In this document: positions 1 to 58,560 of the stretch, one piece after another | Layout of the letters: the number at the start of each line of letters is the position of its first letter | Numbering within the stretch: position 1 is the first letter of the stretch | DNA from: a virus | Taxonomy: Duplodnaviria > Caudoviricetes | Virus record (IMG/VR): IMGVR_UViG_3300020179_000036 | Location: 1-58,560 of that record | Length of the DNA stretch: 58,560 nt | Strand: one strand, 5' to 3' | Made by a program: the position numbers and the translations under genes | Notes under the pieces: generated by a model | The model's database searches: none | Told to the model about the DNA's origin: nothing | Seen by the model: the letters and a program-made list of their open reading frames with translations, nothing else

Positions 1-3000
1 TCCTCCTGCGCCCCCTGCTCCCCCCACGCTTGTCCAGGCACCTGTGCCGGATGACGAATGGGCTCGTCGCTTTGCAGAGCAAATCCAAGCCAACCGTGCA
101 GCTATTGATGCCGGTGAGATGACTATTGACGATCTGCTGGCTAATAACATCCAGAAGATTGAGTCGCCCTCTGGTGCCACCACGTATCAACCTGTCCAGC
201 CACAGGCCATGGTTGAGGGCTACCGGTCTTGGAGCGACTTGGTAAGTCGGTCTGATGCCACCGGCATTCGGACAATGACTGACGAGCAGATTGCCAGTGA
301 TACAGCTGCATGGCTTGCAAGAAACAACTACAGCACCGAAGCAGTATTTGAAAACTTGAAGCGCCTGAGCGGCCCGTTGTCGGCCTACAAAGAAAACCTA
401 GTTGCCATGCGCTCAATGGCCTTGTTGGTTGACAGCACAAACCTGGAAGCAGGTGTTGCTGCCAACCGCTGGCTCAACAGCGTTGTGGACGAAGCTGCCG
501 ACATGGGCCAGTTGACTGCTGAGCTGGTGACTGCCGCGGCCAAGCAGGATCGTGCCAACCGTGCCTTTGAATCTGTTACTAGACCGTTGGGTCAGTTGCT
601 GCGTAGCACCCAAATACCACGGCCTGAGCCTGGCTCTGTTCCGTTTAAGGACGGCGACGCAGCTGCTGCTGTGGTCGATGTTGAGGTGGTGCAACCTGGT
701 AAGAGCATTGGCGCTGACTTTGAAAAAGAGCTGGCCAAGGACCAAGAAGAGCTGATTGCTGACACCATCGGCGCCAAGATCAGTCCCGAAACTCGTGAGG
801 CCATTGTCACTGGCCAATACGACAACCCCAAGGTGATTGAGGAGCTGCAAGCCCTAGCTCTCAACATGGCGCAAGGCGCCGTTACACCTGGCTTTAGCCA
901 AGGCTTTTATTCCAAGATGAACAAAAGCGTAGGCCTTGGAGCGGAAGGTCTAATGATGTACCGCTCCAGCCAGCTGTTGTCATCAGGCGTCACCTTGTGG
1001 GGCAACGTTATTAACAGCGCCCTGCGCACGGTGGAACTGCCGTTTACGCAAGCTGTAGGTGCACTGGTCACTGGCAACCCACAGCGGGCTAGCCGGTCGT
1101 TAATGATCTACGGCCAATACGTCAGCAATTTGGCTAACGCTTTCCGTATGGGCGTGGAGTCGTTCAAGGTAGGCCGCGGCCTCTTTGACCTAGACCGCAG
1201 CCAGGTGGACTTCTTGGACCGCTTGGCAAAGCAAGATGCCAATGCCGAACTTATTGATACTGCTGCTAAGGGCGAATGGAACCTAAACACCTTGCCTTGG
1301 GTGTCAGTGCAAGACAGAAACAACTGGGCCATAGCGCAAAGGCGACTGTGGCAAACCCTTAATCTCAGCAGCCGCTTGCAAGTATCTGTTGACTCTGCCT
1401 TCAAAACCATGGTGGGCCAGTCGTTTGAATACGTGCGCAACCTGCAACCTGGCCTTGATCACGCTGCCCGCCTAGGGCTTGTTAACAACAGCAAGGAGGC
1501 TTGGCGGTTTGCACAGGACTATGCGCAGGCTGCAGTAGATCGCCGCCTGCAAGACGTTGTGATCGACGGCAAAACCATTCTTGATGGCGTCATGGATAGC
1601 CCCCATGCGCAAACTGCGACTAGGTGGGCCACTTTTACCGACGACATCTGGGCAAGCATGGAGCCGCGCACTATGCAGCGGGGCATGGAAATTGCCGAAG
1701 CCAAGGGTTTTAGAGATGCAGAAGCTAAGGCTTACGCCGAGGAATATGTAAACAAGGGCCCTGTGGGGGTTTTTGGAGAGCGCGTTTCTGACGTTCCGTT
1801 CTTTGCACGTACTTTCAGCGTGATGCCAAAGCTTTGGCAGACAGGCCTGGACTCAAAAGCAGCCCCCTTGTTTGCCCTAATACAGCCCTTTAACCGCACT
1901 CCTGGAGACATTATTAAGTCGGCGGCTCGCAAGACGCCACTGGCTCCTTTGGTAGATACGTGGTGGCGAGATGTGTTTTCTGAGGATGCCATGACCCGTG
2001 ACCGGGCATATGGCGATGTAGCGACTGGTGCTGCTGCTATCGCTCTGCTAAGTATTGCTGCAACTCATGGCCGCATACAGCTCACGGGTGGTGGCCCTGT
2101 TAACCCAGACGCAAGGCGCAAGTGGCTAGAGCAAGAAGGTAAGCAGCCGTATTCTTTGCGGTTCCGCACAGGAACTGACGAGAACGGCAATCCAATCTTT
2201 ACCGATTGGATCAGCATGCGAACTTTAGAACCTTTCGCGTCTTTGTTTGGAGGCTTAGCTGACTACCAAGAACTTGCGAACAAAGTGAGCACGGAAGCCC
2301 GTGAGCGCATGGGCTCAGCAATAATTATTGATTTTATAACTGCAGTAGGCCTTGGCCAAGTAAATAAGTCGTACTTTCAGGGTGTTATGGAAATTTACGA
2401 AGCGGCCATGAGCGCGGGCGAAACTGACATTGGCCCCAACCGGAGGCACCCCACCGCCCGTTACCTTGAGCGCCTTGTAGCAAGTCTCCTGCCTGGCAGC
2501 AGCGCACTACGTGCTGGCCGTCGCCTTGCCGACCCTACTGCCCGAGAAGTCGAACCCAGCAACAACCCCAACTTGGCGATGCGGTTGTTTGAGGAAACCG
2601 CAAGCGAAATTAAAAACATGATCCCTGGGTGGTCTGAGTCCCTACCTCCCAAGCGCAACTGGATTACGGGAGATCCCGTTATCCTGAGCGGCGTGTGGGG
2701 CGATTCGTTCCTGCCAGCTGATCAACCGTGGCTTGCGTCGTTGCTGCAGCTAAGCCCTGCGTCGCCATTCCAGCTAAAGCGTGACCCTGGAGAAGCAGTG
2801 CTGCGAGAGATGGGTCAACTTGCTGGCCGCGGCGCTGGCTTTGTTGGGCCCAGGTCCACAGACTTTACTAATGGCGGAACAATTAAGGACAACCGCTTGA
2901 GCCCTGTTGAGTTTGAGCAGTACATCCTGGCCATCAGCCGTACACCCGATCAGTTCGGCAGAACGCTGCTGCAGGCACTGGATGAAGAAATAAAGAGCGA

Positions 3001-3244
3001 CCTGTACCAGCAGAACCCACAGGGCCAACCCAGTGAACGAGTACCAAGCCTGCGCGTTGCTGCTTTGAACACCGTGATCAGCAAGTACCTGGCGCTAGGC
3101 CGCGAGACCTTCCTTACAGGGCCTTACGGCGTGCGGCTAATGGAGAACAAGGACTACTCCGAAGGAGCTAACCGTGACGTCCAGTTTCGGCTTAAATACG
3201 GTCAAGAGATTGACCCACGGTCCTTCATAGAGGCTCTGCGCTGA
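1..3244 (+). CDS. Internal virion (ejection) protein, gp16-like, phage X; 5'-truncated
   Basis: Frame is open from position 2, >1066 aa, directly upstream of the tail fibre. It shares motifs with 39873-43202 (ATFTDD/VTFTQAL, PYSL/PYSF, RNWITGDP/RDWLGDR). Confidence 0.75.
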   Translation, partial: PPAPPAPPTLVQAPVPDDEWARRFAEQIQANRAAIDAGEMTIDDLLANNIQKIESPSGATTYQPVQPQAMVEGYRSWSDLVSRSDATGIRTMTDEQIASDTAAWLARNNYSTEAVFENLKRLSGPLSAYKENLVAMRSMALLVDSTNLEAGVAANRWLNSVVDEAADMGQLTAELVTAAAKQDRANRAFESVTRPLGQLLRSTQIPRPEPGSVPFKDGDAAAAVVDVEVVQPGKSIGADFEKELAKDQEELIADTIGAKISPETREAIVTGQYDNPKVIEELQALALNMAQGAVTPGFSQGFYSKMNKSVGLGAEGLMMYRSSQLLSSGVTLWGNVINSALRTVELPFTQAVGALVTGNPQRASRSLMIYGQYVSNLANAFRMGVESFKVGRGLFDLDRSQVDFLDRLAKQDANAELIDTAAKGEWNLNTLPWVSVQDRNNWAIAQRRLWQTLNLSSRLQVSVDSAFKTMVGQSFEYVRNLQPGLDHAARLGLVNNSKEAWRFAQDYAQAAVDRRLQDVVIDGKTILDGVMDSPHAQTATRWATFTDDIWASMEPRTMQRGMEIAEAKGFRDAEAKAYAEEYVNKGPVGVFGERVSDVPFFARTFSVMPKLWQTGLDSKAAPLFALIQPFNRTPGDIIKSAARKTPLAPLVDTWWRDVFSEDAMTRDRAYGDVATGAAAIALLSIAATHGRIQLTGGGPVNPDARRKWLEQEGKQPYSLRFRTGTDENGNPIFTDWISMRTLEPFASLFGGLADYQELANKVSTEARERMGSAIIIDFITAVGLGQVNKSYFQGVMEIYEAAMSAGETDIGPNRRHPTARYLERLVASLLPGSSALRAGRRLADPTAREVEPSNNPNLAMRLFEETASEIKNMIPGWSESLPPKRNWITGDPVILSGVWGDSFLPADQPWLASLLQLSPASPFQLKRDPGEAVLREMGQLAGRGAGFVGPRSTDFTNGGTIKDNRLSPVEFEQYILAISRTPDQFGRTLLQALDEEIKSDLYQQNPQGQPSERVPSLRVAALNTVISKYLALGRETFLTGPYGVRLMENKDYSEGANRDVQFRLKYGQEIDPRSFIEALR

Positions 3245-4668
3245 TGGCTTACTCCTACGTCACCTACACGGGAAACGGCGCCACGACCCAGTTTGCGGTG
3301 CCGTTTGGATACATCCGTAAGGAACACATTGAAGTTTCTTTGAACGGGACGGTTACCGCAGCCTTCACCTGGGTTACCAACGCCACCATTCAAATGAACA
3401 CCGCTCCCGCCAACGCGGTAGTGGTCAAAATTTTACGGATCACCCCAGTCAACGCATCGCTAGTCAATTTCACTGACGGCAGCACGCCGGTTGCTAGCGA
3501 CTTCAACACGACTAACACGCAAGGCCTGTACACCAACCAGGAATTGCGGGACATATCGGACAGCACAAACGCCCTGTCAAGCCAAGCGGTAACGGCAGCG
3601 CAAAACGCGACGAACACAGCCAATAGTGCGTCAGCTTCTGCGGCATCTGCGGTTTCTACAGCTAACAACGCAAACAGCACAGCGCAATCAACTATTGCTA
3701 CAGCAAACACAGCTAGCGCAAACGCTGCGGCGGCAGTTAGCACAGCCAACAATGCATCAGCAGCTGCTGCAGCTGCAGTTAATACGGCTAACAATGCCTC
3801 TGCTGCAGTTGGAGCTGCAACTACAACTGCCAATAACGCAGCGGCTGCTGTGGCGGCAGCTACTTCTGCGGCAAACGGAGCTGTTAATACCGCAAACGCG
3901 GCCAATGCCACAGCAAATACAGCACTAGGCAACAGCCAAACAGCAATTACTACAGCCAACAACGCCTCCACTGCGGCAAGTAACGCAACGACTACCGCTA
4001 ACAACGCTTCTGCTACCGCTAACAACGCTTCTACAGCAGCAAATAACGCTGTTGGCACAGCAAACTCTGCAGCAGCTGCTGTAGCCAATGCACTTCTCTA
4101 TGACGTCGTTGCCAACGTAGCTGCAATACCAGCCAACCCTGCAAACAACAAAGCTGTTGAAGTAACAAACAGCTCAAACATTCAAGCATTTTCGCCACTT
4201 GCGGGACTGCCTGCAGGCTTTGTTGGAGCTAGTGGCCTGAGCGTGCGGATTGTTTATTCAACTGCAGGCGCGACGTGGAATTTTATTCAGTATTTCCCTA
4301 ACGATCCAGAAAACCGTTACTTAAAATTATCTGGCGGCACTTTGACTGGCGCTATTACTGGAACACAAACTGGCAACATTATTCCTTTTTATTTTAATAC
4401 TTACGCTGGACTGCCATCGGCATCTACTTACCACGGTGCCGTTGCTCACGCTCATGACACCGGAGGGTTGTACTACGCCCATGGCGGGCAATGGGTCCAA
4501 CTGGCGGTGGCTGGAGCTTCTGCAGGGGCAATTATTGAAAATCAACAAACGATCAATAGTAGCTACACCTTGTCAGCGGGCTACAATGGCTCATCAGTAG
4601 GACCTGTTACGGTAGCCGCTGGGGTTTCGGTGACAGTTCCCGCCAATGCCGTCTGGGCAATTCTCTAG
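3244..4668 (+). CDS. Tail fibre protein (T7 gp17-like N-terminal adaptor, Ala/Asn/Thr coiled-coil shaft)
   Basis: N-terminus YTGNGATTQFAVPFGYI...RITP is typical of the gp17 attachment domain. ANNAS/ANTA repeats follow, and the gene is in the expected position. Confidence 0.9.
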   Translation: MAYSYVTYTGNGATTQFAVPFGYIRKEHIEVSLNGTVTAAFTWVTNATIQMNTAPANAVVVKILRITPVNASLVNFTDGSTPVASDFNTTNTQGLYTNQELRDISDSTNALSSQAVTAAQNATNTANSASASAASAVSTANNANSTAQSTIATANTASANAAAAVSTANNASAAAAAAVNTANNASAAVGAATTTANNAAAAVAAATSAANGAVNTANAANATANTALGNSQTAITTANNASTAASNATTTANNASATANNASTAANNAVGTANSAAAAVANALLYDVVANVAAIPANPANNKAVEVTNSSNIQAFSPLAGLPAGFVGASGLSVRIVYSTAGATWNFIQYFPNDPENRYLKLSGGTLTGAITGTQTGNIIPFYFNTYAGLPSASTYHGAVAHAHDTGGLYYAHGGQWVQLAVAGASAGAIIENQQTINSSYTLSAGYNGSSVGPVTVAAGVSVTVPANAVWAIL

Positions 4669-4670
4669 CC

Positions 4671-5999
4671 ATGGCTTACGGATCGGTCAAAGTTGATTCC
4701 ATTGTGACTAGCACGCAGGTCATCAATACTGATGACTTGGTTGCTAAGACACGTACCGTCAGCCCCGGCACGGGTTTGACTGGCGGTGGCGATTTGTCTG
4801 CCAACCGCACCATCAGTGCTGATGTGGCAACGCAAGCTGAAGCCGAGGCCGGCGCGGCTGCAAACAAATTGATGACGCCGCAGCGCACAGCGCAGGCGAT
4901 TGCTTTGTTGTCGCCGGCTCCGGTGTTTGCCTCGCAGGCCGAAGCTGAAGCTGGCTCGGCATCCGACAAAGTGATGTCCCCGCTGCGCACAGCGCAGGCG
5001 ATTGCAGCTTTAAGTGGCGGCGCTGTCTACTACAACCGCAGACCTCCTCTGCATCGCGGCTCGCTGTTTTACAAGACGGCTGCAACCACAATCAGCGTGG
5101 TGGCCGGTGCTGTGCTTAACGGCAAGCTCTACGCCACGGCAACCGCTGTGACGATGCCTGCCAGCTTTACCAACAACAGCGACTACGCCATTTGGCAGCA
5201 CCCCAGCACTGGTGCTTTGGTGGCTGACGCCAACTACACAACAGCACCTGCTGGCGCCACTGGCGGCTCGATTGTTGGCGGCTTCCACTACGTCCCTAGC
5301 GGGCGGCCAACGGGTTTTAATAACACCTCCCCAACAGGTAGTGCCGAAATCCTGGAGTTCAGCATTTTTGATCTGACTTATCGCCCCAGCTGCCCAGACC
5401 CTCGCGGAATGGTTTGCATCAACGATGCGTTTTGGATTGACATCTATTTGGCAGGGGCCACCAGCTATGCCGGCAGCACGTTCTCTGCTGTCCCCAGCAG
5501 CAAGATCGGCCTGACCATTGCTGATGGCAGCAGCTACGCCCTGGTGCCCGCTCAGTACGGCGGCAACGGCAGCAGCAACTACGGCAGCTTTACCTGGTAC
5601 GAAGCCTCAGAAATGGCTGCCAGCTTTGGCAAGCGCCTGCCGTTCTATGCCGAGTTTGCAGCGGCTGCGTTTGGTGCTCCAGAGGCCGGCAGCCGTGGCT
5701 CTGACGCAGGCACGGTGCAGTGGGAGCGAATTAGCAAGTTTGGTTTGGCCCAGGCAACGGGCGTCATGTGGCAGTGGGGCGCAGACACCTCTGGAAACGG
5801 CTCTGGCGGCTCCTGGTCGGCCAACACTGAGGGTAGAGGCAGTGTGTATTCGACCGATGCCCGCGCCGTCCTCCTCGGGGGCTACTGGAACGACGGGGCC
5901 TACTCCGGGTCTCGTTACGCCGTCTGGGACACCGGTCCCTGGGCCTCCGCCAACGGCCTTGGGGCGCGTTTTGCGGCTGGGCACCTGGTACTTGGATAG
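4671..5999 (+). CDS. mtd: DGR target: Mtd-like receptor-binding protein (C-type lectin fold, C-terminal VR)
   Basis: DPRGMVCINDAFWIDIYL, GVMWQWG and a terminal LLGGYW..GSR..W...GARF..HL motif resemble Bordetella phage BPP-1 Mtd. The VR lies at the 3' end. Confidence 0.9.
   Translation: MAYGSVKVDSIVTSTQVINTDDLVAKTRTVSPGTGLTGGGDLSANRTISADVATQAEAEAGAAANKLMTPQRTAQAIALLSPAPVFASQAEAEAGSASDKVMSPLRTAQAIAALSGGAVYYNRRPPLHRGSLFYKTAATTISVVAGAVLNGKLYATATAVTMPASFTNNSDYAIWQHPSTGALVADANYTTAPAGATGGSIVGGFHYVPSGRPTGFNNTSPTGSAEILEFSIFDLTYRPSCPDPRGMVCINDAFWIDIYLAGATSYAGSTFSAVPSSKIGLTIADGSSYALVPAQYGGNGSSNYGSFTWYEASEMAASFGKRLPFYAEFAAAAFGAPEAGSRGSDAGTVQWERISKFGLAQATGVMWQWGADTSGNGSGGSWSANTEGRGSVYSTDARAVLLGGYWNDGAYSGSRYAVWDTGPWASANGLGARFAAGHLVLG
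5863..5979 (+). repeat. DGR variable repeat (VR), copy 1
   Basis: 117-bp match to TR 6435-6551 with 19 substitutions, all opposite TR adenines. Confidence 0.97.
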
Positions 6000-6001
6000 G
6001 A

Positions 6002-6015
6002 GGCGCGACAGCGCC
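6002..6015 (+). promoter_or_regulatory. DGR target-recognition hairpin downstream of VR/IMH
   Basis: GGCGC-GACA-GCGCC stem-loop with a GRNA-type loop just after the mtd stop codon; repeated at 46120-46133. Confidence 0.7.
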
Positions 6016-6023
6016 GACTGCAA

Positions 6024-6419
6024 ATGACCAACAAGCGAGCCTCCGCAGATCCTTCTAAGGAGGCTCATGGCCTTTACATGGTGGAAAAATACGAGCGGGT
6101 CATTGACTACCTTTACCCACTTGCGCAGACAATTCCACGCAAGCACGGCACCTTTCGAGAGCTGCTAATTCGGCAGCTTTTTTTGGTGGCCGAGCACCTT
6201 AACGACGCCATCAAGGCCAACCAGCTTAGCCGCTGCTATGTACTCGACGGCAGCCTTGGCCAGCTCAGGCTGTTGCTGCGGTTCATGGTTCATCACAAGC
6301 GCAAGCTGATAACAGAGCACCAACTGGAAACCGCTCAGGCCCTAGCAGGCGAGGTGGGCTCCATGCTTGGCGGCTGGATCAAAAGACTGCAGGAACAGAA
6401 AAAAAGTGCAAAGCTGTAG
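6024..6419 (+). CDS. avd: DGR accessory variability determinant
   Basis: 131-aa basic helical protein between target and TR, with C-terminal EVGSMLGGWIK typical of Avd. Confidence 0.92.
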   Translation: MTNKRASADPSKEAHGLYMVEKYERVIDYLYPLAQTIPRKHGTFRELLIRQLFLVAEHLNDAIKANQLSRCYVLDGSLGQLRLLLRFMVHHKRKLITEHQLETAQALAGEVGSMLGGWIKRLQEQKKSAKL

Positions 6420-6434
6420 GCGGGCTTGATGGGA

Positions 6435-6551
6435 GCGCCGTCATCCTCGGGGGCAACTGGAACAACGAGGCCAACTCCGGGTCTCGTAACGCCAACTGGA
6501 ACAACAATCCCTGGAACTCCAACAACAACATTGGGGCGCGTTTTGCGGCTG
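6435..6551 (+). ncRNA. DGR template repeat (TR), copy 1
   Basis: AAC-rich copy of VR (13 AAY codons, 29 adenines) between avd and RT. Confidence 0.96.
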
Positions 6552-6706
6552 TGGCCACTGCTAAACACCACTTGGCTCTGCTGTTTCTCCGGGGCAGTAG
6601 GCCGGTGCCAACCAGGTGCCAGCCATCAAGTCCAGCTTCGGCAAACTCAGGGCCGAGTGGTGGCAATGGCAGGGAGTAGCTCGTCGAAACCTGCCGCTAC
6701 CTTCTA

Positions 6707-7681
6707 ATGGGCAAAAAATTTCGCAATCTCTACGAACAGATTTATCAGTGGGATAATTTGCTTGCAGCCTACGCAGAGGCAAAGCGCGGCAAAACTTACA
6801 GCAGTTCCTATTTACGTTTTAAGGAGTACTACCTAGCCAATTTGCGCCACCTTCAGTTGCGATTGATTGAAGGCGGCTGGAGACCCGATCCGCAGTTGGA
6901 GTTTGAAATTATTGATCCCAAGAAGCGAATGATTGCCTGCCAAAGTTTTCGTGATCGCGTGCTGCACCACGCCCTGATACAGGTGGTCGGGCCGATTCTT
7001 GACGCCGCGATGATGCCCCAGGTGTTTGCCTGCCGGGTCGGCTTGGGTACGCATCGCTGTGTCACCCGAATGCAGCAGTTGATGCGGCAGAACCCTGATG
7101 CGTGGCTGCTGCACGTGGACTTCAGCAAGTTCTTTCCCACCATTCCCCAAGACCTGCTACTGGCCCACTTGGGCAAGAAGCTCACCTGCCAGCGCACGTT
7201 GCTGTTAATTGAGCAGGTACTAAGCGTGCAGCCCACTGGCGTGCCGATTGGGGCGCTCACCAGTCAGACCTTTGCCAACTATTGGGGCGGCAGGCTGGAT
7301 CGTTTTATCGCATTTAAAGGCATTGGCAGTTTTGTGCGTTACATGGATGACGCGGCTGTGATTGTGAGCAGCAAAGCCGATGGACTGCAACTTAAAGATG
7401 AGATTTGCTCTTTTGTTGCCAACGAAATGGGGCAGCGGATTGGCAAGTGGAGTTTAGGCCCCGTGAATCGCGGCATCACCTTTTGCGGTTTTCGCATCCG
7501 CCGCAAGTACAAGCTGATCAAGCGACAGTCCATAATCCGCCAACGGCGCAAACTCAAGGTGCTGCTTAAGCACCAGGACTACGAAGGCTGGCGCCATTCG
7601 CAGATTGCTTGGATGGGCCACGTGCGCCATGGTGATGGACAGAATAGTCTTGTCCACCTAGGGCTTGCATTACCATGCTGA
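6707..7681 (+). CDS. brt: DGR reverse transcriptase
   Basis: FRDRVLHHAL, DFSKFFPTI, GVPIGALTSQ and RYMDD motifs; 324 aa with no maturase or endonuclease domain. Confidence 0.96.
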   Translation: MGKKFRNLYEQIYQWDNLLAAYAEAKRGKTYSSSYLRFKEYYLANLRHLQLRLIEGGWRPDPQLEFEIIDPKKRMIACQSFRDRVLHHALIQVVGPILDAAMMPQVFACRVGLGTHRCVTRMQQLMRQNPDAWLLHVDFSKFFPTIPQDLLLAHLGKKLTCQRTLLLIEQVLSVQPTGVPIGALTSQTFANYWGGRLDRFIAFKGIGSFVRYMDDAAVIVSSKADGLQLKDEICSFVANEMGQRIGKWSLGPVNRGITFCGFRIRRKYKLIKRQSIIRQRRKLKVLLKHQDYEGWRHSQIAWMGHVRHGDGQNSLVHLGLALPC

Positions 7682-7926
7682 TCGTCAACACCCCCTCCGA
7701 CTTGGCAGCTGCAGAAGTTGGCACCGAGCGGACGGCTTTTCTGAACAGCCTGCTGAATGACTACATCGTTTTTGATGACGCGGCCTATCCCGAAGGCTAT
7801 GACCGCAATCTGAAGGAAGGCGATGAAGGCTTTATTGCTCCCGTTATTCGCCAAGAATGGAACGCAGGCGCTGCTGCTGGCTGGGGTTTCGCCAGCCGAG
7901 AGCAGATCGAGGCATTGCTGAATTAA
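7675..7926 (+). CDS. Small protein coupled to the DGR RT
   Basis: Overlaps the RT stop codon; conserved in copy 2 (47793-48041) with mostly synonymous changes. Confidence 0.75.
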   Translation: MLIVNTPSDLAAAEVGTERTAFLNSLLNDYIVFDDAAYPEGYDRNLKEGDEGFIAPVIRQEWNAGAAAGWGFASREQIEALLN

Positions 7927-8165
7927 TGGAAAAGCCGTTGTCGCTACTTGGTGCTGCAGTCGCAGTCCTTACTGCGATTGTCGGCACCACAGTGGCGATT
8001 GATTCGCGTTACGCCAAGTCTGCGGAAGTGCAACAGCAATTTTGCGAGGCACGGAAGCAGCAGCTGCGTGACCGAATCTTTGAACTTGACCTGAAGCCTG
8101 ACAAATCACCTTCGGACAAGGCGCTCAAGGAGTACCTCAAGCAGCAGCTAAGCGATGCCTGTTAA
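7926..8165 (+). CDS. Small membrane-anchored protein (phage Y)
   Basis: ATG at 7926 overlaps the upstream stop; hydrophobic N-terminus LLGAAVAVLTAIVG. Confidence 0.6.
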   Translation: MEKPLSLLGAAVAVLTAIVGTTVAIDSRYAKSAEVQQQFCEARKQQLRDRIFELDLKPDKSPSDKALKEYLKQQLSDAC

Positions 8166-8292
8166 GAGCAAGGCTGGTACAGCCAAGATCGAGCACGTAT
8201 CCCGTGCGGCCTACAAAAAGACCAGTATTGGCAACTCCGTCAGGACAAAGGCCAAGCCTGGGCATAAAAAAAGCAGGGGTCAGGGGCACTAA
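8155..8292 (+). CDS. Small basic protein ending in RGQG
   Basis: MPVKSK...KKSRGQGH; homolog MAVKSK...KKLRGQGR at 48041-48175. Confidence 0.65.
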   Translation: MPVKSKAGTAKIEHVSRAAYKKTSIGNSVRTKAKPGHKKSRGQGH

Positions 8293-8318
8293 GCCACCTA
8301 ACCACCTGCAGTGCTGCC

Positions 8319-8471
8319 TTATTTTTTCTTGGCTGTCTTAGCAGAATCCTTAAAGTCCTTAGCGCTTGGAGCGCCTTTGGACCCAGGTTTCCGCATCTGC
8401 TCACCAGAGCCAGAAGCGATGCGTTCACGCTTGGCGTGGATGTTGGCGTAAAGGCCTTTTTTAGAAGCCAT
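8319..8471 (-). CDS. Small basic protein (KKGLYANI.AKR family)
   Basis: 50 aa; close homolog at 48906-49061. Confidence 0.8.
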   Translation of the reverse strand: MASKKGLYANIHAKRERIASGSGEQMRKPGSKGAPSAKDFKDSAKTAKKK

Positions 8472-8473
8472 GG

Positions 8474-8524
8474 TCAACACCCCTTTTTGCCGCCGCCCTT
8501 GCCGCCCTTGCTGCCTTTTTTCAT
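8474..8524 (-). CDS. 16-aa Lys/Gly micropeptide MKKGSKGGKGGGKKGC
   Basis: Same length and position in phage X (49063-49113, MKKGGKGGKGGGKKGY) with synonymous changes. Confidence 0.6.
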   Translation of the reverse strand: MKKGSKGGKGGGKKGC

Positions 8525-8639
8525 AAGTTTGTAGCGTCAACAGTCCAAGGCTATCTGCGCTTTGCCGTAGCGCAAATCCAGTAATAGCAAGCGTTTGCGT
8601 AGGCATTGCGAATTGGTAGGCTGACGCTGTACGCAGAAC

Positions 8640-8897
8640 TTGCTCGTGGTTGAGGTCGCTGCCGCGGTGTTAGGCGCCGCCATTACAGTCAGCGCCATGG
8701 GCGTAGGGGCCTTGGGGGCACGCGGCAGGGAGGGGAGGGACGCTCTGATTCGTTTGGCTTCCAGTGTGGACAACGTGGCAGAACGCCTTGAACAGTTGCA
8801 CGAGGACATCAGGAGTGACCGCAAGGAGTTCTTTTCTCGCCTAAACAATGTTGAGCAGCGTGTTGCTCGGCTTGAGGTGCCCGGCCCGCACATTTGA
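8640..8897 (+). CDS. Membrane/coiled-coil protein in the lysis region
   Basis: Hydrophobic N-terminus plus coiled coil; homolog at 48227-48472. Confidence 0.7.
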   Translation: MLVVEVAAAVLGAAITVSAMGVGALGARGREGRDALIRLASSVDNVAERLEQLHEDIRSDRKEFFSRLNNVEQRVARLEVPGPHI

Positions 8898-8921
8898 CAC
8901 AGTTCTCCACGTGTGTAGCGT
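8894..8921 (+). promoter_or_regulatory. Sigma70-like promoter with an operator in the spacer
   Basis: TTGACA (8894-8899), 16 bp, TAGCGT (8916-8921); operator motif TCTCCACGTGTGTAGC at 8904-8919. Confidence 0.55.
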
Positions 8922-8943
8922 TAGGTGGTGAGATCCCTGCGCT

Positions 8944-9129
8944 ATGGATCGTTTCGGTCAGTACGTCGCCTTGGCGATTGCGGTGCATGGGTTGGCGCTT
9001 GTGATCGTCAACATCACGCCAACGCCTAAGGACGACGAGGCTCTCGATGCAATCCAGCGAGTGGTGGTGAAGTTGTATCGAGCAGTCGAGATCCTCGCAG
9101 GGATCGTCGGGCCATTGGCGAAAAGGTAA
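8944..9129 (+). CDS. Putative holin
   Basis: 61 aa with a TM segment followed by TPTPKDD; lies near the endolysin. Confidence 0.6.
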   Translation: MDRFGQYVALAIAVHGLALVIVNITPTPKDDEALDAIQRVVVKLYRAVEILAGIVGPLAKR

Positions 9130-9132
9130 GCG

Positions 9133-9360
9133 GTGCAACCCTTTGTCGCACGCCAAGAACTGGATTTTAGGCAGGAGGCGACAAAAAGGCTGCTGCAGGA
9201 GCTGCACGAGCAGAACGACATTGATGGGCTGATGAATGTGGCCCTGCTGCTGAACAGCTTGTGGCATCAACAAAGCGCGATTGCCCGGTGGTTTGCCAAC
9301 GAAGCGGCTGAAAACCTGGGTGAGGCCTGGCAGTCGCAGCGGCCTAAGGACGACATGTGA
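9133..9360 (+). CDS. Hypothetical protein
   Basis: Homolog at 48469-48723 (WHQQSAIA.W...EAA.NL). Confidence 0.7.
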   Translation: MQPFVARQELDFRQEATKRLLQELHEQNDIDGLMNVALLLNSLWHQQSAIARWFANEAAENLGEAWQSQRPKDDM

Positions 9361-10060
9361 GATACCAGCCACCGGAACCACCCGGCATCCAGCGTGGGTT
9401 CCAGTTTTTGCGGCTGTAGACGATGCCAGCGCCCTTGGTGTTGGGGGTGTAGCCCCCACCCACCAACTGAGCCTCGCCGTTGGGATCGTTCTGGATCCAG
9501 GCGGCATCGGTGTAGCCGATCACCACAGACCAATGCCCACCGCCCGTAGGAGCGCCTACAGGGCCCTTGTGGAGCCAGCCAACAGCAACAGGCCTGCCAG
9601 CGTCAATCTCGCTTTCCAGGGCCTCTGAAGTGCCATTGGTGTGGAAGTCAGCCTTGAGCCCCAGTTTTCGCAACGCAGCCAGCTGTGCTTGAGCTGAGGT
9701 GCTGTCACCAAACGGCTGCCGAACAGCGTTGTAGGCGTCGTCATTGGAGATCTTGCCCCAATACATGGCAAGCATGGCGCAAGAGGAGGAGAAGCACTCC
9801 CGGTAGCCCTGGCCGCTCTTGTTATCGAGTTGGCTCTGCCACTTGACGTTTAGCGGGTTGCGGACAAGTGCTGCATGTTGCTGCACTGGCAAGCTCTTGT
9901 AGATCTGTGCCCACTCCGCTGATTCAGTCAGTAGGCACGGATCTACGGCCTTGATGTGCTCAGCGAGCTTGATCACACCTTTGATTTGGTGTGCCTGGCC
10001 TTTGAAGTTCTGCCAGAACTGCAGCCACCGCTCGTCAGTAAACTGAATTTCCTGGATCAT
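9344..10060 (-). CDS. Endolysin, C39-like cysteine peptidase (phage Y)
   Basis: SQLDN..RECFSSSCAM, GGHWSVVIGY and NDP motifs; likely start ATG at 10060. Confidence 0.8.
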   Translation of the reverse strand: MIQEIQFTDERWLQFWQNFKGQAHQIKGVIKLAEHIKAVDPCLLTESAEWAQIYKSLPVQQHAALVRNPLNVKWQSQLDNKSGQGYRECFSSSCAMLAMYWGKISNDDAYNAVRQPFGDSTSAQAQLAALRKLGLKADFHTNGTSEALESEIDAGRPVAVGWLHKGPVGAPTGGGHWSVVIGYTDAAWIQNDPNGEAQLVGGGYTPNTKGAGIVYSRKNWNPRWMPGGSGGWYLTCRP

Positions 10061-10089
10061 GGAGACCAAAGCTCTCCACCCATGTAACC

Positions 10090-10383
10090 GTGGCTGATCT
10101 CGCAAAGGAACTTGAGGAGCTGCACGCTTCCGTCATCCGTGAAGTTCGGGACCGCATCGACAAGGGCGGCTACGACGATGACGGCAATCTCAAGCCGACC
10201 AGCAACGATGACCTGCGGGTGGCCTTGCAGCTGCTGAAGCAAAACAGCATTACCGCCAATCTCTCCGAGAGCGACACTGCCAAGTTGCGCTCACAAATGG
10301 CCGGCAAACTAGACTTCTCAGCGCTGAAGAACAAGGTCAACGTGGTGCCAATAGTGCGGCCTGACGAGTCCGCTACCGCTTGA
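10090..10383 (+). CDS. Terminase small subunit (gp18-like), phage Y
   Basis: LEELH...DLRVALQLLKQNSITA resembles 52258-52500 (LADLH...ELNVLRQFLKDNQISA). Confidence 0.7.
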   Translation: MADLAKELEELHASVIREVRDRIDKGGYDDDGNLKPTSNDDLRVALQLLKQNSITANLSESDTAKLRSQMAGKLDFSALKNKVNVVPIVRPDESATA

Positions 10384-12181
10384 CTCCACCAAATGCTCTG
10401 GCCTTGGGCTGTGGTCTCCACCCCATTGCCAGGGCATCAATGCTGGCGCCGGTTTCATCGAACCAGGCCTGGCGCATTAGCTCATCCATCTCGTCCTGGC
10501 GAGCTGCTTTGGCCTTTTCCTGGTCCTGGGCCGCGGCATCAATAAAAAACTTGACCCCCAGGGCTAGCGCATCAAGGCGATCATCAAACGTCAGTGAGCC
10601 CCGCTCAACGGTGATGCGGCTCATCTGGTACATCAATGAGCGCTGGTGGCCAGTTTCGGGGTCACGTTCAGCGTCGTGATAGTCCCTGCGGATCAGCTCG
10701 CTGCTGACCACCAGGCGGTGTTGCTGAACCAGCGGGGCGAGGGTGTCCACGATGCGGCGTTCCTTTTGCTGGCTGACGCGCACCTCCTCGATTGAGACCG
10801 GATGCACCTTGGCCATTGCCGGTGACAGCAGAGCGGTGAACATGCCATCGCCCATGTTGCTCTCAGCCACGCAGTAGCTGACCTGCCAGCGCTTGGCGCG
10901 GCTGGCCAGCATCGTCAGCACCTCCGGCTCATAACCCCGGGTGGTGCCCCCGGACTCAAGCAGGAAGAAATTGCCGTTCAGCTCAGCGATTACAGCCCAG
11001 GCCAGCTCATCACTGCCGCGGCCAGAGGGGTCAATCGCCAGCACGCAGCGCCAAGTTTCTTCCTGCGATACCCAGCCATTCACCACAGCTGGGCGGTGGT
11101 AGTAGCGGTCAGCGCCCAGGCCAACGCACAGCAGCTCCTGGATGCGGTTCTCCGGCGTGGCGGCCCACACCACCACCTCTGGCAGGGCCTTGCCATCAAG
11201 GTCCATCACCATCAGATCACCCAATCGAATGGGGTAGCGATCGAGGGTGCTGAGGCGGCAGTTCAGCTGGTACTGCAGCTGGACCGCAGCCCGGGTCATG
11301 CGGGTTTCGCGCTTTAGCAGCTCGTGGTGACCAAAGCGTTCGGGATCTGTTGGTTCCCCCGCCAGGGTTACGTTGCTCTGAACGGACTGAGCAATGCCGG
11401 GTGCCAAGTTGCCCTCGTAGCAATCCCACTCATCGGCATCGGTCGGATCAGGAAATCGAGCCGGCCAGAAGCGAATTGAGTAGTTCCGCTCGCGCACCAG
11501 TCGTAGGTACAGCGAGCTCTCGAGGTGGGGAGTACCCAGGTAGCGAATCTGTCTTGGAAATACCTGGCGTTGTCCGGCCTGGCTGTAGTCCCTAGGTGCG
11601 TTGGGGTCAAAGTCCGGTTCATCCGGCTTGATGATTGCCTCAAGCTCGGTCACCGCCTGGGCCAGGCGTTCCTGCTTTAGCGGTGTGATTGAGTTGTTAA
11701 GCGTCTCAATGTCGTCCGGCAGCGCCAGGGTGCAGCGCTTACCCGTGAGCGAGGGGGACAAAATCCCCACAGTGCGAACACTTGGGCTCTGGTCGATCAC
11801 AGCAGGGCCCACATCAAAGGCCTTGATGGATGAGCGGCCATCAGGCCTGGGCTCCAGGCAACGAAGAATGTCCACATCCCGGATGCAGCGGGCCATGAAC
11901 GTCGCCACCTCATCGGCTTTCTCAGCGGTAGCCGCTGGAATCAAGACTTTTTCGGTAAAGGGGTCATGACGCAGCCGCCAGAGGGCGTAGCTACCGGACT
12001 CAAAGCTCTTGCCCAACCCGCGGTAGGCCGTGGTGATGGAACGATCAGGACCGTTCTCGAGCCATTCAGCGACTTCCAACTGGCGGATGGTCGGCGTATC
12101 CGCCAGGTTCAGCTCCCGCAGCAGGTAGCAAAGGAAATGGGGGAAAGGCCCTAGTTCAGGTGGCAACGGTTCCCATTGCAT
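10373..12181 (-). CDS. Terminase large subunit (gp19-like), phage Y
   Basis: AYRGLGKS Walker A, DDIE Walker B, LGTP, IDPSGRGSDE nuclease motif and DDRLDAL. Confidence 0.95.
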   Translation of the reverse strand: MQWEPLPPELGPFPHFLCYLLRELNLADTPTIRQLEVAEWLENGPDRSITTAYRGLGKSFESGSYALWRLRHDPFTEKVLIPAATAEKADEVATFMARCIRDVDILRCLEPRPDGRSSIKAFDVGPAVIDQSPSVRTVGILSPSLTGKRCTLALPDDIETLNNSITPLKQERLAQAVTELEAIIKPDEPDFDPNAPRDYSQAGQRQVFPRQIRYLGTPHLESSLYLRLVRERNYSIRFWPARFPDPTDADEWDCYEGNLAPGIAQSVQSNVTLAGEPTDPERFGHHELLKRETRMTRAAVQLQYQLNCRLSTLDRYPIRLGDLMVMDLDGKALPEVVVWAATPENRIQELLCVGLGADRYYHRPAVVNGWVSQEETWRCVLAIDPSGRGSDELAWAVIAELNGNFFLLESGGTTRGYEPEVLTMLASRAKRWQVSYCVAESNMGDGMFTALLSPAMAKVHPVSIEEVRVSQQKERRIVDTLAPLVQQHRLVVSSELIRRDYHDAERDPETGHQRSLMYQMSRITVERGSLTFDDRLDALALGVKFFIDAAAQDQEKAKAARQDEMDELMRQAWFDETGASIDALAMGWRPQPKARAFGGVKR

Positions 12182-12292
12182 CAAGAGAGCCCTCCCACAT
12201 CCAAGGACGCAGAAGGGCTCTCCCAACAACCACCACCAGACACAAGATCTGGCAGTGAGCTTCCCAGCACCACCTGGGTGAGCACGACAACT

Positions 12293-12523
12293 TTAGCCGC
12301 CAACAAAAGCCTCGTTCACTTCAGGAGTTTGCGGATCGTCGCCGAGGTATTCGCCTTTCTTGTTACGGGCACGTGCTTTTGAGGTGTCCTTCGTTGGGGC
12401 AGGACAAGCACCTCCACAAGGCGATGCCAGAGCAGCTTCAGCGGCTTCGACAACTTCAGTTGGAACATCAGATCCGTACTGCTGAAGACCAAGACGAATC
12501 CGCTCGTTATTGGAGAGATACAT
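12293..12523 (-). CDS. Hypothetical protein
   Basis: RARNKKGEYLGDDPQTPEVNEAF motif, common in small phage proteins; an operator overlaps the start codon. Confidence 0.7.
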   Translation of the reverse strand: MYLSNNERIRLGLQQYGSDVPTEVVEAAEAALASPCGGACPAPTKDTSKARARNKKGEYLGDDPQTPEVNEAFVGG

Positions 12524-12565
12524 GAGTGGAGAGCAGATGACAGCAGGCTACCCAGAACGTTGTTG

Positions 12566-12940
12566 TCAATCCACTGTGTCCTCAAATTGTTGCCAAAGGT
12601 GGCCGCGGCGGCTTGGTCCACCAACAGAGGCCAGGAATGGATTAATCAGGAAGTAGGTCTCTCCAGTGCGTCGATCAACAATGCGTCGCACCAGGTTCTC
12701 CTTGCGCAGGCGGGTGATGGCGCTGACGGCTACAGGCAGCTTGACCTGCAGCCGTTCTGCAATGAATCGGGTGGAGACATGCGCACGACCGCTGCGCCAG
12801 TTGACGTAGTTGAGCAGCACCAAGAACACAGCAGCGTCCCTGAGCTCTAGCTTCCGCTCGCCCAATAGGGCGATAGTTGAATCGAGATCGCGCTGGTGGA
12901 CCATCACGAAGTTCTCGTCACCGTTTTCTCTAGGCTTCAT
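12566..12940 (-). CDS. Winged-HTH protein, RepL-like
   Basis: IAERLQVKLPVAVSAITRLRKENLV HTH followed by YFLINP. Confidence 0.6.
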   Translation of the reverse strand: MKPRENGDENFVMVHQRDLDSTIALLGERKLELRDAAVFLVLLNYVNWRSGRAHVSTRFIAERLQVKLPVAVSAITRLRKENLVRRIVDRRTGETYFLINPFLASVGGPSRRGHLWQQFEDTVD

Positions 12941-13081
12941 GCAGTCAGTACGGCGTTGCTGACGGACCCAGACACCTAGGTGTGACACCAGGTGTGCCAG
13001 CTTGCCCTCCCTGGATGCGACCCAGTGGGGGCAACGGGTCTTGACCACCTCAGTTTAACCCTATAGCAACACAGGTGGAGA

Positions 13082-13630
13082 GCATCCCTTTTCGCCCAAT
13101 GCCTCCTCACCGGACCCTCTGATCTCTCTACTGGTGGAAAAAAGAAATCCACCCACACAACCCCGCCCCTGCGACAAATCCCGCACACACCCACACCCCC
13201 TCCCTCACGCACCTCCCTGCCATTCCGTGAAACCCCCTGACAGCTCGTGGGCACACCGCTGCTATTACCCCCCCTCTCCCGTTTTTGGGTCGCGTGATGT
13301 GATGGCGTCCCCTACCAGCGCACGCAGCGCAGCCCCCCTTAGGGGCCCTCGTGCGCCTCTGTAGGGCTTCGGGGGGCCCTGGGGGTGTCTCTGTGCAGAC
13401 GGGTCGGGGGAGGGGGCTTCCTGGGCCTCCTGGGGGCCAGTTGCAGCGGCAAGTGCTCGCAGCCCTGCAGCCGGTGCCGGTGATCGCTGGCAGGCCCTGG
13501 CGTTCTTGCGGACTGTGCATCCGATGGCACCGGCTGGGCCCAGGTGATGGCAGCTGCTGGCAAGTGCTGGAGAACTGGTAAGGCCTGGCCCGGGTCGCAG
13601 CGGGTGAGGCCAGGCCCTGACGGGTCGCAG
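13082..13630. other. Probable genome-end / concatemer junction region of phage Y
   Basis: Non-coding, C-rich then G-rich, between the terminase block and the first early gene; this is the T7-like terminal-repeat position. Confidence 0.55.
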
Positions 13631-13757
13631 CTTGTTTGTTAAAAATTGTTACAGATTGTGTGTGGTCCCCCCTGCTTAACTTCCACCCATGGAGAGAACC
13701 AGCTAGAACGTGGGCACTGCTCGCCACCTGTGGTGAGCATCAACAACCACCACCACC

Positions 13758-14732
13758 ATGACCACCACCACCACCAAGGCCCGCAAGGGCCGCAAGACTT
13801 ACGACGGCCCTACGGCTGAGGAGAAGCTCTGCAGCGAGCTAGTGGCTCTCCTTGAGCAAGGGGTGAACCCTTGGCGTCGGGACTGGGCCAGCAGCGGCCA
13901 ACAGGGCCAGCATCGCAACCTGCTCACCGGGGCCAGCTACCGGGGAAGCAACCCTGCAGTGCTTGAGATGTACTCAGCCTGTAGAGGTTTCACCTTGCCG
14001 CTGTGGCTGGGCTGCGCTCAGGCCAAGGCCCAGGGCTGGTTCCCGCGTAAGGGTTCGAAGGGCTGCTACGTGCTCAGGCCACAGCTCAACAAACGAGAGC
14101 TAGAGGATGACAACGGCCAACCACTGCTGCAGCCCGATGGCACGCGATCAGTGGCGGCCTGGGTGAGCTACAAACCGGCCTGCGTCTTTAACGTCGCCGA
14201 CCTGGTGGGCGGTGATGAAGCCAGCCAGGAGGTACTGCAGAACGCCATTGCCGCGGCCATGGCCGGGGCCGTGGTGAAGCCTGAACCTGAACGCCTGGCA
14301 GCTGCTGAGGCTGTGCTCGGGGCCTGGCCTGTCAGCACCACCTGGGCCGGTGATCGGGCTTTTTACAACTCCGGCGCTGATCAGATCACGATGCCCACCA
14401 GGGCCCAGTTCGGCACAGCTGCTGGCCTGTATGCCACCTGGGCCCATGAACAGGCCCACAGCACCGGACACAGCAGCCGGCTAGCCCGTGATCTATCTGG
14501 CGGGTTTGGCAGCCAGAAATACGCCAGGGAGGAACTGGTTGCAGAGCTCGCAGCCTTCCTGATCTGCAACCGCCTGCAGATCCCCTCAGCTGCAGAGAAC
14601 CACGCCGCCTACCTGGGCCACTGGGCCGGTGTGCTCAAGGAAGGCCACAAGGTGCTTTTCAAGGCCCTGAGCGATGCCACCAAGGCCGCCAACGCGATCT
14701 GCGGGCCGGAAGTGGTAGAGGCCGACGGCTGA
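13758..14732 (+). CDS. ardC: ArdC-like antirestriction / ssDNA-binding protein with a zincin domain
   Basis: PWRRDW, YRGSN, VFNVAD, HEQAHSTGH, YAREELVAEL and HAAYLGHW motifs. Confidence 0.88.
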   Translation: MTTTTTKARKGRKTYDGPTAEEKLCSELVALLEQGVNPWRRDWASSGQQGQHRNLLTGASYRGSNPAVLEMYSACRGFTLPLWLGCAQAKAQGWFPRKGSKGCYVLRPQLNKRELEDDNGQPLLQPDGTRSVAAWVSYKPACVFNVADLVGGDEASQEVLQNAIAAAMAGAVVKPEPERLAAAEAVLGAWPVSTTWAGDRAFYNSGADQITMPTRAQFGTAAGLYATWAHEQAHSTGHSSRLARDLSGGFGSQKYAREELVAELAAFLICNRLQIPSAAENHAAYLGHWAGVLKEGHKVLFKALSDATKAANAICGPEVVEADG

Positions 14733-14825
14733 CGGCTGCACGGGGCCCTGCCTGCCACCTGCAGGTGGGCCCTCTGCAGCCCTCACCGGCTGCCCAACAA
14801 CAACCACCACCACCACAACTGAACA

Positions 14826-15026
14826 ATGCTCACTGAACTTGAGCTGCGCATGGCCACCTATGGCTTCGTGCGGCGTGTGATCCACCTGCTCACTGATGCC
14901 GGCTGGGGCATCGAAGCCAAGACGCTTCAGAACGACCTTGACAGGGCGACAGCAGATCTGCCGCACCTGCTGGCAGTGCGCGAGAGCGCTGAGCTACTGG
15001 CCGCCCAGCTGGAGGCTCAGCAATGA
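14826..15026 (+). CDS. Early hypothetical protein
   Basis: ATG after an AC-rich leader; coupled to 15023-15205. Confidence 0.55.
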   Translation: MLTELELRMATYGFVRRVIHLLTDAGWGIEAKTLQNDLDRATADLPHLLAVRESAELLAAQLEAQQ

Positions 15027-15257
15027 AACCAGCTGACATTGCCACCGGCGTGATCGCTATCTGGGCCCTGGGCGCTCTTGCTCTGCAGCAACCACAGCCA
15101 CAGCCCCGCAACCACCTGCGGCCAGCTGCAGCAACCCAACCGACCTTGACAGCGCCCCATCAACTCCCTGATCGGCGCACCCTCAGTCAATTCCCTGGCC
15201 CTTGAGCTACCAACCATGCCAACACTCACGAGAGAATGTCTGCACACCTGCAGATTC

Positions 15258-15476
15258 ATGCTGAACCTCACCATCACTGCAGCAGAAGCCGAGCTGCTGG
15301 TTGCCTTGCTCAGACCGCGAGCACACCTTTTGCACGAGCTGCTGGAGGTGCAGATCCAAGCGTGCGAACCCGGTGATGACACCTGGGCCAACACCCAGCG
15401 CGATCTGCGGGTGGCCAACAAGGCCTTGATCAAGATGCGAAACCTCCAGCTGCAGTACGAGCAGGAGGCCAGGTGA
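15258..15476 (+). CDS. Early hypothetical protein
   Basis: Probable start at ATG 15258, just after operator 15239-15254; coupled to 15473. Confidence 0.55.
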   Translation: MLNLTITAAEAELLVALLRPRAHLLHELLEVQIQACEPGDDTWANTQRDLRVANKALIKMRNLQLQYEQEAR

Positions 15477-15886
15477 GCAACATCACAGACACGGCCCGCT
15501 TTCTTGGCGCCTTGCGGCAGAAGAACCGCGTGGTGCCGCTTGAAACCGCCGAGACCTTGCTGCTGATTGCAGCTGGCATTGACAACGTGCCAGATCTGCA
15601 ACGAGCAATGAGTGACAGCGACGGCAAGCTCCTGCCTGCGGCAACTGTCAGCAGGCTGATTGCTTTGCTGCGTGGCAAGGCCCGCTACCACCAGGGGAGT
15701 TGGGTGGAGAGCCCTTATTCCCTGCTGGATGTAAGGCCGCACCCACACCGCCGCGGCCACCAGCTGCAGCTGAGTGCGGTTGGGCAGCAGCTCATCAGCT
15801 CCTATTTTGGGGAGTACGTTTGCACTACTTCCCTAGTAGTCTCACCATCCACCTGCGAGGAAGAAACCCTGTGTCCGTCAAGCTGA
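15473..15886 (+). CDS. MarR-like winged-HTH regulator
   Basis: ATVSRLIALL...LLDVRPHPHRRGHQLQLSAVGQQL; paralogous to 16017-16334. Confidence 0.65.
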   Translation: MSNITDTARFLGALRQKNRVVPLETAETLLLIAAGIDNVPDLQRAMSDSDGKLLPAATVSRLIALLRGKARYHQGSWVESPYSLLDVRPHPHRRGHQLQLSAVGQQLISSYFGEYVCTTSLVVSPSTCEEETLCPSS

Positions 15887-16016
15887 TTGCTTCTCTGGAA
15901 GTGCCTATTGGTGAGGCGTGGAAAGGGTTTTCCCTATACCTTGAGATGATTGGTGCAAAACACGCAATCATTCTCCACAGGTGCCAGACTCCTAGGAGTC
16001 GTCGTCGCCACGGCCC

Positions 16017-16334
16017 ATGGATTTACGTCAGCTGGGGAACGCTCTGGCTGCTTTTTCCATTCTCAGCCCAACGTCGTTCCCGCTTCACCATGCGGAGGTC
16101 TTCCTGGTGGTCGCTCGCCGGGGGCAAGCAACTTATCGGGAGCTGGAGGAAGCTTTGAACCTTTCCAACAGCACAGTGTCCCGGACCGTCCATGCCTTGG
16201 GCGAGGTCCACCGCAAGGGATACGACGGCCATGCCCTGGTTGAAGTCGTCCGCGATCCCGATGAGGGCCGCCGCTTTGTCATTCAGTTGAGCGCCAAGGG
16301 CAAGGCCCTGGTCCGTCAACTGGAGGGCCTCTGA
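16017..16334 (+). CDS. MarR-like winged-HTH regulator (candidate repressor or excisionase)
   Basis: TYRELEEALNLSNSTVSRTVHAL...DPDEGRRFVIQLSAKG; directly upstream of the integrase. Confidence 0.8.
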   Translation: MDLRQLGNALAAFSILSPTSFPLHHAEVFLVVARRGQATYRELEEALNLSNSTVSRTVHALGEVHRKGYDGHALVEVVRDPDEGRRFVIQLSAKGKALVRQLEGL

Positions 16335-16369
16335 GCTCTCACACAACAACCACCACCACCTACAAACCA

Positions 16370-17368
16370 ATGGCAGGCACCGTCCGTAAGGCCTCTGACG
16401 GCAGCTGGATTGCCGACGTCACCGTCAACGGTGTGCGTCGCACTGGCAAATGCAAAAGCCGATCAGAAGCCCTGGCCCGCAAGCGAGAACTGCTCGAGCT
16501 GCTGCTGCAGCGCGATGCCAAGCCCCTTGCAGCCCCTCCGTACACCCTTAAAGAAGCCCGAGCTCTGTCCCTGCGCATCCGCTGGGCAGGCACCGCCTAC
16601 GAGCGCACAGCAGCGATCTACAGCCGCGAGGCCGTGGACTATTTCGGTGAGTTCTTCCCGGCCAACGAGATCACAGCTGCCTCTGTTGACACCTGGCGGC
16701 AGAAGCTGCTGTCCAAGGGCAACCGCCCCAGCACGGTCAACCGCAAGGTGTCAGCCATCAGGGCCATGCTCGCTGATGCCCACCTGCACGGGCACCTGCA
16801 GGAAATACCGCGGATGCCCCAGCAGCTGCGCCTGGTCAACACCAAAGACCGGGTGATCAGCGATGAGGAGCGCGATCGCTTCTGTCTGTACTTCAGGCAG
16901 GTGGGCGAGCCCGCCGCGGCCGACGTGCTGGTGTTCCTGCTTGAGACCGCCTGCCGGTGGGGTGAGGCCGAGCGGGTGAGGGGTCAGGACGTTGATCTGG
17001 TGAAGGGTCGCGTCACCTTCTGGGCCACCAAGAACGGCAAGCCCCGCTCTGTGCCGTTGACCCGCCGTGCCATTGAGGCCCTGGAGCCGCACCTGCCGGC
17101 CGTGCCCAGCCATCGAGTGTGGCCCTACAAGTACACCCGCTATCAGCACCTGTTCAACCTGGCTAAGGGTGCCCTGGGCCTGGCCAATGACAGGGCCCTG
17201 TCTATTCACACCACGCGCCACACCTGCGCCAGCAAGCTGGCCAGCAAGGGCATCCCGCTGCACCAGCTGATGACCTTCGGAGGATGGACAAGCCTGGCCT
17301 CAGTGCAGCGCTACCTGCACCTGCACACCGACGCCCTGGCCGCCTGCGTCAGCGCACTGGAGAGCTGA
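16370..17368 (+). CDS. int: Tyrosine integrase, phage Y
   Basis: Catalytic R (TACRWGE), K (TKNG), HxxR (HTTRH), W (GGW) and Y (QRY); N-terminal arm-binding beta domain. Confidence 0.93.
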   Translation: MAGTVRKASDGSWIADVTVNGVRRTGKCKSRSEALARKRELLELLLQRDAKPLAAPPYTLKEARALSLRIRWAGTAYERTAAIYSREAVDYFGEFFPANEITAASVDTWRQKLLSKGNRPSTVNRKVSAIRAMLADAHLHGHLQEIPRMPQQLRLVNTKDRVISDEERDRFCLYFRQVGEPAAADVLVFLLETACRWGEAERVRGQDVDLVKGRVTFWATKNGKPRSVPLTRRAIEALEPHLPAVPSHRVWPYKYTRYQHLFNLAKGALGLANDRALSIHTTRHTCASKLASKGIPLHQLMTFGGWTSLASVQRYLHLHTDALAACVSALES

Positions 17369-17369
17369 G

Positions 17370-17585
17370 ATGACTGAGCTGTTCTTGATGGCCCAGCTGG
17401 CCGCTCCTGCCTGCGGCTGGAATTACGGGGCCCAGATCACACCGGACAACAGCTACGTGCTGGGCTGCTCAGTGCCCAATACTTCAGGCGATTACGGAAC
17501 CGTGCTACGCATGGATCCGTTCACGCCTGGCGGGATTCGCACCGAGTCAGCTGCACCTGCACCGTTGCCTGTCTTCACACCTTGA
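17370..17585 (+). CDS. Hypothetical protein between int and attP
   Basis: 71-aa ORF starting 1 bp after the int stop codon. Confidence 0.55.
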   Translation: MTELFLMAQLAAPACGWNYGAQITPDNSYVLGCSVPNTSGDYGTVLRMDPFTPGGIRTESAAPAPLPVFTP

Positions 17586-17706
17586 TGGCTTTGCTGTGGA
17601 TGCGTCCACCGGCCTGAAAAATCTGCCGATGCGTTTGGCAGAGATGCTTGAAGCAGACCCATTGGCAGACCCCCTAAATCCCCGAGATGCCTTATGGTGA
17701 CTGGGC

Positions 17707-17749
17707 GGGGGTCTAGCTATCTGGTGAAAGCAGCGGACTCATAATCCGC
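17707..17749 (+). other. attP core of phage Y: 5' half of a tRNA with CAT anticodon (Ile2/Met-type)
   Basis: GGGGGTCTAGCTATCTGGTGAAAGCAGCGGA-CTCATAA-TCCGC gives acceptor 5' strand, D-arm and anticodon arm, but no T-arm or 3' end; downstream of int. Confidence 0.8.
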
Positions 17750-17861
17750 TGCAAGACCATCCACCCCTGCAGAGCAGTCGTGTTTCCTGTCTGCTGCTAG
17801 GCGTTAGACAGTTCTGCATAGGTGGGGTGGAATTGGTGCCGAAAGCACCCGTAACTGCCGA

Positions 17862-20273
17862 TTGAAACCCAAAAATCCCGCGTCCACCCCTGTGGACAAA
17901 CTGCAGAAGCAGAGGGAGGAACGGGAACAAGAACGCGCAAAGTGGGATGCAATCAATCAACGGGCCCGGCTTCGTGAGTTAGTTCGAGAGAGCGTCACGG
18001 AATACGGAACGGCCCTGTTCACCGATAACGCTGAGCGGGTGACGATTGCCCTTGGCCTACTGCTCGAGGAGCTGCTTGCTAATCCATCAAAACCAGGGCC
18101 GTACTTCAGCGCCTGGCCCCTGCTGTTGATGGTCACGAATCGAGGGCCCAGAACATTGGCAGCCATTGCGATTGGCGTGGTCTTGGATCACATCAGCCAG
18201 CGCCCAAGCGAACGCAAGCTGGCCGGTGCCATCGGCCGGGCTCTGCAGGACGAGCTCAAGGCCGGCCGCATTGAGCAGCTCAGCCCTGACTTGCTGCGCC
18301 TGATCCGCAAGCGCAAGGGCAACCGGGCCCTCAGCTCTAAGCAGGTGCTTGATCAGCTGCGCCTAGACGTCAACGGCTGGGCCACTGCCGAGCGCACCCA
18401 AGTGGGTGGCCTGCTGCTGCAGGTGATTACCGCAAACAGCAACCTGATCCGGGTCGAGACCGGCATCCGCAACGGCCGCAGCCGCAAGACGGTGGTGGCC
18501 ACCGACGAGGCCCTGGCAGTGATCAAAGCCAACCCGCCGCGGCCCTTGCCTGCTCGCCGGCTGCCAATGCTGGTACCGCCCAGGCCCTGGTCGGGCATGT
18601 ACGGCGGCGGCCATCTCAACAACGACGACCCCCTGGTGCGCAGCCGGGCGGGTTACGACCTCAGCCACCTGACCCCTGAGGCCATGGCCCCGCTGGTCAA
18701 GGTGGTCAACGCCCTGCAGCAGCAGGAGCTACGCATCGACCCCGAAATGGTGCAGCTGCAGCGCTGCGCCTGGGATCACAACATCCGCGGCTTGTTCCCG
18801 GTCACCCGTGACCCACTGCCGGAGCCGCCTAAACCGCAGGAACTGGTGGGCAGCGAGGAGTACCGCTGCTGGCTGAGGCAGAAGGCCGCGGCCCAATACG
18901 ACCGCAATCAAAACGCCCTGCAGCGCCGGCGCATTGAAGAGACCATCCGCCAGTGCGAGGAGGTAGCGGGCCAGCCGATCTGGTTTGCCTACTGCCTGGA
19001 CTTCCGCTACCGGATCTACAGCAGCAACCGCTATGCCACCCACCAGGGCCCGGACTGGGAGAAGGCGGCCATCAACTTCACCGCTGCTGAACAGTGCAGC
19101 GTTGAGGCCTTTGAGTGGATGCTCAAGGCCGCGGCCGGCCACTACGGCGTGGCCAAGAACTGGCGTGACCGTCTGAGCTGGGGGCAAGAGCACCTGCCGC
19201 AGATCTGCGCAGTGGCTGAGGCTCCGCTGGATCGACTCGAGCTGTGGCGAGATGCCAAAGATCCCTGGCAGTACCTGCAGATCTGCCGCGCCATTGCCCA
19301 GCAGGTGGCTGATACCAACAGCAGCTGCAGCGTGCCCGTCCGGTTCGATCAGACCTGCAGCGGCATTGGCATTGCGGCAGCACTGATGCGTGACCGGCGC
19401 CTGGCACGGCTCACCAACATCAACGGCAAGATCCGCAAGGACATTTACGGCCACGTCGCTGAGGAAGTGCTGCGCCTGCTGCGGCTGGACCTCAGCAACG
19501 GCACCCCATCAGAGGTGCGCATGGCCGAGCTGTGGCTGAAGTTTGGCATCGGCCGCAGCCTGACCAAGGGGCCGGTGATGACCACCATCTATGGCGCCCA
19601 GTTCTTAAGCATCGTCGATGGGCTGGTGGCAGCCCTTGAGGAACGCAAGGCCGGGCTGCGGGTGTCCGAGTGGGAGCTCGCTTACCTAGCGCCTGCCCGC
19701 TACCTAGCCCGCAAGATCAGCCTGCTGCTGGGCAGTGAGCTTAAGAGCTGCCTTGAACTGCAGACCTGGCTGCGCAATGCCTCCAAGAAGGCACTGGCTA
19801 ATGGCAGCCAGCTGGAGTGGACAAATCCCCTTGGGGTGCCGATGCGGTTGGGTGATCAGCTGGACCCACGCACCACCGTTACGAGTTTGGCCCACGGCAA
19901 GCGGCGGTGGCAGGCCTGGAACAATCACGCCGACAACGGTGAGCTTTCAGCCCTCAGCACCAACCGAGCGGTGACCGCCAACGTCGTGCATCACCTTGAC
20001 GCTGCACTGTGTCACATCATGGTCTCCATGGGTAGCGCACACAGCATCCCGCTCCTAACAAATCACGACTGCTTCGCGACAATTCCAAGCCAAGCTGGCT
20101 GGCTGCACCACACCCTGCACGATCAGCTTAGGGTGCTGTACGCCACGGACTGGTTGGACGAGATGAGCCAGCAAATCCGTTCTGCTGCAAGGCTTAGTAA
20201 CATTAAGCGCCCGCCAACTGTTGGCGATCTGTGCCCGGGCGAGATCGGCAGCAACCCACACTGCTTCTCATAA
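17862..20273 (+). CDS. Single-subunit T7-like RNA polymerase, phage Y
   Basis: LDFRYRIY, motif A FDQTCSG, motif B RSLTKGPVMTTIYG and motif C NHDCF. Confidence 0.95.
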   Translation: MKPKNPASTPVDKLQKQREEREQERAKWDAINQRARLRELVRESVTEYGTALFTDNAERVTIALGLLLEELLANPSKPGPYFSAWPLLLMVTNRGPRTLAAIAIGVVLDHISQRPSERKLAGAIGRALQDELKAGRIEQLSPDLLRLIRKRKGNRALSSKQVLDQLRLDVNGWATAERTQVGGLLLQVITANSNLIRVETGIRNGRSRKTVVATDEALAVIKANPPRPLPARRLPMLVPPRPWSGMYGGGHLNNDDPLVRSRAGYDLSHLTPEAMAPLVKVVNALQQQELRIDPEMVQLQRCAWDHNIRGLFPVTRDPLPEPPKPQELVGSEEYRCWLRQKAAAQYDRNQNALQRRRIEETIRQCEEVAGQPIWFAYCLDFRYRIYSSNRYATHQGPDWEKAAINFTAAEQCSVEAFEWMLKAAAGHYGVAKNWRDRLSWGQEHLPQICAVAEAPLDRLELWRDAKDPWQYLQICRAIAQQVADTNSSCSVPVRFDQTCSGIGIAAALMRDRRLARLTNINGKIRKDIYGHVAEEVLRLLRLDLSNGTPSEVRMAELWLKFGIGRSLTKGPVMTTIYGAQFLSIVDGLVAALEERKAGLRVSEWELAYLAPARYLARKISLLLGSELKSCLELQTWLRNASKKALANGSQLEWTNPLGVPMRLGDQLDPRTTVTSLAHGKRRWQAWNNHADNGELSALSTNRAVTANVVHHLDAALCHIMVSMGSAHSIPLLTNHDCFATIPSQAGWLHHTLHDQLRVLYATDWLDEMSQQIRSAARLSNIKRPPTVGDLCPGEIGSNPHCFS

Positions 20274-20346
20274 GACACACCTAGGCGTGTTGCGGACCTG
20301 CACCTAGGTGGATACGGTGCTGCTGCACTCCACCTGTAGCGAGCAA

Positions 20347-21009
20347 ATGCCGCGACGCGCAACACTCATCACCCCCGTAGGTGAGGCTGCCTGGGCCAAG
20401 ATCCTGGGCGAACCCGCTGAGCCGTTTGATGGCGACGGTCCCCGGGCCTGGTCCGTCAACCTGCTGCTGGACCCCAACGATCCGAGCACCGTCGAGTTCA
20501 TCGAGAAACTCGAGGCCGAGTTTGCTGAGCTTCATGGCAGCGGCAAGATCAAATACAGCGCCAACGCTTGGCCTTTCGGTGAAGACACCACCAAGGACGA
20601 GCAAGGCCGCAAGGTGCCGACCGGCAAGATGCGCTTCAACTTCAAGCGCAAAGAGACTACCGCCCGTGGCGATGTGAAGTTGCCGCCTGTGGTGACTGAC
20701 TCCAAGCTCAACCCTTGGCCCGCGGCCAAGCTGATCGGCAACGGCAGCAAGATTCGCGTTGCCTTCCAGCCGTGGGGATGGGACACCCCAACCGGCAAAG
20801 GCATGAGCCTTGAGCTTATGCAGGTGCAGGTGTTGGATCACGTTGCTTACGAAAGTGCTGAAGACGCCCCGGTGTTTGAGAAGACCGACGGCTTTGTGTT
20901 GGAAGCAGAGGAGACCCCGGTGTTTGAGCGCGAGCCCGAACTGGCCGTGCTCAGCCCGAGCCAGCGGCTGCGCAAAAGCCAGGAGGTTCCTGATGAGATT
21001 CCTTTCTGA
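20347..21009 (+). CDS. ssDNA-binding protein (gp2.5-like)
   Basis: TPVGEAAWA, IGNGSKIRV, GMSLELMQVQVL motifs and an acidic tail ending DEIPF. Confidence 0.88.
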   Translation: MPRRATLITPVGEAAWAKILGEPAEPFDGDGPRAWSVNLLLDPNDPSTVEFIEKLEAEFAELHGSGKIKYSANAWPFGEDTTKDEQGRKVPTGKMRFNFKRKETTARGDVKLPPVVTDSKLNPWPAAKLIGNGSKIRVAFQPWGWDTPTGKGMSLELMQVQVLDHVAYESAEDAPVFEKTDGFVLEAEETPVFEREPELAVLSPSQRLRKSQEVPDEIPF

Positions 21010-21401
21010 TGGGATTGCGCACCGCCGATTTCGTACTGCCCGTTCCGCTGCAACCCAAGTCAAGGCCACGCTTTACTTTGAAAGGCAGGGCTTACAAGGA
21101 CAGCAAATACAGGGAGTGGACGGAATCCGTTCGCTCAATTCTTGGCGAGTGGTGGACCCTGCCACCGCTCGAAAAAGGACAAGTGGTGGCTTTGCACTTG
21201 ACCTTTTTTGGCCCGGGGACTTCGGACCTGGACAACTTGGCTGGTGCCGTGATGGATGCCGGCACGGGAATTGTGTGGTCGGACGACAAGGTGACCGTGT
21301 TGCAACGCATCGAAGCTCAGTGGCTGAAAAAGCCCATGAACGCACAGGCCATTTATCTCAAGGTGATTTGGAATGAAAACACCGTTCCCGCTGCGGCGTG
21401 A
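21009..21401 (+). CDS. rusA: RusA-like Holliday junction resolvase
   Basis: PKSRPRF and DLDNLAGAVMDA...WSDD motifs. Confidence 0.8.
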   Translation: MGLRTADFVLPVPLQPKSRPRFTLKGRAYKDSKYREWTESVRSILGEWWTLPPLEKGQVVALHLTFFGPGTSDLDNLAGAVMDAGTGIVWSDDKVTVLQRIEAQWLKKPMNAQAIYLKVIWNENTVPAAA

Positions 21402-21579
21402 GCAGTCGTGCATCAACTGCTTTTACGCCTGTGGCGACAAAGAGGTTGGCGTCCTGTTGTCTTGCCGGCGCAATCCACCTGTTGTTTTCAACACAGGTTC
21501 CTACACGAGAGGCTGCTGGCCGTTTGTTAAGGGGTACGAATGGTGTGGCGAGTGGGCGCCGGAGGAGGTGGTGGCATGA
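21373..21579 (+). CDS. Small Cys-rich protein
   Basis: CxxC...CRRNPP...WP...WCGEW, a small phage protein pattern; overlaps both neighbours. Confidence 0.65.
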
Positions 21580-22145
21580 AGTGTCCCAAATGCGGTCACG
21601 ACAAGAACCGGGTTGTTGAAACCCGGGCCATGCCTGACGGCGACCGCCGCATCCGGCAATGCCAAAGCTGCGGCAAGACCTTCCAAACCATGGAACGGAT
21701 TTGCGTTTTTATTGGCCGCGCTGCTGGCTACGTCGAGATGGCACCGCCCGTCCCAACGCTGGCCGTTGTGCCCGAACAGCCAAAAAAAGTAGCCAAGCCT
21801 GCTGCTGGTTTTGTCGCTCATTTGAACGACGCTGCCTTGGCTGCGGTGATGGCCGACGCTCAGCCATTTCTTGTGCAGTGGTGGAACGAAAGCCGCCGCT
21901 CAAAACACAAGGGCAACGCCACTTGGACCGAGGCGGCATGGCAAGCAAGCGTTCAGCGCGTTGCTGCCCTGCCTCTATGGCAGCAGCAGCTATTGGCTCA
22001 GGCCGGTGTTGAACACGGCTGGCAGGCGCTCAAGCCTGAGTACCTGAAAGAGGAGCTGGCCAAGCCGCAGGCCAGCGGCAGACCGATGCCCAAAGACCCG
22101 GCGATGCTTGCCGCCCTTGAGCAATGGCCCAGCCAAACCGCCTGA
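21576..22145 (+). CDS. Protein with an NrdR-like N-terminal zinc ribbon and an unknown C-terminal domain
   Basis: MKCPKCGH...VVETR...[17 protein letters not shown]; no ATP-cone recognised. Confidence 0.75.
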
Positions 22146-22660
22146 CACCAGAGACGTTCTTGGCGGTCGCCGAAATGATCGCAGCCCACCTGCGCATTAA
22201 AGAAGCCGACCGCTGGAGCCCTCACATTTGCCGCCTGAAGTTTCACAGTTTCACCTCTGAGTTCCCGGAGATCAACGAACCGCAGTTCATGTGGGCCGCT
22301 GAGCAGTGGATTCAAAGCCTGAAGCCTGACGTCTTCAAGCGTTATCCCACTTGGAAAGAATTGATGGCACCGCTGTATCGCAGTGAAAACGGCCTGGCCA
22401 ACAGGAGCTGGGGCTACAAGCCTGAGCTGCCTGGCTTTTGCCAGCCCACACAACCGCAGCTGGCAATGCTGCCCGCCGAGCCTTACAGCCTGGCGGCAGC
22501 ACCAGACCCACACAACGCTGATGCCTATGTGCCATTCACCTGCACCGAGCATCCGCTGTTGCCGCCTGCTGTGGATGAAAGGCCTGGCCTGACGCCTGAG
22601 CGTTGGGCCGACTACCTCAAATGGGTCAACCAAGAAGAGGCTCGCGTTGATGCCAGCTGA
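22124..22660 (+). CDS. Hypothetical protein in the replication module
   Basis: Overlaps the upstream gene and sits where gp4/gp5 normally lie. Confidence 0.65.
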
Positions 22661-22860
22661 TGCAACCACTCTTCAGCCACACCGAGCTCAGGGGAATCCT
22701 CGAGCACGGACTGCTGACTGGCAAATGGTCAGTGCTGCAGTTCAACAAGAAAGCCCGTGATGCGGTGCTGCCCAGCAAGCAGTTCCTTGAAGACCACCCA
22801 GAGTTTCAAGACATGGAACTCCGGGACATGGAGGCCTTCCGCAGGCACCACTACCCATGA
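22660..22860 (+). CDS. Hypothetical protein
   Basis: Translationally coupled on both sides. Confidence 0.6.
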   Translation: MQPLFSHTELRGILEHGLLTGKWSVLQFNKKARDAVLPSKQFLEDHPEFQDMELRDMEAFRRHHYP

Positions 22861-23087
22861 CCTGGAAGCAGTACAGCAAAGGCCAAGAGGTTCGCTTCCG
22901 TGCCCTTGGCGGTTGGGTTAAGGGCCACATCACCGAGACCTATCACGACTCAGTTTCTGTTGTCTTCACTCGAGGCGCACAGGAACGCAACATTCGTGTT
23001 TATGACCTACGCAACATTCAGCCATGTCCACCAAGCAACAAGAAGAACCAATCGACGTCTCAAGAGCCTCCGTTGTTCGGATGTTGA
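22857..23087 (+). CDS. Hypothetical protein (small beta-barrel-like)
   Basis: ATGA overlap; GQEVRF...WVKGHI. Confidence 0.55.
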   Translation: MTWKQYSKGQEVRFRALGGWVKGHITETYHDSVSVVFTRGAQERNIRVYDLRNIQPCPPSNKKNQSTSQEPPLFGC

Positions 23088-23193
23088 ATTACGCCAAGCG
23101 TTATCACGAGGAGGCTGTTGAACACAGCTATCCGCAGGTTTGGTGGGAGGGCTACATCCGTGCCTGTGAACAGATCCTTGACATGGAGAACGA

Positions 23194-23424
23194 GTGATGA
23201 GCTGGATGGTCCCCAGTCGCCTGCCGCAAGAAGGCCCTGAGCCGATCCTTGGCCCTGGCATTAGCCATCCCAAGCCCAGGGAGGCAACACGCATGTTCTT
23301 TCTCGAGGTGAAACGCCCGGGTTACAAAACCATGCGTGTCACCAAGCCCGCGCCGACCCTGGCCAAGGCAATTAAGTATTGCCAGAACATCTGGCCTGAT
23401 TCCACCGTCACACCCGTCAAATGA
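23194..23424 (+). CDS. Hypothetical protein
   Basis: Similar to 56212-56466 (PG...MR.T..A.....A.K...N..P). Confidence 0.6.
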   Translation: MMSWMVPSRLPQEGPEPILGPGISHPKPREATRMFFLEVKRPGYKTMRVTKPAPTLAKAIKYCQNIWPDSTVTPVK

Positions 23425-23627
23425 ACTTGCTAGAGGATTGCCTCTCAATCCAATACGCCTTGGGTGAGTACGGCATTGACGACAGGCGCCGCATGAAAGA
23501 AGTGATCCGCGAGATCGCCAACATCATCCGCACCTGGGCACCAGACCCAGGGCAAGCACGCATTTGTCATCTTGCAATCAATGAGGTGGCTGACCGCATG
23601 ATTCGCGAAATTACGGAAACGCCATGA
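23421..23627 (+). CDS. Hypothetical protein
   Basis: IRTWAPD.GQARICHLAINEVADR shared with 55835-56056. Confidence 0.7.
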   Translation: MNLLEDCLSIQYALGEYGIDDRRRMKEVIREIANIIRTWAPDPGQARICHLAINEVADRMIREITETP

Positions 23628-23709
23628 ACAAAGGCACAGGCATCATGCTTGCCGGCTGCATCTTCAGCGCAGTGGCTATCGGCATCCTCTACATCGCCAC
23701 CATCCACTC

Positions 23710-24450
23710 ATGAAGGCTCTAATCGACACGGAGTATTACCTCTTTACTGCAGCATCTGCCTGCCAGTACGAGGCTGAGTGGGCCCCTGATGTGTGGACCT
23801 ACTTCTGCCGGCATGACGATGCCAAGGAAGTCTTCCAAGAGCAGCTGGGTGCCTTTCGCGAGTTGCTGCCAGATCACGAGCAGGTGCTGGTTTTTGGCAG
23901 CTCCCTCTCCTTTCGCTACGGGGTGTGGCCGCAGTACAAAAGCAACCGCAAGAAGTACCGCAAGCCAGCTGGCTACCGGAAGCTGATCGAATGGGTCCAT
24001 CACTCGGGCCCCGCCCGTGGCTGGCGCACCGTCGAGCTACCTGACATTGAGGGCGACGACGTGCTTGGCGTGCTCTACAAACCCGGCGACGTGATAGTAA
24101 GCGTGGACAAGGACATGCTTACCCTGCCTGGGCTGCACCTGCGGGACGGCCAGATCCTAGAGATGAACCGCCTGGAGGCTGATCGCAACTTTTACCAGCA
24201 GGTGTTGACCGGAGACGTCAGCGACAACTACCCAGGCTGCCCTGGCTATGGCCCGGTCACTGCAGAAAAAGCATTGGCTGGTTGCTCAACAGAGGTGGAG
24301 ATGTGGAATGAAGTTTTGGCCGCCTACAAAAAGAAAGGCTTTGGTGAGGCCTATGCCAAGACGCAAGCCCGTTGTGCTCGTATCCTTCGGGCTGGTGAGT
24401 ACGACTTGGAGGCCGGCACTCCCCTGTTGTGGAGGCCGCCGGTAGGCTGA
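23710..24450 (+). CDS. 5'-3' exonuclease (gp6-like)
   Basis: LID, YKSNR, EGDDVLG, DKDM, GDVSDNYPGCPGYG and ARILR motifs. Confidence 0.93.
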   Translation: MKALIDTEYYLFTAASACQYEAEWAPDVWTYFCRHDDAKEVFQEQLGAFRELLPDHEQVLVFGSSLSFRYGVWPQYKSNRKKYRKPAGYRKLIEWVHHSGPARGWRTVELPDIEGDDVLGVLYKPGDVIVSVDKDMLTLPGLHLRDGQILEMNRLEADRNFYQQVLTGDVSDNYPGCPGYGPVTAEKALAGCSTEVEMWNEVLAAYKKKGFGEAYAKTQARCARILRAGEYDLEAGTPLLWRPPVG

Positions 24451-24470
24451 GTTTGATCTGCATACCTGCA

Positions 24471-24656
24471 GTGCTTCAACCAATCGTCACTGAAGAGTTG
24501 CTTGTCAAGTTGCGGGAAGTGTTTCCTGCAGCTGTCAGCCGTTTCTTGTCGCACCGCGATCTGGACGTTCTGATCGGTCAACAGGAAGTGATGGCCTACC
24601 TGGAGAAGCTGCTGGAAGAGCAGAAGTCTGATCCGCTCAATCTGGAGGAGCTCTGA
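24471..24656 (+). CDS. gp6.5-like small protein
   Basis: L..FP...GQQEV..YL pattern; first gene of the virion block. Confidence 0.6.
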   Translation: MLQPIVTEELLVKLREVFPAAVSRFLSHRDLDVLIGQQEVMAYLEKLLEEQKSDPLNLEEL

Positions 24657-25060
24657 TGTGCTTCGGTGGTGGCGGTGGTGGCGCCGTAATCACGATGCCC
24701 GACACCGGGGCTTACGACCGTATGGCCCAGGCGCAGATTGATGCCATGCAGTCCAACCAGGACGGTGCCATCAAGCTGAAACAGCTTGAACTCAATCAAG
24801 CCTTGAACAGCGAGCAGCAGGTGCTGACCGAGCTGCGCGACTTCAAGACGCAGCGGGCCAATGAAACCAGCGCCAACGCCGCTCGCATGGCTGCGCTGAT
24901 TGGGGCACCCCCTCCAGATAAGGCAGCTCAGGCTCCAGTCATTGGATCCGACCGGGCGCAAATGGCAAAGCCCATGGGCAAGCGCGGCCTGCGCATTGAT
25001 CGGGTTACACCCACCAGCTCAGGCGCTGGCATCGGCCTAAACATCACCACAGGAGTCTGA
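24656..25060 (+). CDS. gp6.7/gp7.3-like virion protein 1
   Basis: Starts MCFGG and ends GIGLNITTGV; upstream of the portal. Confidence 0.65.
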   Translation: MCFGGGGGGAVITMPDTGAYDRMAQAQIDAMQSNQDGAIKLKQLELNQALNSEQQVLTELRDFKTQRANETSANAARMAALIGAPPPDKAAQAPVIGSDRAQMAKPMGKRGLRIDRVTPTSSGAGIGLNITTGV

Positions 25061-25062
25061 CC

Positions 25063-25491
25063 ATGTGCTTTGGATCTGCCCCTCAAGCCCCTGAGGTCCG
25101 CTACGTGGGGCCCAGCCAAGCGGACATTGATGCCAACAACGCCAAGCTGGAGAAGTACCGGCAGGACTCGCTGACCCAGCAGCAGCAGTTCGCGTCAGCG
25201 CTGCAAAAGCAGATTGACGATGCCAACGCTTCGGCTTCTGCCAAGCGCAAAGAGCTGGAATACCAGATGGGGCAGAAGCAGCGGGAGATGGCTGCCCAAA
25301 TGTCAGGTGCTGCAGCAGCCGCTGCTGCGCAACAGCAGGCGGCCTATGCCGTTACCACTACCCAGACCGAACCTGTTGCCGCCCAGACCACATCCGCACC
25401 CAAGAAGAAGGACAAGATCAAGGGCACTCTCAAGATTGCCCCTGGTGCCACAGCCATGAGCGAAGGCTCTGGCATCAACATCGGAGTGTGA
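25063..25491 (+). CDS. gp6.7/gp7.3-like virion protein 2
   Basis: Starts MCFGS and ends GSGINIGV. Confidence 0.65.
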   Translation: MCFGSAPQAPEVRYVGPSQADIDANNAKLEKYRQDSLTQQQQFASALQKQIDDANASASAKRKELEYQMGQKQREMAAQMSGAAAAAAAQQQAAYAVTTTQTEPVAAQTTSAPKKKDKIKGTLKIAPGATAMSEGSGINIGV

Positions 25492-25494
25492 GCC

Positions 25495-25974
25495 ATGTGC
25501 GTTGGAGGAGGCAACAACAGGCATCACGAGGAAGAAGCCAAGCGCCGGCAATGGGCCGCTGATCGCGCCGCTGAAGAGCAGCGTCAACGCATTGCCGAAC
25601 AGGAGCGGCAAATGCAGGCAGCTGTTGCTGACCAGCAGGCGGAGATGGTGCGTTTGCAAGCCCTGCAGGCTGAGGCTGAAACCAAGCAGCGTCAGACCGT
25701 TGACGCCCTAAGGGTCCAGGAGTCCGAACAGCTGGCACAGCTGCAGGCACAGCAGGCACAGCAAAACGCAGAGATCCTAAAAATGCGCGATGCGACCAGC
25801 ACCGTGTCTGCATCGCTGCGGGTGCTGGCCAATGCACCGCAGACCAAGGCGCCCACGGCACAGCAGACCAGGATTGCATCAGCGCCTGCTGCCCGCACCA
25901 CCAGCCCCACATCTCAACTGCGGATCGGTTCATCCGGCCGCGGCTCTGGTGTTGGAGTAAATCTCGGAGGCTGA
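25495..25974 (+). CDS. gp6.7/gp7.3-like virion protein 3
   Basis: Starts MCVGG and ends GVGVNLGG. Confidence 0.65.
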   Translation: MCVGGGNNRHHEEEAKRRQWAADRAAEEQRQRIAEQERQMQAAVADQQAEMVRLQALQAEAETKQRQTVDALRVQESEQLAQLQAQQAQQNAEILKMRDATSTVSASLRVLANAPQTKAPTAQQTRIASAPAARTTSPTSQLRIGSSGRGSGVGVNLGG

Positions 25975-25975
25975 C

Positions 25976-27625
25976 ATGAGTTGCACAAAGCGTTACCGCA
26001 GTCTTGAAGGCGACAGGAACTACTACCTCGAGCGAGCACGAGCAGCGGCTCGCCTGACCCTGCCGTACTTGGTGCCCCTCAACGACGAGTACACCCCCAA
26101 CCAAACCGAAAGTTTTCCGTTGCCCTGGAACGGCATCGGTGCCCGTGGTGTTCACAACATCACCAGCCGCCTAAGCCTGGCGCTGCTGCCACCCACGGAA
26201 ACGTTCTTTCGCTTCACGATTGACGAGATCGAGATGGCCAAGAACGAGCAGCAGCTCATGGCTGCCGGGGCCACCCCTGAAGAACTGGGCAAGTCAAAGA
26301 GCGAGTTCGACCTGGCCCTGGCCCGGCTTGAGCGGGCGGTACTGCGCAGCATTGAAGCCAGCAACGACCGTGTTGCTGTTCACGAGATGCTGCTGCATCT
26401 GATCGTGGGCGGTAACGCCCTGATGTACGTCAGCGAGAAGGGGCTGCGCTGCTTCCACCTCAACCGCTACGTGCTCAGGCGCGACCCCATGGGCAACCCT
26501 TTAGAGGCGATTGTCTGCGAGGAGCTGGCCAACGACAGTCTGCCTGAGAAGGTGCGTCAGCTGGTTGAGGAAGAAGACGGCGAGAGCGCAGGGATCATCG
26601 AGGCCGAAGACGATTACACCCCTGAGTACGAGCGCACCGTCAAGCTCTACACCCACGTGGAGTGGGAAGGCGAAAAGGTCAGCTGGTATCAGGAGGTCAA
26701 GGACAAGGAAATTCCTGGCACCCGGGGCAAAGCCTCGATCTCGGAATCACCCTGGCTGGCCCTGCGGATGTACCGCATTGATGGCCATGACTATTCGCCT
26801 GGCTATGTCGAGGCGGCCTGCATGGCTGACCTGCAAACAGCTGAGGCCCTAAGCCAGGCCATTGCAGAGGGCTCGCTGGTGTCGGCCCAGGTCAAGCACT
26901 TGGTCAAGCCCAGCGGTGTTGCCAATCCCAAGAAGCTGGCCGAGGCGCCCAATGGTGCTTACCTGCCCGGCAACCCTGATGACGTCACCACCATCACGGT
27001 GGGCAAGGCGCAGGACTTGAGCGTGGCCATGCAGGGCCTGGCCCGGATCGAGGCACGCCTGGCGCAAGCCTTCATGCTGGCCGACATGCGTGATGCCGAG
27101 CGCGTCACAGCAGAGGAAGTGCGGCTGCAAGCGCTGCAGCTTGAGAACTCCCTGGGTTCAATCTACGCGATCTTAACCACCGAATTTCAGCAGCCCTATG
27201 TGGCACGAAAGCTGGCGCTGCTGGTGCGCAAGGGCAAGCTGCCCAAGCTGCCGGATGAGCTGGTCAAACCTGTTGTGAGCGTTGGCTTGTCGGCTGTTGG
27301 CCGCGGCAACGACCTCGAGAAGACCGCTCGCTTTATGCAGATCCTGCAACAGTCGATCGGGCCTGAAGGGATCACGACTTACGTGATGCCATCGGAGCTG
27401 ATCCGCCGGCTGGCTGCCTCGATGGGCATGGACATCATTGGCTTGGTCAAGACCGATGAGCAGCTGGCTGCAGAGCAGCAAGCCCAGCAGCAGATGGCCA
27501 TGGCGCAGCAAATGATGGCCAGCGGCATGGCTGATCCACAAAAGCTCGCTAACGCCGCGGCCACCGCCCAGCAGATGGCAGCACCGCCACCTGCCGAACA
27601 ACCACCAACTGAACAACCAGCATGA
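25976..27625 (+). CDS. Portal / head-tail connector (gp8-like)
   Basis: LTLPYL, GARGV, LIVGGN, RDAERVTAEEVR and LGSIYA..EFQQP motifs. Confidence 0.95.
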   Translation: MSCTKRYRSLEGDRNYYLERARAAARLTLPYLVPLNDEYTPNQTESFPLPWNGIGARGVHNITSRLSLALLPPTETFFRFTIDEIEMAKNEQQLMAAGATPEELGKSKSEFDLALARLERAVLRSIEASNDRVAVHEMLLHLIVGGNALMYVSEKGLRCFHLNRYVLRRDPMGNPLEAIVCEELANDSLPEKVRQLVEEEDGESAGIIEAEDDYTPEYERTVKLYTHVEWEGEKVSWYQEVKDKEIPGTRGKASISESPWLALRMYRIDGHDYSPGYVEAACMADLQTAEALSQAIAEGSLVSAQVKHLVKPSGVANPKKLAEAPNGAYLPGNPDDVTTITVGKAQDLSVAMQGLARIEARLAQAFMLADMRDAERVTAEEVRLQALQLENSLGSIYAILTTEFQQPYVARKLALLVRKGKLPKLPDELVKPVVSVGLSAVGRGNDLEKTARFMQILQQSIGPEGITTYVMPSELIRRLAASMGMDIIGLVKTDEQLAAEQQAQQQMAMAQQMMASGMADPQKLANAAATAQQMAAPPPAEQPPTEQPA

Positions 27626-28488
27626 CCACCACCCCTGAAACCCGAGAGGAGCTGCAGTCCATGGTTGGCCCCGGCCAACAGGACGTGTTCGACCAGTTCC
27701 TCGAGGAGATCGAGCAGCAGCAGGCAGACATTGATGCAGCTGAACAGCAACAGGACGAAGAAGAGAAACTGCTAGCCGGCAAGTTCAAGTCCACCGAAGA
27801 CTTGGAGAAGGCCTATCTCGAAGCCCAGAAGCTGATCAGTCAGCGCGGGCAGAAGACGGCTGAGCCTGAGACCCCTGCACCACTGAGCCGTGAGCAGGCC
27901 GCTGAGCATTACGGCGAGTTCATTGCCAGCGCTGCTGATGAAGAGGGCATCGACCTTGGCGCTTGGGATGCAGCCGTCCGCCGGGGCCAAGACACCAAGG
28001 CGCTGCGGGACAAGTTGGCCGCCAAGACCGGCATCCCGGTGCAGCTGATTGAGCAGTACGAGCAGTCCTACCGCCCGCAACCTGCTGCATCAGAGCCAGC
28101 CGATAGCGGCTTGACCGAGGCTGACGTGACGGAGCTCAAGGCCCTAGTCGGTGGCGACCAAGAGTTTCAGCGGCTAAGCCAGTGGGCTGCAGCCAACATG
28201 AGAGCCGACGAGCTGGCGGACTACAACGCAGCGGTGGACAGCGGCAACAAGGCTGCTGTGCGCCTGGCGCTGCGGGCCATGCAAGTGCGTGCTGCAGCTG
28301 GCCAGGACTCTGGTGAACCTGAGTTGCTGGGCGGCGGGAAGCCAACCAAAGCAGAGGTGTTTGAGAGCCAGCAGCAGGCGATTGAAGCCATGCGCAAAAC
28401 CAACAGCAAAGGCCAACGGCTTTACAACGTCGATCCCAAATACAAGGCTTGGTACGAAAAAACCCTTGCACGATCCACTTTTGCGTAA
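27622..28488 (+). CDS. Capsid scaffolding protein (gp9-like)
   Basis: LAGKFKSTEDLEKAY, VGG..F..WA motifs; between portal and capsid. Confidence 0.88.
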   Translation: MTTTPETREELQSMVGPGQQDVFDQFLEEIEQQQADIDAAEQQQDEEEKLLAGKFKSTEDLEKAYLEAQKLISQRGQKTAEPETPAPLSREQAAEHYGEFIASAADEEGIDLGAWDAAVRRGQDTKALRDKLAAKTGIPVQLIEQYEQSYRPQPAASEPADSGLTEADVTELKALVGGDQEFQRLSQWAAANMRADELADYNAAVDSGNKAAVRLALRAMQVRAAAGQDSGEPELLGGGKPTKAEVFESQQQAIEAMRKTNSKGQRLYNVDPKYKAWYEKTLARSTFA

Positions 28489-28597
28489 CAATGGGCGCAT
28501 GAGTTGATCTGCACTGGTGGAGCAGATTGGGCCTCCCGAGGGAGACACCCCATCCCTGTAAAGCAATAGGCGGAGGCTCGCAACCCAATTAAGGCCA

Positions 28598-29605
28598 ATG
28601 GCCAACGCAAACCTCGACCGTCTCGGTCAAATCCAGGGCGCAGGTGATACCTCCGCTCTGTTCCTGAAGCTCGGCATGACCGAGCTGCTTGACGCCTTTG
28701 ATCGCGCTTGCGTGTTCAAGGGCAAGATCAAGGAGCGCAACATTAAAGGCGGCAAATCTGCAGCTTTCCAGGTCTCAGGCAAGGCCGAAGCGGCCTATCA
28801 CACTCCGGGGACACCAATCCTCGGCGCCACAAACTCTCCTGGTGACCGCAACGAGCGCATCATCAACCTTGATGGTCTGCTGATCGCCGATGAGGTGATC
28901 TATGACCTTGACGAGCTGATGAATTATGTGGACATCCGCCAGGATGTGACGCACCAGTTGGGTGCGGCTCTTGCACGCGAATGGGACAAGCGCTGTGCGC
29001 GTGTCTTGTACGCGGCTGCCAAGACCAGCACTGAGCCCCTGGCCAAAGCCGGCAACGCCGGTCGCATTGGTCAAAGCCAGACCCTATCTGCTGGTTACGC
29101 CGCTGCTTCTGCTAACGCCAAGGGCGATGAGCTGGTCGCAAAGATCAGCGCCATCAAGGTGGCCATGCAGAAGAAGGACGTACCCACTGAGGATCTGCTC
29201 TGTGTGGTTGGCCCTGACGAGTACGACTTCCTGCTGGATTCCACTCGCGCCATCAACGCGGACTTCAATGGCGCCAGCGGTGAAAACGGTTCCTTTGCGC
29301 AAGGCCGAGTGTTGCGCGTGAAAGGTGTCCCCGTGATCATGTCGAACCACATCACTCAGGCTGCCTACACCAACAGCGCCAACGACAAGAACGCTGCCTA
29401 CCAGCAGGATCTGTCAAAAAACAAGGCTATCGTGTTCCACCGCGATGCCATTGGTGTGCTGACCCTGCGCAGCCCCGGCCTGCAAATCACCCCCCAGGGC
29501 GGTGACTTCAACATCATGTACCAAGCCACTCTGATGGTTGCCCGCATGGCAATCGGCATGAGCGTGCTGCGTGCTGAGTGTGCAGGCGTGATTGAGCTCC
29601 CCTAA
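28598..29605 (+). CDS. Major capsid protein (gp10-like)
   Basis: ALFLKL, RNIKGGKSAAF, YHTPG and G.ALA..D motifs. Confidence 0.95.
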   Translation: MANANLDRLGQIQGAGDTSALFLKLGMTELLDAFDRACVFKGKIKERNIKGGKSAAFQVSGKAEAAYHTPGTPILGATNSPGDRNERIINLDGLLIADEVIYDLDELMNYVDIRQDVTHQLGAALAREWDKRCARVLYAAAKTSTEPLAKAGNAGRIGQSQTLSAGYAAASANAKGDELVAKISAIKVAMQKKDVPTEDLLCVVGPDEYDFLLDSTRAINADFNGASGENGSFAQGRVLRVKGVPVIMSNHITQAAYTNSANDKNAAYQQDLSKNKAIVFHRDAIGVLTLRSPGLQITPQGGDFNIMYQATLMVARMAIGMSVLRAECAGVIELP

Positions 29606-29627
29606 CTTTTGTTAGGTGAGTGTCTCG

Positions 29628-29659
29628 AGCCCCCTGCCACGCCGTCAGGGGGCTTTTTT
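29628..29659 (+). terminator. Intrinsic terminator after the capsid gene (T-phi position)
   Basis: AGCCCCCTG-N9-CAGGGGGCT followed by a T-run. Confidence 0.85.
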
Positions 29660-29702
29660 GTGCCCACCGATAACATGAGTCCAACACCCATGCAGAGTAT
29701 CG

Positions 29703-30362
29703 ATGGGCCTTGCCAATCAGGCCTTGACGCCAGGCCGGACAACGCTGCTGGAGGCGGTCAACATTTGTCTGCAGAACATCGGCGAGCAGCCGGTGAACAG
29801 CCTTGAGAACCAACAAGTGGTGGAAGCCACCATGGCTGAGCGCACCATCCTTGAGTTCCACAAGGAAGGGCAGACCAGGGGGTGGAGCTGGAACACAGAG
29901 CTGGCTTACGAGTTTGCCAAGAACAACGCAACCAACCAGATCACAGTTCCAGCCAACATCGTTACCTGGGCCACGGATGCTTACGAATGGGCAGGGCGGT
30001 TCCAACTGCGGGGCCAAAAGGTCTACGACAAGGAGAAGCACACCTACACCCTGGGTGCTGACATCACCAACCTGAAGGCTGATGTGGTTTGGCTGCTGCC
30101 GTGGGACGAGTGCCCTGAAGCGTTTAACCGTTGGATTACGATCCGCTCGGCACGAGTCTTTAGCGATCGGGTGCTAAGCAGCGACTCGATCTTCAAGTAC
30201 ACCGCTGTTGATGAGCAGGCTGCGCTGGTGGAGCTGCAGCGCGTTGAGCTTGAGCAGACACAAGCCAACAGCCTGACGGGTGGCCCTGGTCTACGGCCGT
30301 TCCCCACCTACTCCCCTGGCCTTGGCTTGCTGGGTCGGAACCGGGGGTATCTGCGTGGCTAA
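29703..30362 (+). CDS. Tail tubular protein A (gp11-like)
   Basis: LEAVNICLQNIGEQPV, QTRGWSWN and YDKEKHTY motifs. Confidence 0.92.
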   Translation: MGLANQALTPGRTTLLEAVNICLQNIGEQPVNSLENQQVVEATMAERTILEFHKEGQTRGWSWNTELAYEFAKNNATNQITVPANIVTWATDAYEWAGRFQLRGQKVYDKEKHTYTLGADITNLKADVVWLLPWDECPEAFNRWITIRSARVFSDRVLSSDSIFKYTAVDEQAALVELQRVELEQTQANSLTGGPGLRPFPTYSPGLGLLGRNRGYLRG

Positions 30363-32862
30363 CCTCGTCAGCTCCACCATCCCCAACCTGATTCAGGGGA
30401 TCTCGCAGCAGCCCGATGCGCAGCGAGATCCATCACAAGGGGAGCTGCAAATCAATGCTGTGAGCTCCTTGGCCGAGGGGCTGAGGAAGCGCGAGGGCAC
30501 GCAGTCCATTGCCAAGGTGAGCAACACCAGCTTTGGCGACGTCTATTTCCACAGCATCCTGCGCGATTCATCCGAGCAATACCTGGTGGTGATCAGCAGC
30601 ACGGCAATCCGTGTGTTTGATCTGGCTGGTAACGAGAAGACCGTCACACCTAATGCAGGAGCCTATAGCTACCTGTCAACGGTGACTAACGCCAAGAACG
30701 ACATTCGCGCCGCTTCGATTGCTGATTACACCTTTGTAAGCAACGTCAAGAAAACGCCGGCCATGAGCGCTGCGCTGGCCCCGGCTGCCGCCAGGCCTGC
30801 AACGCATGAAGCGCTGGTGTGGGTCAAAGCTGCCAACTACGGCCAGACCTACAAGGTCAACGTGAACGGTACGCAGGTTCAGGTGCAGACCGCTGTGGCG
30901 CCTGTGATCGTCACCGGCGGAGCCACAATCGAGAACCGGATCAGCACAGAAGACATTGCTAGCAGCTTTCAGTCAGCGCTGAGTGGCGTGTCTGGCGTCT
31001 CGATTACGCGCAAGGGCAGCGTGCTGCATTTCACCAGCAGCAACGCGATCACGATTGCGGCATCAGACGCCCGGGCCAATGCGGACATAACGGCCATTAC
31101 CAGTTCGGTGCAGGCTTTTACTGAGCTTCCGACCATTGCTCCCCAGGGCTATCAGGTCGAGATCGTTGGCGACCCAGGCAACAAGTTCGACGGCTTCTAC
31201 GTGGAGTTTGTGCCCCGCGATGGGGCCGGCACCTTTGGTGAAGGCAGCTGGCAGGAGACCGTCAGCCCAGGCGTTGAGTACCAGATTGACGCCACGACCA
31301 TGCCTCACCTGTTGGTGCGTCTGCCTAATGGGACGTTCTGGTTTGGCCCGGCCAATGGCAGCACTCAGAGCGGCGTGCAGATTCCTAGCTGGGGCAAGCG
31401 AGGTGCTGGTGATTACGAGACGGCGCCTGACCCCAGCTTCATTGGCAACCCCATCCAAGACGTCTTCATCTACAAGAACCGGCTTGGCTTCTTGGCTGAT
31501 GAGAACGTCATCCTGAGCCGCGCACGAGACTTTTTTGAGTTCTTCCCGGAGACGGTCACGGCTGTTCTCGACAGCGATCCGATTGACCTGACGGGCAGCA
31601 ACAACCGGGTGTCGGTGCTGCGTTACGCCATCCCGTACCAAGACGAGCTAATCATCTTTTCGGATCAGATCCAGTTCCGCTTCAACGCAGCCGAAACCGT
31701 GCTGACGCCAAACACGGCACAGATTACGGTGCTGACCCAGTACGAGATCGACCCCAACTGCCGGCCAATCCCGGTGCAGGGGACGATCATCTTCTGCCAA
31801 GCCAACGGGCAGTGGAGCCAGTTTCGGGAGTTCAGCGTCCGCGGTGCGGGCACTGCACTGGTGGCTGATGCCTCTGACCTGAGCGGTTACGTCAACAGCT
31901 ACGTGCCCTCTGAGGTCTTCAAGCTGACGGCCAACGACACCGGCAACTGCTGGTTCGCGCTGTCAGGCAAGGCCGGCTACCAGAAGCGCCTGTACGCCTA
32001 CAAATACTTCTACCGCAACAGCGGCGGTGGAGCTGAGCGGGCGCAGAGCAGCTGGAGCCACTGGCAGCTCAGCGGGGCCGACAAGATCCTCAATGCGCTG
32101 TGCGTGCAGGAGACCGTCTACCTGCTGGTGGAGTACGGCACTGAGGTTTGGCTGGAGAAGATCTCAGCAGCAGACCGCACGGCTGACGTGCTGCCCAACC
32201 CGTACCAGCTGCTGCTGGATCGGCGGGTCACAACAACCATGGCAACGCCAGCAGCAATTCGGGTGGCGGCTGGCACCTACAACGCCACGACCAACATCAC
32301 CACCTGGACATTGCCGTACACGGTTAAGGCCAAGACCCAGGCCTGGAGCGACTTCTCAAGCACCAGCAATGGGGGCGTGCTGCTGGGTGAGGCCAATAGC
32401 GGCACAACGATTACGGCCCGGGGGAACTGGTCAACACAGCCAATCGTGTTTGGCGAGGTCTTTGAGTTCCTCTATCGCTTCACGCGGTTCAAGCTCTACA
32501 AGGAAGTGGGTGGCGGCAAGGCGGCTGCCAACAGCGAGCGCACCCAGGTGCGTCACGCCAAGCTCCGGTATCACGACACCCATTACTTCGAGGCCTGGGT
32601 CACGGCCGAGCGGCGCGATCCAGCGGTCTACACCTTCGATGGGACGGTGCTGGCAGCCCGGGCATCACAGATTGGCAATGCCTTGAACAACAGCCCTGAT
32701 TTGGCAACGCCTCGTTATTTCGAGGGGGTGTTCCAAATCCCAATCGCCAGCCGCGGCGAGAACTGCATCGTCGAGCTGCGCAATAGCACCGCCAACCCAT
32801 GCAAGTTCAGCACTTGCGAATGGGTTGGCCTGGTTACCAGCCAAGCAAGGAGCCTCCAATGA
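30355..32862 (+). CDS. Tail tubular protein B (gp12-like)
   Basis: IPNLIQGISQQPD, WQETV, TMPHLL, PSFIG, NRLGFL and QSSWSHW motifs; GTG start at 30355. Confidence 0.93.
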   Translation: MANLVSSTIPNLIQGISQQPDAQRDPSQGELQINAVSSLAEGLRKREGTQSIAKVSNTSFGDVYFHSILRDSSEQYLVVISSTAIRVFDLAGNEKTVTPNAGAYSYLSTVTNAKNDIRAASIADYTFVSNVKKTPAMSAALAPAAARPATHEALVWVKAANYGQTYKVNVNGTQVQVQTAVAPVIVTGGATIENRISTEDIASSFQSALSGVSGVSITRKGSVLHFTSSNAITIAASDARANADITAITSSVQAFTELPTIAPQGYQVEIVGDPGNKFDGFYVEFVPRDGAGTFGEGSWQETVSPGVEYQIDATTMPHLLVRLPNGTFWFGPANGSTQSGVQIPSWGKRGAGDYETAPDPSFIGNPIQDVFIYKNRLGFLADENVILSRARDFFEFFPETVTAVLDSDPIDLTGSNNRVSVLRYAIPYQDELIIFSDQIQFRFNAAETVLTPNTAQITVLTQYEIDPNCRPIPVQGTIIFCQANGQWSQFREFSVRGAGTALVADASDLSGYVNSYVPSEVFKLTANDTGNCWFALSGKAGYQKRLYAYKYFYRNSGGGAERAQSSWSHWQLSGADKILNALCVQETVYLLVEYGTEVWLEKISAADRTADVLPNPYQLLLDRRVTTTMATPAAIRVAAGTYNATTNITTWTLPYTVKAKTQAWSDFSSTSNGGVLLGEANSGTTITARGNWSTQPIVFGEVFEFLYRFTRFKLYKEVGGGKAAANSERTQVRHAKLRYHDTHYFEAWVTAERRDPAVYTFDGTVLAARASQIGNALNNSPDLATPRYFEGVFQIPIASRGENCIVELRNSTANPCKFSTCEWVGLVTSQARSLQ

Positions 32863-33302
32863 ATTGGTCTGATCCCACGCCTGCACGTGTGCAAAACATT
32901 GCGAAGATGGTTCGGTATCAAGACCAGCTAGAGGTGTTTTATAGCCACGGTTTGACAGGGGAAGACGCGGTTTATCAGAGCTGGCAAAACAGTCAGATCT
33001 GCCGTTGCATAGATGGAGATGACGGGCAAGCCGTGGGTATCTGTGGCGTTACTGGATCTTTGATCTGGTTGCTTGGCACGGATGACCTGCTGGCTAGCAA
33101 AAGTCATCGCCAGCAATTCCTGCGCGGTGGTCGCAAGTGGGTTGATGGCTTGACGCAGACCCACAAATACTTAGAGAACTGGGCGCTGTGGTCTAACCAG
33201 GCATCGCTGCGGTGGCTGAAGCATTTGGGATTCACGATTGACACCCCTGCCCCGATGGGCCGCAGCGCTCAGCTGTTCGCGCACTTCTGGAGGGCCGCCT
33301 AA
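32859..33302 (+). CDS. gp13-like internal virion protein (GNAT-like fold)
   Basis: IWLLGTD, LENW..N...RWLKHLGF motifs; follows gp12. Confidence 0.8.
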   Translation: MNWSDPTPARVQNIAKMVRYQDQLEVFYSHGLTGEDAVYQSWQNSQICRCIDGDDGQAVGICGVTGSLIWLLGTDDLLASKSHRQQFLRGGRKWVDGLTQTHKYLENWALWSNQASLRWLKHLGFTIDTPAPMGRSAQLFAHFWRAA

Positions 33303-34180
33303 TGCCACTCCCTTTGCTGCCGATTGCGCTTGGCGCCGCTCAGGCTGGTCTGGGCATCGCTCAGGCTGGTCTGGGCTATCAGGCCCAGCAACAGGACTAC
33401 GCCAACCAGACAGCGTTCCAGGACGCCAACAATCAATTCGCCCAATGGCAAGCGGGCTTTAACGCTCGCGTGCAAGACAGCAACGCTCAATACAAGTATT
33501 GGGCGGATACGGTCAACTACAACCAGCAGCTGTCTTATACCCACTCGCTGCGGAACCTTGAGCTGATGCGCTCAATCCGCCAGGCGGAAGTGGTTGCAGA
33601 CAACCGTGCAGCCTCTGGCGCTGCTTTTGTGCGGGACAGCGAGGCCACGACACAGGCGTACCAAGAGGCCTCGATGCAAGAGGCAGTGGCGCTGCAGCAG
33701 TACCAATGGCGGGCGCTGCAGGGCCGGGCGTCAGTGCAGGCCATGACCCAGGAGGGTCGCAGTGTCGATCGCTTAATCAACGATTACGCCCGCCAGGCAG
33801 GTGACTACCAGACGCTGCAGGAGATCAACCAGCGCACTCGCAGCCGCCAGTACACCCGCGAGCAAGCCGGGCAGGTTGCCCAGTATTTAAGCCGCTGGAA
33901 CAGCCAGCAGTTCTACGAAGAGCAGCCGTACATCGACCCTGTGGCGCCGTTCGCGCCGCTGCCAACGCTGATCACTCCGCCGCCGCCAACCATGCGTGGC
34001 GGGGCGCCGAGCAGTGCAGCCGCGGCATTGAACATCGGCAGCGCAGTGCTTGGCGGCATCAGCACAGGAATGAGCTTTGCCGGTCAACTTAAGGCGTTAA
34101 AGACTCCATCAAGCGCAACTGGTCCGGGAACTGTTTCGCTTAATCGCTTTAACCAAGCAGCCGCTAACTACAGCAGTTAA
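33302..34180 (+). CDS. Internal virion protein (gp14-like)
   Basis: Gln/Ala-rich with hydrophobic ends, EGRSVDRL; position after gp13. Confidence 0.7.
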   Translation: MPLPLLPIALGAAQAGLGIAQAGLGYQAQQQDYANQTAFQDANNQFAQWQAGFNARVQDSNAQYKYWADTVNYNQQLSYTHSLRNLELMRSIRQAEVVADNRAASGAAFVRDSEATTQAYQEASMQEAVALQQYQWRALQGRASVQAMTQEGRSVDRLINDYARQAGDYQTLQEINQRTRSRQYTREQAGQVAQYLSRWNSQQFYEEQPYIDPVAPFAPLPTLITPPPPTMRGGAPSSAAAALNIGSAVLGGISTGMSFAGQLKALKTPSSATGPGTVSLNRFNQAAANYSS

Positions 34181-34183
34181 TCC

Positions 34184-36997
34184 ATGGCAGACCGTCTTCT
34201 TCCCTTTGGTCAGATCACGCCGGTAGCGCGGCCCATCGGTGCGTTCGTCCAGGCTGCCGACAAGAACATTGCCGGGCCTGCCAAGCCAGCAATGCTTGGC
34301 ACCCCGGATGGGGTCAGCACCCTGCAGATGGGCAGTGGCGGCAGCGTTCAGGGGTACAACCAGTACCAGCAGCTGGCGACTGCTCTTAGCCCGTTCGCCG
34401 AAACGTTGGTGCAGGCAGGCTCCCAGGGCTACCTCTCCTACGCCAAGGGCAAGATCGAGCAGGGCTATTACGACCAGCTCACCCAGCTCAAAAATCAACA
34501 GGCCAAGGCCACGCTGAGCCTGCAAGTGCAGCAGGAGCAAGGCGCTGCCAACGCTGCTGCGCAGATCAACCAGCTGCAGAAAGTTGATCCAGTGGCTTCA
34601 CAGCTGCTGCAGGACTCCAACCCCTGGAGCCTGGTGGGCCGGCGCCGTGCCATGGCTCAAATGGCTGCCGCAGAGGTCGATGACGCTCTGCTTAATGACC
34701 TGGCAATCAACGCTGGCGTTCGAGCTGGCCTGGCGCCTGGCAGTGGTGAGCTGGTCAAGCAGAAGGCCGCCATCACCAATCAGGTCATGGCCTCCTATGG
34801 CCTGTCGGGCGATGAGCTTGAGAGCCAGTTCTACGTCGTGCCTGCCATCAACAAGGCATGGGAGACGTACACCGAGCAGCACCGCAAGCTGTGGAACGAA
34901 GAAACAGCTCGCACCACCACTGAAGCCACGGGTGGCGCAGTCAACGGAGCGCTGGCTCAGATCCTCAAAAAAGGCGTGTCGATGGCTGATGGTTCATTCA
35001 TCACCCGTAGCGATCCACGCTTTGACGCCTTAGCCGGTCTGGTGCTGACCACTCAGATCGACCAAGGCCTGCGGCTGCTGGCTGGCGACAAGAAGAAAGA
35101 AGCAATGCAAACGGTCTACGGGAACCTTGCATTGCTTAGCCGCGACCCTGCAGTGGAAAGCATTGTTCGCGAGATCCGCGTCGGCAATCCTAATGACCCG
35201 CTGGATAAGCGGCCGCGATTTATTGATGCCAACCCAGTGCAGCTGCTGGAGATGCAGAACAAGGGTCTGCAGCTGACGACTCAGAAGTTTGAGCTGCAGC
35301 AGAAGGACAAGGGCCAGCAGATGGACGCTTTCTATTACGGCAAAGATGGCCCTGGTTACCCGGGTGTTGTTGTCGATTCTGAGGATTATCAACAGCGGAT
35401 GGTTAGGGCTAAGAATTACGGCCTGAGCATTGGCTATCTCGACGTTGATAATTACCTAGGGGACAAGGCAACGCAGTCGCAAGGCTTTGCCAGAGCTGCG
35501 TTCAGCATGACTGCTGAAGAACGTGCAGCTGCTGAGAGCTGGGTAGACAACCTTTCGCCTGATGCCCTTTCGCCAAAGAACATCGGCGGTGTTCTTGCGC
35601 AGGCTGATGCCTATGCCATGCGCGAAGGAACGCGTGAGGCTCGTGATCAGCTGCGCCAAAAGCTGCACACGCGCATCAGAGAAAGAGAAAAGTTGTTCAA
35701 CGACATGCCCGAAGGCCTGTTCGGGCAGATTAAGACCGAGATCAAGCAGGACATGGGGCTTGGCCCGATCAAGTCCCTAGATCCCAAAGGCGAGGCCATG
35801 TCGCTGCTGCTGCAGCCAGGCATGACTGTCGGCGGCGCCATGAGCGCAGCGCCCAACAAGCTGGCGGCCTTTGCCATTGATCTTGAGAATCTCTACGTCC
35901 GCCAGGTGATGGCGGGCATGAACGCATGGCGCAAGGACAACCCTGGCGTGGGCCGAATCCCCCCGTCAGCTCAGAACGTCATTGTGAGCCAAGCGGTTGC
36001 CACGGCACGCAAGTCTCCTGAGTACGCCCGGATCTACAGCCAGGCAACGGGGATGAACCCTGGCGAGGTGGGTCAAGGCACCGTTGGCACTGGCCCCAAG
36101 CAAGGCAGCAAACCTGGTCCTGACGTCCGCGGCGTTGACCGCAGCAAGGCCGGCAGCATCCCTGACTCGACCATCAAGGCCTACCAAGCACGGCCGGTGA
36201 TGAGCAAGCCGTGGCTGCACTCAGAGCTGCAGAACCTCAACAACGGCAAGCCTGTCAGCCCTGAGCTCTACAACCTGGCCCGTCGCGCCAACACATCCAC
36301 GACCCGTTATCTGCTCGAGCAGATGACTCGGTTCTATCCCGACCTTGATCAGGACGGGACTGTTACCAAATACCTGCAGCAGCAGCTGATCAGAGAGCGG
36401 CAGGGCAAGACCGTTTCGAGCGCCAACTACAGCAGCTTGGGGCTGGGCATGGTGCCGACTGGATACAACAGCTTCTCGCCAGGCAGCTGGCTGATGCAGA
36501 TGATCATGCCGCCAGCTGCAGCTGCCACGTTGCCGCCTCAGTACAGCGGCGGTGGCAGCCAACCGTATGTAGCCACGGGGCCTACAAGCAAGGGCAGTGG
36601 CGGTCCTGGTTGGGACAAGGTTGTCGCCATGGCTCGCGCCAACGGGGCCAAGTTCCCAGAGCTGGTAGCAGCGCAGTGGGCACTTGAGTCGGACTGGGGA
36701 CGATCCACCAGCGGCCGCAACAACTACTTCGGTCAAAAAGGTTCAGGCACACGCCGCAACACGTGGGAGGTGGTTGGTGGCCAACGGGTCAACACCACAG
36801 CCAGCTTTATGGACTTTGCAAGTCCAAATGAGAGCGTCAGCTACCTGGTAAACAAGTGGTATCAGGGCAGCAACGGGGCAAACAAGGCCAAAACCGTTGA
36901 AGAAGCAGCGCGAATCCTGAAGCAGCGGGGATACGCCACTGATCCCAACTACGTGAACAAGTTGCTGCAAATCATCCGTAGCAACAGGAGGCCCTAA
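34184..36997 (+). CDS. Internal virion protein (gp15-like) with a C-terminal GH73 glucosaminidase domain
   Basis: C-terminus AAQWALESDWG...NNYFGQKG...GYATDPNY (FlgJ-type). Confidence 0.8.
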   Translation: MADRLLPFGQITPVARPIGAFVQAADKNIAGPAKPAMLGTPDGVSTLQMGSGGSVQGYNQYQQLATALSPFAETLVQAGSQGYLSYAKGKIEQGYYDQLTQLKNQQAKATLSLQVQQEQGAANAAAQINQLQKVDPVASQLLQDSNPWSLVGRRRAMAQMAAAEVDDALLNDLAINAGVRAGLAPGSGELVKQKAAITNQVMASYGLSGDELESQFYVVPAINKAWETYTEQHRKLWNEETARTTTEATGGAVNGALAQILKKGVSMADGSFITRSDPRFDALAGLVLTTQIDQGLRLLAGDKKKEAMQTVYGNLALLSRDPAVESIVREIRVGNPNDPLDKRPRFIDANPVQLLEMQNKGLQLTTQKFELQQKDKGQQMDAFYYGKDGPGYPGVVVDSEDYQQRMVRAKNYGLSIGYLDVDNYLGDKATQSQGFARAAFSMTAEERAAAESWVDNLSPDALSPKNIGGVLAQADAYAMREGTREARDQLRQKLHTRIREREKLFNDMPEGLFGQIKTEIKQDMGLGPIKSLDPKGEAMSLLLQPGMTVGGAMSAAPNKLAAFAIDLENLYVRQVMAGMNAWRKDNPGVGRIPPSAQNVIVSQAVATARKSPEYARIYSQATGMNPGEVGQGTVGTGPKQGSKPGPDVRGVDRSKAGSIPDSTIKAYQARPVMSKPWLHSELQNLNNGKPVSPELYNLARRANTSTTRYLLEQMTRFYPDLDQDGTVTKYLQQQLIRERQGKTVSSANYSSLGLGMVPTGYNSFSPGSWLMQMIMPPAAAATLPPQYSGGGSQPYVATGPTSKGSGGPGWDKVVAMARANGAKFPELVAAQWALESDWGRSTSGRNNYFGQKGSGTRRNTWEVVGGQRVNTTASFMDFASPNESVSYLVNKWYQGSNGANKAKTVEEAARILKQRGYATDPNYVNKLLQIIRSNRRP

Positions 36998-37000
36998 TCC

Positions 37001-39880
37001 ATGCCCAAGTTCAATCTGGCCCCTCTGTCTGATGACCTTAACCCGGTGTTTCCGCCGGCCTCACCGCCCAAGGCAACGCGGGCGCAGATGAATCAATCGC
37101 TGGAGAACCGGCTGGGCCCGCTTAGGCCGTTGGGCCAGCTGATGAACACCCTGGCGTCGCCTGACACCAAGGCAGGCATCGTCACGGGGCCAATCAATGC
37201 GGTCAGCAAGTTGACCAATGCCTTAGGCGATCTGATCCAGCGCAAGCCAATCGACACCAAGGACGCTTTCCAGATCACCCCTGCGCAAACCCGTGCCGTC
37301 AACCCATTCCGTATGGGTTACGGCAGCGAGGTCACCCCTGCTGATGAAGCGGGCCTGCAGGTGGGTGGAGTGATCGGCGCCGAAATGCTGGGTGCCGTCA
37401 CAGGCACGGCCATTGTCAACCGTATCAAGCAAACAGGTACTGCTATCCGTGCAGCGCAAGCGCTGAAGGCGACCCCGGCAGTGCGGCGTCTTGCCGTTGC
37501 TCAGTCGGTCAACCCTGCACTGCGCACCGGCCTTGGGTTGGCCAAGAACGCTGGCGAGGCGGTCACGGCCACTGCACTAGCAGCGCCATTTATTGATCAG
37601 GACCAGGGCAATCTCAGCAACCTGGGCGACAACTTGATTTTTGATCCCACCGACACCAAAGGCGTTCCGTTGATACGTGGAGTTCGGCCGGGCGAAACAG
37701 GCTTCCGACTTCCTGGACGCGCAGAAGAGACCGACAACTATTTCCAAAAGCTGGGCAAAGGCTTGATTGTTGAGGGGCTTGCTCTGCCTCTGTCGGTGAT
37801 TGGCCTGGGCTCCTTGGCCGGGCCCACCCGCCGCTTGATGGCTGGCAATGGCATCCAGGCCTTAGACGAGCTGGCTCAAACAGAGCTGGCGCCGTACATG
37901 CCCAAGGCAATGGCGGGCCCTGCTTTGCCCCCGGCTGCTGAACAAGGGCAGCTGCCCCCCTGGCAGGGCGGTGGGGCCTTGGTGCCCGCAGAACCTGCAG
38001 GGCAACTGGTGCCGCATGGCTCAGCCATTGAGCGCCAGCTGGACGAGTCCACGATGATCCGGCAAGTCAGCCAGCAACGTGACTGGCTGCAGCAGCAGGG
38101 CCTGGTTGAGCAGGGCGAGCTGGGTCAGCTCGAGCTAAACGTGGGTCAAGCCGTTGATCCTGAAATCCGGCTGCAGATTCGCCAGCTGCAAACCCAGCGC
38201 GGCCAGCTGGTGAAAGCCATGCAGGACACGCCTGATCAGCTGGATCAAATCGAGGCCCAGCTGGTTGAGGTCGATAAACAGATCGCTGATCTCAACCTGA
38301 CCAGCACCACTGATGAGTTCCTGGCCCCACGCTCGGGGGTGCAGGGGGAGTTTGACCTGGCGGACCCCCGGCCAGAGATCGACACCTACCTGGCTTACCT
38401 GGACGAGCTGGACGACCAGCAGCTGCGGCAGGTTCACAGCCGCGTCTACCGCCAGGCAGGGCAAGAGCGCAACGCACAAGAGCTCGGTCAATCCCAGGCC
38501 CAGATCCAAACCATCAACGACCGCATTGCTGAAATTCAGTCCCGTGCTGATGACGGCAACCTCACCCCGACCGGGGCCAAGCGGCTGCTGAGTCGGGCGC
38601 AGAAAGAGCTGGATGCAGCTCAGCTAAAAGTCACCTCCCTGCAAGCGCGGTCACGTGTGCCTGAGACCTTGGTGGGCGATCAGCTGGAGATGGCCCTGCC
38701 GCAACAGCTGGGGCTGAACCTGGCTGATGAAATCCAGCTGCCTCCGTTCCGTGATCTGGCCGCCACCGCCAGTGAGTACGGCTACCGGACGCCTGATGAC
38801 TACCGCAATGCCCTGCAGGGCTGGAACCGTGACCAGCTGCGCCGGCTGGCAATGCCGGACTCAAGCCCAGAGGTGGCCGCCCTAGTCAAAGCCCGCACGG
38901 GCCGCCGGGTGTGGAACGCCAAGAAGCAGGACATTGTTGATGCCCTGGTGGAGATCAGCCAGCGCCGCGGGCGTTACCTGCCGCCTGAGCCGCCAACGCC
39001 TGAGCAAGGTGCCCTGCAGTTGACCACCAACCCAGCTGGTGGCGACGCCCCGCTGCTGGATGTGCCGGCAAACCTGGATGTGCCTGGCATCAGCCGGACC
39101 CTTGATGCCGATGGCAATGAGGTGATCGTGCCGATGGTGAACTACCAGGCACGCGGCATCGACGCTGAGACCCGCACTCGGCTCAAGCGGGAAATCCTGC
39201 AGCGAGCCATTGATAACGGCGAGGTGCAAGCGCCGGTGTCACCACTGCCCAAGCGGCCTGAGGGCCCTGAGTTCTTCCAGCAAGGACAGTTCATTGACGA
39301 TCTTTTGGCTGATGAAAGCGGCCAGCTGCCGATGCAGTTTCTGAATGACCAACTGCCGATCTACAAGGCTGGCGGCAAGAACGCTGACTCACTCATTGAC
39401 GAGATGCGCTTGCGGTACGAGTACCAAGTGATGGATGCTGAAGCGCAGCGTGTGCAGCGTCAGGCATGGCTGGCCGATCGCGGCTGGGACACCATGACTT
39501 GGGAAGAAAAGAAGAAGCTGGGCATCCTCGGGGAGGGGTTTTATGCCCTGCAACGCACTGAGTTTGCTGGTGCTGTTGATCGTGTCCGTGATGCAACGCC
39601 GCAATTCAACCCTGAGCTAACGCCAACGCCACCACGCAAGGCCAACACTTACGAGTGGACGCCTGAAGGCACGGCAATGAAAGAGCCTGCCAAAGCGCCT
39701 GAAACACCCACTCAAGCCCCGGCGAGCAAGCGTCAGGCAACAGCTGAAGCAGCATCCGCGCGGGCCAAAGCAAGGCAGCTGAAAGTGCAGCAGCAGAGGG
39801 CTGCGATGCAAGGCAAAGAGCTGGACAATGAGATTGCAAAACTTGAGCGCAAGATTGCGGAGGGCAGCTGCAATGGCTGA
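37001..39880 (+). CDS. Large internal virion protein
   Basis: 959 aa within the ejection-protein block. Confidence 0.7.
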   Translation: MPKFNLAPLSDDLNPVFPPASPPKATRAQMNQSLENRLGPLRPLGQLMNTLASPDTKAGIVTGPINAVSKLTNALGDLIQRKPIDTKDAFQITPAQTRAVNPFRMGYGSEVTPADEAGLQVGGVIGAEMLGAVTGTAIVNRIKQTGTAIRAAQALKATPAVRRLAVAQSVNPALRTGLGLAKNAGEAVTATALAAPFIDQDQGNLSNLGDNLIFDPTDTKGVPLIRGVRPGETGFRLPGRAEETDNYFQKLGKGLIVEGLALPLSVIGLGSLAGPTRRLMAGNGIQALDELAQTELAPYMPKAMAGPALPPAAEQGQLPPWQGGGALVPAEPAGQLVPHGSAIERQLDESTMIRQVSQQRDWLQQQGLVEQGELGQLELNVGQAVDPEIRLQIRQLQTQRGQLVKAMQDTPDQLDQIEAQLVEVDKQIADLNLTSTTDEFLAPRSGVQGEFDLADPRPEIDTYLAYLDELDDQQLRQVHSRVYRQAGQERNAQELGQSQAQIQTINDRIAEIQSRADDGNLTPTGAKRLLSRAQKELDAAQLKVTSLQARSRVPETLVGDQLEMALPQQLGLNLADEIQLPPFRDLAATASEYGYRTPDDYRNALQGWNRDQLRRLAMPDSSPEVAALVKARTGRRVWNAKKQDIVDALVEISQRRGRYLPPEPPTPEQGALQLTTNPAGGDAPLLDVPANLDVPGISRTLDADGNEVIVPMVNYQARGIDAETRTRLKREILQRAIDNGEVQAPVSPLPKRPEGPEFFQQGQFIDDLLADESGQLPMQFLNDQLPIYKAGGKNADSLIDEMRLRYEYQVMDAEAQRVQRQAWLADRGWDTMTWEEKKKLGILGEGFYALQRTEFAGAVDRVRDATPQFNPELTPTPPRKANTYEWTPEGTAMKEPAKAPETPTQAPASKRQATAEAASARAKARQLKVQQQRAAMQGKELDNEIAKLERKIAEGSCNG

Positions 39881-42800
39881 TTGCTTTGATCTAGAGAAGC
39901 AGCTGCAAACTCTTCGCGAGCAGAAGGCCGCCAATGAAGCGGTGCAGCGTCGGCTGGCTGGTGAACTGAATCAAGCAGTTGCCAATCAGCTCGAGCCAAA
40001 GCCGGTTCGCTTCAGGATGCTTTCAGGCGACAAGCTCGAGATCAACCCACAAAGGTTCTGGAACCAGGTTGAACGCGATGCGTTGGCCATGGATGAGGAG
40101 GCGATTGGCCAAGCCGTCCGCGCTGGATTTGAGAAGCAAGCCAGGCCGATTGGTAGCAAAGGCCTGAACATCAACTACGCCCAGCTGCCCTTTGGCGAAG
40201 AGAACCTAGGCAAGCTGCTCGAGGTGTTGGCGCTTAAGCGCAATGCCAGCGAGAAGGGCGTTGAGCTGAGGCGGCCTTACACCGCAGGTGTTGCCGACGC
40301 TCAGTTCCGCCTGGTGGCCATGGCCTATGGCGCAGAGCCTGGGGCACTATTTGACGCCATGAAACGCAAGCTGGCGGGCATTGATGAGCTGCCGGTCAAC
40401 GCTTACATCGTCAACCGCGTGAAGATGGATGCGGTCCGCTCCTACGCGGATGCGCTGGATGAGGCTTCTGAGCTGATGAAGCTCGGCGCTTTGGACGATG
40501 CGGCCAAGACCAGCCTGGCCAACATCGCTCAATGGGCTCATGCGTTTGAGCAGTTTGACAACCAGGTGTCACGCAAGATCGCTCAAGCGCTACGCACCCG
40601 GCAGTTTGGCGACTGGGCGAACGAAAACATTTTCATAAAGTTCGACAAGGACGTCAGCCTTCTCACGCTTGATGAAATCAAAGCTGGCAGTTTGCTGGCC
40701 CAGGTAGAAGACGCGATTGCATCGGGCGACCCCCTTAAGCTAAAGCGCCTGGCCACAGCCAAGCGGCTTGACGAGCTGGCCGGGCGTTCACTCAACGAGC
40801 CCAACTTCATGACCCAGGTGCGGGTCTTGAACACCTACCGCAAGGACAACCTGTTTAGCGGTGTAGCCACCTGGCTGGTGCGCAACCCGACGTCGATCCT
40901 GGTCAGCGCCAACTACGGCCTGGAGGACATTGCAGAAGGCGCTCTGAAGTTCGGCATCAAGGCTGAGCTGGGCGCCATGGGCCATGCCTTCCGCTCGGTG
41001 CAGCAGGGCATGAGCACAGCTTGGTTAAACGCCTGGGACAACTTTGCCTATGGCAAGAAGACCTTTGACGTGAACAACTACGCCGAGCTGTCGGACGACA
41101 TTCTTGAGCAGACCAAGAACACGGTGAATCGAGATCTCAATGATGCTTGGGAACTATTTACCAGCCCGAGCTACCACTTCAAAACGGCGGGAACTGGGAC
41201 GGTAGTAACGTTCATGAACCTGATGAACTTGGGCTTCCGCAAGCTGCTGGGGGCGGGGGTTGAGCAGTTGACCGGCACCAGCGCTGGCTACACCCCGTCA
41301 TTCCGCCTGCTGAACGGTGGCGATGAGGTGATCAGGAAGATGAGCTTTGACTGGAAGGTCAACCATGAGGCCTGGCTGCGAGCTGCCAAAGAAGCCGAGG
41401 GTGTCGTGGAGCAAGGCGGCCAGCGGGCAGATCGCAACTGGATTCGTCAGCGGGCTGATCAGCTGGCCGAGAAGGCTGTCTTCAGTGGCCTAATGACCGA
41501 TGACGAGTTGGCCAAGCTGCGCCTACGAGAGCTTGGTGCCACAGCCGGCGACATGGACAACGAGGAGCTGCGGCTCCTGATGTTCAACAACCTGCACGGC
41601 ACACCCAATGCAGCCGATGAGCTGGGCAAATTGGGTGTTGAGCGGGGCAACCAGGTCACCTTTACTCAGGCCCTGGACGACCGTTTTACCCAAGGCGTGC
41701 AGTTGATGCGCAGCAACCCGTTGGTCGGGTGGGTCATGCCTGTGTGGCGAGTGCCGGCCAACGGCATGAAGTGGATGTTTGGCCACGACATGTACGTCCA
41801 AATCCCCAAGCAGCTTTATCTCGAGCTCAAGAACGCCTTGGGTGATGGCGGCTATGCGCGGCCTGGCAGCGACTCCTTTGGCAAGTTTTGGGAAGCCGGT
41901 GCCGTTGACTCGGATCTTCTGGCCAAAAGCAGGGCCTCGTTCCTATCTTCTTTAGCCCTGGCCAGCACCACACAGTTGCTGTGGGAGGCGGGCATCTTCA
42001 GCGACGGCGGGCCAACAAAAGAGGAGGACAGGGATCGTTTGGGCCCCACCTTTAGGCCGTACTCTTTCTCGCTGACCTATGGCGCCAATGAAGCCGTTAG
42101 CAAAATGTCTGGTGGATCAATCGATTTAATTGATCTGATGGGTCTGCAGGCAGACCTGCTGCGTGCACGACACGAAGGCCGAGTGGACAACAACAGCTTC
42201 ACTACACACATGGGGGGCATTGTTCATGCTTACGCTCGCATGGTTATGAACAAGGCATCTTTGACAGGTATTTCCTCCATAATCAATGCTTTAGTAAGGG
42301 CTGGCCGCGGCGGTGACGTGGACTGGGCTGGTGAGCTGGGCAAGCAGATGAACGGCATCCTGCCGCTTTCTGGCCTATTCACCTCCGCGTCCAGGGGCTT
42401 CAACGATCCCAATGAAACGGTTGCCAAGCGGCGTGAGCTCACCCCAGCCGAATACCAAGCACTAAAGCAAGACCCCAACTGGGAAATCTTTAGCAACATT
42501 GCCAGCCGGATCTTCAAGGACTACCCGATCCTTGGTCAGCTGGTGCCTCCTCAGCGGGAAGACAGAGATTGGCTGGGCGATCGGATCGAGCGGCCGCTGG
42601 GCCTGTCAGTGGACGAGACCATTCCCTTCATGCCGGTAATTGTGCCCAAGAGCCCGCTGCGAGATTGGTTGGCTCAGCACGGCCTGGGCATGAAGCCTCG
42701 CCCCGAGGGCCGCGTTTCAGAAGGCCTGCCGGTGCCGACCAACATGACCAAGCCGCAAGAGGCCACCTACAGGGAGGCAATGCGCACCATTCCTGGAGCG

Positions 42801-43202
42801 ATCCCTGCAGCAGCTGTGCTCGGTGCTGGCAATGCCACGATTAACGTGGGCACTGCGGTGTTCTCTGTTGACAGCTACGTGCAGGGACGGACGCTTAAGC
42901 AAGCGCTGGACAAGCTGCGTCAGGATCCTGAATACAACCTAGAGCTCAACAGCCCTGGTGGCCCCAGTCTGGTCACCCAGCCCGGGAAAGCCTTGAGCGA
43001 CAGAAGAGGTAGCGTGAATGATCCTCGCGGTGTCTACAAGGTGTTTGATGCGGTTGTCACCTACTACGACAAGCTCGGACTTCAAGAAATGGTCCGTCAA
43101 CACCCTGAGTTTCAGGAGATGGCATTGGCCAACTTGCGTGCCCGCAACGGCAATGTTCGAGCTCGTCTTGAAGCCAGCCCGCTAGGCCTTGGCCGGAAGT
43201 AG
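39873..43202 (+). CDS. Internal virion protein (gp16-like), phage Y
   Basis: Start MADCFDL overlaps the upstream stop; precedes the tail fibre; related to 1-3244. Confidence 0.75.
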   Translation: MADCFDLEKQLQTLREQKAANEAVQRRLAGELNQAVANQLEPKPVRFRMLSGDKLEINPQRFWNQVERDALAMDEEAIGQAVRAGFEKQARPIGSKGLNINYAQLPFGEENLGKLLEVLALKRNASEKGVELRRPYTAGVADAQFRLVAMAYGAEPGALFDAMKRKLAGIDELPVNAYIVNRVKMDAVRSYADALDEASELMKLGALDDAAKTSLANIAQWAHAFEQFDNQVSRKIAQALRTRQFGDWANENIFIKFDKDVSLLTLDEIKAGSLLAQVEDAIASGDPLKLKRLATAKRLDELAGRSLNEPNFMTQVRVLNTYRKDNLFSGVATWLVRNPTSILVSANYGLEDIAEGALKFGIKAELGAMGHAFRSVQQGMSTAWLNAWDNFAYGKKTFDVNNYAELSDDILEQTKNTVNRDLNDAWELFTSPSYHFKTAGTGTVVTFMNLMNLGFRKLLGAGVEQLTGTSAGYTPSFRLLNGGDEVIRKMSFDWKVNHEAWLRAAKEAEGVVEQGGQRADRNWIRQRADQLAEKAVFSGLMTDDELAKLRLRELGATAGDMDNEELRLLMFNNLHGTPNAADELGKLGVERGNQVTFTQALDDRFTQGVQLMRSNPLVGWVMPVWRVPANGMKWMFGHDMYVQIPKQLYLELKNALGDGGYARPGSDSFGKFWEAGAVDSDLLAKSRASFLSSLALASTTQLLWEAGIFSDGGPTKEEDRDRLGPTFRPYSFSLTYGANEAVSKMSGGSIDLIDLMGLQADLLRARHEGRVDNNSFTTHMGGIVHAYARMVMNKASLTGISSIINALVRAGRGGDVDWAGELGKQMNGILPLSGLFTSASRGFNDPNETVAKRRELTPAEYQALKQDPNWEIFSNIASRIFKDYPILGQLVPPQREDRDWLGDRIERPLGLSVDETIPFMPVIVPKSPLRDWLAQHGLGMKPRPEGRVSEGLPVPTNMTKPQEATYREAMRTIPGAIPAAAVLGAGNATINVGTAVFSVDSYVQGRTLKQALDKLRQDPEYNLELNSPGGPSLVTQPGKALSDRRGSVNDPRGVYKVFDAVVTYYDKLGLQEMVRQHPEFQEMALANLRARNGNVRARLEASPLGLGRK

Positions 43203-43244
43203 CCAAGCCAATAACATGAGGACTGCACAGGTGCAGACCTGCTC

Positions 43245-44786
43245 GTGGCACTTTCTTACGCCCAGTACGCCGGCAACGGGTCCACGACGACCTTCTCGGT
43301 CCCGTTTCCGTACATCCTGAAAGCTCACGTCAAGCTCTACACCGGATACAACATCCTCACTGGTGCTTACACGTCGCAGCTGGTTGACGGCACGAATTAC
43401 AACTGGACGAGCGGCACGCAAATCCAGGTAACTGCTGCACCGGCAAATGGTGTCACGCTCACGGTACTGCGTGATACGCCGGATGCAGCGCAGTTGGTGC
43501 CCTGGCAAGACGGCTCCAACCTGACCGCTGCCGACCTCAATAACGCCGACCTGCAGAACCTGTACGTCGTCCAGGAGCAGCAGGACCGTAACGACTCGGG
43601 CGCTGCTGCAGCTGTGGCGGCGCAGACTGCAGCGAGTACGGCAACGGCCGCGGCGACGGCAGCCACAACTGCGGCCAATACCGCCAACGCAACGGCGGCA
43701 GCCGCGACAACTGCGGCCGCCAACGCCACGACTGCCGCCAACGCCAGTACGGCCGCATCGACGCAGGCGATTGCCGACAGCCAGACAGCGCTGACTCAAA
43801 GCGCACAGGCCGTCTCAACGGCGAACACCGCCTCTAGCAACGCTGCGGCGGCAGTTAGCACAGCCAACAATGCATCAGCAGCTGCAGCAGCTGCAGTTAA
43901 TACGGCTAACAATGCCTCTGCTGCAGTTGGAGCTGCAACTACAACTGCCAATAACGCAGCGGCTGCTGTGGCGGCAGCTACTTCTGCGGCAAACGGGGCT
44001 GTCAATACCGCAAACGCGGCCAATGCCACAGCAAATACAGCACTAGGCAACAGCCAAACAGCAATTACTACAGCCAACAACGCCTCTACTGCGGCAAGTA
44101 ACGCAACGACTACCGCTAACAACGCTTCTGCTACCGCTAACAACGCTTCTACAGCAGCAAATAACGCTGTTGGCACAGCAAACGCTGCAGCAGCAGCTGT
44201 AGCTAATGCACTTCTCTATGACGTTGTTGCCAACGTAGCTGCAATACCAGCCAACCCTGCAAACAACAAAGCTGTTGAAGTAACAAACAGCACAAACATT
44301 CAAGCATTTTCGCCACTTGCGGGACTGCCTGCGGGCTTTGTTGGAGCTAGTGGCCTGAGCGTGCGGATTGTTTATTCAGCTGCAGGCGCGACGTGGAATT
44401 TTATTCAGTATTTCCCCAACGATCCAGAAAGCCGTTACTTGAAATTATCTGGCGGCACTTTGACTGGCGCTATTACTGGAACACAAACTGGCAACATTAT
44501 TCCTTTTTATTTTGATACTTACGCTGGACTGCCATCGGCATCTACTTACCACGGTGCCGTTGCTCACGCTCATGACACCGGAGGGTTGTACTACGCCCAT
44601 GGCGGGCAATGGGTCCAACTGGCGGTGGCTGGAGCTTCTGCAGGGGCAATTATTGAAAATCAACAAACGATCAATAGTAGCTACACCTTGTCAGCGGGCT
44701 ACAATGGCTCATCAGTAGGACCTGTTACGGTAGCCGCTGGGGTTTCGGTGACAGTTCCCGCCAATGCCGTCTGGGCAATTCTCTAG
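43245..44786 (+). CDS. Tail fibre protein (gp17-like), phage Y N-terminus
   Basis: YAGNGSTTTFSVPFPY, RDTP and DGSNLTAADLN..QNLYVVQE motifs; C-terminal part shared with 3244-4668. Confidence 0.92.
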   Translation: MALSYAQYAGNGSTTTFSVPFPYILKAHVKLYTGYNILTGAYTSQLVDGTNYNWTSGTQIQVTAAPANGVTLTVLRDTPDAAQLVPWQDGSNLTAADLNNADLQNLYVVQEQQDRNDSGAAAAVAAQTAASTATAAATAATTAANTANATAAAATTAAANATTAANASTAASTQAIADSQTALTQSAQAVSTANTASSNAAAAVSTANNASAAAAAAVNTANNASAAVGAATTTANNAAAAVAAATSAANGAVNTANAANATANTALGNSQTAITTANNASTAASNATTTANNASATANNASTAANNAVGTANAAAAAVANALLYDVVANVAAIPANPANNKAVEVTNSTNIQAFSPLAGLPAGFVGASGLSVRIVYSAAGATWNFIQYFPNDPESRYLKLSGGTLTGAITGTQTGNIIPFYFDTYAGLPSASTYHGAVAHAHDTGGLYYAHGGQWVQLAVAGASAGAIIENQQTINSSYTLSAGYNGSSVGPVTVAAGVSVTVPANAVWAIL

Positions 44787-44788
44787 CC

Positions 44789-46117
44789 ATGGCTTACGGA
44801 TCGGTCAAAGTTGATTCCATTGTGACTAGCACGCAGGTCATCAATACTGATGACTTGGTTGCTAAGACACGTACCGTCAGCCCCGGCACGGGTTTGACTG
44901 GCGGTGGCGATTTGTCTGCCAACCGCACCATCAGTGCTGATGTGGCAACGCAAGCTGAAGCCGAGGCCGGCGCGGCTGCAAACAAATTGATGACGCCGCA
45001 GCGCACAGCGCAGGCGATTGCTTTGTTGTCGCCGGCTCCGGTGTTTGCCTCGCAGGCCGAAGCTGAAGCTGGCTCGGCATCCGACAAAGTGATGTCCCCG
45101 CTGCGCACAGCGCAGGCGATTGCAGCTTTAAGTGGCGGCGCTGTCTACTACAACCGCAGACCTCCTCTGCATCGCGGCTCGCTGTTTTACAAGACGGCTG
45201 CAACCACAATCAGCGTGGTGGCCGGTGCTGTGCTTAACGGCAAGCTCTACGCCACGGCAACCGCTGTGACGATGCCTGCCAGCTTTACCAACAACAGCGA
45301 CTACGCCATTTGGCAGCACCCCAGCACTGGTGCTTTGGTGGCTGACGCCAACTACACAACAGCACCTGCTGGCGCCACTGGCGGCTCGATTGTTGGCGGC
45401 TTCCACTACGTCCCTAGCGGGCGGCCAACGGGTTTTAATAACACCTCCCCAACAGGTAGTGCCGAAATCCTGGAGTTCAGCATTTTTGATCTGACTTATC
45501 GCCCCAGCTGCCCAGACCCTCGCGGAATGGTTTGCATCAACGATGCGTTTTGGATTGACATCTATTTGGCAGGGGCCACCAGCTATGCCGGCAGCACGTT
45601 CTCTGCTGTCCCCAGCAGCAAGATCGGCCTGACCATTGCTGATGGCAGCAGCTACGCCCTGGTGCCCGCTCAGTACGGCGGCAACGGCAGCAGCAACTAC
45701 GGCAGCTTTACCTGGTACGAAGCCTCAGAAATGGCTGCCAGCTTTGGCAAGCGCCTGCCGTTCTATGCCGAGTTTGCAGCGGCTGCGTTTGGTGCTCCAG
45801 AGGCCGGCAGCCGTGGCTCTGACGCAGGCACGGTGCAGTGGGAGCGAATTAGCAAGTTTGGTTTGGCCCAGGCAACGGGCGTCATGTGGCAGTGGGGCGC
45901 AGACACCTCTGGAAACGGCTCTGGCGGCTCCTGGTCGGCCAACACTGAGGGTAGAGGCAGTGTGTATTCGACCGATGCCCGCGCCGTCCTCCTCGGGGGC
46001 TACTGGAACGACGGGGCCTACTCCGGGTCTCGTTACGCCGTCTGGGACACCGGTCCCTGGGCCTCCGCCAACGGCCTTGGGGCGCGTTTTGCGGCTGGGC
46101 ACCTGGTACTTGGATAG
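44789..46117 (+). CDS. mtd: Mtd-like DGR target, copy 2
   Basis: Translation identical to 4671-5999. Confidence 0.9.
   Translation: MAYGSVKVDSIVTSTQVINTDDLVAKTRTVSPGTGLTGGGDLSANRTISADVATQAEAEAGAAANKLMTPQRTAQAIALLSPAPVFASQAEAEAGSASDKVMSPLRTAQAIAALSGGAVYYNRRPPLHRGSLFYKTAATTISVVAGAVLNGKLYATATAVTMPASFTNNSDYAIWQHPSTGALVADANYTTAPAGATGGSIVGGFHYVPSGRPTGFNNTSPTGSAEILEFSIFDLTYRPSCPDPRGMVCINDAFWIDIYLAGATSYAGSTFSAVPSSKIGLTIADGSSYALVPAQYGGNGSSNYGSFTWYEASEMAASFGKRLPFYAEFAAAAFGAPEAGSRGSDAGTVQWERISKFGLAQATGVMWQWGADTSGNGSGGSWSANTEGRGSVYSTDARAVLLGGYWNDGAYSGSRYAVWDTGPWASANGLGARFAAGHLVLG
45981..46097 (+). repeat. DGR VR, copy 2
   Basis: Identical to VR copy 1. Confidence 0.96.
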
Positions 46118-46141
46118 GAGGCGCGACAGCGCCGACTGCAA

Positions 46142-46537
46142 ATGACCAACAAGCGAGCCTCCGCAGATCCTTCTAAGGAGGCTCATGGCCTTTACATGGT
46201 GGAAAAATACGAGCGGGTCATTGACTACCTTTACCCACTTGCGCAGACAATTCCACGCAAGCACGGCACCTTTCGAGAGCTGCTAATTCGGCAGCTTTTT
46301 TTGGTGGCCGAGCACCTTAACGACGCCATCAAGGCCAACCAGCTTAGCCGCTGCTATGTACTCGACGGCAGCCTTGGCCAGCTCAGGCTGTTGCTGCGGT
46401 TCATGGTTCATCACAAGCGCAAGCTGATAACAGAGCACCAACTGGAAACCGCTCAGGCCCTAGCAGGCGAGGTGGGCTCCATGCTTGGCGGCTGGATCAA
46501 AAGACTGCAGGAACAGAAAAAAAGTGCAAAGCTGTAG
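46142..46537 (+). CDS. avd: Avd, copy 2
   Basis: Identical to 6024-6419. Confidence 0.92.
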   Translation: MTNKRASADPSKEAHGLYMVEKYERVIDYLYPLAQTIPRKHGTFRELLIRQLFLVAEHLNDAIKANQLSRCYVLDGSLGQLRLLLRFMVHHKRKLITEHQLETAQALAGEVGSMLGGWIKRLQEQKKSAKL

Positions 46538-46552
46538 GCGGGCTTGATGGGA

Positions 46553-46669
46553 GCGCCGTCATCCTCGGGGGCAACTGGAACAACGAGGCCAACTCCGGGT
46601 CTCGTAACGCCAACTGGAACAACAATCCCTGGAACTCCAACAACAACATTGGGGCGCGTTTTGCGGCTG
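46553..46669 (+). ncRNA. DGR TR, copy 2
   Basis: Identical to 6435-6551. Confidence 0.96.
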
Positions 46670-46824
46670 TGGCCACTGCTAAACACCACTTGGCTCTGCT
46701 GTTTCTCCGGGGCAGTAGGCCGGTGCCAACCAGGTGCCAGCCATCAAGTCCAGCTTCGGCAAACTCAGGGCCGAGTGGTGGCAATGGCAGGGAGTAGCTC
46801 GTCGAAACCTGCCGCTACCTTCTA

Positions 46825-47799
46825 ATGGGCAAAAAATTTCGCAATCTCTACGAACAGATTTATCAGTGGGATAATTTGCTTGCAGCCTACGCAGAGGCAA
46901 AGCGCGGCAAAACTTACAGCAGTTCCTATTTACGTTTTAAGGAGTACTACCTAGCCAATTTGCGCCACCTTCAGTTGCGATTGATTGAAGGCGGCTGGAG
47001 ACCCGATCCGCAGTTGGAGTTTGAAATTATTGATCCCAAGAAGCGAATGATTGCCTGCCAAAGTTTTCGTGATCGCGTGCTGCACCACGCCCTGATACAG
47101 GTGGTCGGGCCGATTCTTGACGCCGCGATGATGCCCCAGGTGTTTGCCTGCCGGGTCGGCTTGGGTACGCATCGCTGTGTCACCCGAATGCAGCAGTTGA
47201 TGCGGCAGAACCCTGATGCGTGGCTGCTGCACGTGGACTTCAGCAAGTTCTTTCCCACCATTCCCCAAGACCTGCTACTGGCCCACTTGGGCAAGAAGCT
47301 CACCTGCCAGCGCACGTTGCTGTTAATTGAGCAGGTACTAAGCGTGCAGCCCACTGGCGTGCCGATTGGGGCGCTCACCAGTCAGACCTTTGCCAACTAT
47401 TGGGGCGGCAGGCTGGATCGTTTTATCGCATTTAAAGGCATTGGCAGTTTTGTGCGTTACATGGATGACGCGGCTGTGATTGTGAGCAGCAAAGCCGATG
47501 GACTGCAACTTAAAGATGAGATTTGCTCTTTTGTTGCCAACGAAATGGGGCAGCGGATTGGCAAGTGGAGTTTAGGCCCCGTGAATCGCGGCATCACCTT
47601 TTGCGGTTTTCGCATCCGCCGCAAGTACAAGCTGATCAAGCGACAGTCCATAATCCGCCAACGGCGCAAACTCAAGGTGCTGCTTAAGCACCAGGACTAC
47701 GAAGGCTGGCGCCATTCGCAGATTGCTTGGATGGGCCACGTGCGCCATGGTGATGGACAGAATAGTCTTGTCCACCTAGGGCTTGCATTACCATGCTGA
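46825..47799 (+). CDS. brt: DGR reverse transcriptase, copy 2
   Basis: Identical to 6707-7681. Confidence 0.96.
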   Translation: MGKKFRNLYEQIYQWDNLLAAYAEAKRGKTYSSSYLRFKEYYLANLRHLQLRLIEGGWRPDPQLEFEIIDPKKRMIACQSFRDRVLHHALIQVVGPILDAAMMPQVFACRVGLGTHRCVTRMQQLMRQNPDAWLLHVDFSKFFPTIPQDLLLAHLGKKLTCQRTLLLIEQVLSVQPTGVPIGALTSQTFANYWGGRLDRFIAFKGIGSFVRYMDDAAVIVSSKADGLQLKDEICSFVANEMGQRIGKWSLGPVNRGITFCGFRIRRKYKLIKRQSIIRQRRKLKVLLKHQDYEGWRHSQIAWMGHVRHGDGQNSLVHLGLALPC

Positions 47800-48041
47800 T
47801 CGTCAACACCCCCTCCGACTTGGCAGCTGCAGAAGTCGGCACTGAGCGGACGGCTTTTCTGAACAGCCTGCTGAATGACTACATCGTTTTTGATGACGCG
47901 GCCTATCCCGAAGGCTATGACCGCAATCTGAAGGAAGGCGATGAGGGCTACATTGCTCCCGTTATTCGCCAAGAATGGAACGCAGGCGCTGCTGCTGGCT
48001 GGGGATTTACCAGTCGTGCGCAAATTGAAGAGCTGCTGTAA
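47793..48041 (+). CDS. Small protein coupled to the RT, copy 2
   Basis: Allele of 7675-7926 that diverges at the C-terminus. Confidence 0.75.
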   Translation: MLIVNTPSDLAAAEVGTERTAFLNSLLNDYIVFDDAAYPEGYDRNLKEGDEGYIAPVIRQEWNAGAAAGWGFTSRAQIEELL

Positions 48042-48175
48042 TGGCTGTCAAATCAAAAACTGCGCTAGGGCGAATCGAGTTCAAACCCGGCAAACCCAAG
48101 CGCACCCGTCAAGGGCAGGGGCAACACTCCCTGCCTAGTCACGGACGCAAGAAACTGCGCGGTCAGGGCCGCTAA
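48041..48175 (+). CDS. Small basic RGQG-ending protein, phage X
   Basis: Homolog of 8155-8292. Confidence 0.65.
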   Translation: MAVKSKTALGRIEFKPGKPKRTRQGQGQHSLPSHGRKKLRGQGR

Positions 48176-48226
48176 AGCGGGTCTGGACAGTCCGCGATAC
48201 GCTTTGGCTGAACAGGAACAAGACCA

Positions 48227-48472
48227 GTGATCGAAGTAGCGGCGGCGGTTGCGGGTGCAGTGATCACCGTGGGCGCTATGAGCATGGGGTCCATGGGTGC
48301 CCGTAACCGCGAAGGCCGAGACGCTCTGATTCGTTTGGCTGCCAGTGTGGACAACGTGGCAGCACGCCTTGAGCAGTTGCACGTGGACATGAAGTCCGAC
48401 CGCAAGGAAACTTTCTCTCGCCTTAACAACCTTGAGCAGCGGGTGGCACGGCTTGAGGTGCCGCACCAGTGA
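48227..48472 (+). CDS. Membrane/coiled-coil protein
   Basis: Homolog of 8640-8897. Confidence 0.72.
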   Translation: MIEVAAAVAGAVITVGAMSMGSMGARNREGRDALIRLAASVDNVAARLEQLHVDMKSDRKETFSRLNNLEQRVARLEVPHQ

Positions 48473-48723
48473 ACCTGACGGAGATGCCATTGGAGCTGGC
48501 TCTCCGCAAAGAGGCGACACAACGGCTACTGCAGTCGTTCTACGAAGAGCAAGAGTGGGACAAGCTGATGGAAGCGGCTGAGATCCTCAATGCTGCCTGG
48601 CATCAGCAATCGGCTATTGCCAAATGGCTAGCCAAGGAAGCCGCGGATAACCTGGCAGAGGCCTACACGGCCTTCCGCGGTACAACAACACACAACAAAG
48701 GAGTTTCAGATGGAAGGGATTGA
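48469..48723 (+). CDS. Hypothetical protein
   Basis: Homolog of 9133-9360. Confidence 0.7.
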   Translation: MNLTEMPLELALRKEATQRLLQSFYEEQEWDKLMEAAEILNAAWHQQSAIAKWLAKEAADNLAEAYTAFRGTTTHNKGVSDGRD

Positions 48724-48865
48724 TGCAGTGCTCAACAGCCCAGCCACATGGATTGTGGTAGCTGCGGCTAGTGAGCTAATTGGCATGAGCCGCCTGAAGA
48801 GCAACAGCATTATCCAGCTGGTGTTCCAGGGTTTGCAGCTGCTGCGCAGAAGCCGAGGGCGCTAG
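48710..48865 (+). CDS. Putative holin, phage X
   Basis: 51 aa, WIVVAAASELIGMSRLKSNSIIQLV; AAAGGAG Shine-Dalgarno upstream. Confidence 0.6.
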   Translation: MEGIDAVLNSPATWIVVAAASELIGMSRLKSNSIIQLVFQGLQLLRRSRGR

Positions 48866-48905
48866 GCGGGCGGCACAGCCGCCCTTTTCCTGCGCGTTGC
48901 CAGGG

Positions 48906-49061
48906 CTACTTCTTTTTCTTGGCGGTTTTAGCTGAATCCTTAAAAGCCTTGGCAGTAGGGGCACCCTTCTGACCAGGCTTTCTCATGGTTTCGCCTGAAC
49001 CTGCCTTGATGCGCTCACGCTTGGCGTTGATGTTGGCGTAGAGCCCTTTTTTAGGTGCCAT
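48906..49061 (-). CDS. Small basic protein (KKGLYANI.AKR family)
   Basis: Homolog of 8319-8471. Confidence 0.8.
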   Translation of the reverse strand: MAPKKGLYANINAKRERIKAGSGETMRKPGQKGAPTAKAFKDSAKTAKKKK

Positions 49062-49062
49062 A

Positions 49063-49113
49063 TCAGTAGCCCTTCTTCCCGCCGCCTTTGCCGCCTTTGC
49101 CGCCTTTTTTCAT
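49063..49113 (-). CDS. 16-aa Lys/Gly micropeptide
   Basis: Homolog of 8474-8524. Confidence 0.6.
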   Translation of the reverse strand: MKKGGKGGKGGGKKGY

Positions 49114-49137
49114 GGTGTTGCTCCGGGTAGTTACAGC

Positions 49138-49326
49138 TTAGTCAAAATCGCGCAAGTGGTACTGCCCCGCAATAGCACCGTCTTTTTGCACCGGGTACAA
49201 CGTGGATCCGCCGTTGGTTTCATAGGCCATGGTGAGCCATTGATGGAGGAACGGCTCCTGGTCCTTGTGCTGTTCCACAAGGGCAACAAGCTTGGCCAAT
49301 TCAGGCCGCGGCAGCAGTCGTTTCAT
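49138..49326 (-). CDS. Hypothetical protein
   Basis: ATG coupled to the endolysin stop codon. Confidence 0.5.
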   Translation of the reverse strand: MKRLLPRPELAKLVALVEQHKDQEPFLHQWLTMAYETNGGSTLYPVQKDGAIAGQYHLRDFD

Positions 49327-50318
49327 TAGTAATCCCAGCGAATACGGGGCCGCCCAGGGCGGATGCCGATGTGGACAAAGCCTTTGGGTGCGCCGTAGCC
49401 CAAGGAAAACGGGTAGTGCTTGTCCAGCCACCGTTGAAGCTCAAGCACTGACATGCCATCCAGGTAGAAATCAATGGCGCCTGTGTCTGGTACGTCGTAG
49501 AGGTGCTCTGAGCGGGTGGCACCACCAACCTGGGCGTTGATCTTGGGTGGTCGATAGCCGGAAGTAATGATTGCCGGCTTACCAAAGTGATCACGGGCTT
49601 TTTGGACAAATTGCGCAAGCACTACAGCGGTATCGCACTGGTACTGGGCCTTGAAACGTCGGACCTCAGAGTGAAGGGCTAGCTCTCCGTAGGTGATGTT
49701 GGGGGTGAGCTTGTAGGAAAACGGAGTAGACGGCGTGAACTTTGGTGTTTGGACAGCAGGCGACCCGTGCTCATCCATCAGCCGGATAAGTTTTTCGGCG
49801 TAGGTCGGATCTGTGGCGTAACCCTCGCTGACTAACCGCTTGGCTGCGGCATTACGCGTCCAAGCGTGGTTAACGCCATGGAAATTTTTGAAGTCCTTGT
49901 ACCAACGGTCGACCAGGTACTGAACGCAGGTGGCCAGGTCAGGGAAGTTGATAAAGCCAGCGGTGATGGTGACCCACTTGCCGTTAATAAACTCCTTGGT
50001 TTTAGCGTCAGTGCCAGGGCCTTTTAGGCCAAAGGCGTTCCAGGTGCCGGAGAAGTGCTTGCCCCAGCCGGATTCAAGGGCCCACTGAGCGGCTACCAGC
50101 TCGGGGTACTTGGCACCCGCCCGGCGAGCAAGGATGGATACGTCATCCCAAGTGTTCCCCAGAGGCGTCTCCTTGGGCCTAGGAGCCGCTCTATAGACCT
50201 CAGCGAACTCAGATAGCTGATCGGGGGTCAACAGGCCTTGTAGGGCGTTCCAGGCCGCTATCTGATGGGGTAGCTCCTTGTAGTGCTTAGCCGCGTCAGT
50301 CAGCTTGATGCTTGCCAT
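49326..50318 (-). CDS. Two-domain endolysin: GH73 glucosaminidase plus peptidase M15A, phage X
   Basis: AQWALESGWG...GYATDPTY, then ITSGYRP..N..VGGA..SEH...D...GFVHIG. Confidence 0.88.
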   Translation of the reverse strand: MASIKLTDAAKHYKELPHQIAAWNALQGLLTPDQLSEFAEVYRAAPRPKETPLGNTWDDVSILARRAGAKYPELVAAQWALESGWGKHFSGTWNAFGLKGPGTDAKTKEFINGKWVTITAGFINFPDLATCVQYLVDRWYKDFKNFHGVNHAWTRNAAAKRLVSEGYATDPTYAEKLIRLMDEHGSPAVQTPKFTPSTPFSYKLTPNITYGELALHSEVRRFKAQYQCDTAVVLAQFVQKARDHFGKPAIITSGYRPPKINAQVGGATRSEHLYDVPDTGAIDFYLDGMSVLELQRWLDKHYPFSLGYGAPKGFVHIGIRPGRPRIRWDY

Positions 50319-50527
50319 GGGTCAGCACAGGGTCTTTAGGGAAGATTTGGACGTTGGAAACCTTGAACGGCAACCGTTCCCAGACATCGTGCTGGATAGC
50401 GACGTCCCAGGCCATCTCCTCACTGGGTGCCATGACGATGGTTTGGAAGGATCCGCGCTCCTTGTGGCCGTTAACGCCAATAAACACGCCTGGCAGACGG
50501 ATCACGTAAGCCTTTAGCTGCAGCGGC

Positions 50528-52258
50528 TCATCTTCGCAGGGAGATCCATGAGCCATTTGCAGGAGCCTTTGGAAGATCCTTAAGAGGGACACCAAGCAAA
50601 TGGGCGTCAAGGGCTCCTTCTATGTTGCCCATGAAAGCTTCAAGCTCCAAATCCCACAGCTCAGCTTTACGTTCTTTGATTGCCCGGTCCTCGTCGATAG
50701 CAAGGCTTTCGTTCCAGTACTCAACAGCACCTGCCACGGCATCCAGGCGGTCATCGTGCTGCAGGCAGCCTCTATCCACCGTGATGTGGGTGAGCTGGTG
50801 GAAGAGCTGGTAGCTAAGGCGCCGTTCAATGGCGTCGTCCTCCCGTCCCTTGGCATCGCTTTCGACGACTGAGCGGTTGACGATGAGCCGGTGCTGGTTC
50901 ATGACGGGCTCAAGGGCGTTAATGATCCGCCGCTCCTTTTGCACGTTCGACCTGACGGGTTCGATGGTGCAGGGGTGATGGATCTGCAGGTAGGGCTTAA
51001 GCAAGTTCTCAAGCATGCCTTGGCCAAACTGGTCTTCCAGGAGGATGAGGTTGACCTTGCGGCGCTTAGCGGCCTGTGCCAGGCCTTCCAGCACCTGATC
51101 GGTGTAGCCATCCTTGTAAGCACCGACCTCTAGCAGGAACAAGCTGCCGTTGAGGTGAGCGACGATGGCGTATGCGGTTTCGTCCTGACCGCGACCTGAG
51201 GGGTCAATGAACATGACGCAGCCCTGGAAGGGCAACCAATCGCCATGGATAAAGGCAGGACGGTGGTAGAAGTCACCGCTGAAGCCAACGGCTGGCAGGT
51301 CAGTGATGCGGTATTCAGCCCCACCGGACCACACCAGCTTTTCTGGGGCATGGTCTGACACCTCCAACACGATCAGGTCACTGAGGCGCAACGGAAAGCG
51401 CATCAGGTCCGACAGGGTGGTGTCTAGTTGGAACTGCAGGGCAAAGGCTGATCGTCCGTAGCTGGTCTCCCGTTCCAGGAGGTCCATCTCAGAGAACCGC
51501 CGCGGGTCTGTTGGCTTACCGACCAGGGCCTTATCCGCTTCCAGGATCACTGGTGCCAGGACTTCGCCGTACTTCTCTGGCTTTTCGGGGTAACGAGCGG
51601 GCCATGTACGGGCAGTGAACCCCCGTAGCTGCAGCTTGTTGTACAGGCTCTCCTCGGTCTGGGGTGTGCCCAGGAACATGACGTCCCCACCGGGCTTGAG
51701 GATGGCCTGGAACTCACCAACAGCAGCCAGCAGCTTCTCCCGCATGCCAACAGTCCAGCTGGTGTTAGGGGTCTCTACGTCATCAGGAAGGATCAGGTCA
51801 GCACGACTACCGGTGAGCTGACCAAAGATGCCAACTGACTTCAACGACGGTGACTGATCAGGGAAAGCAGGCCGTACATCAAACCGATTACTAGCTGCCC
51901 GTTGTTCATCACGGTCTGGTTCCAGGCATTGCAACAGGGGCATCTCCCGAATCAGGCGGATGCAGAACATGGCGAAGTCATCAGCCCGTGTCTTAGAGGC
52001 CGACACCACCATGATTTTTTTCTGTGGGTCGTTGCGCAGTAGCCATAGGGCATAGGCCGCGGCCATCCATGACTTACCCACACCCCGAAAGGCCTGGATC
52101 ACCCGACGACTGGGGCCCTCTTGCATGTACCCAGCTATGTCCAACTGGATGGGTGTGGGATCTGGTAGCTGCAGATGTCGCCACACCACCACCAGGAAAT
52201 ACCGAAAGTCGCTGCTGAACGGTTCCGGGAGTGGTTGCCAATTGGTCTTGGTGGCCAT
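50528..52258 (-). CDS. Terminase large subunit, phage X
   Basis: AFRGVGKS, DDVE, LGTPQ, IDPSGRGQDE and HDDRLDA motifs. Confidence 0.96.
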   Translation of the reverse strand: MATKTNWQPLPEPFSSDFRYFLVVVWRHLQLPDPTPIQLDIAGYMQEGPSRRVIQAFRGVGKSWMAAAYALWLLRNDPQKKIMVVSASKTRADDFAMFCIRLIREMPLLQCLEPDRDEQRAASNRFDVRPAFPDQSPSLKSVGIFGQLTGSRADLILPDDVETPNTSWTVGMREKLLAAVGEFQAILKPGGDVMFLGTPQTEESLYNKLQLRGFTARTWPARYPEKPEKYGEVLAPVILEADKALVGKPTDPRRFSEMDLLERETSYGRSAFALQFQLDTTLSDLMRFPLRLSDLIVLEVSDHAPEKLVWSGGAEYRITDLPAVGFSGDFYHRPAFIHGDWLPFQGCVMFIDPSGRGQDETAYAIVAHLNGSLFLLEVGAYKDGYTDQVLEGLAQAAKRRKVNLILLEDQFGQGMLENLLKPYLQIHHPCTIEPVRSNVQKERRIINALEPVMNQHRLIVNRSVVESDAKGREDDAIERRLSYQLFHQLTHITVDRGCLQHDDRLDAVAGAVEYWNESLAIDEDRAIKERKAELWDLELEAFMGNIEGALDAHLLGVPLKDLPKAPANGSWISLRR

Positions 52259-52500
52259 CAGGCCGATTTACGACGTGGTGCCATGTGCACCACCTTGTCC
52301 AGATCCGGCAGGGATGACACCAGGTCACCAAATGGCGTGCCCTCTACTGGCTGAGCACTGATCTGGTTGTCTTTCAGGAACTGCCGCAGGACATTCAGCT
52401 CACTACCCGTGATGGTGCCTTCATCCAGCTTCTCCTTCAGGTGCATGGCCAAACCGGCATGCAGGTCAGCTAGCTGCTCGTTGATGTCATTGCGGGCCAT
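52258..52500 (-). CDS. Terminase small subunit, phage X
   Basis: ELNVLRQFLKDNQI; coupled directly upstream of terL. Confidence 0.88.
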   Translation of the reverse strand: MARNDINEQLADLHAGLAMHLKEKLDEGTITGSELNVLRQFLKDNQISAQPVEGTPFGDLVSSLPDLDKVVHMAPRRKSA

Positions 52501-52659
52501 AGGGGCCTCCTGCTGTCTCCTTTGGGTTTGTGGAGAGGAGAGCGACCACCCTCCTCCCTGTTCAGCAGTGCCCACCACAGGCACCCCATCACCCTAGCCC
52601 CATCACCCCCATACCTGCCAACTGGGGACCAGAACACATGTACTGCGCAATAATGAATA

Positions 52660-53340
52660 GGGGGAAATAGGGGCAATAGGGGAAGGGGGGGTAAGGGGGG
52701 GTAGGGGTAACCATAGTTAACTATGGTTCACCATGGTTATAGGTGCAGCTCTGCTGCACCGGCTGGATCTACTCCCGTAGGGCTCTAACCCCTCTGAACT
52801 ATAGATACAAGGAGTACTAAGTATTAGGTCCTTAGTACTTCCTAATATCCAATACATAGTTCACTTAGGTACACCTAAGTACCCTATACAACCTAAGTTG
52901 TACTTAGTTAAACCCTATTCAACTTCTGGTCGTCCAGGTTCGCTTTTTTGCTCCGAAAATGTGAGGGGCTTACGCGTACACCCCTGGCCGCAATCACCCC
53001 CCGTAGGGGCCCTGCCGGCAATTTGTGGCAAGGGGTGGGGGGGTACATTGCAACAACAGCCGCAACAGCAGGCCCTAACCCATTGGCACAATTGGGATCC
53101 CAGGGGACTACATAACCCTAGGGGCAGGCAGGGGGGGGGTCCGCAGACTGCAGCAGGGCGGCAGCTGCGGGCCTGCGTGTTTGTTGTTTGCCGCCCAACA
53201 CCAAGGAAACACCAAGGCAAGACCAAGGAGCACCGGGGCAACGCAGGTCCGAAACGGTGCGCCCCTAGCGGTAGTGGCTAGGATGGGGGAACAGCGGGCG
53301 GCCTTGAGCTGACCGCTGCCCACCACACCGCCGCCGCTCC
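52660..53340. other. Probable genome-end / concatemer junction region of phage X
   Basis: Non-coding; G-tracts, palindromes and CTAAG/CTTAG short repeats between terS and the early genes. Confidence 0.55.
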
Positions 53341-53376
53341 GGCCCACCAGGGCCGGTAGGTGAGCGGATCCTGCAC

Positions 53377-53538
53377 ATGGACAACATGGAGATCACAGAA
53401 CGCAGCTCGAAAGCCGAGCTGATCTCATCTGCTTGTGAGCTGGTCGACAGCCAGGCACGGCAGGTTGAGACCTTGCAACAGCAGCAGATGGCCCTGCTAA
53501 CCCTTCTGGGGCTAGCTGTCGCCTTGCTGCTGTTGTGA
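53377..53538 (+). CDS. Early small protein with a C-terminal TM segment
   Basis: 53-aa ORF ending LLTLLGLAVALLLL. Confidence 0.5.
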   Translation: MDNMEITERSSKAELISSACELVDSQARQVETLQQQQMALLTLLGLAVALLLL

Positions 53539-53611
53539 CCGCTTGACGGCATCACGGGGCCCTCCGGGGCCCTCTGCTGCCCTCAGCAGCACACCCACCA
53601 CAACGCACACC

Positions 53612-53875
53612 ATGACAACCACAGCAACAGCCACCGAGGCAATCGAGGCCCTGGCTGATTGGTCCACTAACTGCGAACACCCCACCCCGTTTGCTTTGTT
53701 CTTGGACTTGATCGGCTGGAGTGAAGACAACTACGGGGAAAGGATCTGCACAGACAAGCAGCCCAACATGGGCTACATCGAGGCCAGCAAGCTGGCCACA
53801 GCCCTTGAGGCATGGTCAGACAGACCCCGAGAGGTTGAGGCCGCAGTGGCCGACATCATCGACAAGGAAGCCTGA
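53612..53875 (+). CDS. Early hypothetical protein
   Basis: ATG after a hairpin and AC-rich leader; PFALFLDLIGWSE. Confidence 0.65.
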   Translation: MTTTATATEAIEALADWSTNCEHPTPFALFLDLIGWSEDNYGERICTDKQPNMGYIEASKLATALEAWSDRPREVEAAVADIIDKEA

Positions 53876-54074
53876 TCCATGCGCTACCTACCCGCAACGT
53901 TCGCCCTGGTCGCCTCTGCGGTGGCCTGGGCGGTCATCCTCCAAGACCTGGCCGCACCCAGGTACACCCTGCCGGACCGTCGCACCGTGACGGAGTACCC
54001 GGGCCCCTGATCCCATCACTGAGGCCCTTGTGGGCCTCTCTGCTGGGTTCACCAGCACCACCCACCACACACCC

Positions 54075-54296
54075 ATGGCAGACCTATCAGACCTGGCGCA
54101 GCTATCCGTGCGCCTGCATCAGCTACATGAGGCCCATGAACGACTGACCCGGCAGCTCAGCAGGGACGGCGCCAGCCGTCAGCTGCTGCAGATCAACGGG
54201 CAGATCGGGGCTATCCGTGCCGACATACGCCAGTGCCAACGGACCTATCAACGTCTGGCCGCGGAGCTGTCGGAACGGGATTGCAACAAACCGTGA
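54075..54296 (+). CDS. Early coiled-coil hypothetical protein
   Basis: ATG after a hairpin and AC-rich leader. Confidence 0.55.
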   Translation: MADLSDLAQLSVRLHQLHEAHERLTRQLSRDGASRQLLQINGQIGAIRADIRQCQRTYQRLAAELSERDCNKP

Positions 54297-54767
54297 ACAG
54301 CAGCGGCCTATGGGCAGGTAAAGCGGCATGCTCTGCCCGGTCCGCCACGCACCTTGCAGCAACCGCACCGCCTTCTTCTTGAGGCATCTCTTCGTCTGTT
54401 TGCTGACGGCCATTGCTGTCTGGCCGCCGACATCCGGCAGCTAGCCAAGCGGTGGACACCAGAGGAGGACCGGGAGCTGTGTGGCCGCGCACGCAGTGTG
54501 CTTGAGGACCTGGATGAGCAAGAGCATTTCTGATCTGTGCACATGGGCCATCGTCGTCTGGTCCCTCGGTGCACTAGCCAATCAACTCGGCCCCAACATC
54601 CCGCAACTTCAAAAGCCTTATGAAAACCGAACCCACTGACACGCAACTGATCCAGCTCTATCGGGATTGGTGGCAGGACAGCTACTGCGTGGTGCCCAAC
54701 GCACAGAACGCAACCATTGCCGCGGCCTTTGCACGCCATGTGTTGGCCACGTACCAGGACAAGGCAG

Positions 54768-54932
54768 ATGACTGATCCACATGCAGTCACACCACCACTT
54801 GAACTGGTAAAGGAATGGTGGCGGGATGCCCAGGCATCAAGCGACCCAGAGCTTGTCTACTGGGTCAACGACGTAGCAACCCGTGCTGCACGCTGGGGTG
54901 CCAGACAAATGGAGAGCAAACCCAATGGTTGA
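54768..54932 (+). CDS. Hypothetical protein
   Basis: TPPLELVKEW...AARWGA small-protein pattern; coupled to the next gene. Confidence 0.55.
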   Translation: MTDPHAVTPPLELVKEWWRDAQASSDPELVYWVNDVATRAARWGARQMESKPNG

Positions 54933-55290
54933 CCTCTCTGATTTGCCGCTGTTTGACCTAGCAGTGGCACGCAGCGCACGAGACACCGGCATCCAGCTGG
55001 TGTTGGAGCGTGCGGGCAACGTGTTTGTTGACCGTGCCTGTGTGCTGGTCGAGTCGTTGCATGCAGGTGAGACGTTGCTGGCTGAGCAATGGCGCAAAAC
55101 CTGCGTTGAGCACGGCGTGCAGCCGCACCATCCCAATGCATGGGGCGGCCTGACTCGTGCATTGGTCAGCCGGGGCATCATCTGCCCGACTGGTCAATTC
55201 AGCCAAGCCACAGCTACTAAAAACCATGGACATCGCTACGAACTTTGGCATGTACGGCACACCACTACCCACAACACCGTCGATGAGTGA
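54925..55290 (+). CDS. Hypothetical protein
   Basis: PHHPNAWGG motif; coupled ORF. Confidence 0.65.
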   Translation: MVDLSDLPLFDLAVARSARDTGIQLVLERAGNVFVDRACVLVESLHAGETLLAEQWRKTCVEHGVQPHHPNAWGGLTRALVSRGIICPTGQFSQATATKNHGHRYELWHVRHTTTHNTVDE

Positions 55291-55573
55291 CACGCACGCA
55301 ATGGCAGTGCTGCGCAGCGAGCTGCTGACTGCCATGTACCACGCATTCCCAACTTCGCTTGACCGCGCTGCGCTGATGGACAAGTGCAGGAGCAGGTTCC
55401 TGACAAGGGATCAGACCTGGTTTGTCGATGCTGTCAATGAACAGCTGGGCATCTTGCAACACGCTGGTCTGGTGCGTACTGCAGCAGGTGGCTTCACGGT
55501 CACTGAACGTGGCAGGCAGGACAGGCAGCAGGCAGCACGTTTTCTTAATCAACCACCAAAGGACGCTGTATGA
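55283..55573 (+). CDS. Possible winged-helix protein
   Basis: LGILQHAGLV...FTVTERG. Confidence 0.55.
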   Translation: MSDTHAMAVLRSELLTAMYHAFPTSLDRAALMDKCRSRFLTRDQTWFVDAVNEQLGILQHAGLVRTAAGGFTVTERGRQDRQQAARFLNQPPKDAV

Positions 55574-55851
55574 ACAGCATCACAGAGTTGTTGACTGAAC
55601 GCGGCAAGCGGTACGGGGAGTTCTTTGGCCACGCAGAGGTAACGATGCAGCTGAAGAGCGCGATCCGTAGCTTCTGTGCTGACAGGGATCGCAGGCTGAA
55701 GTGCGATCAAGAGGAGGCGTTGGACATGATCTGCCACAAAATTGGACGGATCCTGAACGGCGACCCGGATTACGTGGACAGCTGGGACGACATCGCCGGC
55801 TACGCCACGCTTGTCGCTGACCGCTTACGTCGCAATGCAAACCCCTTCTGA
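55570..55851 (+). CDS. DUF6378-like protein
   Basis: L.ERG.RYG.F...KIGRILNGDPDYVDSWDDIAGYA. Confidence 0.75.
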   Translation: MNSITELLTERGKRYGEFFGHAEVTMQLKSAIRSFCADRDRRLKCDQEEALDMICHKIGRILNGDPDYVDSWDDIAGYATLVADRLRRNANPF

Positions 55852-56056
55852 TCCGTTGTGCACCAAACTGATGAAGGCTTACTGGGAAGACCGGCATGCC
55901 TTGATCGACGGCCACCCTCGCATGGCTGCTGTCATGCAAGAGATGGCTGCTGTAATCAGGACCTGGGCACCTGACGAAGGGCAAGCACGCATATGTCACC
56001 TGGCCATCAACGAGGTGGCTGACCGCCTGGTGCGTGAATCCAACCACACCCATTGA
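55835..56056 (+). CDS. Hypothetical protein
   Basis: Homolog of 23421-23627. Confidence 0.7.
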   Translation: MQTPSDPLCTKLMKAYWEDRHALIDGHPRMAAVMQEMAAVIRTWAPDEGQARICHLAINEVADRLVRESNHTH

Positions 56057-56059
56057 CCT

Positions 56060-56218
56060 ATGACTTACCAACCGGAATGGCGCCAAGAGGACGAGGCTCG
56101 CACAAATCGCCTTGAGCGCCTGTATTTCCTTGACGGACGCAAGCACCTGCCTGATGGGCACCCACTCAAGGGCACCTACACAGGGCTACACGTCAAGTAC
56201 CAGGACAGGGGATGGTAA
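56060..56218 (+). CDS. Small hypothetical protein
   Basis: 52 aa, LERLYFLDGR...HP..GTYTGL; fills the gap between neighbours. Confidence 0.55.
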   Translation: MTYQPEWRQEDEARTNRLERLYFLDGRKHLPDGHPLKGTYTGLHVKYQDRGW

Positions 56219-56466
56219 AGCCCATCAAAGAGATCCTGTCCGCTATTGAGTGGGCAAGGGAAGAGACCCTGCCTGTCCTGGGTGAAGGCATCAGCAGGAC
56301 GTCGGAGCGCGGAGCAAAGCTCTGGTCTGTCGACGTTATGTTCCCGGGCAACCGAGTGATGCGCACCACAATCCTGGCAAAGAACAACAGCCAGGCCCTT
56401 AAATTTTCCAAAAATCGTTACCCCAATGCAACCCACTTCAAGTTCAATGGACGAGCTACCCGCTGA
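56212..56466 (+). CDS. Hypothetical protein
   Basis: Similar to 23194-23424. Confidence 0.6.
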   Translation: MVKPIKEILSAIEWAREETLPVLGEGISRTSERGAKLWSVDVMFPGNRVMRTTILAKNNSQALKFSKNRYPNATHFKFNGRATR

Positions 56467-56764
56467 GAATGTCTACTTGCTGACAGATGTAGAACCCTGC
56501 AAGCAAGATGCCAATGAAAAAGGCCAAGTGTTGTACTACAGCCTATCTGTCGGATGGCATGTTGCTTATTACGCAAGGTCGCACATGCCCGATGTGACCC
56601 ACTGGACTTACCTTCCAGAATGCCCGCCAGCACAGGAGAGTCCGGCGGAAAGGTTAGACCGATCCTTTGACAAATGGGTCAGTCGGACATTTCCCAAGGC
56701 TGAGCCTGCGGCAAGGGCGTTACTGCGCCTGGGCTACGAGGCTGGTTACCAGGCTGACGAATAA
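56426..56764 (+). CDS. Hypothetical protein
   Basis: DANEKGQVL...VTHWTYLP motif; true start uncertain. Confidence 0.6.
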   Translation: MQPTSSSMDELPAENVYLLTDVEPCKQDANEKGQVLYYSLSVGWHVAYYARSHMPDVTHWTYLPECPPAQESPAERLDRSFDKWVSRTFPKAEPAARALLRLGYEAGYQADE

Positions 56765-56917
56765 GTTTGTACAACTGTACAACTTTTTTCCCCAAGTCCC
56801 TTTGTCAACCAGTTATTTTATGGGCACAATATTGCCGTACACGGTAAATGTACAGGCAAGGCACAGGATTATTTGCTGACTAAAAAACTTTGAAACACAA
56901 AGAGAGGAGTAATTGCA

Positions 56918-58021
56918 ATGTCAGGCAAAAGGGACGGCATCCGTCAGCGCGGCAACAGCTGGTTGGTGGATGTCCAAGTCAACGGCAAGCGGCGCACAGC
57001 CACTTGCCACACCTATGACGAGGCACGGATTAAACGGCTTCAGCTTGAAGCCGATATGCGCAGCGGGGTAGCAAAGCAACAGCAAGCTGACCCTGCCTGC
57101 TGGACTTTACGCATGGCACTGAACACTTCAATGGCAGTGCGCTGGACTAACAGCAAGAACGAAACCAAGGCCAAGGCTACGGCTGAGGAGGCGCTTGAGT
57201 TCTTTGGCGATGACCGTGGGCTTGACACGATCAAGACCGCTGACGTCGACCAGTACGTGGCGCACCTCAAGAACAAGGCAAAGAACGGACCAGCCACCAT
57301 CAACCGCAAGCTGGCTGCGCTGTCTGCCCTGTTCACCGACGCAATGGAACGGGAGGGGTGCACCAGGCGCCCTCGCATCATCCGCCAGCCGGAGCCGACG
57401 CACCGCATCCGCTACCTGGCAGTTGACGAGGAGATGATGGCGCTGTCCCTGCTGCAGCAGTGGCAACAGCCCACCATCAAGGAGACAGTCATTACCCTGA
57501 TCGACACCGGCATGCGGGTTGGTGAGCTGCTCAAGCTGTCAGTGCGGGATGTTGACCTGAATGAAAACATCATCAGCATCTGGCAGAACAAGGGCGACTT
57601 GCCCCGCTCTGTCCCCATGACTGATCGTGTTCGGCAGATCATTGAGGCACGCTGCGAACGCAGCCGTGGCTTGGTGTTCTTTGACCTGAACCGAGAGGTG
57701 CTGCGGTACTACTGGGATCGCGTGCGTTCAGCGATGGACTTGGACGACGACGATCAGTTTGTGCCGCACGCCTTACGTCACACCTGTGCAACCAGGCTGG
57801 TGCAGGCAGGCGTCAGCCTGTTTGTGGTGCAAAAGCTGCTGGGCCACAGCACCATCACCGTCACTCAAAAGTACGCACACCTTGCGCAGTCCAACCTGCG
57901 GGAAGCCATTGACGTACTACAAGGGAAAGTGGTCCCCGCCTCGCAACCTGTTGCGGAGATTCGCAACATTGTTGCGGAGCTGGATGCAAGCAAGAGGCAT
58001 GCCACATCCGTAAATGCTTGA
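56918..58021 (+). CDS. int: Tyrosine integrase, phage X
   Basis: DTGMRVGE, NKG, HALRHT, LGHS and QKYAH motifs; GAGGAG Shine-Dalgarno. Confidence 0.95.
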   Translation: MSGKRDGIRQRGNSWLVDVQVNGKRRTATCHTYDEARIKRLQLEADMRSGVAKQQQADPACWTLRMALNTSMAVRWTNSKNETKAKATAEEALEFFGDDRGLDTIKTADVDQYVAHLKNKAKNGPATINRKLAALSALFTDAMEREGCTRRPRIIRQPEPTHRIRYLAVDEEMMALSLLQQWQQPTIKETVITLIDTGMRVGELLKLSVRDVDLNENIISIWQNKGDLPRSVPMTDRVRQIIEARCERSRGLVFFDLNREVLRYYWDRVRSAMDLDDDDQFVPHALRHTCATRLVQAGVSLFVVQKLLGHSTITVTQKYAHLAQSNLREAIDVLQGKVVPASQPVAEIRNIVAELDASKRHATSVNA

Positions 58022-58027
58022 TTTGTT

Positions 58028-58080
58028 TGGTGCCCGGGGCGGGAGTCGAACCCGCATGGCATATGCCTAGGGATTTTAAG
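58028..58080 (-). other. attP core of phage X: 3' half of tRNA-Leu(TAA)
   Basis: Minus strand CT-TAA-AA-TCCC, long variable arm, GCGGG-TTCGACT-CCCGC T-arm, then CCCGGGCACCA; the 5' half is absent. Confidence 0.85.
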
Positions 58081-58135
58081 ACGGACTTAATCCCTGCCCC
58101 CGGCGCTGAACGCAACTCCATGAAACACAAAGACA

Positions 58136-58560
58136 ATGGATGCGTTGCAGCACCAGGTTTCTCAGTCCCAGCCACCCATTTGTTGCAGGACTAACGCCGA
58201 TCAGCTGGCCCTTGAAGCTGAGATGTTTCAGCTGGGGGCTGACCGGCAGGAGCTGATCACCAACATGCGGCGTGCTGCCCGCATGGAGTCCCTTTCCAAG
58301 TACGGGGAGGTGCTCACGGTGGTAGGCATCGACAAGGTGGTAGGCGTCTTGGCCCACCACCGACGCCAGCTAGAGCGTGGCAAGGCAGGTCGTACCTACG
58401 CCTACCTGAACCCCTTGCGGCAGATCACCCCCAAACGGGCAGCCGCAGTAGGTGTGCGGGTGGTGCTGGATCAGATCACCCACACCACCAAGCTGCATGC
58501 CCTGGCCTACCACCTGGCCGACATGCTGTGGATGGAGACCATGCTGGCCCGGGCTACCAC
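58136..58560 (+). CDS. T7-like RNA polymerase N-terminus, phage X (runs off the window)
   Basis: DQLALEAEMFQLG...ESLSKYG...VVLDQIT resembles the N-terminus of 17862-20273; same int-attP-RNAP order. Confidence 0.8.
   Translation, partial: MDALQHQVSQSQPPICCRTNADQLALEAEMFQLGADRQELITNMRRAARMESLSKYGEVLTVVGIDKVVGVLAHHRRQLERGKAGRTYAYLNPLRQITPKRAAAVGVRVVLDQITHTTKLHALAYHLADMLWMETMLARAT

What the first reader, a model, noticed from the sequence alone, without database searches (positions are those of the whole stretch)
3721..48004. Two different phages joined through a shared 4.17-kb tail-tip/DGR cassette: cointegrate or assembly figure-eight
Seen: the direct repeats are 40,118 bp apart and enclose exactly one set of T7-like genes. 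The flanks hold a second, divergent set (different terL, integrase, endolysin, gp16 and att target). Both att sites sit intact between int and RNAP, and no host genes occur. Inference: this is what a single crossover between two circular genomes inside the shared cassette gives, whether in vivo or in the assembler. Either way, two distant phages recently exchanged the whole receptor-binding/DGR module.
Basis: partly seen in the sequence, partly recalled or inferred. Interest (0 to 1): 0.8.

Follow-up and report, generated by a model that had tools for sequence, protein, structure and literature searches.

The report
Shared tail-fibre/DGR cassette; join probably assembly-made
Two distantly related lake cyanophages carry almost the same 4.2-kb host-recognition module with a built-in mutator, but their joining into one 58.5-kb molecule is most likely made by the assembler, not by nature.

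Summary
The segment 3721-7886 recurs at 43839-48004 (offset 40,118). There are 25 mismatches, and 4397-7718 (3,322 bp) is identical. The repeat holds the part of a T7-type tail fibre after its N-terminal domain, an Mtd-like DGR target with its VR, Avd, TR, the DGR RNA, the RT and an 83-aa ORF.

Between the copies lies one complete phage, X, syntenic with Synechococcus phage S-SRP02. The flanks belong to a second phage, Y, whose terL is 76% identical to Prochlorococcus MPP-C phages. X and Y share only 41% (terL) and 29% (integrase); their gp16-like proteins show no similarity.

The physical join is probably an assembler loop walk (about 0.8).
- In run X1, exact-match contigs give the cassette depth 112-122 against 32-36 for X, not the 2:1 a cointegrate predicts.
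- Two independent contigs link Y-left to Y-right (L082, L089).
- S-SRP02 and the near-unit-length records behind L028 and L031 have X-type genes on both sides of this position.

The window is a whole IMG/VR record 1.46 times unit length. Cassette sharing across lineages stands, but the perfect core identity may be inflated by the assembly. No spanning reads were available.

The parts
2..3244 (+). Y: gp16-like internal virion protein, 5' end cut by the contig start
   Evidence: phrog_6651 internal virion protein, E 2.3e-23. No similarity to X 39828-43202. L096 is 100% identical to window 1-1536 and extends it upstream.
3244..4668 (+). Tail fibre, Y version: own N-terminal T7 tail-fibre domain (aa 2-141), shared part from nt 3721 (aa 160)
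   Evidence: PF03906, E 2.2e-29; phrog_32829; edge at 3721.
3721..7886 (+). Repeat copy A (4,166 bp)
4671..5999 (+). Mtd-like DGR target protein (442 aa)
   Evidence: phrog_11262 tail protein, E 1.8e-124; PF21916 Mtd second domain; 72-75% nt identity to mtd of Synechococcus siphophages S-CBS1/S-CBS3.
5856..5979 (+). Variable repeat (VR), C-terminal codons of the target
   Evidence: 22 mismatches to TR in 124 nt. 20 are at TR adenines, and all 20 fall at codon positions 1 or 2.
6024..6419 (+). Avd accessory protein
   Evidence: phrog_3206; PF22296 bAvd.
6428..6551 (+). Template repeat (TR)
   Evidence: aligns at 74.8% to the annotated TR of Bordetella phage BPP-1.
6575..6701 (+). DGR RNA element downstream of TR
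   Evidence: Rfam RF03022 Phage_DGR, 65.4 bits against a gathering score of 50.
6707..7681 (+). DGR reverse transcriptase (324 aa)
   Evidence: phrog_1423, E 1.7e-87; PF00078; IGALTSQ and YMDD seen in the translation.
7675..7926 (+). 83-aa ORF of unknown function that always follows the target/DGR; the right edge of the repeat falls in its last codons
   Evidence: phrog_30757; present after the target in relatives with and without an RT.
7887..43838 (+). X-specific DNA: the rest of one S-SRP02-like cyanopodovirus. C39 peptidase/endolysin 9344-10105(-), terL 10373-12229(-), int 16370-17368, RNAP 17862-20273, SSB 20308-21009, RusA 21009-21401, exonuclease 23710-24450, portal 25976-27625, scaffold 27622-28488, capsid 28598-29605, tail tube A/B 29703-32862, internal proteins 32799-43202, own fibre N-terminus from 43245.
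17704..17750 (+). attP of X: 5' part of a tRNA(CAU)-like sequence
   Evidence: Rfam tRNA-clan match at 17705-17770, E 0.0022. The 47 bp are 100% conserved in L088, whose flanks are only 65-70% identical. All 4 laid runs show a depth spike in bin 17343-18009; loose ends at 17746 are among those listed for 3 of them (X1, X4, X11; the table was truncated).
43839..48004 (+). Repeat copy B, with the same features as copy A shifted by 40,118; preceded by the X fibre N-terminus (43245-43838)
48005..58560 (+). Y-right: small ORFs (48227-48723), endolysin 49326-50318(-), terL 50528-52258(-), terS 52258-52584(-), early ORFs, int 56918-58021, start of RNAP 58136-58558 (cut by the contig end)
   Evidence: terL 76% aa to Prochlorococcus phages P-SCSP1.
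58023..58104 (-). Candidate attP of Y: tRNA 3'-part-like sequence (T-arm, acceptor, CCA)
   Evidence: Weak: Rfam tRNA clan at 19.5 bits, E 1.4, plus my reading.

Best explanation
Two separate, distantly related DNA-polymerase-less T7-like cyanophages coexist in a lake population. X resembles S-SRP02 and has a 40.1-kb unit. Y resembles MPP-C. At the same genome position, between the internal-virion-protein genes and the lysis/terminase block, both carry a nearly identical 4.17-kb host-recognition cassette. The cassette is the distal part of the tail fibre, an Mtd-like receptor-binding protein, a complete DGR (Avd, TR, DGR RNA, RT) that rewrites about 20 adenine-templated positions in the protein's C-terminus, and an 83-aa ORF. 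Each phage keeps its own N-terminal fibre domain, which docks the fibre to its own tail. The cassette moved between the lineages by homologous recombination during co-infection of a shared Cyanobium/Synechococcus-type host (inferred). The 58.5-kb contig is not one molecule. In the assembly graph, the identical core is one edge entered from Y-left and X-left and left toward X-right and Y-right. X forms a loop on that edge. The assembler walked Y-left, core, X loop, core, Y-right. This writes the core twice and inserts X into Y. Shown: the repeat, its content, the two gene sets, unequal depth, and native linkages in other contigs. Inferred: the assembler's behaviour and the recombination route.
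For: 1. Depth. In run X1, contigs with 0 differences from the window have depth 121.9 (3721-4903), 112.5 (5010-5870) and 120.3 (5959-6661) in the cassette. X has 36 (8682-13729) and 32.1 (13783-20000). One contig starts exactly at 3721, and a contig leaving the cassette at 7886 continues with the Y-right sequence (compared). A sole cointegrate predicts cassette = 2 x X and Y-flank = X. Bin 3336-4002, which includes the Y-specific fibre N-terminus, has 113.6.
2. Native Y linkage. Metagenome contig L082 carries Y-left (95.6-97.6% identical), the cassette (96.7-98.5%) and Y-right (99.3%). IMG/VR contig L089 carries Y-left (91%), a different fibre module of about 3.5 kb, and Y-right (92% nt; terL 99% aa).
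3. Native X linkage. Isolate S-SRP02 (42,143 bp) and the IMG/VR records behind L028 (41,324 bp) and L031 (43,692 bp, unit about 42,147) have X-type gp16 and fibre on one side and X-type peptidase and terL on the other. In run X4, cassette contigs (15.6-16.9) match X-like contigs (13-20) about 1:1.
4. Size. The record is 58,560 bp, 1.46 times the 40,118-bp unit. Both ends cut Y genes, and L096 continues Y beyond position 1.
5. Precedent. The record behind L031 overshoots its unit, and its ends overlap at 95.5%.
6. Both VR copies are identical in the window, as expected if one edge was read twice.
7. Mobility. 24 of 57 IMG/VR loci with the target carry an RT 76-91% identical, on backbones ranging from X-like and Y-like podoviruses to records without a T7-type RNAP and the siphoviruses S-CBS1/S-CBS3.
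Against: No read or contig spanning the 3.3-kb identical core in the source sample could be examined. All 21 runs offered are kept only as short-read contigs, so a real cointegrate or heteroconcatemer present as a minority is not excluded. Up to about a third of the Y-left/cassette molecules could continue into X by depth alone. Logan depths are one figure per contig and sum everything laid, so they are not copy numbers; the tool itself warns of this. It is not known whether X1 is the sample the record came from. Exact Y-left sequence is not visible in X1's contigs, because a roughly 94% variant at depth about 810 dominates there. Y's depth is therefore inferred only from the fibre N-terminus bin and the cassette. 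L082 and L089 are relatives from other assemblies, not the same strain, and short-read contigs can be chimeric themselves. The description of assembler loop traversal is from my knowledge, not from a call.
Confidence: 0.78

Rival explanations
1. A real in-vivo cointegrate or heteroconcatemer. X and Y co-infected one cell and recombined once inside the shared cassette. The joined replicative DNA, too long to be packaged, was sampled from infected cells.
For: The architecture is exactly what one crossover gives. X encodes a gp2.5-like annealing protein, RusA and an exonuclease, and 3.3 kb of identity is an ample substrate. Alleles at the 15 left-edge sites are mosaic in L082 (8 copy-A-like, 7 copy-B-like), which shows that recombination does occur here. 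The runs are lake-water metagenomes, so cell-associated DNA is possible.
Against: Depth in X1 is about 3.3-3.7:1 for cassette against X, not 2:1, and unequal on the two sides of the 7886 junction. The native linkages exist for both lineages. The two VR copies are identical despite a seemingly intact DGR. A complete cointegrate would be about twice the roughly 40-kb unit and not packageable (inference from unit lengths).
Confidence: 0.1
2. The sharing itself is overstated. Y's true cassette is a diverged or RT-less version like L082, and the assembler threaded Y's flanks through X's cassette after collapsing sparse differences.
For: An RT-deleted form (6251 joined to 7613) occurs in L082 and in run X11. 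Y-like IMG/VR loci L047-L050 have target then orf83 with no Avd or RT. In L082 the orf83 segment is only 87.6% identical to the window's. Contig assemblers drop rare variants, as the tool text notes.
Against: In X1 the RT region (bins 6671-8004) has depth about 131 against 32-36 for X, so a carrier other than X holds an RT-bearing cassette. The dominant exact contig 3721-4903 carries the copy-A (Y-linked) alleles, and a contig runs from the cassette end into Y-right. The dense differences at 3768-4396 were preserved in the window, so differences of that density in the core would have been preserved too (inference).
Confidence: 0.1
3. Two prophages integrated in tandem in a host chromosome.
For: Both phages encode tyrosine integrases.
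Against: There are no host genes and no complete tRNA gene. The attP of X is unsplit and flanked by phage DNA on both sides. The junctions lie in the fibre/DGR cassette, not at att sites.
Confidence: 0.01

Closest known systems
Synechococcus phage S-SRP02 (MW822601; Front Microbiol 2022, PMC8790148)
   Same: X is collinear with it: minus-strand C39 peptidase and terL, integrase, T7-type RNAP, SSB, RusA, exonuclease, T7-like structural module and three large internal proteins. Amino-acid identities are terL 91%, capsid 91%, portal 85%, int 80% and RNAP 65%.
   Different: S-SRP02 gave no match to the DGR cassette DNA (blastn 'distant') and none to the target, Avd or RT proteins. Its receptor-binding region holds other genes. 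I read passages of the paper found by term search; 'diversity-generating' occurs 0 times in it.
MPP-C cyanopodoviruses, Prochlorococcus phages P-SCSP1 (ISME J 2022, PMC9860041)
   Same: Y's terL is 76% identical. The layout matches: minus-strand terminase genes at the right end, and a single-subunit RNAP.
   Different: Y has an integrase and, by the contig, a DGR cassette. The P-SCSP1h record annotates neither. 'Reverse transcriptase' occurs 0 times in the paper, of which I read passages only. Only about 14 kb of Y lies in the window.
Bordetella phage BPP-1 DGR (mtd-avd-TR-brt)
   Same: Same parts in the same order: Mtd-like target with a C-terminal VR, Avd, TR, DGR RNA (Rfam RF03022) and RT. 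Substitutions are adenine-specific. The TR aligns at 74.8% to the BPP-1 TR.
   Different: The host phage type is a T7-like cyanopodovirus, and the target follows a T7-type fibre gene. Activity was not tested.
mtd region of Synechococcus siphophages S-CBS1 / S-CBS3
   Same: Nearest isolate DNA to the target gene (72-75% nt). The target is followed by the same 83-aa ORF.
   Different: These are siphoviruses. Only RT remnants of 37-86 aa were detected and no Avd.
Modular tail-fibre exchange in T7-like phages (conserved N-terminal domain, swapped distal part); recalled from general knowledge
   Same: The exchange edge lies 19 (Y) and 48 (X) residues behind the PF03906 N-terminal domain.
   Different: The swapped unit also carries a second receptor-binding gene and a complete DGR.
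Repeat-induced chimeric contigs / loop traversal in short-read metagenome assembly; recalled, no call
   Same: The topology is in-edge, repeat, loop, repeat, out-edge. The core is perfectly identical. Contig ends fall inside genes of the less well assembled partner.
   Different: The assembly graph and the source reads were not available to me.

Membership tests
Diversity-generating retroelement (DGR) | TR/VR pair whose differences fall at TR adenines | tested here: met
   20 of 22 mismatches in 124 nt are at TR adenines. The other 2 lie at the 5' edge (5860-5861). All 20 are at codon positions 1 or 2.
Diversity-generating retroelement (DGR) | DGR-type reverse transcriptase next to TR | tested here: met
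   phrog_1423, E 1.7e-87; PF00078; IGALTSQ and YMDD in the translation. That [I/L/V]GxxxSQ marks DGR RTs is recalled.
Diversity-generating retroelement (DGR) | Accessory protein Avd and DGR RNA element | tested here: met
   PF22296 bAvd at 73.5 bits (cut-off 40); Rfam RF03022 at 65.4 bits (gathering 50).
Diversity-generating retroelement (DGR) | VR at the C-terminus of a ligand-binding (C-type-lectin-fold) target | tested here: inconclusive
   VR covers the last roughly 48 codons of a protein with the Mtd second domain (PF21916). The fold of the VR domain was not modelled.
Diversity-generating retroelement (DGR) | Ongoing mutagenic homing | not testable with these tools
   Only contigs were available. 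Relative L082 differs at VR (84.4% identity) far more than in the neighbouring DNA (98%). This fits past diversification but shows no current activity.
S-SRP02 / MPP-C type T7-like cyanopodovirus (X) | Single-subunit RNAP, T7-like structural module, minus-strand terminase block, no DNA polymerase | tested here: met
   RNAP phrog_414, E 1.9e-125. Synteny with S-SRP02. No DNA polymerase among the X ORFs scanned, and no gap long enough for one between 20.3 and 26 kb.
S-SRP02 / MPP-C type T7-like cyanopodovirus (Y) | Same features | tested here: inconclusive
   Minus-strand terL (76% to P-SCSP1) and terS, int, the first 141 aa of an RNAP and a gp16-like protein are present. The replication and capsid genes lie outside the window.
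Phage cointegrate (one physical molecule) | Equal abundance of both partners and twofold abundance of the shared segment | tested here: not met
   In X1 the cassette is 112-122 (exact contigs) against 32-36 for X. The caveat is that these are contig k-mer depths.
Phage cointegrate (one physical molecule) | Single molecules spanning both recombinant junctions | not testable with these tools
   All 21 runs offered are short-read contigs.
Integrated (tandem) prophage | Host flanks and split att sites | tested here: not met
   No host genes or tRNA genes were found, and attP of X is intact.

The most novel reading that the evidence does not exclude
The contig records a real recombination intermediate: an X-Y heteroconcatemer or cointegrate formed in a co-infected picocyanobacterial cell. 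Such intermediates would be the vehicle that keeps one DGR-armed receptor-binding cassette nearly identical across cyanophage lineages that otherwise share under 45% protein identity. This would be concerted evolution of a shared host-recognition module.
Probability: 0.1. Interest if true: 0.65.

Novelty: new member of a known kind. Interest (0 to 1): 0.4.

Why it matters
1. Data quality. This IMG/VR record is rated 100% complete but most likely merges two viruses. Host-range, taxonomy or genome-size inferences drawn from it would be wrong. The same phage group shows another over-walked record.

2. Biology. A complete DGR sits in DNA-polymerase-less T7-like cyanopodoviruses. My full-text searches found no paper combining 'diversity-generating' with 'cyanopodovirus' (0 papers). 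None of the titles or abstract starts listed for 'Autographiviridae' or 'cyanophage' + 'tail fiber' describes it (listings only). The cassette is portable. Relatives with RTs 76-91% identical sit on X-like and Y-like podoviruses, on records without a T7 RNAP, and as remnants in siphoviruses. This suggests that phages competing for the same freshwater picocyanobacteria trade a self-diversifying receptor-binding module.

Tried and rejected
- Exact 41-mer of the RT region in IMG/VR: 0 hits. Exact 47-mer of Y-right in IMG/VR: 0 hits. The window's own record is excluded by the tool, so no near-identical IMG/VR contig could show an alternative join.
- The metagenome scan with an exact 41-mer gave only 3 contigs. 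L083 and L084 lie wholly inside the cassette and say nothing about linkage.
- Read laying served only Logan contigs, so there were no spanning reads, read pairs or true per-base depth. In X1 the listed long contigs stop at 5870 and resume at 5959, inside the VR.
- The joints at 4505->8194 (X4), 5262->17214 (X1) and 6468->16911 (X11) have short sides (20-69 letters) and were ignored.
- A loose-end consensus from X5 at 3239 was searched in the window with up to 3 mismatches: 0 matches. That upstream sequence belongs to a third backbone.
- The genome-contig scan with the attP 42-mer found no host tRNA gene, only an X-like phage fragment binned in a Cyanobium MAG. The host assignment therefore rests on that binning and on the hosts of S-SRP02, S-CBS1/3 and P-SCSP1.
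- attP of Y was not found in the records behind L089, L096 and L048. All three are fragments, so this is uninformative.
- The breaks at 13730-13782 are a simple (ACC)n run, not genome ends.
- Supplements of the papers were not seen. The supplementary tables of PMC8144416 may list DGRs from such phages.
- No structure prediction or complex prediction was run.

Full report
OBSERVATION

The window is an entire IMG/VR virus record of 58,560 bp. It is classed linear and rated 100% complete. A direct repeat at offset exactly 40,118 is real: 3721-7886 matches 43839-48004. Fifteen mismatches lie in 3768-4396 and none in 4397-7718, a perfect core of 3,322 bp. A few more mismatches follow from 7719 on. 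The left edge is abrupt, with identity of about 40% before 3721 and near 100% after. The right edge decays over the last codons of an 83-aa ORF, at 7887-7926.

WHAT THE REPEAT HOLDS

The repeat starts inside a T7-type tail-fibre gene. The two versions are 3244-4668 and 43245-44786. Each has its own Pfam PF03906 N-terminal domain (Y aa 2-141, X aa 3-151). The identity starts at Y aa 160 and X aa 199. After the fibre come:
- a 442-aa Mtd-like protein (phrog_11262, PF21916);
- Avd (PF22296);
- a 124-nt TR;
- the Rfam Phage_DGR RNA (65.4 bits, gathering score 50);
- a 324-aa RT with IGALTSQ and YMDD;
- an 83-aa ORF (phrog_30757).

The VR forms the last codons of the target. Of the 22 TR/VR mismatches, 20 are at TR adenines, and all 20 fall at codon positions 1 or 2. 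This is a complete, canonical DGR. The nearest isolate DNA is the mtd region of the Synechococcus siphophages S-CBS1/S-CBS3, at 72-75%.

THE TWO PHAGES

The 7887-43838 stretch plus one cassette copy is one gene set. It is collinear with the isolate Synechococcus phage S-SRP02 (42,143 bp). Amino-acid identities are terL 91%, capsid 91%, portal 85%, int 80% and RNAP 65%. The minus-strand peptidase/terminase block and the lack of a DNA polymerase are features of that lineage.

The flanks hold a gp16-like protein (2-3244). On the right they hold small ORFs, a minus-strand endolysin, terL and terS, an integrase, and the first 141 aa of an RNAP. Y's terL is 76% identical to Prochlorococcus MPP-C phages P-SCSP1, which have the same layout.

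X against Y gives terL 41%, integrase 29%, RNAP N-terminus 28% (weak), and no similarity for the gp16-like proteins or the endolysins.

attP of X is a 5' tRNA(CAU)-like fragment at 17704-17750. It is 100% conserved in a relative whose flanks are only 65-70% identical. Reads from abundant other DNA pile up on it in all four laid runs. A candidate attP of Y (a tRNA 3' part on the minus strand, about 58023-58104) is only weakly supported. No complete tRNA gene and no host gene were found.

IS THE JOIN PHYSICAL?

Twenty lake and freshwater runs hold parts of window 1-10000, and all are kept only as short-read contigs. I laid four of them on window 1-20000.

In X1, contigs with 0 differences from the window gave these depths:

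| Region | Coordinates | Depth |
|---|---|---|
| Cassette | 3721-4903 | 121.9 |
| Cassette | 5010-5870 | 112.5 |
| Cassette | 5959-6661 | 120.3 |
| X | 8682-13729 | 36 |
| X | 13783-20000 | 32.1 |

- One contig begins exactly at 3721. Another leaves the cassette at 7886 into the sequence that the window has at 48005 onward (compare).
- The ratio of about 3.3-3.7 does not fit a sole cointegrate, which predicts 2. It fits a non-X carrier of the cassette roughly 2-3 times as abundant as X. The bin holding the Y-specific fibre N-terminus has 113.6.
- In X4, from another study, cassette contigs (15.6-16.9) and X-like contigs (13-20) are about 1:1.
- These are per-contig k-mer depths and sum everything laid. 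They are indicative, not copy numbers.

Independent contigs show the parental linkages.
- Metagenome contig L082 (4,326 bp) runs from Y-left (95.6-97.6% identical) through the cassette (96.7-98.5%; VR only 84.4%) and across a 1,361-bp deletion of avd-3'/TR/RT. It then enters Y-right (99.3%). Past the edge it aligns to X-right at only 70.5%.
- IMG/VR contig L089 links Y-left (91%) to Y-right (92% nt; terL 99% aa) through a different module of about 3.5 kb.
- S-SRP02 and the records behind L028 and L031 have X-type genes on both sides of this position. L005 and L013 show an X-type fibre N-terminus upstream and X-like terL (68-71% aa) downstream.
- L096 is 100% identical to window 1-1536 and continues Y upstream, so the contig start is not a genome end.
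- The record behind L031 overshoots its own unit. Its first 1,300 bp match 42148-43447 at 95.5%. Assemblies of this phage group evidently do walk past one unit into a variant.

INTERPRETATION

The simplest account is a graph walk: Y-left, shared edge, X loop, shared edge, Y-right. This description of assembler behaviour comes from my knowledge, not from a call. It explains several things:
- the 1.46-unit length;
- the contig ends inside Y genes;
- the perfect core;
- the identical VRs.

It also means that the 100% identity of the core is an upper bound. Sparse differences between the real X and Y copies would have been collapsed. The dense differences at 3768-4396 (97.8% identity) were kept.

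A real cointegrate or heteroconcatemer as a minority form is not excluded (about 0.1). Nor is the possibility that Y's true cassette differs more than the contig shows (about 0.1). Against the latter, X1's RT-region depth of about 131 requires an RT-bearing carrier other than X.

BIOLOGY THAT STANDS

A DGR-armed receptor-binding cassette sits at the same position in two cyanopodovirus lineages that share 29-41% identity in their comparable proteins. Each lineage keeps its own fibre N-terminal domain.

The cassette is widespread and mobile. All 57 IMG/VR loci with marker hits carry the target. Of these, 24 carry a full RT at 76-91% identity, and 17 have target then orf83 without a full RT, some with RT or Avd remnants. 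The backbones include X-like (L005, L013, L028, L031), Y-like (L047-L050), a distant podovirus (L010, tail tube B 31%), records without a T7 RNAP (G001 of 71,302 bp, and G002), and the siphoviruses S-CBS1/S-CBS3.

The fibre start is a further exchange point.
- In X1, a roughly 94% variant of gp16(Y) at depth about 810 diverges at about 3259.
- In X5, a Y-type fibre N-terminus follows an upstream sequence absent from the window.

The likely host is a freshwater Cyanobium/Synechococcus. This rests on the S-SRP02 host and on an X-like fragment binned in a Cyanobium MAG.

COMPARISON AND NOVELTY

DGRs on phage receptor-binding proteins and modular fibre exchange are both known, so this is a new member of known kinds. 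In the held library, no paper combines 'diversity-generating' with 'cyanopodovirus'. The S-SRP02 and MPP-C papers do not mention a DGR or an RT in the passages and term counts I saw. Roux et al. 2021 (PMC8144416; passages only) suggest intragenic recombination of DGR targets in general. Supplements were closed.

VERDICT

The join is probably an artefact, and the cassette sharing is real and moderately interesting. Interest 0.4.

Noticed in passing
G005 (record of L031): 1-1300 vs 42148-43447: Another IMG/VR record of an X-like phage (43,692 bp) overshoots its unit of about 42,147 bp. Its two ends overlap at 95.5% identity (59 mismatches, no gaps). It therefore ends in a strain variant of its own start, including a second partial RNAP.
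   Followed up: partly
window 6251-7612 (same in copy B): A 1,361-bp deletion removes the 3' end of avd, the TR and most of the RT. The same breakpoints occur in metagenome contig L082 and in a contig of run X11. 17 of 57 IMG/VR relatives have target then orf83 without a full RT. DGR loss seems frequent while the target is kept.
   Followed up: partly
window 1-3335: In run X1 a roughly 94%-identical variant of the Y gp16-like gene has contig depth about 810. That is over 6 times the cassette and over 20 times X. It diverges from the window at about 3259, the start of the fibre gene. A third, much more abundant phage shares Y's internal protein but has another fibre.
   Followed up: no
window 8005-9338 and 48005-49113: The small-ORF region after the cassette is mosaic. 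8323-8524 and 8646-8881 of X match 48913-49113 and 48227-48462 of Y at about 77%, in swapped order. All four runs show many loose ends between 8182 and 8811, and X5 and X11 show depth spikes there.
   Followed up: no
window 34184-36997 vs 49326-50318(-): The C-terminal roughly 130 aa of X's 937-aa internal virion protein are 47% identical to the N-terminal part of Y's endolysin. A lytic domain is shared between a virion-internal protein and an endolysin.
   Followed up: no
L088 3719-3765 (contig binned in a Cyanobium MAG): This 6.2-kb contig in a GTDB Cyanobium MAG is an X-like int-attP-RNAP phage fragment, not host DNA. The 47-bp attP core is 100% identical although the flanks are 65-70% identical.
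   Followed up: partly
L082 vs window 5856-5979: The VR of the Y-like relative is 84.4% identical to the window's VR, while the adjacent target sequence is about 98% identical. This fits DGR-driven divergence between strains.
   Followed up: no
G001 (71,302 bp) and G002 (47,638 bp), records of L015 and L014: Two records from one sample carry the target-Avd-RT-orf83 cassette (RT 85% aa) but no T7-type RNAP. The cassette also sits in a non-T7-like phage type.
   Followed up: partly
window 3724-3819, 3982-4050, 43681-43756, 44066-44168: Tandem 18-, 21- and 42-bp repeats encode an Ala/Asn/Thr-rich fibre shaft at and just after the left edge of the shared cassette. They are a plausible recombination substrate.
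   Followed up: no

Follow-up and report, generated by a model that had tools for sequence, protein, structure and literature searches.

A complete and apparently active BPP-1-type DGR beside the tail fibre gene of T7-like phages of probable freshwater picocyanobacteria

Introduction

The closest described relative of the retroelement reported here is the DGR of phage BPP-1, in which the genes follow the order mtd, VR, avd (bbp7), TR and brt. The BPP-1 TR contains 23 template adenines, and the IMH lies at the 3' end of VR, where it differs from the TR side. Reverse transcriptases (RTs) of the DGR clade are marked by a YxDD motif together with [I/L/V]GxxxSQ. T7-like phages, for their part, have all genes on one strand, among them those for a primase-helicase and a DNA polymerase of the T7 type. 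Bacteria of other groups reportedly also carry temperate T7-like prophages (Boeckman et al., Virology, 2022). Annotated mtd homologues were already on record for the cyanosiphoviruses S-CBS1 and S-CBS3, both in culture. Among cultured T7-like phages, S-SRP02 is classed in the Autographiviridae in its GenBank record (MW822601), and the terms "reverse transcriptase," "retroelement" and "tropism" are absent from the text of the paper describing it (Front Microbiol 2022, PMC8790148).

Here we analyse a 58,560-nucleotide viral sequence (the window; IMG/VR record IMGVR_UViG_3300020179_000036) that contains a DGR cassette at 4671-7926. We put a probability of roughly 85% on the cassette being a functional BPP-1-type DGR whose role is to vary the tail fibre's receptor-binding tip in T7-like phages that are related to S-SRP02 and infect freshwater picocyanobacteria (Cyanobium/Synechococcus). 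The host lineage is what is new; the DGR system itself is well known and is of the BPP-1 type.

Results

The cassette lies directly 3' of a gp17-like tail fibre gene and runs from an Mtd homologue carrying VR through a hairpin, Avd, TR, the Phage_DGR RNA and the RT to an 83-amino-acid (aa) ORF (Table 1). The arrangement of mtd-VR, hairpin, avd, TR and RT behind the fibre, which an earlier note had read from the sequence alone, agrees with the ORFs and with their Pfam and PHROGs matches. The note's assignment to the BPP-1 type likewise held, since the proteins directly match the solved structures of Mtd, bRT and Avd, TR and the annotated BPP-1 TR share 75% of their DNA letters, and Rfam family RF03022 matches with 65.4 bits against a gathering score of 50, over model positions 1 to 127 of 127, in both copies of the module that the window contains.

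Table 1. Positions in the window of the DGR module, its second copy and associated phage genes
Feature	Position	Strand	Evidence
gp17-like tail fibre, phage Y	3244..4668	+	PF03906 E 2e-29; tail-fibre PHROGs
Mtd-like DGR target protein, 442 aa	4671..5999	+	PF21916 (Mtd second domain); phrog_11262 E 2e-124; PDB
VR, 117 bp, Mtd residues 398-437	5863..5979	+	TR/VR comparison
Candidate IMH	5959..5996	+	alignments; putative function by analogy with the BPP-1 model
Hairpin, GGCGC-GACA-GCGCC, 5-bp G+C stem, GNNA loop	6002..6015	+	centroid fold; family conservation
Avd accessory protein, 131 aa	6024..6419	+	PF22296 bAvd E 2e-20; PDB 4dwl Bbp7 E 5e-28; 8ub7 chain B
TR, 117 bp, 29 adenines, mostly as AAC codons	6435..6551	+	TR/VR comparison
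DGR RNA spacer element between TR and RT	6575..6701	+	Rfam RF03022 Phage_DGR
DGR reverse transcriptase, 324 aa	6707..7681	+	RVT_1; phrog_1423 E 2e-88; PDB 8ub7 bRT E 3e-71
Conserved acidic 83-aa ORF	7675..7926	+	phrog_30757 E 3e-36
Tyrosine integrase, phage X	16370..17368	+	phrog_1; PF00589; 80% identical to S-SRP02 integrase
tRNA-like element without T arm, candidate attP	17705..17770	+	tRNA-Met similarity
T7-type single-subunit RNAP, phage X, 803 aa	17862..20273	+	phrog_414 E 2e-125; 64.6% identical to S-SRP02 RNAP
Phage X fibre, 5' of second copy	43245-44786		
Second module copy	43839..48008	+	99.5% identical to 3721-7889; RT found twice; Rfam
Second copy mtd	44789-46117		
Second copy VR	45981-46097		
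Second copy hairpin	46120-46133		
Second copy avd	46142-46537		
Second copy TR	46553-46669		
Second copy DGR RNA	46693-46819		
Second copy RT	46825-47799		
Second copy small ORF	47793-48041		

The likeness to BPP-1 extends to the gene order, with avd adjoining TR and RT, and to Mtd, Avd and RT as direct sequence homologues (E 5e-54, 5e-28 and 3e-71, respectively). The Phage_DGR spacer RNA, the restriction of TR/VR differences to adenines, the AAC-rich TR codons, the short G+C hairpin after VR and the podovirus carrier are also shared. The differences lie in the carrier, which here is T7-like, with its own RNAP, a gp17-type fibre and probably cyanobacterial hosts; in the 29 template adenines; in the conserved 83-aa ORF after the RT; in an RT just 39% identical to BPP-1 Brt; and in the 131 aa that precede the aligned part of Mtd (65 in BPP-1). 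The match to the bRT structure 8ub7 covers RT residues 1 to 314, and the translation carries the IGALTSQ and catalytic YMDD motifs. The 83-aa ORF was always found 3' of the RT (10/10 long contigs, as well as S-CBS3, where it follows an RT remnant); inspection of its translation by eye revealed no transmembrane segment.

Residues 132 to 441 of the Mtd homologue align to residues 66 to 380 of BPP-1 Mtd (PDB 1yu0-1yu4 and 2iou; E 5e-54), and the VR-coded residues 398 to 437 fall within the aligned C terminus. Since the AlphaFold model of the homologue was unusable (mean pLDDT of 39), VR was placed on the C-type-lectin surface by sequence alignment with BPP-1 Mtd. The first 131 aa form an adaptor part bearing two 34-aa repeats. 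In the fibre encoded at 3244-4668, residues 2 to 141 correspond to a backbone-specific N-terminal tail-binding domain (Pfam Phage_T7_tail), and the gene is common to the second module copy from base 3721 onward.

Aligning the sequence without gaps to itself, shifted by 572 bp, yielded a 118-bp stretch (VR 5862-5979 versus TR 6434-6551) with 20 mismatches, every one of which falls at a TR adenine (30 A) and at codon position 1 or 2. Since the mismatch at 5862 is an identical A-to-C difference in most relatives, we took the 117 bp of 5863-5979 and 6435-6551 as the working repeat. Recomputed over these 117 bp, 19/29 TR adenines and 0/88 other bases differ, the same pattern as the earlier note had described; the probability that 19 random mismatches would all fall on 29 adenines among 117 positions is 6e-15. 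The 4^29 possible VR DNA sequences, previously put at about 3e17, compute to 2.9e17, and at the protein level the 16 variable codons (13 of them AAY), in which stop codons are impossible, allow ~1.2e17 variants.

The candidate IMH combines a 21-nt G+C-rich stretch common to VR and TR with the VR-specific sequence that comes next, which family members conserve and which does not resemble the flank of TR. The hairpin starts 22 nt past VR. Taken alone it is energetically ordinary (z of -0.2); it was kept in 31/31 family members examined, and its fourth pair shows a compensatory G:C to C:G swap (10 versus 21 sequences). By analogy with BPP-1, these two elements may act as IMH and cruciform. The spacer RNA is also strongly conserved across the family.

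Comparison with relatives gave indirect support for the cassette being active. Across 31 related TR/VR pairs, differences were found at 505/863 TR adenines and at 34/2,795 other bases. These 34 non-adenine differences count against the model, as does one locus (L031) where the ungapped comparison misfits the pair, with 23 non-A mismatches. Five loci with the same TR carry five different VRs. When 25 Mtd homologues were aligned, the 16 TR-adenine codons averaged 2.62 bits of entropy, as against 0.60 in the remaining core, and accounted for 12 of the 20 most variable positions. Lake metagenomes provided a further line of evidence, in the form of assembled contigs from whose breaks within-sample VR variation was inferred. 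The mutable positions run from 5871 to 5958; Logan contigs from runs X1 and X2 stop at 5870, and one restarts at 5959 in X2, so that, in two of the four lake metagenomes, contigs break just where the mutable stretch begins or ends. Given that the longest exact run common to TR and VR is 21 nt, these breaks in a 31-mer graph cannot come from the repeat as such. Counting the other way, a single 2,941-nt contig in run X3 spans 3721-6661, VR included, without any difference.

The module can decay, as S-CBS3 shows. Both S-CBS1 and S-CBS3 have a gene annotated mtd whose core is 80% identical in protein and 72 to 75% in DNA, and downstream of it they share this hairpin and the 83-aa ORF with the window, but theirs is a siphovirus backbone that lacks avd and TR. 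Because all that is left of the RT gene in S-CBS3 is roughly its final 110 nt, immediately following the hairpin, the S-CBS3 cassette is a remnant from which avd, TR and most of the RT were deleted; the uncultured S-CBS3-like contig G009 retains the full cassette. The window's cassette could be a similarly frozen relic, its adenine pattern recording past activity only, and the same VR in both window copies would fit such a state. We consider this very improbable, since the ORFs are all intact, with the catalytic YMDD and the DGR motif, conservation extends to TR, the spacer RNA and the hairpin, VRs differ between loci whose TRs are identical, and two lake samples show contig breaks bounding the mutable stretch. 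If real, VR identity between the two copies would argue against recent activity; we read it, short of proof, as a collapsed repeat.

The two module copies are 100% identical over 4397-7718, VR included. The 21 sites at which they differ are restricted to 3768-4396 and 7719-7887, inside the 675 bp and 170 bp next to the unique flanks. These flanks come from two unlike phages, X and Y (terL, 41% identity; integrase, 29%), whose internal virion proteins gave no match to each other. Most likely, the two copies reflect the assembler's path through two phages sharing the module, not a tandem array: the walk would enter from phage Y, make a full circuit of the S-SRP02-like phage X (40,118 bp), traverse the module again and leave into Y. 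Contig depths in X1, X2 and X3 were 87, 97 and 45 for the Y-specific fibre head, versus 17, 36 and 9.6 for the X-specific region 8852-12000. In all three runs, a contig over 7468-7886 with five other letters, which fit the second copy's variants at that module end, continues into the window from 48005 onward.

Alternatively, the window could be one real molecule with two related phages head to tail, each with its own DGR. It might be a prophage array, a mixed concatemer or a co-integrate that arose when the phages recombined within the module they share; the VRs would then be truly identical after a very recent exchange. The IMG/VR record is a single 58,560-bp contig, the X3 contig crosses the module's first 2,941 nt cleanly, and the location of the 21 differences near the copy ends means that the copies are not a simple assembler duplication. 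Nevertheless, we regard one molecule as unlikely: X- and Y-specific depths differ in a ratio that changes from run to run, both module exits occur in the same samples, and the window contains no host DNA and just one attP-like site. Moreover, the family contig G001 overlaps itself through 95%-identical ends, so such walk-rounds do occur in these assemblies.

The T7-like, RNAP-encoding character of the carrier was confirmed by the RNAP gene, which belongs to phage X (the matching part of phage Y falls outside the window), and by profile matches to a T7-type module of portal, scaffold, MCP, tail tube B, internal proteins, gp17 fibre and terminase. The genome plan is that of S-SRP02: a single strand encodes integrase, RNAP, 5'-3' exonuclease, portal, scaffold, MCP, tail tubes, internal proteins and fibre, and its complement encodes the C39 endolysin and the T7-type terminase; protein identities to S-SRP02 are 65% for RNAP, 91% for MCP, 85% for portal, 92% for terL_A and 80% for integrase. 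In S-SRP02 itself, RT, Avd and Mtd are not annotated, and tblastn with the window's proteins found none of them. The opposite strand of the endolysin and terminase genes departs from T7-like phages, and neither DNA polymerase nor primase-helicase was found among the ORFs scanned (some small ORFs lay outside the scan), which yielded just a 5'-3' exonuclease and, weakly, a match to T7 SSB.

Genomes with both a T7-like RNAP and a DGR RT, for which the earlier note had proposed a search, include the IMG/VR contigs G001 and G004 (41 to 44 kb), each with an RNAP 67 to 72% identical and one intact DGR. Since these are separate single-copy contigs, the linkage is independent of this window. Among 50 genomes with a T7-like MCP homologue, a close RT was found only in a Synechococcus MAG; two others (G020 and G046) had distant RTs on other contigs. 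The suggestion that such a system is undescribed in this group stands, in that a full-text literature search found no published report of a DGR in it.

The phages are predicted to be temperate from a tyrosine integrase and a neighbouring attP-like element, the first 45 nt of which reproduce the 5' half of a tRNA-Met(CAT) gene from picocyanobacteria. The claim of lysogeny thus gained the integrase and the tRNA-Met copy but stays inferential; no integrated copy was seen, the family's matches in Cyanobium/Synechococcus MAGs being contigs of 3 to 42 kb. Temperate T7-like prophages of other bacteria have the same combination of T7-like structural genes and integrase, and many T7-like elements with such genes were embedded in large bacterial contigs.

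The hosts are probably picocyanobacteria, judging from similarity to one cultured phage, metagenomic binning and the tRNA fragment. The best genome matches were contigs binned with Cyanobium or Synechococcus MAGs, and S-SRP02, which shares 65 to 92% protein identity, was isolated on Synechococcus sp. SR-C1. Matching the att core to host tRNAs gave 91 to 96% identity for the 45-nt fragment in three Cyanobium/Synechococcus MAGs, whereas none of the 47 further genomes tested exceeded 87% over 39 nt. These results favour the picocyanobacterial host named in the earlier note. It is nonetheless conceivable that the hosts belong to another freshwater group and that the cyanobacterial links stem from mis-binning and shared genes: the MAG matches are short or phage-sized contigs, possibly binned by coverage, tRNA genes are conserved between phyla, and a passage of the S-SRP02 paper (PMC8790148) places best protein hits in MAGs labelled Sphingomonadaceae and Rhodobacteraceae. 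We find this improbable given the 80 to 92% identity of terminase, MCP, portal and integrase to those of S-SRP02, the mtd similarity to S-CBS1 and S-CBS3, both isolated on Synechococcus, and the weaker tRNA-Met matches elsewhere.

Discussion

If the BPP-1 model applies, the RT-Avd complex would bind the TR-plus-spacer RNA (6435-6701), and the RT would make cDNA from it, misincorporating opposite the 29 template adenines. This cDNA would replace VR (5863-5979), with targeting set by the G+C-rich 3' end of VR, the VR-specific flank and the hairpin at 6002-6015. As a result, 16 codons (13 AAY) would be recoded at the Mtd C terminus, with no stops and ~1e17 possible proteins.

The fibre probably has two parts, of which the Mtd homologue would be the distal one. 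The gp17-like protein would dock to the tail via its backbone-specific N-terminal domain, and Mtd may dock through its own N-terminal adaptor onto the conserved fibre C terminus. Loci with a window-like Mtd N terminus had an upstream ORF with the window's fibre C terminus in 5/5 cases, versus 2/19, both weak (L020 and L022), at the other loci whose upstream ORF was examined. In S-CBS3, mtd sits between head and tail-joining genes, which counts against generalizing the fibre placement to that virion.

RTs 82 to 90% identical were found in backbones with MCPs 85 to 91%, 60% or 39% identical, and also in the S-CBS3-like siphovirus G009 (terL, 87% identical to that of S-CBS3). The whole module, comprising fibre shaft, mtd, avd, TR, RT and the 83-aa ORF, thus probably moves between phage backbones. 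We give about even odds to a broader proposal, namely, that a highly conserved "plug-in" module with exchangeable N-terminal adaptors circulates in at least four unrelated backbones of lake picocyanobacterial phages and that it was exchanged very recently. If so, programmed host-range hypermutation would be a shared mobile trait of the phages controlling freshwater Synechococcus/Cyanobium, and the cultured S-CBS1 and S-CBS3 would represent lineages that lost the module. The four backbones in this proposal are the S-SRP02-like phages, two other T7-like lineages and the S-CBS3-like siphoviruses, and a recent exchange between two co-occurring phages would explain the 3.3-kb identity.

The DGR cassette is complete and homologous to that of BPP-1

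An earlier note on the window, which is an entire IMG/VR virus record of 58,560 bp, had proposed that a complete BPP-1-type diversity-generating retroelement (DGR) lies at positions 4671 to 7926. The features that it described proved accurate throughout, and its interpretation is supported. All parts of the DGR are there, and its Mtd, reverse transcriptase (RT), and Avd match the solved BPP-1 proteins directly (see the table below). Residues 132 to 441 of the window Mtd match residues 66 to 380 of BPP-1 Mtd (1yu0-1yu4, 2iou; E = 5e-54), the RT matches BPP-1 bRT (8ub7) over its full length (E = 3e-71), Avd matches Avd/Bbp7 (4dwl; E = 5e-28), and the template repeat (TR) DNA is 75% identical to the annotated BPP-1 TR. 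BPP-1 and its kin were also the best RT matches among cultured phages, at 39% identity. Since every part is homologous and the order is the same, the designation "BPP-1-type" is strictly correct. An AlphaFold2 model of Mtd, based on a 25-row alignment of close relatives, had a mean pLDDT of 39 and was unusable.

Features of the cassette and of the genomes that carry it
Feature	Position	Strand	Basis or remark
gp17-like fibre	3244-4668		Pfam Phage_T7_tail N-terminal domain, E 2e-29
Mtd-like protein	4671-5999		Pfam "Mtd second domain"; phrog_11262, E 2e-124
Variable repeat (VR)	5863-5979		117 bp, 3' end of mtd
Hairpin	6002-6015		5-bp G+C stem, GNNA loop, 22 bases past VR
Avd	6024-6419		Pfam bAvd
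TR	6435-6551		117 bp, in avd-RT spacer
DGR RNA	6575-6701		Between TR and RT; Rfam RF03022 "Bacteriophage Diversity-Generating Retroelement RNA", full-length, 65.4 bits (gathering score 50)
Reverse transcriptase	6707-7681		RVT_1; DGR RT phrog_1423, E 2e-88; YMDD and IGALTSQ motifs
83-aa ORF	7675-7926		Function unknown; phrog_30757
C39-type endolysin and T7-type terminase	8809-12229	minus	Downstream of first cassette
ArdC-like anti-restriction N-terminal domain fused to zincin metallopeptidase	13758-14732	plus	Upstream of integrase
Tyrosine integrase	16370-17368	plus	
tRNA-like element without T arm	17705-17770		Between integrase and RNA polymerase; Rfam at loose threshold only
T7-type RNA polymerase	17862-20273	plus	
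Weak T7 SSB match, NrdR-like zinc ribbon protein, 246-aa 5'-3' exonuclease	within 20281-25974	plus	
Portal, scaffold, major capsid protein (MCP), tail tube B, three large internal proteins		plus	Between exonuclease and second fibre
937-aa internal virion protein	34184-36997		C-terminal endolysin/amidase-type domain (residues ~807-935)
Second gp17-like fibre	43245-44786	plus	Followed by second cassette
Second endolysin and terminase pair	49326-52258	minus	

An ungapped comparison of TR and VR over 118 bp gave 20 mismatches, all of which were at template adenines and at codon position 1 or 2. Because most relatives share the first mismatch as a fixed A/C difference, the repeat proper is the 117-bp pair listed in the table, in which VR differs from TR at 19 of 29 template adenines and nowhere else, exactly as the earlier note had counted. 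The probability that 19 random mismatches would all fall on adenines is 6e-15. The adenines are spread over 16 codons, 13 of them AAY; their substitution never yields a stop codon and permits ~1.2e17 proteins.

The BPP-1 model of the IMH, the target-site signal at the 3' end of VR, predicts an identical, G+C-rich VR and TR end followed by differing flanks. The final 21 nt of the two repeats are identical and G+C rich, and the flanks beyond each are conserved in the family of related loci, with the VR flank being unlike the TR flank. The 3' end of VR and its flank are thus a candidate IMH of the kind that the model expects. The hairpin was present in 31 of 31 family members compared, 10 of which show a compensatory change of the fourth pair from G:C to C:G; the fold energy of this region alone was the same as that of shuffled sequences.

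VR differs from TR mainly at template adenines across the family

Scanning IMG/VR with the RT recovered 44 loci whose RTs are 75 to 91% identical, and the 30 that could be read by ungapped comparison, together with the window, gave 31 TR/VR pairs. Twelve of the 44 were left out for want of a VR pair: in 10 that have a TR, the scan detected no VR in the locus (at least 56 non-adenine mismatches, mostly with the contig ending just upstream of TR), and two (L026 and L045) yielded no TR. Also left out of the pair count were L023, where the match was only 28 nt, and L031, which had 23 non-adenine mismatches when ungapped, its TR match being split by an indel. L037 was dropped by the length filter, though its own pair differs at 17 of 28 adenines and nowhere else.

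Across the 31 pairs, VR differed from TR at 505 of 863 template adenines versus 34 of 2,795 other bases. Column entropy at the adenine positions was 0.33 bits in TR, which is conserved, versus 1.63 bits in the matching VR positions, which are nearly random, and five loci (L007, L018, L019, L029, and L035) share a single TR while carrying five different VRs. The same pattern was apparent at the protein level, where the 16 adenine-templated codons averaged 2.62 bits in an alignment of 25 Mtd homologues versus 0.60 in the rest of the core.

The locus was partly present in 20 lake or freshwater metagenome runs from 19 studies, with six runs containing at least half of the words sampled from it; the evidence from these runs consists of assembled contigs. 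In two lake runs (X1 and X2), contigs end at position 5870, and a further contig of X2 begins again at 5959; the mutable stretch itself extends from base 5871 to base 5958. Since the longest exact run common to TR and VR is 21 nt, these breaks were not caused by the repeat. A single contig crosses VR unchanged in run X3, and a contig over 5339-6628 in run X4 differs at 28 letters. Taken together, the contig breaks and the TR/VR patterns provide good indirect evidence that VR is diversified in nature.

The window probably joins two phages that share the cassette

The window contains two copies of the cassette (3721-7889 and 43839-48008) that are 99.5% identical. Their 21 differences are confined to the outer 675 bp on the left side and 170 bp on the right, leaving a central block of 3,322 bp, including VR, without a single change. 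The duplicated genes outside the copies are far less similar, with 41% identity between the terminases (50528-52258 and 10373-12229) and 29% between the integrases (56918-58021 and 16370-17368); nothing within 39828-43202 matches the internal virion protein at 2-3244. A self-BLAST of the window detected no long direct repeat of att type on either side of a 40-kb unit, and the window holds no host DNA and only one att-like site.

We consider it likely, at roughly three chances in four, that two phages share a module consisting of the fibre shaft, mtd, avd, TR, RT, and the 83-aa ORF and that the assembler passed through it twice. Phage X would be a 40,118-bp genome resembling that of Synechococcus phage S-SRP02 (7890-43838 plus one module), and phage Y would be a T7-like phage distinct from X and more abundant, made up of 1-3720, 48009-58560, and one module, the path running from the left part of Y through the module, X, and the module again to the right part of Y. 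In lake runs X1 to X3, contig depth was 87, 97, and 45 over the fibre head that only the left end has, versus 17, 36, and 9.6 over 8852-12000, which belongs to the middle alone. Moreover, an abundant lake contig over 7468-7886 differs there by 5 letters, which fit the variants of the second copy, and continues into the window from 48005 onward. Given such an assembly path, the identical VRs of the two copies should not be taken as biological fact. The single att-like site and the lack of host DNA in the window are also in keeping with this path, as is another walk-round assembly through strain variants, observed in the 43.7-kb family contig G001, whose first and last 1,545 bp overlap with 95% identity.

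In the same three runs, the contigs covering positions 1-3200 come from a diverged relative and have depths of 300 to 800, five to eight times that of the cassette; a far more abundant phage therefore shares this internal virion protein gene.

The cassette is linked to T7-like RNA polymerase genomes

The linkage of the DGR to phages encoding a T7-like RNA polymerase, which the earlier note had asserted, holds independently of the window and is left intact by the two-phage assembly path, given that two other contigs, G004 (41.3 kb) and G001, each carry both an RNA polymerase (67% and 72% identical, respectively) and one intact cassette. Among cultured phages, S-SRP02, which comes from a tropical lake, is the closest: its RNA polymerase (65% identity), MCP (91%), portal (85%), terminase (92%), and integrase (80%) are similar to those of phage X, and it has the same gene plan, including the two minus-strand genes for endolysin and terminase. 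Unlike phage X, the S-SRP02 genome has no RT, Avd, or Mtd, and a term search of the paper describing it turned up no relevant DGR words. No DNA polymerase or primase-helicase was found among the scanned ORFs of phage X (20281-25974), and the S-SRP02 gene recorded as "DNA polymerase I" is a homologue of the 246-aa exonuclease of the window. Endolysin and large terminase genes that oppose the rest of the genome are atypical for T7-like phages.

The module occurs on dissimilar backbones and as a remnant in cultured phages

When ten long family contigs were compared whole with the window, S-SRP02, and S-CBS3, the RTs of the compared backbones were 82 to 90% identical, on genomes of several types. 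Three contigs (G001, G004, and G010) have S-SRP02-like backbones. Two (G002 and G003) belong to a second T7-like lineage (MCP 39% and RNA polymerase 26 to 28% identical; nearest to uncultured MedDCM-OCT-S39-C11), G008 is a third T7-like type (MCP 60%; nearest to MedDCM-OCT-S37-C6), G009 is a siphovirus resembling S-CBS3 (terL 87% and portal 75% identical to it), and three (G005 to G007) are of other or unclear type. The comparison shows what appears to be a receptor-binding module common to podoviruses and siphoviruses. Since none of the seven inner branches of an 11-sequence RT tree was well supported, the tree speaks neither for nor against transfer, which we argue from the dissimilarity of the backbones, and we claim no direction for it.

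In the cultured phage S-CBS3 (8790-9150, compared with window 5780-6030 and 7380-7700), the annotated mtd has a VR-like end, and downstream of it lie the same hairpin and, directly after this, the terminal ~110 nt of the RT gene and the 83-aa ORF; avd, TR, and most of the RT are cleanly deleted. S-CBS3 thus carries a decayed DGR cassette. The DNA matches of S-CBS1 follow the same pattern.

In the window, the left border of the module lies just past the N-terminal domain by which the fibre binds the tail. The N-terminus of Mtd is highly variable from locus to locus, and Mtd length ranges from 345 to 952 aa. In all five loci with a window-like Mtd N-terminus, the upstream ORF ends in the fibre C-terminus of the window, whereas a weak match to it was found in 2 of the 19 other loci having an upstream ORF to examine; the conserved parts are the C-terminal ~45 residues of the fibre and the N-terminal ~25 of Mtd. 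This pairing suggests a two-piece fibre in which Mtd would form the distal tip. Complex prediction with three fibre C-termini and three Mtd N-termini gave a score of 0.01, which counts neither for nor against docking.

Both proteins contain internal repeats. In the fibre shaft (3600-4100), an Ala/Asn/Thr-rich unit of 42 nt (14 aa) recurs about ten times, each spacing being a multiple of 21 or 42 nt, and the N-terminal adaptor of Mtd has 73-nt repeats (4831-4903 and 4933-5005; 81% identical) encoding two copies of a ~34-aa motif that is single in some relatives.

A new carrier lineage for a known system

The DGR also appears to be new for the T7-like and cyanopodovirus group, as the earlier note had surmised: full-text searches of the literature turned up no description of a DGR in T7-like phages, members of the Autographiviridae, cyanopodoviruses, or Synechococcus phages, and papers from these searches that were checked by term search describe none. 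The large IMG/VR DGR catalogues probably already contain these loci without comment. A survey of cyanobacterial DGRs describes them as absent from Synechococcus and Prochlorococcus genomes and could assign none to a prophage (PMC7517822), and the main text of a global DGR survey, whose supplements may well list these IMG/VR loci, does not mention cyanophages or podoviruses. What is new is the carrier lineage and the host group of a well-understood system, rather than the mechanism itself; to this our analysis adds the sharing of the module across phage types, its remnant in cultured phages, and the probable assembly artefact in the record.

A textbook tropism-switching DGR is now placed in phages that probably infect picocyanobacteria. 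Picocyanobacteria are major primary producers whose population structure is shaped by phage host range, and a T7-like lineage with a cultured, DGR-less relative in S-SRP02 offers a natural contrast for host-range work.

A tRNA-Met fragment points to lysogeny in picocyanobacteria

The earlier note had called for matching att cores to host tRNAs. The first 45 nt of the tRNA-like element match the 5' half of the tRNA-Met(CAT) gene at 91 to 96% identity in all three picocyanobacterial metagenome-assembled genomes (MAGs) considered, two of Cyanobium and one of Synechococcus; the best match of the tRNA-Met fragment among 47 other genomes was 87% over 39 nt. ARAGORN predicted no tRNA in the window. 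This fragment also lies beside the unrelated integrase of G002, a phage of the second T7-like lineage. The element looks like an attP and lends support to both lysogeny and a picocyanobacterial host. For an attP, it is unusual to carry the 5' half of a tRNA gene instead of the 3' half.

A GTDB scan with the MCP alignment gave its best matches on contigs in the two Cyanobium MAGs (86% and 57% identical), with the Synechococcus MAG lower (40%); many weaker matches were T7-like prophages of other phyla. No integrated copy was seen. The matches in these MAGs are to binned contigs, which provide weak evidence of a host link. Among 50 genomes with a T7-like MCP homologue, a related RT was found only in the Synechococcus MAG, and two more had distant RTs on other contigs. 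This related RT, 84% identical and located on a 3.1-kb contig, was recovered by a whole-genome search; a first GTDB scan with the RT alone, which gave 26 pattern matches and no confirmed one, had missed it for lack of sensitivity. The same MAG encodes a second, distant RT on a longer contig (L139, G013:C423:33718-34572; 33% identical, E = 3e-44), which may belong to another DGR, either the host's or another phage's.
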